Notes: a model not told the origin generated them from the letters alone. 52,273 bases of DNA from Bigelowiella natans CCMP2755 (GCA_000320545.1 ADNK01000180.1:1-52273); one strand, 5' to 3'; shown: positions 1 to 52,273, numbered from the stretch's first letter. A program made the numbers and translations.

Positions 1-20
1 GGGAGGGGGGGGGGATGTTT

Positions 21-61
<41 letters not shown>

Positions 62-160
62 TTGCCTCCTTGTCCCCTCTCATGTCATTGTCGTTCATGT
101 AGTTGTTGTTGTTGTTGTTGTTGTTATTCTCCTCCTCCTTCCTTATCAGAAGATAGTATA

Positions 161-281
161 GGAACAGTGGAATACGTGTCGCTCGATCTCGAGAGTAGAT
201 GGGCTCCTTACGTGCGGCAGCTAGGCTACAAGTTCAGACAATGGGACATCAGCAAGTATGAGATGGATAGTGATGTACATA

Positions 282-334
<53 letters not shown>

Positions 335-1667
335 TATATGTGGATGAATAGATAGATAGAATAGATAGATAGATGATGACGTATTTGTGTATATTTTCAT
401 AAGTGCTTTCAAGAATGTGTTTGTGTGTGTGTGTGTGTCTTATCAGCGTATGGATATTCACTTACACATGTCTTCTAACGTACATCATATATGTTATGTG
501 ATAGTAGTTGTTCCAATGTAGTGCTACTATTAGCATTTATTCTCATTGGTATGCTATCGTAGTAAGTAATCATCATATCTTCATCATTATCTCTTCATCA
601 GGGGTTCCTTCATAGAGGATGCGAAGCTAGCTGTCATGGGAGACGAGCACTTAAAGAAAGAAATTGAGTTAACGGGGGGCGGTACAAGTGGAGGACCTGG
701 CAACGATGATGATAACAACAAGACGTTTCTTAAATCATCCTCTTTGACGAATGTTGAAGTGGATATTGTGATCATATCGTACGTATTCTACCATTACATG
801 AGGTCTGCAGCAAGTTACGACATGTTGGCTAGTTATCTCAAATCGCCAGTTTCATCAAAGAATGGAAGAGGCAAAGCGGTAACTCTTGGAACAACTGAAG
901 ATAAACGCACACACACACACATATACACATAAATCATCCCAAAACATGGTTAATTATTATTTTCTGGGATATCGACACATTATGTGAGCAGCGCTGATGC
1001 ATATTGGTAGAAGTAGCATCAATGCTGCTCATCTGAACTTTTACACATTACTTACACCATAAGTTTTGTTAAATAAATACAAATTATTTTAGATGCTCAT
1101 TTGTGCTTAGTGTGTGGTAGGTAATCGTGGCATGTATCATTTGTATTTCGAAATAATATTATGTGTGTAGAATCTGCATGGTTGATGTCTTCTTGGGTTG
1201 TTGTACGTTGCGTTGTTGGTTTTGCTGCTGCTATGGTGGGATGGGCCAATGGGGTGAGGCGATTTGTTGATGGTTATTTCATTGGAAGGAGAGAGAATGA
1301 TGACGATAATGATAATGAAGATGAAGACGAGGATGGTTCTAACTATAACCTATTATTATCATAAGGTCCTGATCAGCTCCCGTTTCGAGTATCTTGGCGA
1401 TGAGGTTCGTGCCCTTGAGTCCCGCGGCCTAAAAGTAGTGAAGTTGATCGATCAGGTAGTATGATGATGACTGAGACGGATAATCATCATCATCATCATC
1501 AAGTAGGAGCTAGTATGTTTGTGTACCATGCCACTCCACATACATTATACTCCTAAGACTATTTATTATATTAAAAAAATGTGATGTTCACAATTCTCAA
1601 AGGGCATGGGCACTGACGATCGGCAGCTTGTCGTTGTAGCTAAAGGGGGGCCGTTGGACAGCATCGA

Positions 1668-1702
<35 letters not shown>

Positions 1703-2758
1703 CGTCAAACCCCCCTTTTGGGCAACAGCAGAAGCACAAATCTGCTGCTTCATTTCCGAATGTTCCCTACGAAGAGCACAAGCCGAAAAGGATGATGAAG
1801 ATGCGGCAGAGAGGAAGAATGAGAGGTGGGGGATATAATAACCATCGCCCTCACCACCGGGCGAGGGGGGGTTATCATCATCGTCAAATAATAGAGAAAA
1901 GGAGGAACAACCACAAAGAAGGAGGCGAAATCGGAGGAAGCAGTAATAGGAGAGGAGAAGAGCGTTCCCACAAGGTATCTAGGAGATGCGAAAGTGATGG
2001 AGGTCGACGATGGTCCTCCTTCACTTCTAACACAAAATCTGGCGATCTCCGCAGCGCTGGTAATTCTCGTATTAATAATAGCAGTAGAAGCAGCAATCAC
2101 CGACCTTCTCGCGACAGTAATGAGTGGAACCGAAGATGGCGAGGGAAAGAAGATATAGCGAAGGACGACGAGTCATCCTTTAGAAAACAACGGGAAAGAG
2201 GATTCCACAGTAGTAGTAGAAGTAGTAACAAAGGAGACGCTGCTGATTCATCTGGAAAGTACCACCGGCGTCACGTAAATCATCATAATAATGAAAACGA
2301 CAGCGAGCGTCTCCATCGGCAGAAGTTAGAGAGATACAAAGAAACGTTCCGTCGAGTGCATGAAGAGGCTCTGGACGAGCTGTCCGCACTCCGGCGCCGG
2401 TCATCTGCTGCTGCCATTGACTGCAGGGCCACGCGTCCTCTCCACTATGTGCTGGAGTTGTACGATAAGTTCCGTCGTGAGGCCAGGGAGCCGGACATCA
2501 AAAAAGCGGTCGCAGTGTGCACTTGTTTGCCTGTTTGAAAGAGATTGGGAGTAATGATACTCATATTGAATATTTTACACGTGTAAATATAACGTTCAGG
2601 TGTGGTTGTGTGGAAGGCGTGGAGACAAGCTCATCAGAATGCTTAGTGAATGGATAAAGGATCTCAAAAATACAGATAATAAACCTATGGAAGCCGTTGC
2701 CTCAAGTGTTCGGGATAGGCTGTGCCAAATGAAGGCGATTTCGAGCAAAGTGTGGTAA
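161..2758 (+). CDS. 5'-partial multi-exon gene: putative SAM-dependent methyltransferase-like domain followed by an R/S/H-rich low-complexity region
   Basis: Spliced reading GTVEYVSLDLESRWAPYVRQLGYKFRQWDIS / ...EVDIVIISYVFYHYM / VLISSRFEYLGDEVRALESRGLKVVKLIDQ / GMGTDDRQLVVVAK...REPDIKKA / (2600) VWLCGRRGD...AISSKVW* (TAA 2756-2758), with GT-AG junctions. The methyltransferase call rests only on Rossmann-like motifs (acidic SLDLE, DIVIISYV). Confidence 0.5.
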
Positions 2759-4010
2759 TTCTGCGATGAAGAATAATACACCTGAGCTAGCAAGTTTGCA
2801 GTGACAAAGTTGAATCATGATCACGCGCGAAACCTTGAGATGAGAGTAAGTTTTGTGACACATGTTATAAGGACAAGTCACACGCCATGCATGGCGCAAT
2901 CAATAGTTGCGGTGAGTTGTTTTTTTTTCATGACGCAATTGGCTACGCGTATGCATCTACAATGTCACGTGTGTGTGCATGACCTAGATGACGAGCTTGT
3001 TGAAGTGATTAATTTTTGAAAATGTAGATGATCTTGTGTAGCTACATGCTAGCATGTGTGCAAATTGCGGCTACAGCACAGACTCCATGCCAGTGTGATT
3101 CATTTTTTCTGTGGTCATCCTGAGTCTGGCTAACTGTCAACACAAATTTGGATCAATTTGACACATCTAAACATGCATATGAGACAGATGCAATGATGTG
3201 ATCAAATCTTTTCAACAGTCATCGCTAGGCCGTGATGCAGCTGCACAGATCAATGGACAAGGCAATGCAATGTGAGGTCACGTGCGTGCACGTCCACACA
3301 CACACTGACAAAAGCAATGCCACAGCGCTGTGCATTGCTAGATTGGGACGACCGTTGAAAAAATGTGCGCAATCATCTCATCACACACCCACTAGCCCGT
3401 CCCACATGCACGTGGGGATGCACTTCCAGACGCATGCTGGCACGTGTGTGCGCGGGTGTGTGTGTGTGCATGTGTGTGCGTGTGTGCTGGTGTGCCAGTG
3501 GTGTGTGTGTGTGCAGTCATGCATCACAACATGTGCATGCTTGCACATGCTGTCTAGCACACAACTGTGTGGTCATCCATGCACTGATTGTTGCACAAGA
3601 ACACTTGTTCACTTTTGTCTCACACACGTCGCAAGTCAAACGATCTTGGTCTTGTCAATCAGCGATCAAGCCGATCTAGCGACCTGCAATGATCACCTCT
3701 GCGTGCAATCACCTCTCCGTGTGATCACCGTCGCAGAGCATGCATCAGGCACACATTCACTTTGAGCTTGGTTTCAGAATGGAGAAGATGTGGACTGCGT
3801 TGCATGAGCATGCATCCAGTCGAGATTGCACCTAGTTGAGCGGTCTGCAAAAATGAAGAGAGAAGGCAAAAGAAAAAATTGACAAAAAAAGAAGAGAGAA
3901 TTCCCTGGACATTTTGAGTACGACTAGGAAAAATTTTCTGGAAGATGCATTTTCTCAAAAAAAAGAGAAACGAGGAAAAAAAGTAGTAGAGACTCTAGTT
4001 TACGACTCGT
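2759..4010. other. Convergent intergenic spacer S1, rich in short palindromes and RY alternation
   Basis: Dense TGCA, CATG, GCTAGC, CACGTG and TGTG/CACA; no credible ORF; lies between the gene 1 stop and the tRNA 3' end. Confidence 0.7.
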
Positions 4011-4012
4011 AT

Positions 4013-4018
4013 AAAAAA
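4013..4018 (-). terminator. Pol III oligo-T terminator of tRNA-Ala
   Basis: T6 on the minus strand, 2 nt after the tRNA discriminator base. Confidence 0.8.
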
Positions 4019-4020
4019 GG

Positions 4021-4093
4021 TGGAGAAGCCAGGTATCGATCCCGGTACCTCGTGCATGCTAAGCACGCGCGCTACCATTTGTGCCACTTCCCC
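4021..4093 (-). tRNA. tRNA-Ala(AGC)
   Basis: Reverse complement GGGGAAGTGGCACAAATGGTAGCGCGCGTGCTTAGCATGCACGAGGTACCGGGATCGATACCTGGCTTCTCCA folds as a 73-nt cloverleaf. It has the G3:U70 alanine identity pair, anticodon arm CGTGC-TTAGCAT-GCACG, and an A54-type T loop typical of eukaryotic tRNA-Ala. Confidence 0.95.
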
Positions 4094-4794
4094 ACAGTTG
4101 GTGTTCTGATACTTGGAGCTAAGAATACTGATAGACTATATCATTACATATTTGCAGGGGCTTTCTTCGAAATTCAATTGATCTGATGAGAAACCGAAAA
4201 ATAAAATTGGTCAGGAATGCATGTACAGGTATGCTGGATCTATCGCCCGTAACAACACTTTCATGAATGAACAGGGGATAAACACTGAATCCGTCTTAAG
4301 TTTAAACATGTCGTCATGTGTTTTGCCTGTTTTTGTCCATACCCAGTTCGTTTAACGGAATGCCGTTCTTAGACACATAGAACAAATATAGGATAGAGGC
4401 TATAATTACTGAACGACAACCGATAAATTATGTCGCTTAAAATTGTCTCAAATACATCATCCTCGCAATTTTTTGGGCGTAAGTGCTCATGAGCGAGCCC
4501 CCCCCTTGACAGGGAACAGCCGCATTAGGGATAGCCTAGAATTCAAATATTGTTCTGGAGCAAGAAAAACGGAGGTCAGTAGAAACCAGGGAAAAAAATT
4601 AAACAAATGAATAAAGTTAGACGACAGATCATTGTCATGAGGGAAAATCTTCAAATCTGATTGAGGAGGAAGTGACCAAAGCGAATAGAAGACACATGAC
4701 TAATGGCTGATACATATTGTCAGGAGGAGGGAGGGAGGAGGGATCATTAAAAGGTTGGAAGCGAAAGAGCGCTACTGCCTGATTCTGAGATAAT

Positions 4795-5070
4795 ATGGAC
4801 CAACCTTTCTTCAAACGATGCTTGTCTTGTCACAGGAGCGAGATTAAGAATGTGTAAGAAGTCAATTTACCACGAAATGTTTCACCTCTTTGAGGAACAT
4901 CTTCTCAAATCTACCCCTCGACATCTTCTCCTATGCCTTCTCTCTCTCTATCGCGCGCGCGCGTGTGTGCGTCTGTCTCGCCACAAAATTATATCTGGCA
5001 TCAGATGTGTGTGACGGCACATGAATTTACATACACATACACCATATACCATAAATTAAATATATATATT

Positions 5071-5148
<78 letters not shown>

Positions 5149-6200
5149 CTGTGCGATGGTGTTAGTGTTTAATTTTGATTATTGATTTAATTGGGTAGTA
5201 TATATATAAGTATCCGACATAGTGCTGCCTATCTTACTTACTTACTTACTACGTTCCTAGGCGAGACCCTGTCAAGGGGAACTGGCAGGAATGTGCCTTC
5301 TGCCATCAGGTGGTTGAAGAGCGACAACCGAAATTGAAGCACACGACATTTTCGGTGTATCGCTGGAAGCCGTTTGCACAGAGTGAAGGAGTCAATGAAG
5401 CTTCCTCATTAGGAGAACAACTATCCTCCTCCGAGTCTACCAAAATAACATCTCAAAGTGCCAAGCATCTTGACGATGATTTTGATACTTGCTTCTCAAT
5501 TATGCCAAGTGATTTCTACTCTATCGATCTGGCATTCTCAAGGTGCGGATGATTGCATAATTTATCTTCCCCTTTCTCATATGCACTATCGTATTATATC
5601 ACGTTTATATATGTTGGGTACTACCTTAGGAGCATTCCAGGTGATGTCATTGAATTGCAGAAGTTAGTTGGGGACTATTTCTCCCCGAACGGAGGACAGC
5701 AAAACGATAACATTATGATTGGATATGTGACTATCAAAGAACTATGCACCACTTTTGGCACCCCGCTACGGAGTACAAAGGCTGTGCATTTGTTCTTACG
5801 GTGTGTTTCATCGTCAATTCAAGACCAACTCACAAATTTCGAGGCTCTTGCAGTCGCCTCTTATGCTGTAGTAGAGTGTGAGGAGTATCAAGATATGGCT
5901 GAGAAGGTTCACACCACTCCTCCCGCCGCTGTGAGTGCTACTACTAATAGTACTACTACTACTACTACTAGTAGTAGTAGTAGCGCAACCACCAAATGTG
6001 GGGGAGATCCTCCCCCCCCCCCCCCTCCCCTTTCTTCTCAACGTGGTAACGAGGAGCACACTGCTGTAATTGGTAGTAGCCTTAAACCAAGAGAAAGACG
6101 TTCAGAGATACCACCTTCCTCCTCCTCCTCCTCCTCCTCAATATCAGTTCCAGCATCTAGTTCTCATACAAGCAACTTCTACCTAAATCAAACACAACAA

Positions 6201-6237
<37 letters not shown>

Positions 6238-6790
6238 GACAGGGAGGCATGCAACCACCACCACCATCACCACCACCACCACCTCCTCCACAATCTTCCC
6301 GTCATCATCATCACATCTCACTACTACCATCAACGGATACCAAACGTAGTATGATGATGCGTGTAACTTGGGCGGCTGTGATGGCAGAGGCCAAGCGCAA
6401 AACTACGAAGAATGCGAACATATCAGAATCCGAAATCCAGAAACACATTGGCATGATTCGTAATGTGCTTAATAACGAGCCTGTCGTAGTCGAAGCATTG
6501 CGAAAATCCATGTCAAAATACTTTAAAGATCTTTCTCTCGAGAAGGATACCGCCACGCTCGCCGCCCATATTGGAAATCAAGCGGTGAAGCGCCATCTTT
6601 GTTATCGTAGAAACAGGTGAGGAGGAGGAGGAGGAGGAGGAGGAGGAGGAGCAGAGTCACCAATTAGTGTTGTTATCGACTATGTCAGCAGGCAGCTAGT
6701 AGCAGCATTTTGGATGATGCGTTTCATTTTAGATATCATCAGCATCATCATCATCATCATTCTTTTATGACTATTGTTAGGAAGTAGCTC

Positions 6791-6828
<38 letters not shown>

Positions 6829-7630
6829 ACTCGAGCAATCCTTTATTCTTATGGTCAAACGTAGTAGTAGTAACCCCTTTTTCTCGGTATTTGGTCCTCC
6901 AATTTTGATCATTCTTTATCTATTTACTGCTTCCTCTATATTCTCCCCCATAGCATTCCTCCTCCATCATCCTACTAACTTAGTACCTACTTCTACTACT
7001 ACTATTTACTACAAACAACACAGCTCGAGCCTCTCTGCAGCTTCGGTATACCTTGCATGCCAGTTGCAAGGTATGAGGACCACGCAAAACAGCTTTTGTA
7101 AGATTGTCGGACTCACGGAGGTAACGTTACGGAAAGTCTACAAGGAGCTCAAGAACCACTGGCCGCAGCTAGTTCCTGATAACTACAAGCCTTTTAGGGT
7201 CCCAAATGGATTGAAGGCACCCCTTAGTCACCAACGCCCTCCACCCCCCCCTCCCCCCAAGCGCTCGACGTCTACCCAACAGCAGCCTACTATAATCTCT
7301 TCGGGGGCACCATCATCATCATCATCATCGTCGTCGTCTTCTTCTATATCAGGAGTTAACGCTTATCATCATCATAGATCTCAATTATCATCCATGGTGG
7401 GTTCTGCTTCAGTCTCTCCTGCTGCATCATCATCATCCAATGTATGTACTTGTCACATCAACTTATTTGATTTCGTACTACAACAATGGCATTTGTAGTG
7501 TACATGTGTGGGGAGGACGGCTTAGTTTATACGTCGCTCACCGCTCAAAAACTTATGTTGATGTCGTTTTGTCTAGGGAGTGAGAGTGTGTGTGTGTGTG
7601 TGTGTGTGTCTTTCTCTATCCGTTGCCATC

Positions 7631-7676
<46 letters not shown>

Positions 7677-8248
7677 AACAGGGTGGAGCTGGTCCTTTGC
7701 CACCCCGTACACGCCCCACCCATTACGGTTGGAAGGAAAGCACACAGCGGCAGCAGCAACAACAACAACAACGGAAGGTGGTTTTGGTTGCTAGCAAGGG
7801 CTATGACCTTGTAGATGGTCTTCAAGACTTTCAAGTTCCGAAGCAATACACGAGTGATGGTAGGGATATATGGGCCAAGGAAGAAGGAGGAGGAGGAAGA
7901 AGAATAAGTGATGCTGCAGTCGAGCTGCTACAGGAGTATCCGCGACCTAAGGAAGTATATGCTGCTCTATCAGCTCAATGTAGTGGTAGTAGTAGTAGTA
8001 GTAGTAGTAGTAAGGGAATGATAAGCCGGCATAACAACGTCACTGTGGTCTCCAACAAGACGGTGCAGCAGATGCAAAAGAATACTACTAGTACCTTCCC
8101 GCCGCATCCTCCGCCTAAGGAGCTTGTTGTTACAACGCCAGGGACAACAAGAAAACTCGTCACTACGCTCGAAACAAACCTCATTCAGCAATTCGATTCC
8201 TTTGGAAACAACATCAGAGAGCCGAATAAAAGAGAGAATAATATGTAA
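4795..8248 (+). CDS. PBRP: pBRP-type ('plant-specific') TFIIB-related protein, multi-exon
   Basis: Zn ribbon MDQPFFKRCLSCHRSEIKNV/RDPVKGNWQECAFCHQVVEERQ. Second cyclin repeat ATLAAHIGNQAVKRHLCYRRN/SSSLSAASVYLACQLQGMRTTQNSFCKIVGLTEVTLRKVYKELKNHWPQLVPDNYKP closely matches the Arabidopsis pBRP motif as recalled (…CTRRNPISISAAAIYLACQL…GLTEVTLRKVYKELLENW…). Contains polyQ/P/S inserts. Confidence 0.85.
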
Positions 8249-9365
8249 GGACTACTTGGATAAAATTTCCCTCATCGCCAAGGTCATTTATCGTCAGTTA
8301 TTGTTGATGGTATGAACCAGGTTCAAAGGCAAATCATATGAATGTACATTATATTCTAGTTTCATGTGTATTATCATTTTCATTACATTTATCGTCTTTT
8401 ATTGCCACATTCCTAGAGGAAGGTGTGGCAAATTACGTTGAGTAACTGACAGTGTGAACATTAATCTTGTTCTTAAGAAGTGAACTACTATCACACTTGT
8501 TACCTACCATTGGTTTCGATGTTGGAACATTGCATGCATATCTGCTGTTTTGCGAGTGATACGGCACGATGATGTCGTACATGCATAGCTAGATAGTCAA
8601 GAGCACGCAGGCTAGCAGGCACCGTTTCGAATTGTGTATCTAGATGTACATACAGGCATGATCATAATGAGCGACATCCGCGTCACAAAAAGTAAATGGT
8701 CATGTGCGCAACGTAGTTGTGCTAGCTAGCGTCATCTAGTCATCGGACTCCAGCACCGCCGCGCGCGCAAGCTAGCAAGACCGCAGCGCACAGCTCAAGC
8801 TAGAGCTAAACACCGCATGAGGTAGCAACATGGCTAGCAGATAGCGCAGCACGGCTAGCCGGGAGTGCAGTGCACATCTCAGATGTCTCAGAAACGAGCG
8901 TTCATTGTGTTGTGATAACTACAAACCTTGCTTACTAGCTTATTTCGCATCATGCTAGCATGTCGCTATCTAGCTATGTCTAGATGTGCATGTGGCTGAC
9001 ATCATGCTAGATCACTGTCGCTAGCTGTGTGTGCATTCATCGTAGCATCATGAACTATGGCAGTCTAGTAGTGAAGCCAGGTGAGCCAAATGTGCATAGC
9101 AATCGATGTCTAGATGTGCCTGCTAGCTATAGCTACCATGCGTTTGCATTATTACTACATACTGCCGCGAATGTATAATGATGGCATTGCAACAAGCAAG
9201 GTAACAAAGCATTGCAGAGTAGTAATCAGACGAAATAAGCAAGCTGCGAGTGCGTGCGTGAACGTCAAACAATCTATAAATCATGTTAGCTATTTCTGCT
9301 ACTTAGCAGGAATAAACGGGATATAGCATAATCTATTTACTATTGTCGTACATGGAGTGGCTATT
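8249..9365. other. Convergent intergenic spacer S2, palindrome-rich (core about 8530-9310)
   Basis: Numerous GCTAGC, TCTAGA, AGCT, TGCA and CATG; microsatellites absent. Confidence 0.75.
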
Positions 9366-12300
9366 TCAAAAGGAATCAACCTTTATAACATTTGGAGAGC
9401 TGTAGGAATCGCTCCAGATTAGCTCTTCCTCTTCGCCAATCTGTTAAGTTTATACATCCTCATTCGTAGAAAGAATGGTCAGGGCAAAATGTGGTCACCA
9501 TCACAAGATCGCCTTCCTTAACACCAGCCTTTTTCAACGCTTTGTAAATCTGTAATAATATAAATAAATTTTATGCGAAATTGGTTCATCACTAATATGT
9601 TAGCATTACCCCCATTGCCCGCATAACAGTTTCGAAGCGCTCCACAGCGTCTCTGTTTATAAACACATATTGTCTTCTGAATCATCATAAAAATGTTGGT
9701 TGATCTTCGACCTGTACTCCCATTTTGTCATTTGTGCTAGCTTTTCAATCTTTGGGCTCGAAATCTGACAGCAGGAGAACCATTGTATCGTACTATGATC
9801 ATCCTTTTTGTCAAGAAACGAATAAGACTACACATCATCATTATTATCACCTTGTAAATCTTGCTGTCTAGCTGGTCAATCTGGTACGTAGGAACGACCT
9901 GAAATTACGAAGAAGCAACATACTCAAAATAGGTGTCAAAATAACCAAAGAAAAGAATCTAATTACTGTAGTCTGGGTTCTTTTCTTCTGTTGCTGTTTC
10001 TTCGAAACCTTGCCTTTGTTTCAGGAATAAAATGAATGAGGACATTCTCAAAGGCGATGCCTTGCAAAATACCTTGCGCCTCTGCGATCTCTTCTTGTAT
10101 TTTCTCCCGATTTCGCTCTTTTGTATCTTCCTCTATCATTCTAATATAAGCCAAATATGATAATAATGCTCAAGTTACCAATGTATCACTACCATTTAGA
10201 GAAATGATGATGACTCAAAAGTAAAGAAGACCGTTGGATAAGAGTGTTCGTATCACTGGATCGACCTATTATTCAAAGTAGACGACAACATCATGCGTGG
10301 TAGTATTATTATTACGGATTGTTGTTCAAATATGAGATCTGCTGTTTAGTAAATATTGAATCACCACCACCACCACCACGAGCAGCACCTTGTGCAGCAG
10401 TGAGTGACATCACAGGCATTCCTAGATTCTCAAAATGAGCTTTTATCTCGGGCCACTTATCTTGTGCTTCGGGGAGATCCATCTTGTTATAAACCTAGAC
10501 AGGTAGTGGGAATAGTAGTAGTGAGAAGAAAGTAATTAGGCTATTTTGCTGGTGCTGCTGCATTATTAAATGACTACTGACGAATAGTTTGTTGATGCAA
10601 CAATAACCTACCACGATTTGGGGTTTTGCTAGCATTCCAGGACTTGGATGATTGGACAATGACGCAAATAATAAGTAAGCAATTAGTACAATGATCATAT
10701 GCTGACAAATAGTTAATGGCATACGAGTAAATAGACTGATATATTATTCCTAACTAGTAATATGGTAATAGTACTAGTAAATACACCTAAAGAGTTCCAA
10801 CTCCTGCTGGATGGCTTGGTAGTCGTACAAGGGATCGGGACGATCTCCACTCAATAGATGAATGATGACTCGACATCTATCACAATAATAATCATAATCA
10901 TCATCATCATCATCAGAGAGCGTCATTTACTTAATCATCACTCGAAACAATGGTGGCAACTATGGTGATAATTTGGATGACTACTGTTTCTAGACATATT
11001 TAAAAAAAATAAATAAACAATGATAGCAAATAACACATTAGATACGGTAAAAACCCTAAGCAATCAAATAGAAACCGTCGCTCACTCCTTCTTCCTTCTC
11101 TTCCTCCTCGTCCTACTACTACTATTACTATTGTTGCTCTACTTCTACTTCTATCACGACAAACCACCTCTCCACGTGTCTTAAGAACTCAATTCCTAAT
11201 CCCTTGCCTTGATGTGCTCCTTCTAACAATCCTATTTAATGAATGAATGTAGTACATGATGCTGATTCCATTCTTAAATTAAGGATCGAAGACAACATAT
11301 CAGCATCGTATATTATTTAGTGCAAGCAAAAATCAGTAACCTGGAATATCTGCCACGACGATAGATTTGTAGCTGTTCAAACCAAGAACCATATTGGTGG
11401 ACAAACACAGTGAGATATATACAACCCGTCGTTGTCACACATAACAACAAAATCAACTATTATTTTTTAAGTTGTTCGAATAATTGTTCTTTGTGCTTTT
11501 ACTACTCACTCGTGACGGCATACACCAAGATTTGGTGCAAGAGTCGTGAAAGGATACGCTCCAACCTAGTAACAATTAGTATAATAGTCAGAATCAATCA
11601 TGACAAGTAGTATGTGTTTACATTAAAGAAAATATGGAGAAGAACACAGGTGGAAGAAGAGGGTGATTATAGGAAGTATCAGGTATGCGACAACGACGAT
11701 ATGAAAAATTACTAGTAGTACTATAAAACAAAGATATATTATTACTTTTGTTTGTGCTCTTCCGTCTGTCATTGCGTTGAGGAGAGTTGATTTCCCTGCA
11801 CTAGGAACTAGAAGAAGATGATGTAGTAGCAGCAAATAAGAAGGTGCTAATAATAAATAAGACTATAGCAGTAGTAGTAGTGGCGGTGGAAGTGGTAGTA
11901 GTAGTACGTAAACAGCATTTAAGGGACAACATGAAGGATAAATGGATGGATGGATAGATGGAAATGATCCCTGACTATCAACAATTCAAATCGTTCATTT
12001 AGTTAATTACTTACCTCCAACGATGCCGACATCTGCAACAAGTTTCAGCTCAAGAAGGAGCCATTGCTCCTTGCCCTTTTCTCCAGCTTCGGCGTATCTT
12101 TTTTAACATCACACGTGTCGTCGTCGTAAATGATAAGACGCCACAAGTGAAGAATATATAACGATGCATGCATAACATAGCACTGCCCTCTCATGTCATT
12201 ACTACAATTATAATAGGATCATCATCATCATCATCATCTGCAGCAGATAGTACCAGACGTCGTATTGTTATCATAATCATTTGGATGCTATATAGTTTTA

Positions 12301-13293
12301 AATAAATCGCACTTCAATTTTTCTTATCACATGCAGGACATCGATGTGAGTTCATTCCTTCTTCTTCTTCTATGTTGCTGCAACTAGAAGCTCATCCGTG
12401 CACTTACTCTGTAAATATCCCTTTTACTGGTTTAAGAACATGGTTTCCAAGACCTGGTTTATCGTCATTATTATCTATCATCTATTATCATCGAGTACAG
12501 AGAGGAGAGAGAGAGAGAGATAAAGATGCCCTACTACGTAAATTAGTAGCATCTACAGCAGAACGACGACGACGACGACGATGATGATGATGATGATGAC
12601 GATGATGACGATGATGATGATGATGATGACGATGATGATGACGACGACGATGATGATGATGATGATGATGACGATGATGATGATGACGATGATGATGATG
12701 ATGACGATGATGATGATTATGATGATGATGATTACAACGACGACGACAGCACAATAACAACATGCCTACTCCGCCTCCTCCTCCTCCTACTACTACAGAT
12801 GGATTGAACATATTCAAGAGGGAGACCTCCATCTCCGCCTTTTGCTACGAGCATTGTGTCGCCATTCTCTGATTATTTCCATTTAACAATTTTGAATCAT
12901 CATAAAGTAGTAATTCATTCATTCTCCATTGTCGAATTTGTTCTCTCCCCTCCCTACCCCCCTCCCTCTTGTTGTTTGTCGTTCAAACACATTACTCTTC
13001 TTACACAGCTATGGATGTAGTATTTGATAGTTGTTGATCATATAATAGTTGTAATGCACACTAATACGGAATCATCATCATCATCATCATCATCTTTTGG
13101 TTCGTCTTTTCTGGTCTACTACAATGCGGTATCCGGCTGCTGGTGCTGCTGCTACAACGACAACAACAATAGCCTACTAGCAGTTGTAGAGTAGTATTAC
13201 CAACTAGGTCTCCTAACATCTCCCCTCGTTGATCAGGATGATACTGATCTGCTGCATACACTAGGGTGCCTGGAGGTACCTAATTTGAGATTG

Positions 13294-13328
<35 letters not shown>

Positions 13329-13497
13329 GTGATGGTAATAGGGTTGGAGAGAGGAGAGACAACACAAACAACAACAGCTCGTCGTCGTATGATTTGTTGT
13401 TACTGAGGTTTATAAATTGATTTACAGCAACTATCTATTTTTAAACAATCAACTTATCATTATAATTATCACTACTATCGAGAAGGACCCAGCAGCA

Positions 13498-13533
<36 letters not shown>

Positions 13534-15499
13534 TTGAGCAATTACTTCACATATCTCTATCTAAAAAGCCAAAAGATATTCTTCTAACCACTTACATCAA
13601 CATAAACATCGCCTCCACATTCTCCGTTTCTGTGTTTTCCTGATTGATCGTGATAATAACAATGTTGTTCAATTTGCGATGTGGACGAGGGATTAGCACT
13701 AAATATCATCAATCTAGCAGTTGTTTACTCTGTTGTTTATATATATATTAATCGTTATTTATGCTGCTGCTGCTGCTACCTTGCCCATGGGTGCCACGTT
13801 CAGCTACAAAGTGCACCTGTTTGGCGGCGGCGTGTGTTCAAAATTATGACTATTTGAGTAACAACAACTATAGGAACAACTATCATGTGCTTCTTCGCCT
13901 AAAATCAGATCATCCTATTTTCCCTTTCTTCTTCTTCTCCTTCTTCTTTTAGTATTGTTGTTCTTTTCCTACTGCCATAACATAAACTGCTCTATTTGCT
14001 AGTAGTAACCGAGCTGCGAAAACTCCGAAGAGTATTTTCGGCCTCATTGACCTAATATTATGGCAGTATTATCCTAAATGAGGATGATGATGTAGGATCA
14101 TTTTGTACCCCCCCCCTTTTTATTCTTCGACGATGACAGACATAACAGCTTCATCATCAACAACAACAACTGCTGCATTAGCGCATGTTTGCCGTCGTAA
14201 CATTATTTATAAGTAGCAAAAAAAGGGTTAATCATTATATTAATATTACTACTAACACCAACATAGTCCCCCTCTCACCCTAAGGTAGATTGAGCCTCCC
14301 TTTCCTCCACTTCCTCCTGTCGCAGTCTTTGACCAGTAAAATGCACACACACACACACACACACAAAACCACACATGTAAATTATATTATATTAATAGTT
14401 AATATGGCCAACGAAGGCACTGCTGACACACAGATAGATAATAATGATAATAACACGCATATACGATGACGAAGAATGCACGAACATTAGTTATCAAAAG
14501 AAAGCCTGTGTTCACGAATGTTGTCTTCATATTTAACGCAAAATACTGTTTGAATTATCACCATTCAAGTTGGTGGATGCAAGCAAAGCATGGATGAGAG
14601 AGTGAAAGAAAACCACCTTCTTTTGCCCTTTCCTAAGAGTTTCAAAAGCAACACAACCTAGATAGTATTAATTGTATAACATTTAATATAAAATTCCATT
14701 AAAGTAGTATCACATACACTCGCAAAAACAAAAACAACAACAACAACATACCATCGCCACCATTCCCTGCTTTTACGTGTATCTTTACAGCATCAAAGTA
14801 TCTGTAGTAGATTATAATAATATTGATGATAGTAAGAATCTTAATGATCATGATGATCATCATCATAAACAACGACGATTATCTGGGTAAATTTCTCTCA
14901 TAATATCTCAGGATAATAGCTGCTTGCACACACCTTGCCTCCTTTGGAGCAGTTCTTCGTACACGCCTCTCATCCCCCATGTCCATCCCGTAATCGTCCT
15001 GGTAATAATATCGAATGGTGGTGCTTACTTCTTGTCAATAATGTTGATCAATGTTCATGATATTTATGAAGAATCATATGTTATTGATTGATGAGTACCC
15101 AATAGGCATCTTCTTCCTCCTCCTCATCCAAAGGAACAGATAGGTCGTAAACAGCTTTAAACTTGGGTCGCTTCTTCTCAAAGCCCTTTTGAAGATCCGC
15201 ATCCTTTTATGTTAATAAACTTATCATGCATGATGGGGTTGTTATTAACTTTTGCGTAAGCTGTTCCTCCCCTTATTTTCAGAAATAATAATAATAATAA
15301 TAATGATAATAACTAATTGCTACTTCATACAACCTCCAGAAGGGTATCTACATACGCGCGGAGAAGAGTCGCATTGCCTTTTGGGACCTGATTAAAAAGA
15401 AATAGTGGTTGTTCGCTTTGAGAAGCATTTTCAATCTTGGATATGTCAATTGACAATATAGAAGGAAAATATATTAAAACAAATGCGTATTTCACGCGC

Positions 15500-15557
<58 letters not shown>

Positions 15558-16078
15558 GAACACAAACACCTGCACGTGTGTTTATTTCCCTGTTTGTGGA
15601 AAGATGCCATATATGCATACATTAGAACATACTCGCAAATCTACACTGTATTACACGCAAACACGTATAGAAATATACTACTAAAAATGTTTACGTATTA
15701 TTCATTCTAGTACCGGTATTTCATCTTCCTCCTCCTCATCCAGCCACTGCCATGAGGAACTCTGATTCAAAATGTATGTTCAACAATGTTTACGTAATGA
15801 ATACTGAGTTTGATTCTAATGCCCATAGTAGTCTATACCTTTGTACTCGCACGCAAAGATGTGTCGTCATAATCCCTCGTTTTTGCTCTCCGCAGCCATC
15901 TATTTCCACTACCTATATGTTGTTTTCCTTATTGTAGTCTCTAGCCTTTCTTGAGTGGAAGAAGTTATAAACTATAAAGTAAATACCTTTGCGAAGACTA
16001 CTGTAACCATTCCTGTTAATGCGAATAAAACTTCCGCTACTTCCAGCATGTGTAGCAGTGCTTGATCTACATACGTGG

Positions 16079-16146
<68 letters not shown>

Positions 16147-16180
16147 GTAAGAGGAGAGAGGTCAACCGAGCAATGCATAT

Positions 16181-16219
<39 letters not shown>

Positions 16220-16650
16220 CTTCCTGCAACTGGCAGATGAAACTGTAAATTGAACTTTTTACCTACTGAAAGGACTTCTTTGTAAGATGCTGCCAGCATA
16301 ATGATTATTCTTCAACATAGGAGGTATTAAGACACCAAACCAGCCAGAGATAATGAGCATTGCAAGAACAATTCGTGTCCTGCTGCACAGCTCTTGATGC
16401 CCACTACTGCGGACATGTTGTATTTGTCTGAGTTGTAAAAAGTATGTATGTATGTATTAACGATGTTGTTGTTCAACAATTTATGAGGCCCATATCTCTT
16501 CATCCTCCTCCTCCTCCTCCTTCTCCTCCTTAACGATGTTGTTGTTCAACAATTTATGAGGCCCATATCTCTTCCTCCTCCTCCTCCTCCTCCTCCTCCT
16601 CCTCCTTCCCATTCTTCTCTCGATAGTTGATGAAGTAGCAAGTACCCCAT
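9366..16650 (-). CDS. obg: Obg/CgtA family GTPase, plastid type (C-terminal OCT/DUF1967-like domain), with predicted bipartite targeting leader; more than 20 exons
   Basis: Spliced motifs [46 protein letters not shown]…AGKSTLL (G1), [11 protein letters not shown] (G2), [27 protein letters not shown] (G3), NKMD (G4), and [26 protein letters not shown]…F* (TGA 9366-9368). Start ATG GG|GT at 16650 splices in frame to 16427. Confidence 0.9.
12563..12748. repeat. Long imperfect (GAT/GAC)n trinucleotide microsatellite in an Obg intron
   Basis: About 185 nt of GAT interspersed with GAC, seen directly. Confidence 0.95.
16457..16602. repeat. Tandem duplication, 73-nt period, in Obg intron 1
   Basis: TTAACGATGTTGTTGTTCAACAATTTATGAGGCCCATATCTCTTC+(CCT)n occurs at 16457 and 16530. 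Confidence 0.95.
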
Positions 16651-17152
16651 GTTTGGTGGTTTAATGAATTGTGGTATCAGTGAGGACCTTTCTTCGGTTT
16701 GCTCGTACACCATCATTGCCACTATATTATAGGCCTAAATATCACTGCGACAACAACTATTCCTTGTCACACAAACTTAAAGTAAGTAGTTCCATTATTG
16801 TAAGGCTTTTAGGGTCTACGACATCACTCATAGCATGTCGTCTATATCGAATCGGCGACTGTGACCTTGCCGCGCCTGCCCCGAGCTGACCTTGCGGAAG
16901 AAGAACAAAATAAAGGACGGGGCGACGTGACAATACGACAGCGAAGAAGAAAGAAAAGAAGAGGAAAGCACAAGCAATAAGAACTTGGATAGAATAGGAG
17001 GTTAAACTGGTGAGTTAATCATCGTAAATCAACTTCCTGCGCTCTCTTCTCTATAATCGCTTTTCTTGCACAACCTTCTTGTACACTCAATCGTCGAAAT
17101 TTTTAACATGCAGAGGAGGCAGTTCTAATAGCGTTCAGCTTGAAACTTGTAG

Positions 17153-17767
17153 ATGATTGGAGAAGACATGCAACAACAAGTACTTCTACTACTTCGAGCA
17201 CCACCATCGGATTGGAAGATAGGAACTGTGAGGCAGTATGCATCACTGGCGAAGCCGAAGCAGAAGAAAAAAATAATCGAAAGGGCAGGTCGCGGTTATC
17301 AGAAGCTGATCTCCAAGGATGACTACTTTGGTGAGCAACTACACCTTGCTCGAGTTGAAATTGTGTAGGGAATGTGTGCAAGCTCCTCCCTCCCTCCTCC
17401 TGTCGATAATGAACGATGTTCGTGGATGATGATGATGATGCTGCTGCTTTCAGACATTGAACTTGAAGAGCACAAAAAGCAAGAAGAATTGTTAAAACGT
17501 CGTGCCGCGAATCGGAAAAAAATGGAATTGCCAAAGCATGTTAACATGGAGGACAAATATGCACTATTGGGTACTTCTTCTTCTTCTTTCGATATTATTC
17601 AATGGCCACCTTTATTATTATTACATGAGAATCATGTACCTTATATCTACCATTACCTAGGTTTGTCTGGGACGCATGTGATGAGCACAGAGGAAGACAT
17701 TCGAAATGCATACAGGTCTCAGAAAGAAAGGGGAAAACATATAATCAGCAAGGCATTACTCATATGT

Positions 17768-17809
<42 letters not shown>

Positions 17810-19230
17810 CAGGCGCGTTTCACTTTCTTATCATCCTGACAAAGCAGCACCTGAACAGCGTGAGGAGGTAGTATATGATAGAGGTTTACGCACAACAACT
17901 TACATACATACCATACCATACCACTTGGTCAAAATTCATATTTCTTTTTCTTCTTCCTCCAATAAAACTTAGGCTGAAACTCTGTATAAAGCCATGCAAG
18001 ATGCTTATGATACTCTTATCGACCCAATCCGACGGCGAATTTATGATTCAGCACGTGGTGCGTAAAATAAATACAGCAACAATATGCCCAGCAATGTTAC
18101 AATACTTCTTTATAGTGATGATCGATCTATTCAATTCAATTCATTCAGAATTTGATGATACGATACCGGCTGAAGATGAAGGAAAAGGTGGAAAAGAAAG
18201 AAAGAAAGCTGTTTTATGAACAACGTGTTAGATGATGATGCTGTAAACTATAACCATTTTAATTGAGTATGGCTGCTACTGCTTTGCTCAAGGGAAAGAA
18301 GCAGAGAAATTCTTTGAGATATATGGCCCAGTTTTCAAAAGAAATGGATGGTTCTCCAAGGTTTGCTCATTCATTGCTGCATAATCACAATTTCGAGCTT
18401 CTAGAATCGAAGTCCTTCTCCACCCCTCTGTTGAATCGTCTCTCTCTCTCTCTCTTCTAGAATTGAAGTCCTTCTCCACCCCTCTGTTGAATCGTCTCTC
18501 TCTCTCTCTCTCTCCTAAAGGTGAAGCCTGTTCCAGAGCTAGGAGACATCAACACACCCGACGACGAGATGAATGCATTCTACGATTTCTGGCTTTCTTT
18601 CTCATCCTGGAGAGAATTTAGCCATGACGATGAGGTGCTTTCATTCTTTTATCTCTTAGTCATCATTTGGTTGTTTGAGGAGGAGGAGGGGAAATGATTA
18701 ATTAACATATCATCATCCCATCGATGAACGTTGTTCTTTTTTTTAAAGCACAAAGTCGAAGATGCAGAATCACGTGAAGAGAGGAGATGGATGGAACGAG
18801 AAAATAAAAAATTGGTTGCGGAGCAGGTGCTGCATTGATTGAATGAATGAATGAATGATGATGATGATGATGATGCCATATATGAGATAAGATGGAAGTT
18901 GATGAGTTTTTTGCTTACTTCGTCCTCCTCCTCCTCCTCCTCCTCCTCCTCCTCCTTCTCACGTGTTAATTAATGGGACAGGTCAAGAAGGAAAAGAAGA
19001 GAATACGGAGGATGGTAAATAATGCTATGAGAATAGACCCGAGGATACTCAGGTAGCATGTTTTTTTGTCGAAATATGATCAATAATCACTCTACTACTA
19101 CTAATAATAATATGATGATGATGATAGTGATGTGTTGTTGTCATCATCATCATCAGAATAAGGCGTAGGGAGAAAGAGGCCAGGGAAGCCAGGAAACGTG
19201 CCAAAAATGAGGTAGGACAGCATTTTTCTG

Positions 19231-19263
<33 letters not shown>

Positions 19264-20201
19264 GTATGACGACTATCTATCAAGAGAGCAGCAAAGGAAA
19301 GAGGAAGAATAGTGCATACATCATAGTGCTGAATTACTACTTTATCTTGCAATAATGTCTACTCCTCGATGTTTAGAAGGATAACGCAAAAATACTCAAC
19401 CAGAGGCTGATTGTCATTCCTATTATTTGATGTAATGCTTGCTGCATAGGCGCGCCTCAAACGAGAAGCAGAGAGGAAGGCAATCGAAGATGTACGTACT
19501 ACTTGTTTTTCATAATTGCATATTAACAAGTACTATTCCTTTATCACTCCTATTGAGGGGTACTTATCTTAAGTTCTTCTAAACAACAGGCAGAAAAAAA
19601 GGAAGAAGAGGAAAAAAAACGAGAAATTGCTCAGAAAAAGGCTGATGAAAAGAGGGAAAGGGAGGCTTTCAAACGAATCCGCAAAAAGTACTACATGATT
19701 TCTGATCACTTACATCATCATCCTGTACTTTGAAATCAATTGTAATTCACACACAGAAGATTGATGATTGTGGCATGCATGTCACACAAGCACAAACTCA
19801 TAATGATAATGATGATGATGATGATGATGTGCTTATTAGATTCAGGCATTGCTGCAAGAAAGAGTATGGCATTTCCAAGTTTGACGTGGACACATTTGTC
19901 GAGAGGGTATCAGTATCAGTATGTATGTATCTATGTATGTATGTATGTATGTATTACGATAGATGCAAAAAATAAGCAGGTACTACCTATAATCCCCCAC
20001 CAACAAACATCATGCTGCCATGTCATCATGCCTATAACAAATAATATCTTCTAAATCCAGCTCACTCCCGAGAAGTTAAAGGATCTTTACTCAAAAATTG
20101 AAACTGTTACGGAAGAAGGAAAGAAGGTGTAGTTGATAATAATAATAAGCATCACTCGATGATATGTATATGTAAATGGTATATAAATATATCAATAATC
20201 A

Positions 20202-20238
<37 letters not shown>

Positions 20239-21644
20239 GTATAAATGCTAGCTAATGGAAATAATGAGTGCATCTATCACCGATAATGGGCTCCTAAAAC
20301 GCTGAATTTGATGATGCTGCAGTTGATTCAAGAAACTCTGAAGAACATAGAAAGGGAAAAGAAAGAGGTTGGTTACTCATGATGATACTTATCAAAACAA
20401 CATTTCATATCGTCGTTTTTCAATGACATCATCAATTATTCTTCAGATGCTACTTCAACGTGAGAAGGGAAAAGAACTCAGGGAAGCACAGCAACGAATG
20501 GAGGAAGCTATGAAAGTACGTATTATTGTCTTGGCGAAGTTTGTCTTGAGTGTTGTATGGTCGTCGTAGTAGTTGTAGTTGTAGTTGTAGTAGTATCATG
20601 TCTCTGAATTGATTTATCCACGCACGCACGTCACAGATCGAGGAAGAAAAAAAACGAGCAGTATGGTCTGATATTGAGCTCATGTGGTTAGCAAAGGTAT
20701 GTAGTACTACGAAGAAGAAGAAGAAGAAGAGGAACAAGTAGCTACAATATTTACCTCCTCCATATTCTTCTCATGCTGTCACACATAAACACTAGAATCT
20801 CTATCCTATCACTATTTACTACTTCGTTGTTCAGGCTGTACAGAAGTATCCTTCTGGTTGCCACAATCGATGGGGGCAGATTCGCGACATGGTAATTAGC
20901 GATCTTCAGTCATCCTCACTAACATGTATATTCTTTGTCTTGCTTCTTCTTCTTCCTTTTCATTATTTTATCAAATGTTGTATGGATCTACTATCTACGT
21001 GTGTGTAGGTAAATCTGATGGCGAAAAACCCTACTAACAAAGAGCGTACAGAGAAGGATGTACGTGGTGTATGTAGTAGACAGACAGTGCTGCTGGAAAC
21101 AACAACAACAACAACAACAACAGCAACAACAACAGCAGCATTCTGCATGTCTTCTGACAACAATACCAGCATTTAACAACACCATCACAACCACCACTAC
21201 ACACACTATACAACAATTATTCATCATCATCATCATTATCATCATCATCATTAGGTAATAAAGCAAGTGAGGATTATGAACCAAAAGAAGTTACAAACCG
21301 GTGGATAATATTCGTAGTAGTAGTAGTTGTAGTAGTAGTAGTAATAGTAGTAGTAATAGCAGTAGTAGCAGTAGTAGTAGTAGTAGTAGCAGCAGTAGTA
21401 GTTTAGTCTTGAAAATGAGGTGTTCTTCAGCTTTCTTATTAGCACCCCATGGTTTGGGTCTATTACTATTGTTATTATTGTTTTAAGGTTTCTCTACGGC
21501 TTACAACAAAAAGTTGAAGTTCTCTGCTGGTTGATTATATTAGAAGAGATTCCTTCCTTTCGTGCAGCAGCAGCAGCCGCAGCAGTACCCTAGACGTAGA
21601 AGACGAATGAGTACAAGACTAATTGCATCTACTGATTAATTCTT

Positions 21645-21676
<32 letters not shown>

Positions 21677-21950
21677 ATAACAGGTGACAAAACCAATAAT
21701 ATGAGTAGTACCACCACTTCCGGTTCTCAAGAGCGGTCTAAAGGGGTTGTGAAGAAAGAAGGTAAGAATGGTGATGATCATGATGATGCTGATGAAACAA
21801 ACCACCATAATTGCGTTTCCATGAGACGTACGTCATTCTCATTACTAATTGGATGCAAACAAGCAGGGGGAAAATCTATTAAATCTGCTCAGTTGCAAGA
21901 AAGCAAGAAGCAGAAAAGGAAGAAAAAGAACTCATCTAAAAAAAAGGGTA

Positions 21951-21982
<32 letters not shown>

Positions 21983-22179
21983 TGGATTAGTTGTAGGAAC
22001 AAATCGTCCTCTACCTCTTAGAACAAAAAGAACCCATCATCATCATCATCATCCATTTTAAGAAAAACTTGTCGTTTTCTGTGTAAAATGAAATGATGTT
22101 GCTTGAATCAATATCTGATGATCGATCCACTCACTCACTCACCACCTTCTAGGTTCAAAAGAAAAACTGGAGACAGCAG

Positions 22180-22217
<38 letters not shown>

Positions 22218-22316
22218 GCAAGCGAGTCAGAGCCTAGCAAAGGTGAGGTGGATGATGAAGTTTATTTCGCACAATACTACTACCGGGGGAATATCATAAT
22301 ATAATTATCACACACA

Positions 22317-22350
<34 letters not shown>

Positions 22351-22425
22351 TATGAACACGGACACACGCACAAAGTCACATAATACACACAAACACACAC
22401 ACATACACACACACACACACAGACA

Positions 22426-22464
<39 letters not shown>

Positions 22465-22576
22465 CGAAGAGAGGGAGAAAGAGATGGTTCTAGAAATGCA
22501 CATTCATATGTGCGCGATATGTAATAAAAACATCTCCTTTTTTTTTATTGACGTGGCATGTGCCATATGTGTGCAC

Positions 22577-22619
<43 letters not shown>

Positions 22620-22925
22620 AACAGAATGGAGTGCTGTACAACAAGCTGCCTTAGAGACTGCTCTAAGAAATGTCGGATGATTTTTCAACACCACAATTCC
22701 TACAATTAAAATTTAACGATTGATATATTTTCACAGACCCCCAAAGGCCCAGAACGTTGGGATCAAATTGCAGAGAAGGTGGATTTTATTTGGAATATGA
22801 CAAATATATATTATTTCAGCAATATGTCTGCTTTTACACAGGTTCCTGGTAAATCCAAAAAGGATTGTGTGCGCCGGTTTAAGGAGATACGAGCCAAAAT
22901 CATGGCTCAGCGAGCTGCGAAATAA
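17153..22925 (+). CDS. DNAJC2: DNAJC2/MPP11/zuotin-like ribosome-associated J protein (J domain, zuotin homology domain, two SANT/Myb repeats)
   Basis: Spliced motifs DKYALLG, EEDIRNAYR/RVSLSYHPDK, YDTLIDPIRRRIYDS, FYDFWLSFSSWREF, AESREERRWMERENK, WSDIELMWLAK/AVQKYPSGCHNRWGQI, WSAVQQAALETAL…ERWDQIAEK/VPGKSKKDCVRRFKEIR…K* (TAA 22923-22925). Confidence 0.92.
18398..18514. repeat. Tandem duplication, 56-nt period, in a DNAJC2 intron
   Basis: CTTCTAGAAT(C/T)GAAGTCCTTCTCCACCCCTCTGTTGAATCG+(TC)n occurs twice. Confidence 0.95.
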
Positions 22926-24113
22926 TAGTAGATACGGTGATGTTGCTCATTACTGTAGATTTTTATGTTTGCTATGCAGTGCGATCCGATGTCGTTTAAT
23001 AACACGACGCCTACGTGCTAGCGTGATATGACATGGTATGTGTCCTAGCAATACATAATCCTGCTGATGTGCCATCTAGCCATCCTTGTGGACTGTTGTT
23101 GTTCCGCTGGCTGATGCGCATGCAAATGCTTTGTTCTAGTGTTTGAGCAGCAGCTGAAGTGCGTAGTCTTCATTAATCATTTGCGCTACGCAGCGAGCAT
23201 GTGCGCTAGCTAGCTTACAGTGCATTGTCAGTGCAATGATCCGCAGAATTGCAGCGTAGTTGTTTTTGCTTTTGCTTGAAAAAATGAAAACTCTGATTTC
23301 TAAAGATTTCCCAACTTTGCCCAATGACTTTCAATACACAAAAACTGAGGTGTCTCCTCGAGATTTTGGATTTGGGCCTGACCACTTGTGCTGCGTGTCA
23401 GATTGCTCTTGATGAACGGCTCAGAGGAACAGTTTCCTGCAACGCACTCCTGCTGTGTGCTTGGAGCCAGTTAGAACCAAAGTGGATCGATGAGGTTTTT
23501 CTCCTTGCATGGCACGCAGATGGCTGAATTTTGGGCAATGAAAGTGAAATTTATTCTCGCGAAAACTGGCGGAACGAGATGAGCCGATGGAACACAAAAC
23601 TTGCATCACATCGATTCCGTGCACATCTAGACATGTGCGTTGCTCCTGCCCACATGTGCACACATGTCATGGCCCCGCTCGTCACACAGCCCAATGTTGC
23701 ACGGTTTGGGCTTTAAGCTGTGATGTAGTGAGGGCGCAGATCGCGACATACGAGGAGGTTCGGATTGATCATTATTGCTAGTTATTTTTGCGACTGTAGT
23801 TACAGAAGGACATGCATGTCGACTACCGATGTCATCACTGAAATCACCCAAATTGCATGCAGCAGCTATCTAGTAATGGCATTGCTTCTTTCAATTGTGC
23901 ATCTATGCGCACGCCGTCATGTGCATGGTCAACATATTGCGATGCGTAGCAACTACACATGGACGCTACATCATTGCAAGATGCCCCAGAGCATGGACAC
24001 TGTATACATAATTAGCGGTTTATGATACTAATTGGTGAGATATCACCAATCCTAATACTATTATCCTCAGGACTAATAGATTGAGTGCAAAATGCAATGA
24101 TATGGACATAAAT
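22926..24113. other. Convergent intergenic spacer S3, palindrome-rich
   Basis: GCTAGC, CATCTAGAC, TGCA, CATG and CACATGTG are frequent. Confidence 0.7.
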
Positions 24114-25043
24114 CTACTCATCATCATCACTGAAGTCAATGGCATCGTCTTCTTCTTCTTCCTTCTTCTCTTCCTTTTTCTCCTCACCGCCAGAAGGTCC
24201 AGCAACAACCTTGAAAGCATCAGGGTTTGCAAGGTAATCCTCGAATGGTTGTGCAATTTCGAGCTTATACGCAGTCTCAATAGAGAAAGCAATAACTTTT
24301 CGCACAGCGTTGGACATGAGGTGTGGGAGAGAAGCAATGGAAGGATATCCAAGACCGAGGGAAATGCAAGATGCTTGAATGAGACCGCCAGCAAACATTT
24401 TCATGATGTCATCGTCGGTCAAATCAAGAACTGCAGCAGGATAGCAGCTTCCACCCTCAAATACATAGTTGACTTTAATCCCAAAGAAGAATGGCTTCAT
24501 GTTGAGCTTAGCAAGCAAACCAGCTGCGGAGGCACTTACCTTTTCACCTTCGGTACACATCTGAACCCTAGCGATGATTTCAATAGCTCCTCTATTAATC
24601 TTGGTTGCGATGTTGAGAGCCTGGAAGAATGCAGTCTGACCAGGATCCAAACCAGTAGGACCAGGTTCAACGTAGACGTCACAAGGTGCAATCTGTCCAG
24701 TTTTAGCTGGAGCAGGATCACGGTTCTCTGAGACAGTATCACGAAGTTCGATGAGGTCACCGTTGGTAAAAATGAAACCAATGTTGCCTCGAATAACATT
24801 AAGCAACGACTCTAGCGTAGGGTCCGCCTTCATTTCTCTGCGTAGAATCTTACGAATAACCGTATTCTTTCCCATCAAAATCTGAGCTTTTCCACGAAGC
24901 TTGTGGCGGGTCTCGGACATCTGTTTGGAACCGACGTTGTCCACCGTGATGACAAGCATTCTCTTGAAGCTGGAGAGGCAGTTGAGAAGCGTCTTCTCAT
25001 ATTTCACTTTACGTGGGTGGATGACTTTTTGTGGGGTGGACAT
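24114..25043 (-). CDS. RPLP0: 60S acidic ribosomal protein P0 (uL10); coding region intronless
   Basis: MSTPQKVIHPRK…DNVGSKQM…LRGKAQILMGKNTVIRK…RGNIGFIFTN…GPTGLDPGQTAFFQALNIATKINRGAIEI…IDFSDDDE*. Likely ATG at 25043; a probable 5'UTR intron lies upstream (acceptor ttcag/acag about 25069-25090). Confidence 0.97.
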   Translation of the reverse strand: MSTPQKVIHPRKVKYEKTLLNCLSSFKRMLVITVDNVGSKQMSETRHKLRGKAQILMGKNTVIRKILRREMKADPTLESLLNVIRGNIGFIFTNGDLIELRDTVSENRDPAPAKTGQIAPCDVYVEPGPTGLDPGQTAFFQALNIATKINRGAIEIIARVQMCTEGEKVSASAAGLLAKLNMKPFFFGIKVNYVFEGGSCYPAAVLDLTDDDIMKMFAGGLIQASCISLGLGYPSIASLPHLMSNAVRKVIAFSIETAYKLEIAQPFEDYLANPDAFKVVAGPSGGEEKKEEKKEEEEDDAIDFSDDDE

Positions 25044-25632
25044 GGTTGGAACGGAGGAGACTGAGTCCTGTAACGCAATCAATTTAACCTGAAAAAGGAA
25101 CAGTATTTCAGTAAGGGAAGGGGGGAGGCAACCACGATCTCCGCGACCTTCGTTCGATACTGACTTGCCCAATCAGTCCGAAGAGAAGAATATACAAAAG
25201 GATTTCAGGAGCATTAATTGCATTTTCCTCAATTTTGACTTGTCTCCAACCTAATCTTCGCTGGAATTCGGATATGACTATGGAAAATTTGTTTCGAAAA
25301 GATATCTCCGATTAAATTCTCCGATGCAGATAATCTCGTGAGAGCCGTCATCAGTAATAATCTGTTGAAGAAGTCCGAGAGCAAATTCTGAAAGGGAAAC
25401 TTCGAAGTCCTGGAAGTCCTTGATGTGTTGGGGGAAAAAAAAAAAAACGATTTGCATTTTCCAACATTAAGAAGATAAAGAGATGTCGTAGATAAAAATA
25501 GCATCAAGAATCGCCCCTTCATTAGCCGGCATCATCATCATCATCATCATCATCTCGTAAACACATTTCCAATCCCGCCGCTGTGTCTTCTTCTTCTTCT
25601 TCTTCTTCTTCTTCTTCTTCTTCTTCTTCGCA

Positions 25633-26503
25633 ATGAGTAGCAGCCTCTCTCAGGTATGCGTTAACATTCGCAAGAAATGTTTTTGGTTACCATCGCGGTA
25701 TGTCCCGCAATTAGGGTTCAATTTCAGGGCAATACTTTGCCATAAACACACACCTACCGTTTTGACACGAGTTTTTTGTTCGCCAGAATGAGGATCTGGA
25801 AAGGGTCTTCCGCGTCCGAACAACACTTTTGGAAGTAAAATAAGATATCTTGTGGTTGTAGTGTATTGATCGTCCATAATTTTCTTCATTGGTGACTTGC
25901 ATTTGTTGCAGCAGAGACATTTGATGAAACACATTAGCTGACACCACGCTATAATAATCAATCAGATGCTCGAAGAGCGAGGATACATCGTTGGAGAGAA
26001 AGAGAAGAGCGTCACGCTTGATGCTTTCAAGAAGGAATACAAAGATACATCGTAAGTACTCTATGGCTATGTTACTTTTGTTCTTAGACAATTGAATGCG
26101 GCAGGAGGGACAATGTGACATTGTTCGGGACAAAAGGAAGTAAAGATCCAGAGGACAGAATACTGGTATTTTTCTGCGAGGACAAGAAGCTCAAAACCAG
26201 CGATTTGAAAATGTAACTTACTGTTGAACAAAACTGATAATCTTCAAAATTATTGCATTCATACAGAGCCTAAATAAATGATTCTGTAGGTATGAGAGCA
26301 GAATGATTGAGGGAAATGTCACCCGTGCAATCATCGTCTACCAAGTATCAATCACGTCTCTTGTTAAACAGGTAAGTTGCAACGAATGTTAGACCAACTT
26401 ACCGATAAACTTATTGAGAAGGGCGATGCAAATTATCAGGGAATCGAGGAATCCAAAAATTATCACTTTGAGGTGGTTTTAATCTGCTAGTGATCCTTCA
26501 TAA

Positions 26504-26552
<49 letters not shown>

Positions 26553-27031
26553 TGTTATACATATATTTGAATATAATTCTACTTAGACCTTCATGGAAGC
26601 CGAACTACTAGTCAACATAACAAAGCACCGTTATGTGCCTCGCCATCAAGTTCTTTCTTCTAAGGAGAAGGCAACCTTGCTTAAGAAATAGTAAATTAAT
26701 TCAGAAACAAAACAGTTTTCAATTTTCCTGGAGAACAGAACTCACAGATATTTTTTTGGCCATAGCTGCCGATGATCTTGAATTTTTCCTGTCATGAGAT
26801 TTTAATTTAGAATACTACGTATATTCAGTCATCTCAAGGAAACCCAGCTTCCTCGTATGCAAAGGGCCGATGCTATCGCTAGATTTTATGGCCTTAGACC
26901 TGGCCAGGTATAATCTACAATATTCTTTGTTTTCATCGAAAGATAAGATTTTGCAAATTTTCCAGGTTGTAAAGATATACAGACAGAGCGAAACAGCAGG
27001 ACGCTACGTGACGTACAGGATCGTTTTATAA
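25633..27031 (+). CDS. RPB5: RNA polymerases I/II/III shared subunit RPB5
   Basis: Spliced: MSSSLSQ/NEDLERVFRVRTTLLE/MLEERGY…/FMEAELLVNITKHRYVPRHQVLS…/LKETQLPRMQRADAIARFYGLRPGQ/VVKIYRQSETAGRYVTYRIVL*. Confidence 0.96.
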
Positions 27032-29021
27032 TTATGTCGGTGGACAGCAATTGATTATCATTACTATGGCCAGCCAGATTTACCGGCAAGTAGACAAATA
27101 TTTATAAAATTTTCGATTGACTATCGCATGCTGCTGTACATCTAGATAGAATAAGCTATGCGTGTTCAGCGGTACTATACCATTTGGTGGCTAAACGAGC
27201 ATCGCGTTGGGCACATAATCATACCTAGACACGTACATACATGCATGTACATATACGATGATGAATGTATGCTGCAGGGTAGATAAATTATAAAGCAACT
27301 TGCGCCACGCCTAGACGAGCCGAAATGCTGATCGATGAAGCATTGGGGGCAATCTAGCAATGCTAGAATGGCTTCTCACGGCCTCTAGACGTGTAAACTT
27401 CCGCGTCGCTTTGTAAATCGCCCTTCCTCCGTTGCTCGCGCATCGCATCACGTCATGGCATGTCATCGCAGCAGCGTCCCATATCACTTTGAAATTGCAA
27501 AATGCAAAATTGACAATAATGACGCACATGTGCGCCAGCAGCAAGCAGATCGAGCGATCTACTACCATTGCGATGATTTGTCAGCCAAAAAGATTATTGC
27601 AAAGCAAAATTACCCATTGCGCGCGGAGCCTTTTGACGACTCGGATGTGTGCAGCGTGTGCCCATGCTACTAGTAGGCCATGGCATGCCAACCAAATTGG
27701 TCCACTGCACGCATGCTGCCCCGCGCATGCAAGGTTCAGCAATGTTCAACTTGAGGTGTGCAAGTTGCAAGCGCGCCAGGCTAGGAGGGGCTCAGATAGA
27801 CCAATGAATGTGCAAAACGAATGCTAGAAGGGCACTCCGCCTCCTCATTCGTCTCCTCCTCCTCCTCCTCTCCTCCTCCTCACTACAAGCTCCTCCTCCT
27901 ACTTCTCCTCCACATATCTGAACATCATGTGTTTTGTGATGACGTGCACACAATCTGTCTAGCTGCACTGTGCTGTTCAATGTGGGTCATTGTATATATG
28001 ATTGGTGGGATGGAGAGACGAGCGAGACTTCTCTGCAAATTGCACAGATTGTTCAAAGTGCGATGAATTCACAAGATGATTCTCTGGTGCACTGGTTGAT
28101 GCAGGGCTATGTATAATGAAGAATGTGCCACTGCTGTCCTTGGAATCCACGTGTGTGTCAATTGCAGTGGCAACAGCAGCAGTCTAGCCGTGGGAGGTGG
28201 GGAGATGTGGGAGGAGGAGGGATGTTGCTAGCTGAACCGCTGAACCACCAACGAACAGTGCTGTGCCTGTGCTCAAGAATGTCTGTGTCGAGCATTTGAG
28301 ACCATTGAATTGAAAATTGAGATTGTTAGACGCACGTGCTTGCCAACTCCAAATGCTGGGACTGAGCTAGCTGAGCCCAGAAGGGGGTGGGGCATCCGCA
28401 GGTCAATCTCATCGCATCGCATGGACTTGCTTGGGCGGAAGTTTTGCAAAACCTCATTCCATTCATGTTGATTTTCCTGGGGACGACGCTGGCTAGCTAT
28501 AGCTGGGCACATGGAGCGCACAGTGAGTATAAGGAAGGATCGCTGCCTAAATGCAAGGCAGTGGAGCAATCGCTCACACGCGCTCGTGGGGCGCCCGCTG
28601 ACCCTATAGCGCTAGCTGCGCCATGCACCTGCAAAACAGTCATGCCTCATGCGAACCTGTCATTTCCTAGCTGATGCCAAATCGAAACATATTTGATGAG
28701 TAAGTATGACGACTAGTGTCCACTTCAAAGTCTCGAAGCTCATGCCAAGATCACAAGAACTCAAAATCGCGCCCACTACGGCGAAAGTGGAAGACTTCTT
28801 CCCATCTAAACATGGCCTAGCGGAGGGCTACATGCATGCGGCGGCCGTGGCGGGTACACTAATGCTTGTTCGCGTTGCATGAGTAAACACGGCACCATTC
28901 AAAGAATTTCTTCGACTAAAAAAGTGAGCGCAGAGCTGCACGTGGGTAAAATTTGGACTGCATGTGATGACAAAAAGTTCGTAAATTGAATTAATTTTGA
29001 ATCAATATAAAATTCTTGATC
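27032..29021. other. Convergent intergenic spacer S4, palindrome-rich, double length
   Basis: Same motif composition as the other spacers, plus an internal (CCT)n/(GGA)n-containing segment at about 27830-28230. Confidence 0.65.
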
Positions 29022-30851
29022 TCAGTTGTACATTTCAAATATCTTGGCATCTAAATCAAAAATCAACTTCTTTCCTAGTAGATCTCTATATCCTAGAATT
29101 CCAAGTTTACCAGCATTCAAAGGTGACGGTTGTGGTGGTTCGGGCATCACATCACTGATATCCATTACATTTGAGAGAGTCAGGTTTGAATTTTGATTGA
29201 GGCCATCAGATATAGTCTGGAAGCGAGCAATCCTGTCGCCTATTACAACAGACTCCCCGAATGGAAGAGCAGAATAGGTCGTACCTGAGAATATTGCGTG
29301 TAATTAGTTGACAACTGACAACCGGTTTTGTTTAAATTTAAATTACCTGTATCAATCATCAAGTAGCCACCTCCCTCATCCCGATTCCAGTGAGGGACGT
29401 CCCTTTCGTTCGACGAAATTGATTTTGTATCATTGTTGGCATAGTTTGAATGATATTTTCTTACCTTGACGTTACGTGAAGAAGATAATGAGTCGTTGCA
29501 CCTCCGAGAAACCCACAAGTACAGAATCGTTTTCTAGGGTTGCCATATAACACCTTCTTCTAATAGAACAGTGAAGATGTTAATACAACTCAATGGAAAT
29601 CCTCTCTTATGAATGTAGAGATTTTGGTCACAACAAATCGCAATTGTGACCTTATGCTCCTCTCGGATATCGTATAATTCGCAGCCTCCTTTCCTGAAAA
29701 CAGTTTCTGTGTCCTTTTCGCTTTCACATCGTCCTGTGGCTGGGGGGCACACTAACTTCCCCCTGAACACAATCCTCCCTTCCTCCTTACTTTCACCATA
29801 TTTCCCACTTATAGCCACGCCTTTGTCTTGGTTGTTGGCACAAATAAATCTGAGATGACCCATCTTGCCAAGCCCTGAACGCAAGTCGAGGCTGATCTTG
29901 TTGGAGCACTCCTCCTCTTCCTCCTCCTTGCTTTGCTGCTGGAATACATGATTCACAAATCCAATCCTTTGTGTAAAGTTACATGCCATGGGCTTGACAG
30001 GAGCTAGACCCAAGATCCCGCGTCTCTGTTGTTTTATTCCAACATCCTTTTTCCCAGGCATAGTATTAGGCTCTTGAAAACCTACTGGAACTACTGTGCC
30101 AGCAGCAGATCTACCATCTATCATATTTGATCGAGAAATTCTTTCAGACTCAAATCTGTATAGAGGTTCTATAAAACCACGGGAGAGGGTGGAAGAGAAT
30201 GGCGAAGAAGTAAGTGCGATAGGGCACATGTAGAACTCCTCCTTGCGAATCTGAAATACCATAAGAAGAATGGAAGAAGCGCAGATTACTTGCACACTTT
30301 GTTACCGAAGCAGATAATGAGCACGTATGTGCAATCAGGTGGTTTTGCCTAACCGACATAAGCAGTCGAATGCGTAAGGCACAAAAAATGGGTGACGCAA
30401 CCTCTCCGTCTAGAAAAAGCGACGCAAGTGTTATATTCAAAGGTAGTGCCGTAACCTGTTAAACGATAATAAATATTCCACTCTTTTGATATTGAGGAAA
30501 ATAGGAATTTTGTACTCACTTGCATTGCAGAATTCTGTGAATACTTCATTGGTAAGAGCAACATATCACTTCCAGTATCTACAACAGCATCTAAAACTGG
30601 CATGCCGGACACGTGTATATAGATTTTCGGTGACACCTTTGTTCAATGCAACAGGCGATGGTTAAAATAATAAACAGGATGCGTTGAGAAAGGGTTCTCC
30701 CTCACATGCTCAAGACGAATCTCTGTCGCCATAACTATGCTTGAAACTGATTGAGAGTCACGATTCCTTGATTTGAGCCAGTGGGGATTTCGATACAAGG
30801 TATTGTTTCTCCCTTCATAAAACCTTTAAATGCAAAACCCTTACGAATTTG

Positions 30852-30889
<38 letters not shown>

Positions 30890-31240
30890 TATGTATAATA
30901 TTCACGATTTACGTTTACATTCATTTTCGATATCGATTATGCGAATATCCTACCCTCGAATCTGACAAGCACCAAGGTTGCCCCTTAGTGAGCATCTCAC
31001 AAGAGATACGGTGGCCCGTGACGAGGTCGTTTCCAGTGATGATGTGGTGTGCCTCCGATGACTGTAGCAACGAACCCCTGTCTTGGTTAACATTGAGAGG
31101 AGAATTCCGAACCATGCCTTTTAATTAAATGAATGACGAATTTTCGTTTATAGCCTTCTCATAGATTAATTTGGTGGATGTTAAGGACACATTACGAGCA
31201 TGTTGGTTCTTGTGCCATGCGTGAAGGGCATAGAAGCGTA
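29022..31240 (-). CDS. Divergent pepsin-like (A1 family) aspartic protease; 5' end uncertain
   Basis: First catalytic motif DAVVDTGSDMLLLP (about 30570), RGILGLAP (about 30010), second motif YLMIDTGN (about 29350), and C-terminal LGILGYRDLLGKKLIFDLDAK…N* (TGA 29022-29024), resembling pepsin ILGDVFL…VFD. Confidence 0.7.
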
Positions 31241-31962
31241 TTGTCGTAGTTACGACGCTGGAGCAAAGATACAATTCAAATTGTTGAATTCATTCAATTC
31301 AAATATTATTATCATCGATCAATCAAGGAAAACTAGGTCTACTACCACTAGATCTATGCACTGCTGTTGGTTGGTTGGTTGTCGCAGCACTTGAATCCGA
31401 TCTACGAGCTTGTAATAATAACCCGACCGACTTTTTATTACAGGTCTAAACTAATAATCATCTTATTTTTTTTAAACCGATCTCCTTCAAAAAACCGAAT
31501 TATCTCCGATCGGCGAATAACTTATTTATCGCGCGAGTAGCCTGCGTTTGTGCTCAATGTTGTTATTATTTTTATTGAAAGAGGGGTCGGAGCATTTCTT
31601 GAATGTGGGCAACATGTGGAGAAAATAATGTAATCCATTTCACAATATGTCGATAAATATCCATGGATATTTGGTGAAAATGTAGATCTACATGTAGGTA
31701 GTAGTAGTACAAGTAGTAAGTGGTGTACCTAATTAACACAACGCTTCTGCTGCAAAACCCATATTTCATTTTAAGGATTGGTGACATTTTGTTGCTGCGA
31801 CATAAGGAAGATAGAAATATCTCGATCAATTGCAGGCGGACAGTGCAAGATGATACATATCTTCTTCCACTTCTTCTTCCACTACACATCATCAAAAGTC
31901 ACTCTCACACTACACATCCGAATCGTCGTACACATTAAGTGGGGGAGACTGAGTTCTGCAAC

Positions 31963-33940
31963 ATGACTACTGCTGCTGAAAACAGGGTACATTACCATTA
32001 CCGTTCCTTCAAACCTCCCATGTATTCTTGAATACAATCTATTGCCATCCTTGCCTCCTAGTTTCTATGTCATCGAGAAGAAGAGATATAGACTTACGCT
32101 CAACCCATCATTGTTTAAAAGATTGTCGACGTGGCAGTCGTGGCAAAGCCTTTCCTCGATGACATCAAAGCCTTCGTAGACAAAGAATTTCCCGACGGCA
32201 ACTCCCCTAAACTCGTGGGCATTCTTGCCAATGAAGATCCTTTTGCAAAAATGTAAGAAACACATTTGCGTGTTTTTAGTGCACTCATATAATACCTCCT
32301 TCCAGGTATGCTAAATGGACTCGCAAGGCCTGTGAGCGTGTTGGACTTCGCTACGAGACCATCGAGTGCAAGAGAACCGAACTCGAGGACAAGGTTTACG
32401 AGCTGAATGAGGATGCTGAAATTTCAGGTGGATGCCTGGAATATATAAACCAAAAATCTAATTTAGACACGTACTGCATATATATAGCAACAATTGAAAC
32501 CTATTAGATGTAGGATTATTATATCATGGGGTTTAGACTGAGTAACTCTGGCATTTTTAAGGAATGATGGTCTACTACCCTGTCTTTGGAACGTTACCTT
32601 CCTTCATGGCCGGTGTTTCTATGGATTCTTATATTTCCAATTGCGTTGACTTCAAGAAGGCAATACATCTTTATACCAATTTTCTAGAATAATTTTGTAT
32701 TTCTAACGATTACCTTGTTTGGTGGTATATCAGGATGTCGAAGGCATGTGTTTCACCTACATACAAGCCCTATACAGAAATCAAAGAGTGATGAAAAATG
32801 ACAAAGTCAGCTACCTCTTCATCGTTCTAATACCACATATTATTAAAAATCTCAAATAACTATTGGCTTAAAATTTACTGATGATATTCCTAGGGTAGGA
32901 ATGTGAAGAGCATCCTTCCTTGTACACCTCTTGCGTGTGTCAAAATATTGGAGCACCTCCAGGTTCTGCTCACGCCCACATGCCTAGCACAGTTGAATAA
33001 GCAATTTACCGAGGACCGATTAAGATTTGCTTATATTGACAATCTTTTTTCCAGAATGAATTCATGCGAATAGATTTCAATTCGACGATGTACTCATTCT
33101 CTTTCTAATGAATACATAGGTGTTTGACTCAAAGGAAGGCCTTGCAGGCAAAACGATCACAGTGATTAACAGATCTCAGATTGTGGGACATCCTCTCGCT
33201 GCTATGCTCGCCAATGATGGTGCAGAAGTATATTCAAAGGATATTGACAGCATGTTTCTCTTCAAAAAAGACTCCAAGGGTGTGATAGAGAATGTTAGAA
33301 TAGCCAACTCGGTGGCCATTGTTTTTTCGTCCACATGCCAATTTGGTATTATATATTTTTATCATTTTCTAAAATCATATTGTTTTATGTGAAAGGCCGT
33401 GGTAGATTATATGAGACTGAAAAAAATTTCAAGGATGTGCTAAAAGAGTCGGACGTAGTCATCTCAGGCGTTCCATCGAAAGGATATAAGGTGTGGTAGC
33501 CATTCGTCTCAGAATCAAGATTCGTTGAATTGCTAGTAGAACATATGATGATGACGATGACGATGACGACGTTTATTAGGTCCCAGTTGAGGATTTGAGC
33601 AACAACACCGTGTTTCTTAATGTATCTTCGCATGAAAATGTCGACAAGGAAGAACTCTTTCAAAAAAAGAAAGGTGCCACACATCCTTGTCCAACAATAC
33701 CTAACTAGGATGTACTAAGCAATTCTAGTTCGTTAGCTATCCAAATCATGGAAGAACTTCAGTATGCTTTTGGTCCCATAGGTATCACTTACGTTCCAAA
33801 AGTTGGGAAAGTAACAGTAGCTATGCTTCAGCGCAACCTCATCAGATTGTACAATGGGTAATACCTATTTTTTTAAAAAAAAAACTGTCTGCTGAAATGG
33901 ACGTCGTTTTTAATTTGCCAGGTACCACAAGAAGGAGTAA
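31963..33940 (+). CDS. MTD1: NAD-dependent methylenetetrahydrofolate dehydrogenase (yeast Mtd1-type)
   Basis: PKLVGILANEDPFAKM/YAKWTRKAC, MMVYYPVFG, KK/DVEG, KSILPCTPLACVKILEHL, GKTITVINRSQIVGHPLAAMLANDGAEVYS, SDVVISGVPS, YVPKVGKVTVAMLQRNLIRL. Confidence 0.93.
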
Positions 33941-35011
33941 ATTAAAATAGCAGAAAGAATTTGGTCTTTACTCTATTTTATTTACATTTCGTTTACTTAC
34001 TTTTATGCGCACAATGTTTGGATTCCATCGTAGTGATTAGTATAACACGATATAGTACGATACGTGTAGGCGCACCGTGTATGTGCAGATACCGTCTAGC
34101 TAGCATATGCGACGATATGCTGCGGTCAGCATGCACGTAAATGCGTTCTACGCTTGTTATATATGACGACGAGCATTTCTTGCGATGCCCATGTATGCTA
34201 TCAGCTATATGCTAGCGCGCATCGCTAGATCACAATCGTACATACATAGTGCTACGTGTACATACATACATCTAGATGTCATGCATAGTGTCGATCGAGG
34301 ACAATAAGGGATCGAATGGCAAGCGAATCGGAGTGATGCAATCCTTTGTGGCTGCAAAAATGACGCGGCGACACACAATGATGTATGTACGTACGTAGCA
34401 TCATTGCAGCTTGCTAGCTATAGCAGCTAGCAGATACAGTAACAGCAGGAGTACGTTGATGCACGCACACACATACGTACACGTACGATATACATGCAAA
34501 TAATGTTTGTAATTATTTCATAATGTGATATAATGGCAAGTCGAGACTGTATACGTATACAAGCCAACTGAAAGCCATGTTGTTATTGTTTTTAACTAGG
34601 AAAGCTAGAAATATGCATGCTGACGACGCTACACAACGCCACGAAAACAGCCTCCAGACTACAAAAGATAGAATAATGCATGCGCGCGTCTGCATACAAT
34701 TGCACACCTGTAGACAGCAAAATTGCTTCCTGACGCCTAGATATGTTACACATTATAGCATCGTAGATCATGCTTCGTCGTACTTGCTAGCGTGGCCGTA
34801 CGGTATAGCTAGCTCGCGCCCGGAACCGTGCAACATCATTAATACTTTTCGTCAATTAGCTTCCATGTAGAAGATGATAATGCGTTGTATCGAATCGCGT
34901 TTCCAAGATTTTTTTAGAGTTGCATAACGGTGCGTTCGAGTTGTGTAGGTAGTAGCACTGACACATATACGCAAATTTACACAGCTTCTCTCAAAACTAG
35001 GCAATATTAAT
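33941..35011. other. Convergent intergenic spacer S5, palindrome-rich
   Basis: CTAGCTAG, CATCTAGATG, TACGTA, ATGCAT and GCGCGC are dense. Confidence 0.75.
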
Positions 35012-35947
35012 TTATTCATCATCATCACTGAAATCGATTCCGCCGTCATCCTCTTCCTCCTCTTTCTTCTCCTCTTTCTTTTCCTCTCCTGCAGCGGCTC
35101 CTGCAGCTCCACCACCTCCTCCACCACCTAATTATGGATGTTTTAAATCAGCAGAATCACATTTTTTTTTCAACTTATTTTTTTTTTGTGTTGGTGTAAG
35201 ATAAACGGATTATTAGAGAATTTTGCACAATATGTCCAGTGTCGACTGTTGCCGTTGGTAAAGAAAACTAGACTCATTACCTGAAGGCATAGATCCCAAT
35301 TTTTCACTTCCGGCAGCAATGATGTCATCAATCTTTTTCGACTCGAGCTCTTTCATGAAAGCCTTAAGATGAGCTTCGTCAGGTTTTCCTCCAACGGATT
35401 CTAGGATTGAGGTGACGTCTTCAGCAGATGGCTTTTCGTTTCCACCTATCAGCGCTAACATGTATCCCGCAACAATTGATATGCTAGCTCCTGATGCCTT
35501 CTTCTCCTTCTTCTCAGCACCTTCAGCATCTCCCTCTTTTGCAGCAGGCTTTTCTCCCTCATCATCGTCATCATCATCATCGTCATCATCAGAACCACCG
35601 CGAAGGCGAAGAGAAAGGTGCAGGGTAGCCTCCTAATTAATAGTCAATATACTTTAACCGATGTCCATTAAAGAAAGAAAACACCAAACCTTTTTGATGT
35701 TGCTTTCATTCAGAGTTCTGTTATCATCGATATCGATACCATTGAAGCTCAATCGCTGCTGCTCAGGCTGGATTGCTGAAATGAGTTCATTTTAGTGCCG
35801 CAACATATAAATTAATAATGCTGTAATGGTGCTACCGCATTCCGAATCAGAGATCCTCTGTTTGAGTTGGTATACGGTATCAGAGGTGTCCACGTTCAGG
35901 GTAAGGGTTTTGCCCGTGAGGGTCTTCACAAATACTTGCATCGACAT
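35012..35947 (-). CDS. RPLP2: Ubiquitin-like domain / acidic linker / 60S acidic ribosomal protein P2 fusion (exons 35947-35836, 35775-35690, 35632-35281, 35127-35012)
   Basis: [81 protein letters not shown]10[57 protein letters not shown]…[15 protein letters not shown]…[28 protein letters not shown], linker and the P2 N-terminus lie in one exon. Confidence 0.92.
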
Positions 35948-36230
35948 GCCAACCAACTTTTCCTCGTCGCTCGCTAAGAGGAGGGAAGTGCGTCTGGGTG
36001 TAAATCGCCGATAAATTTCACCGAGCCCCGGGATAGTTTCCAATGGCTGGTTTCTAGAGAGTCTCTGGAGTTCCATCGGTCTAGAGGACATGCGACAACA
36101 TAAACTGGTTGCCGTAGGCCTTTTTTTATCACAATATAGAATTTATTGTTTTTTCCAGAAATAATGGTATTATCTAAGTACGACAATACATAAAACGGGT
36201 ATATTTACCATTTATCCCCTTTTCATTAAC

Positions 36231-36268
36231 CCCGAAAAATTCGGCCCGCGATAATTGCGGGGGGGGGC
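36231..36268. promoter_or_regulatory. GC-rich tandem inverted repeats in the putative bidirectional promoter
   Basis: CCGA-AAAAT-TCGG directly followed by CCCGC-GATAATT-GCGGG and a G run, within the 380-nt head-to-head gap. Confidence 0.3.
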
Positions 36269-36327
36269 ACTGCCATGCTCTGACATAGTGTTTGCCATCA
36301 ATTGCATTGCATTTGCGATAAAGACCA

Positions 36328-37671
36328 ATGGAGGTGGAACAAGCGGTTAAACCCCAACAAATGGAGAAAGTGGATAGCAATGGTTGCAAGCAACCGTCGA
36401 CTGGAAGGTTGGATAGTCATGAGAGTAAGATTGAACCCCAAGTCGAGCATGTTCTTGGGTTCAAGCTTCCCAACGAAGTAGAAAGGGAGGGAAAAAGGTC
36501 GCATCGTTCCCATATTTACGTAAAATGCCTCTCTGTTTCCAGATTCGCTGAGACTGCAAATGACTGCTCTATTAGGTATGATCTCGCTGTTCAGGACAGC
36601 ATGAGCGTTCAGGTGTCCGGAGTGGACCCTCTTTACAATCGATTCAAGCAACTTCTTGATTTTATACCCATCACCAATAAAGATAGCGGCGATACAAAGA
36701 CTCCCTCACTAGACATGCAAGGACTACTGTTCCTTGTAAAATTCACTAAAAAAGCGTATATGTACTCGGAATGGATGACGAATGCTCAAGTTGAGAGCCT
36801 ATCAGGGGGCAAAGAAGCATTACGATCATTTTTGGAGCGAGAGCAACGGCGATGGAATAAGATTAAATTTCAAGTGAAAGAAGGCCAACTTAGAGGATGG
36901 AATGCTCCACGTCGTCTATCATTTTTTCCACGAAGTTTCTGCAAACCAGAGTTGATTCTATCACACAAAACGATGGGATCAAAATTATCGTTTCTCATTA
37001 AATGGCGCCACCTTCCTTACGATCAGGCAACTTGGGAACCATCCAGTCTTCTGTTTGGGGGGAAATTGGGTGATATTAGCGAACCTCTTAAGGGTTACCT
37101 GACACATTTAGCTCAGTTCCACCGAATATTAGCACAAAGTGATAATAGTAGTAGGAGGAGGACCTCACGCTCGTCCCGTTCGAACAAATCATCTTCTCCA
37201 GTCTATCTAAGAGCGGCAGAAAGCGCCTGGAGGACAGGAAAGTCAGGATCTCTATTTATCTCCAGCTCCCCGGCCTTTTCGCCAGCATTGATTGCGTCTG
37301 TGCTAAACCGGATCAGCAAATGCCCTCAGAATACCACCCATCGGCGCCCTTTCCTAGTTGTTGTGCCTTCTCCTGCTGTGGAATTTTGGGTTGATGAGAT
37401 ACGTAGAAGATGGGAAAATAAACAGCGTGTCGTCGGCTACTCCGGGTCTAAAGCTTCTATGGAGGCCGCTAAGAATGTTGGATGGAAATTCAGCAAGAAG
37501 AAAGAAGCGTGGACGCATCATCTGAACACGTCGTACCCATTATCATTACTGAATTACTATCAGAATATTCCAGCACATAGAACCCTAGTTCGTACTCTCT
37601 CTGTCTCTTCCTCTCTCTCTCTCTCTCTAGAAGCCTAGTTCGTACTCTCTCTGTTTCTTCCTCTCTCTCTC

Positions 37672-37719
<48 letters not shown>

Positions 37720-40238
37720 CCCCTCCCCCTCTTCATGCAACTTGGTTCACTTGCCCACGTAACAGGTACGCGACTTTGAAATTCGGCCTGTCGATAGATG
37801 ATGGGGAGCGTTTGCCATTTCTTGACAAGAAACTAGCCCCGAAGCGGTCCATTGTGAACCTAAAGTTTGACGTATTGGTCACTAGTCCAGACAACGTCCT
37901 TCGTGATATTCGTTCTCTGCATTCGCTTCGGTGGAAAGGCGTCGTATTATACGATGATATTGGCTTACGCTCCATAAGTAAGGAGGAACAATTATGTATT
38001 CTTCTTCTTCTTCTTCTTCTTCTTCTTCTTTTGACTTGGTGGTGTTAAGTTATCACTTATATAATCGTTTCGTAATGCCAATTTTAGATAAAATGATATA
38101 ATCGTTTTGTGATGCCAATTCTAGATAAAATGGGGACTCAGTTGTTCGAGTCTCTCAGTGTGTTGGTGCCTAGCCCCAACCGCCGAATACTGGTATTAAG
38201 GGAGAAACACCTCGACCATGTTCAAGCAAGCCATATGGAGAGGGAGGTCGTTCTACGATTCCTTAATGCTTTTGAGATTATGCCAGTTTTCCTCGGAAAT
38301 GCTATAAGGGTGGCACCTTTTCATGAAGAAAGGTGGTCAATCTGTTACTATCTGATACTACTGACGCTTCTAAGACTATTCGATTCACAATATAAAAGTC
38401 GGGATGATATATTAGATGACCCCTTCTGGCCTGCTCCTCTTCCCTTTCTTCTTTGTTTTTCTCTGGGTGTATCTCTTCCGTTACCTCCTTCTTCTTCTTC
38501 TTCTTCTTCTTCTTCTTCTTCTTCGTCTTCTTCATTCTCAGGTACGTGATCCCGATGCTAAAAGAAGAGAAAGAAACTATGTTGAAAGCCATTGAGGGGG
38601 AGAAACCGTTACTGCACGAGAGCTCGCAGCCTGATGAAGAGTACCTACGTATCATAGCCCAGAAACTCATTAATGCATGGGCTTCTCCTCCTTTCCTACT
38701 CGATAATTCTGCTGCTACTACTACTACTACTACTGCTGCTGCTACTTCCGCACAACAAGGAGGAGGAGGCGGAGGAGGAGAACCCGCAAACACAGTAGCA
38801 GTGGTAAATGAGAGCGGGAAGATACGATTTCTTAACACATTACTTAAGAAGGCTCTTGGGCAGAAGAGTAACCAACGAAATCGGCAAAGTCGTGCCGTTA
38901 TTTTAGCACATTCTCCACAAGTCTTGGATACTGTACAAAGGGCACTTGAGTACCTGTCTTGGGAGCCGATTCGATATGGAGGGGAGGCGCAGTCGGAAAC
39001 ACACAGCAGAGAGGTAGTAGCATATTGCTCTCTCTCTCATTGTGTTTTTTGTATGTGGTGAAGGCTTAAGAAAATAAGATTTGGGGAAAAATAATTAGGA
39101 CGATCATCATCATCATCATCATCATCATGGATGATATTTATTTTTATTATTCTTACATCAGTAACTCTCTTCCCATTTCGAAGTGCTTAGAATATTTTTT
39201 ATGTTTATTTGCGTGGGAACAATAGGCGGCAATTGAGCGGTTTAATGAATGGTGTGACACCACCACCACCACCACCACCAGCAGCAGCAGCAGCAGAACC
39301 AGTAGTAGTTCCAAAGGAGAGTGGCCGCTTTGCTTCCTTCTCACTGCAAAAGAAGCAAATTCGGGAAATATTGCACTGAAGTAACAACATCAACACAGAA
39401 TCTTGACCATGATAACGTGTAGAGTTGTTTTGAATTGCATTTCTGAATATTTATTTCGAATAAATATAATGTTGTGACTTCTCTGCTGTAACATCTGAAT
39501 CATAATCCTTTTTGTGCTTGTACTGTTGTACTGTTGTATAAAAATATGTTTGGTAACCAACGTATCGAAGGATGGATCCAGAGTTTGATGTGGGAATTCT
39601 TGTCGATTCTGATCTCGCTAACCCGCATAGAGATCTTGAGTCCATACTAAACCTAATAATCTTCCCGTCACAGCAGCAAGCACTTGCCTCTTTTTCGCCT
39701 ACTACTACTACTACTACTACTACTTCTTCTTCTTCTACAACCACTACTGCAGTATCGACGTCATTCTCCTCCCATCACCAAACATCTGCGGAGATGACTA
39801 AGAAGCAGCCATCAAAGAAGCCGCCGCAGCTGCCATTCAAAGTTCATCGAATGATCAATTTTCTCTCATTTGAGCACCATTTCTTGCTGATGTCATCGTT
39901 GGCGCAGTCAGGCAGTATATTCACGCTGTCTGGTTTCAACTTCACGCGACTTCATTTCCTGAATGCAATCTCAAGGGGTGTCCAGAGTCTTTACCAGATT
40001 CCGCAGCTGGTTCGCATCGTTGATAATTATGAAGCCATGCTCAAGTTCGCTAAAGGGGGGCATGTGCAACCAGAATCTCAAGACTGCAAGGGGCTCAACA
40101 CCTCGGAACTTGGCGACGAATTCTGGCAGAAGCTCCAAGGAATTATGGAAGTTAAGTATCAGGAGGAGGAGGAAGAGGGGGAGGGAGATGAAAAAGAGAA
40201 GAAGGAGGCGATGATGGAAAAAATGATGAAATCATCGG

Positions 40239-40270
<32 letters not shown>

Positions 40271-40841
40271 GGTCGGATTACTACTACTACTACTGCTGGT
40301 ACTACTACTAGTACAGCCCAAGTCGATGAGGATAAAAACAAGGTTGCAATGATGGATACGGCTACGGCATGTTCTCTTGACGTGACGGCGAGTGCAGAAG
40401 CTACTACTGCAACCACCACGTCTTCGCAAGCCAAACGAAAGCGCGATGCAATAGAATCGGAATCTCGAAACAACAATGCGGTGTATGGTAACGGTGAGAA
40501 GGACGATGATGCTCAAAGTAGCAAGAAACGTAAAAAAGGCGACATGGTACCCCCCCAGCATCATACGCAACATCCTACGCAGCATCAAGAGGAAGAAGAC
40601 GACGATGCAACCAGCAGTGATGAAAGTCATTCCGCCATGAATGGTGGTAGTAGCAGCAAAGAGGAGGTGAAAATTGGTAACTTGGTGACGGATATTGTTC
40701 ACGAGTGGGGTGCAGATGCTGTATCGTTCTTCATTAATATGCTAGGCATTCCACAAACTGGTCAATTAACACTAACAACCAAAAGTTGTCAATATGATGT
40801 TACATAAATTTTGCAACGGGCGGCTCTGTCTCTTGCTCTCG

Positions 40842-40889
<48 letters not shown>

Positions 40890-41280
40890 AATAGACGCAC
40901 AACACTCACTCAAATCCATGTTATTATATCAGCGATCTCATTGAGGCAAAATGGAATCACGGGATCCGAGCTTCTATCATTCACTGACGAAGAAAAGCTG
41001 AAGGAGTACGACATTAAGCACCAAGCGGAACGGTATGATAAATCACATGCAGAGTTGGGTTCTATTTTCTGACAGATATGATGTGATTATTCCTTTAAGG
41101 ATGGTTTTGGTGTCGGCCGTGAATCATCTTCGAAAGCCTTGCAACACGTGGACTGTGGATTTGCTCGCTCCAACTCTGAAAAACGTAGATTATTTGCTCA
41201 ATTCCGACAGTTGCAACGTAGATGGGGCTGAAGCTGAGATTGATGATGGCGATAGCACAGACTGTTCTGAACCCAAGTAA
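36328..41280 (+). CDS. CHD-like protein: tandem chromodomains, degenerate SNF2 helicase lobes, C-terminal SAM domain
   Basis: Chromo motifs FLVKFTKKAYMYSEW and FLIKWRHLPYDQATWE. SNF2 remnants PFLVVVPS, KFDVLVTS…LRWKGVVLYDD, SGKIRFLNTLL, AAIERFN, ILVDSDLANPHRDL, KVHRMI. SAM-like WGADAVSFFINMLGI…LRQNGITGSELLSFTDEEKLKEYDI…RMVLVSAV. Confidence 0.8.
37578..37710. repeat. Tandem duplication, 50-nt period, in a CHD-like intron
   Basis: TAGAA(C/G)CCTAGTTCGTACTCTCTCTGT(C/T)TCTTCC+(TC)n occurs twice. Confidence 0.9.
38060..38132 (+). repeat. 37-nt tandem duplication spanning a 3' splice site
   Basis: TATAATCGTTT(C/T)GT(A/G)ATGCCAATT(T/C)TAGATAAAATG at 38060 and 38097. Confidence 0.9.
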
Positions 41281-42515
41281 TGAAAAGATAATAAGCAAAG
41301 TGGGTGAATGCCATGTAAGTACTTGAATTATTTTATAATTTGTTATAAACAATGTCCCAAATGATGCGTCTATACGTCTAATAAACATGTCTAGCTGCCA
41401 TCATCGCTAAGATTACGTGTTATAGATGGCATGTATGCGTGAAATCCATGCATACATGTACAGAAGGATGTTGGCACAGTTGTGCCCGCACGCTAGCGCT
41501 ACGATACGCGCATGTGCGCAGCATGGCAATGCTAGAATAATGGTGGACACATGCAGCTAGACAGGTGTGCAATATGTGATTACCCATGCACAAACATATC
41601 TAGATGATGCTCTAGCATCGCATGTTGTTGCGCGCAGGGTATGTGTACGTATGCTCTAGCGCTAGCTAGCTAGCATGCACTAGCTAGTGGCGCATGCGAT
41701 TTTGGTAACATCATGCGGAGACGTGCACAGAAACAAAGCAATCGTGATAACTACTAGCAGATGAATGCATGACAATGAACGTAACGTAAGTGTGCACAAC
41801 GCCGTGTTCACATGCTCTAGCTAGCTAGACATGCGATGTGCCACTTCTACACACTCGCTAGTTTGTGCTAGTGTTGTGCGTGACAGCCGACAATTGGTGT
41901 GGCGTGTGCAAGCGCATCGTACATTACAGCTATCTAGCCATGAGCGTAGTCGCATGACTATAATACTATCATGCATGTGCACTGTGCCATGTTCGATCCA
42001 AGCGTTACGCGTAGCGCAATGAGCACTACTATAACTAGCCGGGCTACTACTGCTAGAGCATGCTAGCTAGCATGCCGCAAACTTTGCGCTGCACCTCATG
42101 TTTCAACAGGTTGTTCATCAACATTTGCTTATTGCCATGCTAGCATGGCTAGATGGAAAGGCCATTCCATTTTAGATTTGCAATCCGCCACATTTCGCGA
42201 CAGCTGCAAGAAGTCGACAGAAAATGCTTGGCCGTCAGCATTCTTCAGACGACAGGCTAGTTGGCTCGGATGGACGAGGAAACTAAGAGTGTTGAGCCTA
42301 CTCCAAGTATTCTATACTTACTAATACGAATTTATACATGCAAGAATGAGAATGCAGAGCCGTTGCGTTGCGCATGCAGTGGAGGCTGCTGGATCGATTT
42401 GGTAATCTATTCAGTGCGCACCGTACTACATGTCTAATCTTGCTTTATATCTAACCTTGCTTCCAGAACTTTGATTCAGAAATTGAATATTTTAGTCGAA
42501 ACACAATATTTCGTT
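41281..42515. other. Convergent intergenic spacer S6, palindrome-rich
   Basis: GCTAGCTAGCTAGC, TCTAGA, GCATGC and GTGCAC are dense. Confidence 0.75.
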
Positions 42516-43771
42516 TCAGTATAGCCACATTGTTATCGCAGCACGTTTTGCCTCAGAAGGTAATACTTCGTGTTCCATGTATTCGCTTAAGAACATTACT
42601 ACCTTATCTGCAGTAGGAGGGATATCTACAAAACACTCCGCAGGTTGACGAACTTTTCCACCATTTCTAGATTTCGATGTTCTCTCATTCACTTCATCTT
42701 TATTATTGGGAACACACTCGTTTCCATTTTTATCCTTATCACTTTCCTTTAACGGTAAATGTATACGCAACTCCCCACCGTCGCCTTCCTGCCACTCTGA
42801 AGTATGGTATTTATTACTTTTTGCTTAGAATTGCATAATCATGGGACATAGTGTATGTGAATCTTTCAGGGGAAGTACCAGGGTTGAGATAGTATAAAAT
42901 CGTGATCCTCCGTTGTGGCCCTCCTCCAGGATATGAGTCTTTGTGACGGACATATCGGGCTCCATTTCCAGGATATACCGCAGCCTGTACAGAAACCTTC
43001 TCGCATTTGAAGTCTATTGCTGAATTCAAATCTAACTTTATATTCTCCAACGCTTTCACGACTTTCCTGATCGCGAGATTCTCCTCATTTGTAGGATTTA
43101 TCCATGTCGTTAAATCGCCCCTGTTGTTGAAATGTTGTAACGTGAACGTCGGCAAACTAAAAGTGGAATAATTTAAATTTCTCATTATGGAGATGTACAC
43201 ATCTTACCTAAGATTCGACTGCTTCCATGAACTCTTGCCCTATATGCTTGAAGATTCAAATTAAGGAGAAATCCAGTGCTTGAGTAAGGAGTACCTTCAT
43301 ACTAGCAGGTTTCAGAATAGATTTTCCCTCAAGTCCAAGGACAGCCTCTCGACATCTTTCCATCTAAACAAGCAGCCATTTATGTAAAGGAGGAGAATGC
43401 ACGGCGAATATGCGTAAACCTTTTGTAGATCACCAAGAAAGCCATTCTTGATTACATATCCATATTCTAGTATGTAAAAAGTCATCAAGAATCCTGCGAG
43501 CATCATCATTAGAAATTATTACTTACTACCATTCAATTTTTCAAGATCTCTTTTCGTCAAAATTTTGAGTTGCTTTTCGTCAAGTTGAGACAATTCAAAA
43601 ATCTAACATTAAAAGAATTATTTATTGCGAGTAAAATTTAAAAAGTATACAAGATTGAACAACTTTCGGAATTTTCTGTGAAGGTGACTGGCTGGAAGCT
43701 GCATCTACTACATCCACATTGAGTGCCGATAGAATCTTAAGCTTCAGATTTGGTGGTAAGGCATCCATCAT
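42516..43771 (-). CDS. EGLN/PHD-like prolyl 4-hydroxylase (2OG-Fe(II) oxygenase)
   Basis: GYVIKNGFLG, RGDLTTW, AVYPGNGARYVRHKD (HxD), RRITILYYLNP/EWQEGDGGELR, SEYMEHEVLPS..KRAAITMW (distal H and the 2OG-binding R). Confidence 0.88.
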
Positions 43772-44213
43772 TCTTGCAAGAAGTGTTATTTGAAAATCTT
43801 TAACTGCTGCAACGATGAAATTTGTCTGTAAATTGCACGTGGCATACTTAAAAATAAGTATTATCGAACTGAAGAAGGTGCCTTTCAATGTTTGAGCGTT
43901 GTATCAAAGTTTGATCTACTGTGCGAGATTGAAGGTCTCCCGTCCTGTCATCAGCGATGATCTTCTTCTTCTTCTTCTTCTTCTTCTTCTCCGTCCTCCC
44001 TTTTCTTTAATTTGTTACAATATTATTAGTAGAGACAAGATAATGTCCATGTCGCAATATCCTTTCGCTTGTTATTTCCTTCTTTTAAATTGCTTAAAGC
44101 TAATGTTCATGTCGCAATATATTTATATAGGCCGTTTCCTTCTCTCCGGAAAATCCCGCAACAGCAACATTAGACTTAGATTTGTTGTCCCGTCCCATTC
44201 TTCTTTCTGCACG

Positions 44214-45938
44214 ATGGCTGAATTCCAACTCGAGGTATACGCGTTACTGCTTCTTGCCACCACCACCGTCGCAACGTGTTGCGTGTACATCCCAGTACCT
44301 TTGCACATGTTAATTGCATCAATGGTGACCATATTCGTTGGAAGTATGGGTGCGCTAAGGGCCTCGGACAAGAAGGTACGGTTGTTAACTGAATTTGTCT
44401 GATGCGCTTGATTGAGGCTTGAGATTTTCGGTTGGTTAGCCTAACATACACTACTACTAACGATTAATATCTGATGGAACTTTAGGTAGTTGAAGATTCG
44501 AAAGTGAGCGCAGCGCTGGGGTCCAAGGATGTCCACAGAATGTCCCGCAGTGACGTGTAATTGTGAAATGATTCGATAACAACTTTACATATGTAACACA
44601 CCACTGGATAGAGAATGTCGAGTTTTGAACGTCATTAACCTTATACGAACATGAATAGGTACGCCTCTCCCATCATAGGGTCTGCTGTCTTGTTTGGGCT
44701 GTACATTGTATACAAGTTTTGTCCTAAGGACTATGTGAATATACTGGTCAAGCTCTACTTCGGTATTTTCGGAGTTTTTAGTATCGGTAATTACCATTTA
44801 CTACTCTTATAGTCGATTAAATGAGAAGAACTGCATCTCACAAAGGCTTATTTCTCTTGAAGGTGAGCAAGTAGGGTTTTTCATCATGAGTTTTTTCATC
44901 GAATCTCAGGCGACAAAGAAGGTAGACAATCAGCCACCATCTTGTAGTAGTAGTAGTAGTAGTAGTAAGAGTAGTAGTAGTAGTAGTACCGCCAGAACAT
45001 CAACTTTTTTTTATATACTACACCTGGAGAATGGCTGCTTGGCTTGTCCAGATAAACTCATCTAGAATGATAATATTTTAGGTGCAGTGGTTACACCGAA
45101 AGCTGCTGTCAATTCCGTACCTTGAAGTAACATGCAACACATTAGTAGTTTGTGCTAAACGATCGAGCGTGGGCATATATGTTTGTGTTGTGTGCCTTGT
45201 ACGTAAGGCAAATGTTGTCGTAATATATACTTACTAAAATTAGACGGATGTTACGGCGCTGGATGCTATAGGCTGTCTTGCTGGGAGTGTACGTTTTCAA
45301 ATTTACGCATTTTGCTAAAAACTAGAGGCACACGCACCAATCAATTATGCATAGGTTATTGGCGGTTGGTATCTACTGAAGAATCATTGGGTAATTTGGC
45401 TAAATTTATCAGAATCATATCACCATGTAAATCCCTCAGCAGCCACCTCATCCTGAAACAGGTTGCCAATAATATCTTTGGGGTGGCTTTCTCACTGCAG
45501 GTATGTATGTATGTATGTATGTATGTATGTATGTAGTGGTAGTGGGAAGAGACTTTACGGAAGAAGACTCTCCACTCTCCATACGTATTTCTTCTCTTCT
45601 TATTGTTCCATCTCATCAAAATTCTATCTAATACTTCTTAGGCCATAAGGATGCTTTCTATTGGAAGTTATTTCAACGGAACCATACTTTTGGTCGTCAT
45701 TTCGTCGTTTGTTTCATCATTTTCTCAATTACAAAAATGTACATATTTAGATGTACATATTTTTCATTGTAGTTTTCCTTTCTCTTTCTTCCTTGATCAT
45801 GTATAGTCTGGTCTATTCGTATACGACATCTTTTGGGTATTCGGAACCGACGTTATGGTTACAGTGGCGAAATCTTTTGACGGACCCATAAAGCTATTAT
45901 TTCCAAGGTGAAGAAAAAGATTAAGAAGAAGAGGAAAG

Positions 45939-45978
<40 letters not shown>

Positions 45979-47303
45979 CCATACAACCGAGCAGTAGTTT
46001 TCGGACAAACACGTTTCTCAAAGAGGGTGATTTGTTTAATTGTAGATGGATTCAGGATGACAAAACAGGCAAATGGATGTCTTCGATTTTGGGACTGGGA
46101 GACATTGTGTTACCAGGAATATTCATTGCATTGCTGTTGAGGTCGTTCCTTTTACTACTACATGCTGCCATTTATGTGGTATCGATGATCACCACATAAT
46201 TGATGCTGTAACAAGATGATTGGAATAACCTGCAGGTTTGACAGATATAGACTGTCAGAGTTGAATCGGTAAGAGATTCACGACTTCAAGCATTTATTTA
46301 TCTTGCTGCTATGTTCTTCTCCACAAGAATATCATCTGACGTTTGATACTACCATGATTGATTTATAGGGTTGGAGGTGGAGAAAAGACCACTCAATGCC
46401 ATCATCGATCATCGTCGGGACTATGGAAGTACGTACGAATAATGAAGAAAATAATACTACTGAGGATAAAAACAGTGTGTGTTTGTCGCAGCTGAATAAG
46501 TCCTGAAATATGGATGATGATGTGGTAGGTATAAATATTTCTGCTGGGCAATGGGGGGCTATGCTCTTGGCCTTGCGATAACCATCGCTGTCATGTAATG
46601 AATTATGCATGGGATTGGTTGCGTAGGTAGTTGATTGATTATGGGCATAATATCATCCATCTTTTGACAGGAATGCATTCAATGCTGCCCAACCAGCATT
46701 ATTGTATCTAGGTAATACTCATAAGAATAACCCATCCAAGCTGAATTTAATGTGGAAGCAACAGCTAGTGATGTTTTTCTCATCATGGGTCGATCATTAC
46801 CAACCCCTGAGAATCCAATCGTGCGTGTTATTATGTGTATGTGTCATCAGTACCATGTTGCATCGGTGCGAGTATTGTGAAGGCAGTCATGGAAGGAGAG
46901 TTGAAGGAGCTGTGAGTCAATTCATACAAGACCATATAACCACAAACACGCACACACACACACACACACAGACAGACACACATAAACACATACATCACGG
47001 TGTATGTGGAGGGATTTAGAGTATCTGGAGGAGGGGTGGGAGGGGAATACATGTGTTGATGTCACACTTAAAAAAAACTGAATACATCCACAAACATTGA
47101 CAATGATAGATGGAATTACGAGGAGAAAGATGAGGGTGATACGGATCCCGGTACTTTGCCTTCATCCTGCATAAAACCCATCACAAACCGATTTCTCAAA
47201 TATTTTTGCTTAATTTATCTCACATCTAACACTCCTTTGGTTTTCTGATATGAAAAAAGATTCAGGAAAACAAATTAATTCAGGCAAAGCTCATTCGGAG
47301 TGA
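44214..47303 (+). CDS. SPP: Signal peptide peptidase (A22B, HM13-like)
   Basis: PIIGSAVLFGLY, GLFVYDIFWVFGTDVMVTVAKSFDGPIKLLFP (YD), LGLGDIVLPGIFIALLLRFD (GxGD), AQPALLYL (PAL); TGA 47301-47303. Confidence 0.95.
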
Positions 47304-48274
47304 TGTAAACACACCAAGGGATACACATGGCATGGACAAATGTCACATAATTTCTTTGCAACAAAAGCAAGATACTCTAGTAAATTTCGGCATTATTATC
47401 ATATTTCTTCAGTTTGGCCAGCGTAGCACTGCATGGCACATGCTCAATTTATCTAGTGCATCATGAGGAAGGTTGACACGCACACACACGTTGCTATGCG
47501 CTGGCGCAGCAAATTGAACCACAATGCATAATGAGACACCACGAGCTACTCACCACAATGCAGGCCGCTGCTGTAGCACAACAATATGCTAATCGTGTTG
47601 GCTACGTATGTGTCCAAGGTGCATATGTGTACATGTATGTACCTGTATGCATGCGCACCATCCATTCCCCCTGATGCTCATGCATTGTGCACCTATGTGT
47701 ATGCACATCCAGAAACGTGGTGACATAATGACTGCAGCAACGACCGAGCTCTAGCTAGCCAGTGTTTTCGCTGCGAGTTGACAATGCAATCTTAATGCGC
47801 ATTGTGACAGCATCGCTAACTGTTTACAGCTAGGCAGCAATGTGATCGAATAATGTCACATGTTGTTGCATGTGCTGTTCTGGCTGTGGCAAGCAATCTA
47901 GCAAGGGCAAAGCCTTGCGATTGAGCACAACACTGCGACCATACATGATGAGGCTTCCTCGTCATCAGGCCTTATTTCGAGCTGATTGATGATCGTGTTG
48001 TTGCCGTCTATGGCTACATTCTCACTAAGTAAAGCTGTTTGCGCCATGGAAAAAATACACCCTTTGTCGGCACACATAGCTTTCATACTGCTAGGCATGG
48101 CAACATGAAGCTCTCCATGGTATTTTGCGTGCGAGAGAATTCTTTTAAGGTGAGACATAACTAAAAGCAGAACAAACATACAAACATCGGCCGTACATCA
48201 GTCGCTATTCTATCTAGCAAGAAGAATGGCCATTGTTTCTATGCATGTATACGATATCTCTACTTGAGCTGATT
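47304..48274. other. Convergent intergenic spacer S7, palindrome-rich
   Basis: TGCA, CATG, CTAGCTAG, TACGTA and ACATGT are dense. Confidence 0.65.
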
Positions 48275-48453
48275 TTAAGCCTTTTTGCGACGTTTCGAGC
48301 TTGCTGCTACCGCTGCTGTTCCCCTACGATCAATCACAAAAAATGGATCACTAGCATTCCTATCTTCGCCGACACCTGATAGAATAATATTTTCAATATG
48401 AGCGAGGTGCTTACGTCAGTGGCTCACTGAAGGCATATTAAATCAATATCTTC

Positions 48454-48510
<57 letters not shown>

Positions 48511-48600
48511 TATATACACTCACATTAATATACATGTGTGTTTATTACATATTTTTGTAAATAGATACACATGTACAAGCATACATACACATACACACAC

Positions 48601-48639
<39 letters not shown>

Positions 48640-49423
48640 AGGTTATTTAAGCAGCCTTTTACCATTTCCCCGCCATTCCATTTTTGAAGAGTCATCTTCA
48701 GTGTAAAAATGCTGTCTCTTCTGTAACTCTCCCGCACCGATTTTGCAACGAAAACCTGTGAAGATTGAACGATAGCAGCTTATAAGATAGAGCGACAATA
48801 CTATCCTTCGTACACTAACACCAAGGAATAGCATGGTTTACCTGCTATCGTCTCTCCAATTTCGTCGCGTTGCCTCCGTACCTTTTTACAAAGTAAATAT
48901 CTTTTTAATTGGTCGAAAATGCATATATTTGTGCTTTCGTGTTTATGAATGGACGTTTACAACCATGGTATTTGATATACTCATGGCTTTTGTCGCTTAC
49001 AATTTTCCTGCTGCTCTTCTACTTCTGTTCCCCATTACCTTCCGACGAATTTGGTTTCGTAAACGCGTCACGCATTCCATCAGCTCACGGGACTTAATAA
49101 TGTTTCAACAAATAATAATAATATGAGAAGCATTAGTACATAAATGAAATTTAGATATGAGTAGAACAATAAAAACAAATGACCTGTGTTATTTGGTCTC
49201 GACGTGTTGCAGCGAGGAAGAGCACAGTCTACACAAATGCGTAGGCAGATCGTTAATTTACGGTCATAATCTATCGAACGAGAACATCTGCATCGAATGC
49301 TACTGACGTACATCACACTACATTTATGCATTAATTATATCTCAACCTGTACAACGGCCTCTGTGTTAAGTTTTTCTTCTAGAATTTCCTCACAAAGCTT
49401 CAATAACATGCCAGCGTATCTGG

Positions 49424-49466
<43 letters not shown>

Positions 49467-50327
49467 AGCACGATCTAGGCACGTTAAAACACAACGCAGA
49501 GAGTCAATCAGATTGGTATGCATGTTCATGTTTTGACACGTGTTCAACGAGAAAAGAAACGATCTTGTTCCCCTCCCCTTTGTCTCTCATAGTGAAATTA
49601 CTTGAACGGAAGGTTTATTAATGCATCAGTTCGGGCAGCAGCAGAGATGCCTAATATTGTGGTAATTATACCAAAATCACTAATATTTAGATACTTTCCC
49701 TCTATCTTTCCAATTTATTATTCAAGAACACTCCATCATGATGCTTTTGCTGACCCTGGAGCTCTGTAAAAACGTACCTATAATATAATATAACAAATAA
49801 GAGTAGAAAGTTCTATCCTCAGCTTAATACGACCACCGGTAGTTGTAAGACATATGCACGGATGCAGATATATTATAATCAACTCTTTTTATCACTTACT
49901 CTGCCGATGTCTTGCCGGCTAAAACAGGATTCTTTGCTGGTTCTGGAATGGCAGCGCCTTTCACTAATTACGGGAAGAGACGGGAAGAGAATGGAGAGTA
50001 GGTGAGGGCATACTCTGGCCCACAAAGCTTTAGGAATTTTCGCATTATAATTTATTTAGTCTCTGTTGTAAGAATTGAAAAACTTTCCATTATTTCTTAT
50101 TAATTGTCATTATATAATAAATTAATCATCATTTTCACTTAGTTTATCGACCAACCATGTCCCGCATGTGCTTCGAAAAGAGCCTTCAATCCCCGGCCAT
50201 CATCATCCGCCCCATCTTCTGTTAATACAGTTTTCTCACTTCAAATTTCTTCAATAACTTGATTTATCCATGTACACATGATATAATTTCATATTTACCG
50301 ATACGATTCTCTTTACATAGCCATATG

Positions 50328-50366
<39 letters not shown>

Positions 50367-51338
50367 CTAAACAAATGTATGTTTATATACTTATATACAT
50401 AATATATATATATATATATATATATATTCATATGTCACATATATACTCTCGAAGAATTATAAGCATGATTACTAATAGATACTTGAAATAAGTAAAAGAT
50501 GATATTAATTTCTACATACCTTCACCCCTCTTTTCACGCTCAACGGCCTGTATGCAGGAGGGAGGGAAGGATGAAAGTCAGAAGATGTAACATCAATAAA
50601 GTCCTTCATTTCAAAATTGATGATATTTATTGCTTATTTTATACATCCAGATTAAACCCATTTGGTAAAATGTGAAAAGTGCATCTAGCACGGTATTGCT
50701 AAATAATGCTCATCCACCTTATGGTATTCAGCCCATCGTTGCTTCTCTAATTTCACCACTTCCATCGCCTATCAAACATAAAACATTACTTACGGTCTCA
50801 AATAAAATTGTTATCTATCTCTATTACTACTAACTATCAGACCTATGCTATTTACGGCAATCTCTTCTACCACTAGCACTCACTCATGCGGTTAGAGTTT
50901 GCCCTACGAATCTTGCATAATCTCATTCCACTACTATTCCTCTTCGAATACTCACCTCCATGAGCCTCTCTGCCCCTACCATCGAACGACTGTCAGCACC
51001 TGTTGCAACTGGAGCAGAATCTGAGAATAAAAACATAAAAATAATGACAGTGGCAAACTTTGAGGATGGTGTTAAATATGACTGGAGAATGAAAAATCAC
51101 TAGGTAGACAAAAACTAAAGAAAAAGGAGCTCGACAGAAGAGGTTTACTATTTGTTATTCATAGCAGTGGCTCGGGACATCGCAATATTTGTGTGATCTC
51201 TTCTGCAAGAACTTGCACTTGATGGAAATGATAATGTAGTTCTAAATAAACTACGAAGTTACTACAATAGTGTGATGTTGAAAGCAAAATTGGTCTGAGA
51301 CATAACAGTTCCGCATTCCGCATCGCGGCCACAAACAA

Positions 51339-51423
<85 letters not shown>

Positions 51424-51895
51424 TTATATATACATATGTACAAATAGATCATTTTCATCTTGAACCAGCAATGAAAACACGCCGTTTTCGCCTATACCTA
51501 CGTACACAGTTGTCCCACTTTCTGCATTCGCACGCGCACACACTCATATTTCAGGACATATTATTACCCAAAGGCTCGTCAAGACCAGATCCAACGAGTT
51601 TCCCTGGTGGTGCGGCCGCTCCCACATTCTCATTGCTGGCGTCAAAGTTTTTCCTCCAATTCTTTCCTGTAAAGGAAGAAGGTCCGAAGAAGAGATTTAA
51701 TACTGGCTTCATCATCATTATCATCATCGTCAGATCACTCTGGATTAAAACCACCTCTTTTCCAGATGAACAAACACCATTTCGTCTGTCTGCTCCCAAA
51801 TTCGAATCGATCTTTTCATCACAATATTTCAGATACTTTCGAACATACACACTTAAAATAAACGGAACGTTACATCATAAATATAATTCATTGCA

Positions 51896-51939
<44 letters not shown>

Positions 51940-52172
51940 GTGTGTGTGTGTGTAGGTTTTAATTAGGTTTGCGAGTGCTGATCACTTATTGCGACGACCT
52001 ATCATTACTTGAAGACACCAGCAATGTCCCCTGTTACACATTGTACAACGTCATATCGTGGTTATAATGATATCAGTATCAAAGAATATTGACACTCATA
52101 CTCACACGAACTCACATGCTTTGCAATAGAAAGCGACCAAACCTTTGCGTGGTGGCCAGATAGCACCATCAC
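48275..52172 (-). CDS. UTP12: UTP12/DIP2/WDR3 SSU processome protein, 5'-partial (last WD40 repeat plus Utp12 domain)
   Basis: Spliced VMVLSGHHAKVWSLSIAKH/GTLLVSSSNDR/SIRIWEQTDEMVFVHLEK…VGAERLME/AMEVVKLE…NPVLAG…TDALINLPF…TVLFLAATRRDQIT…VRRQRDEIGETIAG…SKRRKKA*, matching the WDR3 C-terminal region as recalled. Confidence 0.88.
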
Positions 52173-52173
52173 C

Positions 52174-52222
<49 letters not shown>

Positions 52223-52273
52223 TATTTATGATATATACATATATACATATATATAAATATATGCATATATATA

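Follow-up and report, generated by a model that had tools for sequence, protein, structure and literature searches.

The gaps behind gene ends in a 52,273-nucleotide stretch of Bigelowiella natans CCMP2755 DNA (the whole of which was analysed and is called the window here) are packed with CTAG and other short palindromes, which raises the question of whether these words are a signal or a residue. The first-pass annotation had described seven such gaps as tail-to-tail spacers with a shared palindromic grammar, and had offered four readings of it: binding arrays for termination or insulation, the footprint of 5-methylcytosine (5mC) deamination, sites for DNA modification or nucleosome phasing, and DNA prone to Z-DNA or cruciforms. 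We propose that the grammar is probably a by-product of insertion scars and mutation bias in silent DNA, and not a designed termination or modification signal.

Location, orientation and transcription of the spacers

A sliding count of CTAG, GCGC, CATG, TGCA, AGCT and CGCG gave seven peaks that coincide exactly with the seven annotated spacers (Table 1), with no comparable density elsewhere in the 52 kb. Six of the seven gaps measure 971-1262 nt, a range narrower than free accumulation of junk DNA would predict. Stop codons of open frames form 13 of the 14 spacer edges; the fourteenth, at the right of spacer 1, is a tRNA-Ala gene placed by ARAGORN at 4019-4093 and matched by Rfam RF00005 (47 bits) at 4021-4093. 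No minus-strand protein gene is visible between this tRNA and the + gene starting near 4795. Since the next protein gene is thus on the + strand, the gap is head-to-tail for RNA polymerase II, and the tail-to-tail description does not apply to spacer 1. It is borne out for spacers 3, 5 and 6 by RNA or Pfam evidence and half shown for spacers 2 and 4, while the orientation of spacer 7 is read solely from its stop-terminated flanking open frames of 29 and 46 codons.

Table 1. Spacers and associated features of the window
Feature	Position	Strand	Context	Composition, CTAG content and matches
Spacer 1	2759-4020	.	Island from the stop of a + gene to tRNA-Ala (-); k-mer peak	Most TpA-poor of the seven; rho TpA 0.36, CpA/TpG 1.79, GpC 1.34; genome-wide matches only to (GT)n-like simple sequence
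Spacer 1 scars	2979-2992, 3045-3056, 3334-3345			
tRNA-Ala(AGC) gene	4021-4093	-	Right edge of spacer 1	
Spacer 2	8249-9365	.	Island past a TFIIB-related + gene; k-mer peak	21 CTAG, 9 of them exact N4-CTAG-N4 scars; rho GpC 1.75
Spacer 3	22926-24113	.	Convergent: + gene versus ribosomal protein P0 (-); flanking stops end at 22925 and start at 24114	
MITE-like copy	23258-23725	+	In spacer 3; 5'-truncated non-autonomous element of about 775 nt with terminal inverted repeats	
Scar ACAT-CTAG-ACAT	23623-23634	.	Within the repeat copy of spacer 3	
Spacer 4	27032-29021	.	Longest gap; k-mer peaks 27205-28095 and 28361-28983	(CTC)n tract at 27840-27915; matches elsewhere in the genome are simple repeats only
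Spacer 4 scars	27350-27361, 27359-27370, 28362-28375			
Spacer 5	33941-35011	.	Convergent: THF-dehydrogenase-like + gene (Pfam PF02882, + strand, 33120-33389) versus stalk protein P2 (tail ...IDFSDDDE* ends at 35012, - strand)	13 CTAG, 0 with exact duplication; rho GpC 1.78, CpG 1.44
Spacer 6	41281-42515	.	Densest island; CHD-type + gene versus 2OG-Fe(II) oxygenase-like - gene (Pfam PF13640, - strand, 42817-43203)	26 CTAG, four exact scars; no other match in the 91-Mb genome
Spacer 7	47304-48274	.	Between short terminal open frames on + and -; k-mer peak	rho GpC 1.73, CpA/TpG 1.66

RNA coverage, from a 3'-biased tag library that is blind to unstable read-through RNA, extends over spacer 3 and the left part of spacer 4, the five other spacers lying outside it. 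In spacer 3, RNA depth is 0-0.2 between 23100 and 23899, and poly(T) loose ends at 24081 and 24019 mark P0 poly(A) sites 33 and 95 nt beyond the P0 stop. In spacer 4, transcripts of the left + gene end near 27300, beyond which 1.2 kb of covered sequence (27300-28499) is essentially without reads. Both the core of spacer 3 (about 23100-24019, the only core delimited at its two ends) and the part of spacer 4 under coverage lie past poly(A) sites and are devoid of polyadenylated RNA. At spacer 3, the limits of the island lie near the mapped poly(A) sites.

Word composition and CTAG insertions

Compared with the rest of the window, the spacers are enriched in CTAG (5.6-fold), GCGC (6.2-fold), CGCG (4.0-fold), CATG (3.8-fold), TGCA (3.3-fold) and AGCT (2.8-fold), and ATAT, TATA and TTAA are reduced to 0.3-0.5 of their level there. 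When the seven spacers were tested against dinucleotide-preserving shuffles, the claimed palindromic enrichment proved strong for CTAG (106 versus 25 expected, z 17) and GCTAGC (33 versus 3.2) and modest for CATG (129 versus 88), but TGCA, GCGC and CGCG stood at the expected level; outside the CTAG family, no motif stood out beyond the dinucleotide level in this test. TGCA, GCGC, CGCG and GCATGC follow from a dinucleotide bias combined with purine-pyrimidine alternation. GpC, CpA and TpG are high and CC/GG low in all seven spacers, also after CTAG masking; rho GpC is 1.34-1.89 in the spacers (still 1.5 once scars are masked) versus 0.96 in the three divergent gaps, orientation classes being scored within the window only. 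The composition is thus absent from those divergent gaps, and the reported alternation is real: alternating tracts of at least 10 nt cover 819 nt versus 349 ± 57 in shuffles (2.3-fold), with mixed TG/CA/TA/CG units in the spacers and pure microsatellite units in genes. Palindromes of at least 8 nt without CTAG remain near shuffle expectation (63 versus 50, 17 versus 14 and 8 versus 4 over the range 8-12 nt); with the alternation raised and the palindromes not, the Z-DNA or cruciform reading has no clear support. In the twin-supercoiled-domain model, convergent gaps accumulate positive supercoils, by which both structures are disfavoured.

The CTAG excess has a structure of its own. Of the 106 spacer CTAGs, 23 are flanked by an exact duplication of 4 or 5 nt (0.4 expected); about a quarter are exact N4-CTAG-N4 with a 4-bp target duplication, and further ones are degenerate. 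Among 285 island CTAGs in 252 kb, 71 have a 4-nt and 10 a 5-nt duplication. In 282 kb there are 97 exact N4-CTAG-N4 of non-low-complexity sequence, the duplication being mostly 4 nt and sometimes 5-6, and CTAG is the top middle word among all N4-M4-N4, about 30-fold over expectation. The duplicated target obeys a rule: over 110 sites, X1 is C/A (96/110), X2 and X3 are A/T and X4 is G/T (92/110), with C at -1 and G or C at +1 (G/C 74/110), giving the palindromic consensus c-M-W-W-K-g and a symmetric CTAG context, G/T-CTAG-C/A. Genome-wide, CATG-CTAG-CATG occurs 3,828 times versus 7 for the control, and the scar marks number about 40,000. Scar density is about 30 times higher in islands than elsewhere, yet introns ought to tolerate such scars as well.

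The spacer 3 repeat copy bears directly on the origin of such scars. The 8 nt of its ACAT-CTAG-ACAT scar are missing from nine aligned paralogous copies; copy L010 carries its own scars at other sites (GTTG-CTAG-GTTG and TTTG-CTAG-TTTG), and copy L006 carries the decayed form CCTG-CCAG-CCTG. The scars are therefore insertions relative to an ancestral empty site, and many, probably most, of the excess spacer CTAGs are 8-nt insertions with target-site duplications, not products of CAG/CTG deamination as the first-pass annotation had supposed. An element with CTAG ends was found in the 282 kb neither by a scan for terminal inverted repeats plus duplication nor by clustering of the sequence adjoining CTAG. 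A piggyBac-type transposase profile search of the genome gave no domain match, the positive controls likewise being without one. Harbinger-type DDE open frames are present in the genome; elements of this type usually make 3-bp duplications. Among 21 de novo indels recorded in mutation-accumulation lines, none is a CTAG insertion; only about 0.4 would be expected.

Scar decay and the origin of the spacer sequence

Once inserted, the scars decay in a preferred direction. Decay forms of CATG-CTAG-CATG genome-wide are dominated by CCAG and CTGG (1,013 together, about a quarter as many as intact scars), with TTAG/CTAA at 127 and CAAG/CTTG at 160, and the ranking is the same in the 282-kb sample. 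Decay thus runs from TpA to CpA/TpG, i.e. from AT to GC. In the spacer 3 repeat family, TpA sites change 4-5 times more often, although only three sites are involved. A preprint on B. natans (Mettrop et al. 2026, bioRxiv 10.64898/2026.01.13.699255) reports a mutation-accumulation experiment in which A>G/T>C changes of silent integrated viral DNA fall only at TpA, the baseline being AT-biased; it also describes an enrichment of transposase and reverse-transcriptase domains among TpA-poor coding sequences. Rho TpA ranges from 0.36 to 1.22 across the seven spacers; spacer 1 alone, with rho TpA 0.36 and CpA/TpG 1.79, passes both window thresholds of the preprint, and the other six, with near-normal TpA (0.69-1.22), fall outside them. 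Because only one in seven is strongly TpA-poor, the spacers are not the saturated hypermutation islands of that preprint.

These data bear on the 5mC reading. A deamination-type footprint in silent islands could be involved, but the chemistry first suggested is wrong, the bias being TpA to CpA/TpG. Rho CpG is 0.88 in the spacers (0.94 with scars masked), 0.77 in the rest of the window and 0.73 in exons; compared with genes, the spacers show no extra loss of CpG, and 5mC decay therefore does not drive the bias. TpA editing by itself does not account for the GpC excess and the CC/GG deficit.

Recognisable repeat DNA makes up 468 of the 8,834 nt of spacer sequence (about 5%), all of it the fragment in spacer 3. 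Full copies of this element begin CACAGCTTGCCCAAAC and end GTTTGGGCAAGATGTG, and their consensus holds 3 TpA in 757 nt. The element has 40 further genome matches of 71-91% identity, among them separate fragments of single copies, its DNA contig depth is 7-16 times baseline, and all nine retrieved copies are embedded in islands. The earlier statement that the spacers lack long homology is correct in general, with the exception of this fragment. That the spacers are copies of a single transposable-element family was rejected, only those 468 nt belonging to the family and the pieces shared between islands being short and weak; the composition is the same whatever repeats are present, in agreement with a shared grammar.

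We propose that the spacers are not promoters but what remains between one gene's poly(A) site and that of its neighbour, and that in them a transposase- or integrase-like enzyme has probably cut symmetric c-M-W-W-K-g sites many times with a 4-bp stagger, every event adding an 8-nt mark of one kind, made up of CTAG and a duplicate of the four target bases. The mark would most simply have been left by excision of a cut-and-paste element with inverted ends beginning in CT, CTA or CTAG. Such scars supply CTAG, GCTAGC, TCTAGA and CTAGCTAG. Point mutation in the islands is mainly TpA to CpA/TpG, in the same direction as in the silent viral DNA of B. natans, which suggests a tie to the published mutator. 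Along with a high transition share, this bias may have scrambled TA-rich DNA, as well as old (TA)n/(CA)n microsatellites, into purine-pyrimidine runs in which TGCA, CATG, GCATGC and ACGT abound. Fragments of mobile elements also lodge in the islands.

The spacer lengths could also mean that termination or insulation requires some 0.9 kb of DNA to separate converging polymerases, with length or chromatin state selected, not the palindromes, and the sequence left free to fill with scars and mutated DNA. Functional spacers of this kind, which we regard as unlikely, would fit the narrow range of six of the seven gaps, the 34 islands found in 252 kb (median 901 nt, sd 254, maximum 1,633 nt), the usual total length of spacer 3 despite its repeat fragment and the proximity of its limits to mapped poly(A) sites. 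However, the island lengths are set by the k-mer threshold, spacer 1 has the same DNA although the polymerase II gene that follows it shares the orientation of the one before, and a conserved motif is absent, the words being insertion-derived and decaying. Binding arrays for terminators or insulators find no support either, their instances arising by insertion and decaying along the local mutation bias.

It is very improbable that a DNA modification, restriction-like or chromatin system marks silent islands by recognising CTAG and the other symmetric words. The genome does encode C5-cytosine methyltransferase domains, one of them in a 649-codon open frame at C1391, and the CTAG context is strongly symmetric; but exact target duplications flank a quarter of the CTAGs and degenerate ones flank more, CpG is not depleted, and CTAGs missing from paralogous copies are new insertions and not selected sites. 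Their free decay, in which CCAG/CTGG forms have become about a quarter as frequent as intact ones, argues against conserved binding or modification sites and leaves the modification or phasing reading unsupported. That the islands descend from one or a few element families inserting behind genes, by now heavily mutated and with a length inherited from the ancestral element, seems improbable. There are 621 local matches among islands versus about 180 in dinucleotide shuffles (about 25 exceeding the best shuffle score), the 775-nt element with terminal inverted repeats is found solely in islands, and a TpA-directed bias could erase homology. Against this, spacer 6 is unmatched elsewhere in the 91 Mb and spacers 1 and 4 match simple repeats only, the shared pieces are 50-200 nt and come from several families, and the composition is equal in all islands regardless of the repeats they contain.

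Comparison with known systems

The 4-bp stagger and weakly symmetric cleavage consensus recall topoisomerase II duplications, and convergent gaps are expected to be under topological stress. Trapped topoisomerase II gives plain tandem duplications by fill-in of 4-nt overhangs, and these have no CTAG separating the two copies. Here, duplications of 4 nt without CTAG show only a modest excess (186 versus 122) and do not follow the M-W-W-K rule. Fungal repeat-induced point mutation is likewise a context-specific transition bias on silent or repeated DNA that reshapes dinucleotide content. It converts CpA to TpA, making DNA AT-rich and raising TpA, whereas the direction in B. natans is the opposite. 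The TpA hypermutation of the preprint (10.64898/2026.01.13.699255) shares with the spacers the change of TpA to TpG/CpA, the CpA/TpG excess and, in the covered parts of spacers 3 and 4, transcriptional silence; the spacer bias differs in being deduced from scar decay instead of new mutations, and gene-tail islands and CTAG scars are not described in the accessible part of that source.

The scars themselves resemble cut-and-paste excision footprints in that a constant few bases lie between two copies of a duplicated target, the consensus of this target has the symmetry that a dimeric DDE enzyme would be expected to impose, and the marks appear as insertions relative to paralogous copies. Tc1/mariner or Sleeping Beauty excision leaves footprints of the type TA-CAG-TA. 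In B. natans, by contrast, the duplication is 4 bp and variable in sequence, and the residue is the palindrome CTAG. No superfamily was found in the literature with a 4-bp variable duplication, a CTAG residue and such a concentration in spacers. The B. natans marks further differ from known footprints in the lack of a matching element in the 282 kb searched, and in their number, about 40,000, concentrated about 30-fold in spacers that are free of polyadenylated RNA where covered and that lie between gene ends.

Composition and borders of the spacers

The palindrome-rich grammar of the seven intergenic spacers consists of two layers: CTAG insertion scars, and a TpA to CpA/TpG mutation regime with probably scrambled alternating purine-pyrimidine tracts. 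A sliding count of six 4-mers peaked sharply seven times, each time at one of the seven spacers, the rest of the window lying below that density, which bears out the claim of the first-pass annotation that the density of palindromic words is peculiar to these gaps. Enrichment over the remainder of the window is 5.6-fold for CTAG, 6.2-fold for GCGC, 4.0-fold for CGCG, 3.8-fold for CATG, 3.3-fold for TGCA and 2.8-fold for AGCT, and the spacers are poor in ATAT, TATA, TTAA and words of pyrimidine runs; the composition is absent from three divergent gaps. Stretches of such DNA, here termed islands, make up 11-15% of 200 kb from two other contigs, and the 34 islands of at least 500 nt in this 200-kb sample plus the window measure 519-1,633 nt (median 901). 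The spacers vary little in length, which hints at a constraint on it.

When dinucleotide-preserving shuffles of the spacers were used as controls, strong enrichment was seen only for CTAG (106 observed versus 25 expected, z 17) and words based on it (GCTAGC, 33 versus 3.2, and likewise TAGCTA, TCTAGA and CTAGCT). The CATG excess is modest (129 versus 88), and TGCA, GCGC and CGCG occur as often as dinucleotides predict, so the proposed excess of palindromic words survives for the CTAG family, modestly for CATG, and not for these three. Perfect palindromes of 8-12 nt free of CTAG are near shuffle expectation. The dinucleotide content is unusual in all seven spacers, with observed/expected ratios (rho) of 1.34-1.89 for GpC, 1.24-1.79 for CpA/TpG and 0.43-0.79 for CC/GG, and this bias persists after masking CTAG and 4 nt on each side. 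TpA is near normal in six of the seven. TpA editing accounts for neither the GpC excess nor the CC/GG deficit.

Stop codons of open frames form 13 of the 14 spacer edges. The remaining edge, on the right side of spacer 1, is a tRNA-Ala gene, the only match of an Rfam search. Since the next protein gene is on the plus strand, spacer 1 is a head-to-tail gap for RNA polymerase II, yet it is made of the same type of DNA; the description of every junction as tail-to-tail therefore needs correction at this one spacer. Successive genes appear to alternate strictly in strand across the window (1-52273), with about 13 protein genes in head-to-head pairs and islands between the pairs, and the head-to-tail junction with the tRNA inside is the sole exception. 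The interval 9366-22925 may hold more than two genes. Pfam searches on open frames of ambiguous gene regions gave mostly no matches. Codon-usage scoring, splice-site consensus and a 5-mer strand classifier (leave-one-out) were each too weak for assigning gene orientation, and the comparison of islands with gene orientation is for this reason confined to the window.

Coordinates of the spacers and other features (window positions unless another contig or copy is named)
Feature	Position	Strand
Spacer 1	2759-4020	
Spacer 2	8249-9365	
Spacer 3	22926-24113	
Spacer 4	27032-29021	
Spacer 5	33941-35011	
Spacer 6	41281-42515	
Spacer 7	47304-48274	
TFIIB-related gene	5553-8248	+
Ribosomal protein P0 gene	24114-25172	-
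P0 poly(A) sites	24081 and 24019	-
THF-dehydrogenase-like exon	33120-33389	+
Stalk protein P2 gene	end at 35012	-
CHD-type gene	36328-41280	+
2OG-oxygenase-like exon	42817-43203	-
Spacer 3 repeat, window copy	23258-23725	
ACAT-CTAG-ACAT scar in this copy	23623-23634	
Exact scar outside spacers	10418-10429	
Exact scar outside spacers, in a gene	35397-35408	
Exact scar outside spacers	42663-42674	
Full copy of the spacer 3 element	L004:1158-1925	
Harbinger-type DDE domain	C777:78413-78880	
C5 cytosine DNA methyltransferase domain	C1391:110667-111599	

CTAG insertion scars and their decay

An exact 4-nt direct repeat flanks 23 of the 106 spacer CTAG (5 nt in two of them), against a chance expectation of about 0.4. 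For island CTAG in 252 kb, a 4-nt repeat was found at 71 of 285 sites (5-nt repeat, 10) and a repeat with one mismatch at 45 more, and CTAG ranks first among the 256 middle words of N4-M4-N4, about 30-fold over expectation. The paralogues of the spacer 3 repeat supply the ancestral state, so these N4-CTAG-N4 scars can be read as insertions: the window copy carries ACAT-CTAG-ACAT at a place where ACAT stands just once in nine paralogues, and other copies bear their own scars at different positions, including a decayed CCTG-CCAG-CCTG. The 110 reconstructed sites give a symmetric target logo, c-[C/A]-[A/T]-[A/T]-[G/T]-g. A symmetric target preference is typical of a dimeric transposase or integrase making a 4-bp staggered cut, and the logo points to an enzyme of this kind.

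Genome-wide counts were taken on the 91.4-Mb assembly, in which CATG-CTAG-CATG occurs 3,828 times versus 7 for the reversed control. As CATG makes up about a tenth of scar targets, this count suggests some 40,000 exact scars in the genome. From this number, new +8 CTAG events at steady state would arise at very roughly 1e-4 per genome per generation. Scar density is about 30 times higher in islands than elsewhere, though a few scars lie in genes; three exact scars in the window lie beyond the spacers, one of them within the P2 gene span, and the process is thus not strictly confined to islands. DNA runs X1 and X9 revealed no indel differences over 22500-28499, and no paper describing scar-like CTAG footprints was found in the literature. 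Among the de novo insertions in mutation-accumulation lines are three, of +11, +11 and +7 nt, whose ends read ...AACA or ...TACA, and none contains CTAG (supplementary tables, bioRxiv 10.64898/2026.01.13.699255).

Because every scar begins as CTAG, scar decay reports the local mutation spectrum. Next to the intact CATG-flanked sites, 1,013 sites genome-wide have T>C or A>G at TpA (CCAG, 505; CTGG, 508), 127 have C>T or G>A (TTAG and CTAA) and 160 have transversions (CAAG and CTTG), with 1-7 sites for reversed-pattern controls; the ranking of decay variants is identical in a 282-kb sample. The island repeat family retains 3 TpA in its 757-nt consensus, and at 15 sites some copies have CA and others TG, a pattern that independent resolution of an ancestral TA would produce. 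Alternating purine-pyrimidine tracts of at least 10 nt occupy 819 nt of the spacers versus 349 +/- 57 in shuffles; genic tracts consist of (TA)n, (CA)n or (TG)n alone, those of spacers of mixed TG, CA, TA and CG units. The spacer tracts would be old microsatellites scrambled by transitions, a process that could generate TGCA, CATG, ACGT, GCATGC and TACGTA. Among the paralogous repeat copies L002-L010, A>G peaks at C-A-T and G-A-T (7-8% versus 1-3% elsewhere), and CpG gains from CpA/TpG about equal CpG losses.

Repeats and transcription within the spacers

The spacer 3 repeat, 468 nt long and truncated at its 5' end, belongs to a non-autonomous element of about 775 nt. The genome holds 40 further matches to it, some of them several pieces of one copy. 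Interrupted copies on C2196 (about 53.5-54.4 kb) and C675 (about 52.1-53.4 kb) may contain filled sites. In full copies both ends are well defined, and the inverted termini are 25-30 nt long, CACAGCTTGCCCAAAC... and ...GTTTGGGCAAGATGTG (CAC...GTG); by these two features we classify the family as MITE-like and not as a LINE stump. All nine copies examined sit within island DNA. The element also contains an internal 70-nt palindrome. Spacer 6 has no other match in the genome, spacers 1 and 4 have simple-repeat matches only, and the weak similarity among islands exceeds that of shuffles, but only as short pieces of several families.

One RNA run for which raw reads were available was mapped, together with three further runs, over 22500-28499, covering spacer 3 and part of spacer 4, two of the seven spacers, with a 3'-biased library that is blind to unstable read-through. 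RNA of the plus-strand gene with its stop at 22925 ends by about 23100, the P0 poly(A) sites lie 33 and 95 nt past the P0 stop, and depth between that RNA end and the P0 sites is 0-0.2; the core of spacer 3, bounded by poly(A) sites on both sides, carries no stable polyadenylated RNA. For the plus-strand gene that stops at 27031, RNA gives out near 27300 and is essentially missing over 27300-28499, so that the mapped part of spacer 4 follows directly on a poly(A) site and likewise lacks such RNA. The 3' UTRs, as those of P0, are short relative to the 1.1-kb gaps.

Competing readings and the scar-making agent

Four readings of the spacer words had been offered. Arrays of binding sites that terminate or insulate convergent transcription do not agree with CTAG instances that are insertions decaying along the local bias, and hence not kept by selection. 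The insertion origin also makes it unlikely, on sequence grounds, that CTAG serves as a site of DNA modification. C5-methyltransferase domains are present in the genome, and a literature search on B. natans methylation found nothing relevant. One full-length domain (262 bits) lies in an uninterrupted 649-codon frame, which, being intron-less in an intron-rich genome, may be of viral or bacterial origin. A footprint of 5mC deamination was half right: CpG is undepleted (rho 0.88 in spacers, no lower than the 0.77 of genes) and CTAG did not arise from CAG/CTG, but a deamination-type footprint does fit, as A to G at TpA. For DNA prone to Z-form or cruciforms, the alternating tracts are present and long palindromes are absent; under the twin-domain model, converging polymerases build up positive supercoils between them, which would disfavour either structure.

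Insertion by an enzyme remains our reading of the CTAG words, and several agents were sought. A 282-kb scan for elements ending in CT...AG, with inverted repeats and a duplication of 4 nt, gave matches at chance level only, and clustering of the sequence beside every CTAG in 282 kb recovered paralogues and local duplicates only, with no CTAG-ended element. A piggyBac-type domain had no match in the genome, nor did the search's own controls. Plain 4-nt duplications of the topoisomerase-II type were rejected, showing a modest excess only, mostly (CATG)2 and (CTAG)2, and no M-W-W-K rule. Harbinger-type DDE transposase domains occur on contig C777 and at no fewer than 10 other loci, in stop-free open frames of 200-527 codons that may encode active or domesticated transposases. 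We consider it improbable, if conceivable, that the CTAG marks are made routinely by a domesticated DDE-type nuclease or integrase, retained by the host and acting on silent DNA behind genes, with islands growing by one stereotyped 8-bp event, rather than being relics of a lost selfish element, and that together with the TpA mutator they form a genome-defence or spacer-maintenance system without described counterpart.

If the two-layer reading is true, about one-seventh of the sampled DNA would preserve a legible trace of two unusual processes, an enzyme leaving identical 8-bp marks by the tens of thousands under a clear target rule and an AT-to-GC, TpA-specific mutation regime. The tempting misreading of spacer palindromes as regulatory or modification sites is removed. 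Contributed here are the logo of target sites, the decay spectrum across the genome, which ties scars to TpA islands, the MITE-like identity of the spacer 3 repeat, and a core free of RNA between poly(A) sites. Their common starting state makes the scars dated internal clocks, so that no outgroup is needed to measure the mutation spectrum of silent DNA across the genome. The baseline mutation spectrum of the species is AT-biased, and scar decay runs in the opposite direction; silent integrated viral DNA is hypermutated from AT to GC at TpA, and scar decay runs in the same direction at the same dinucleotide (Mettrop et al. 2026, bioRxiv 10.64898/2026.01.13.699255).
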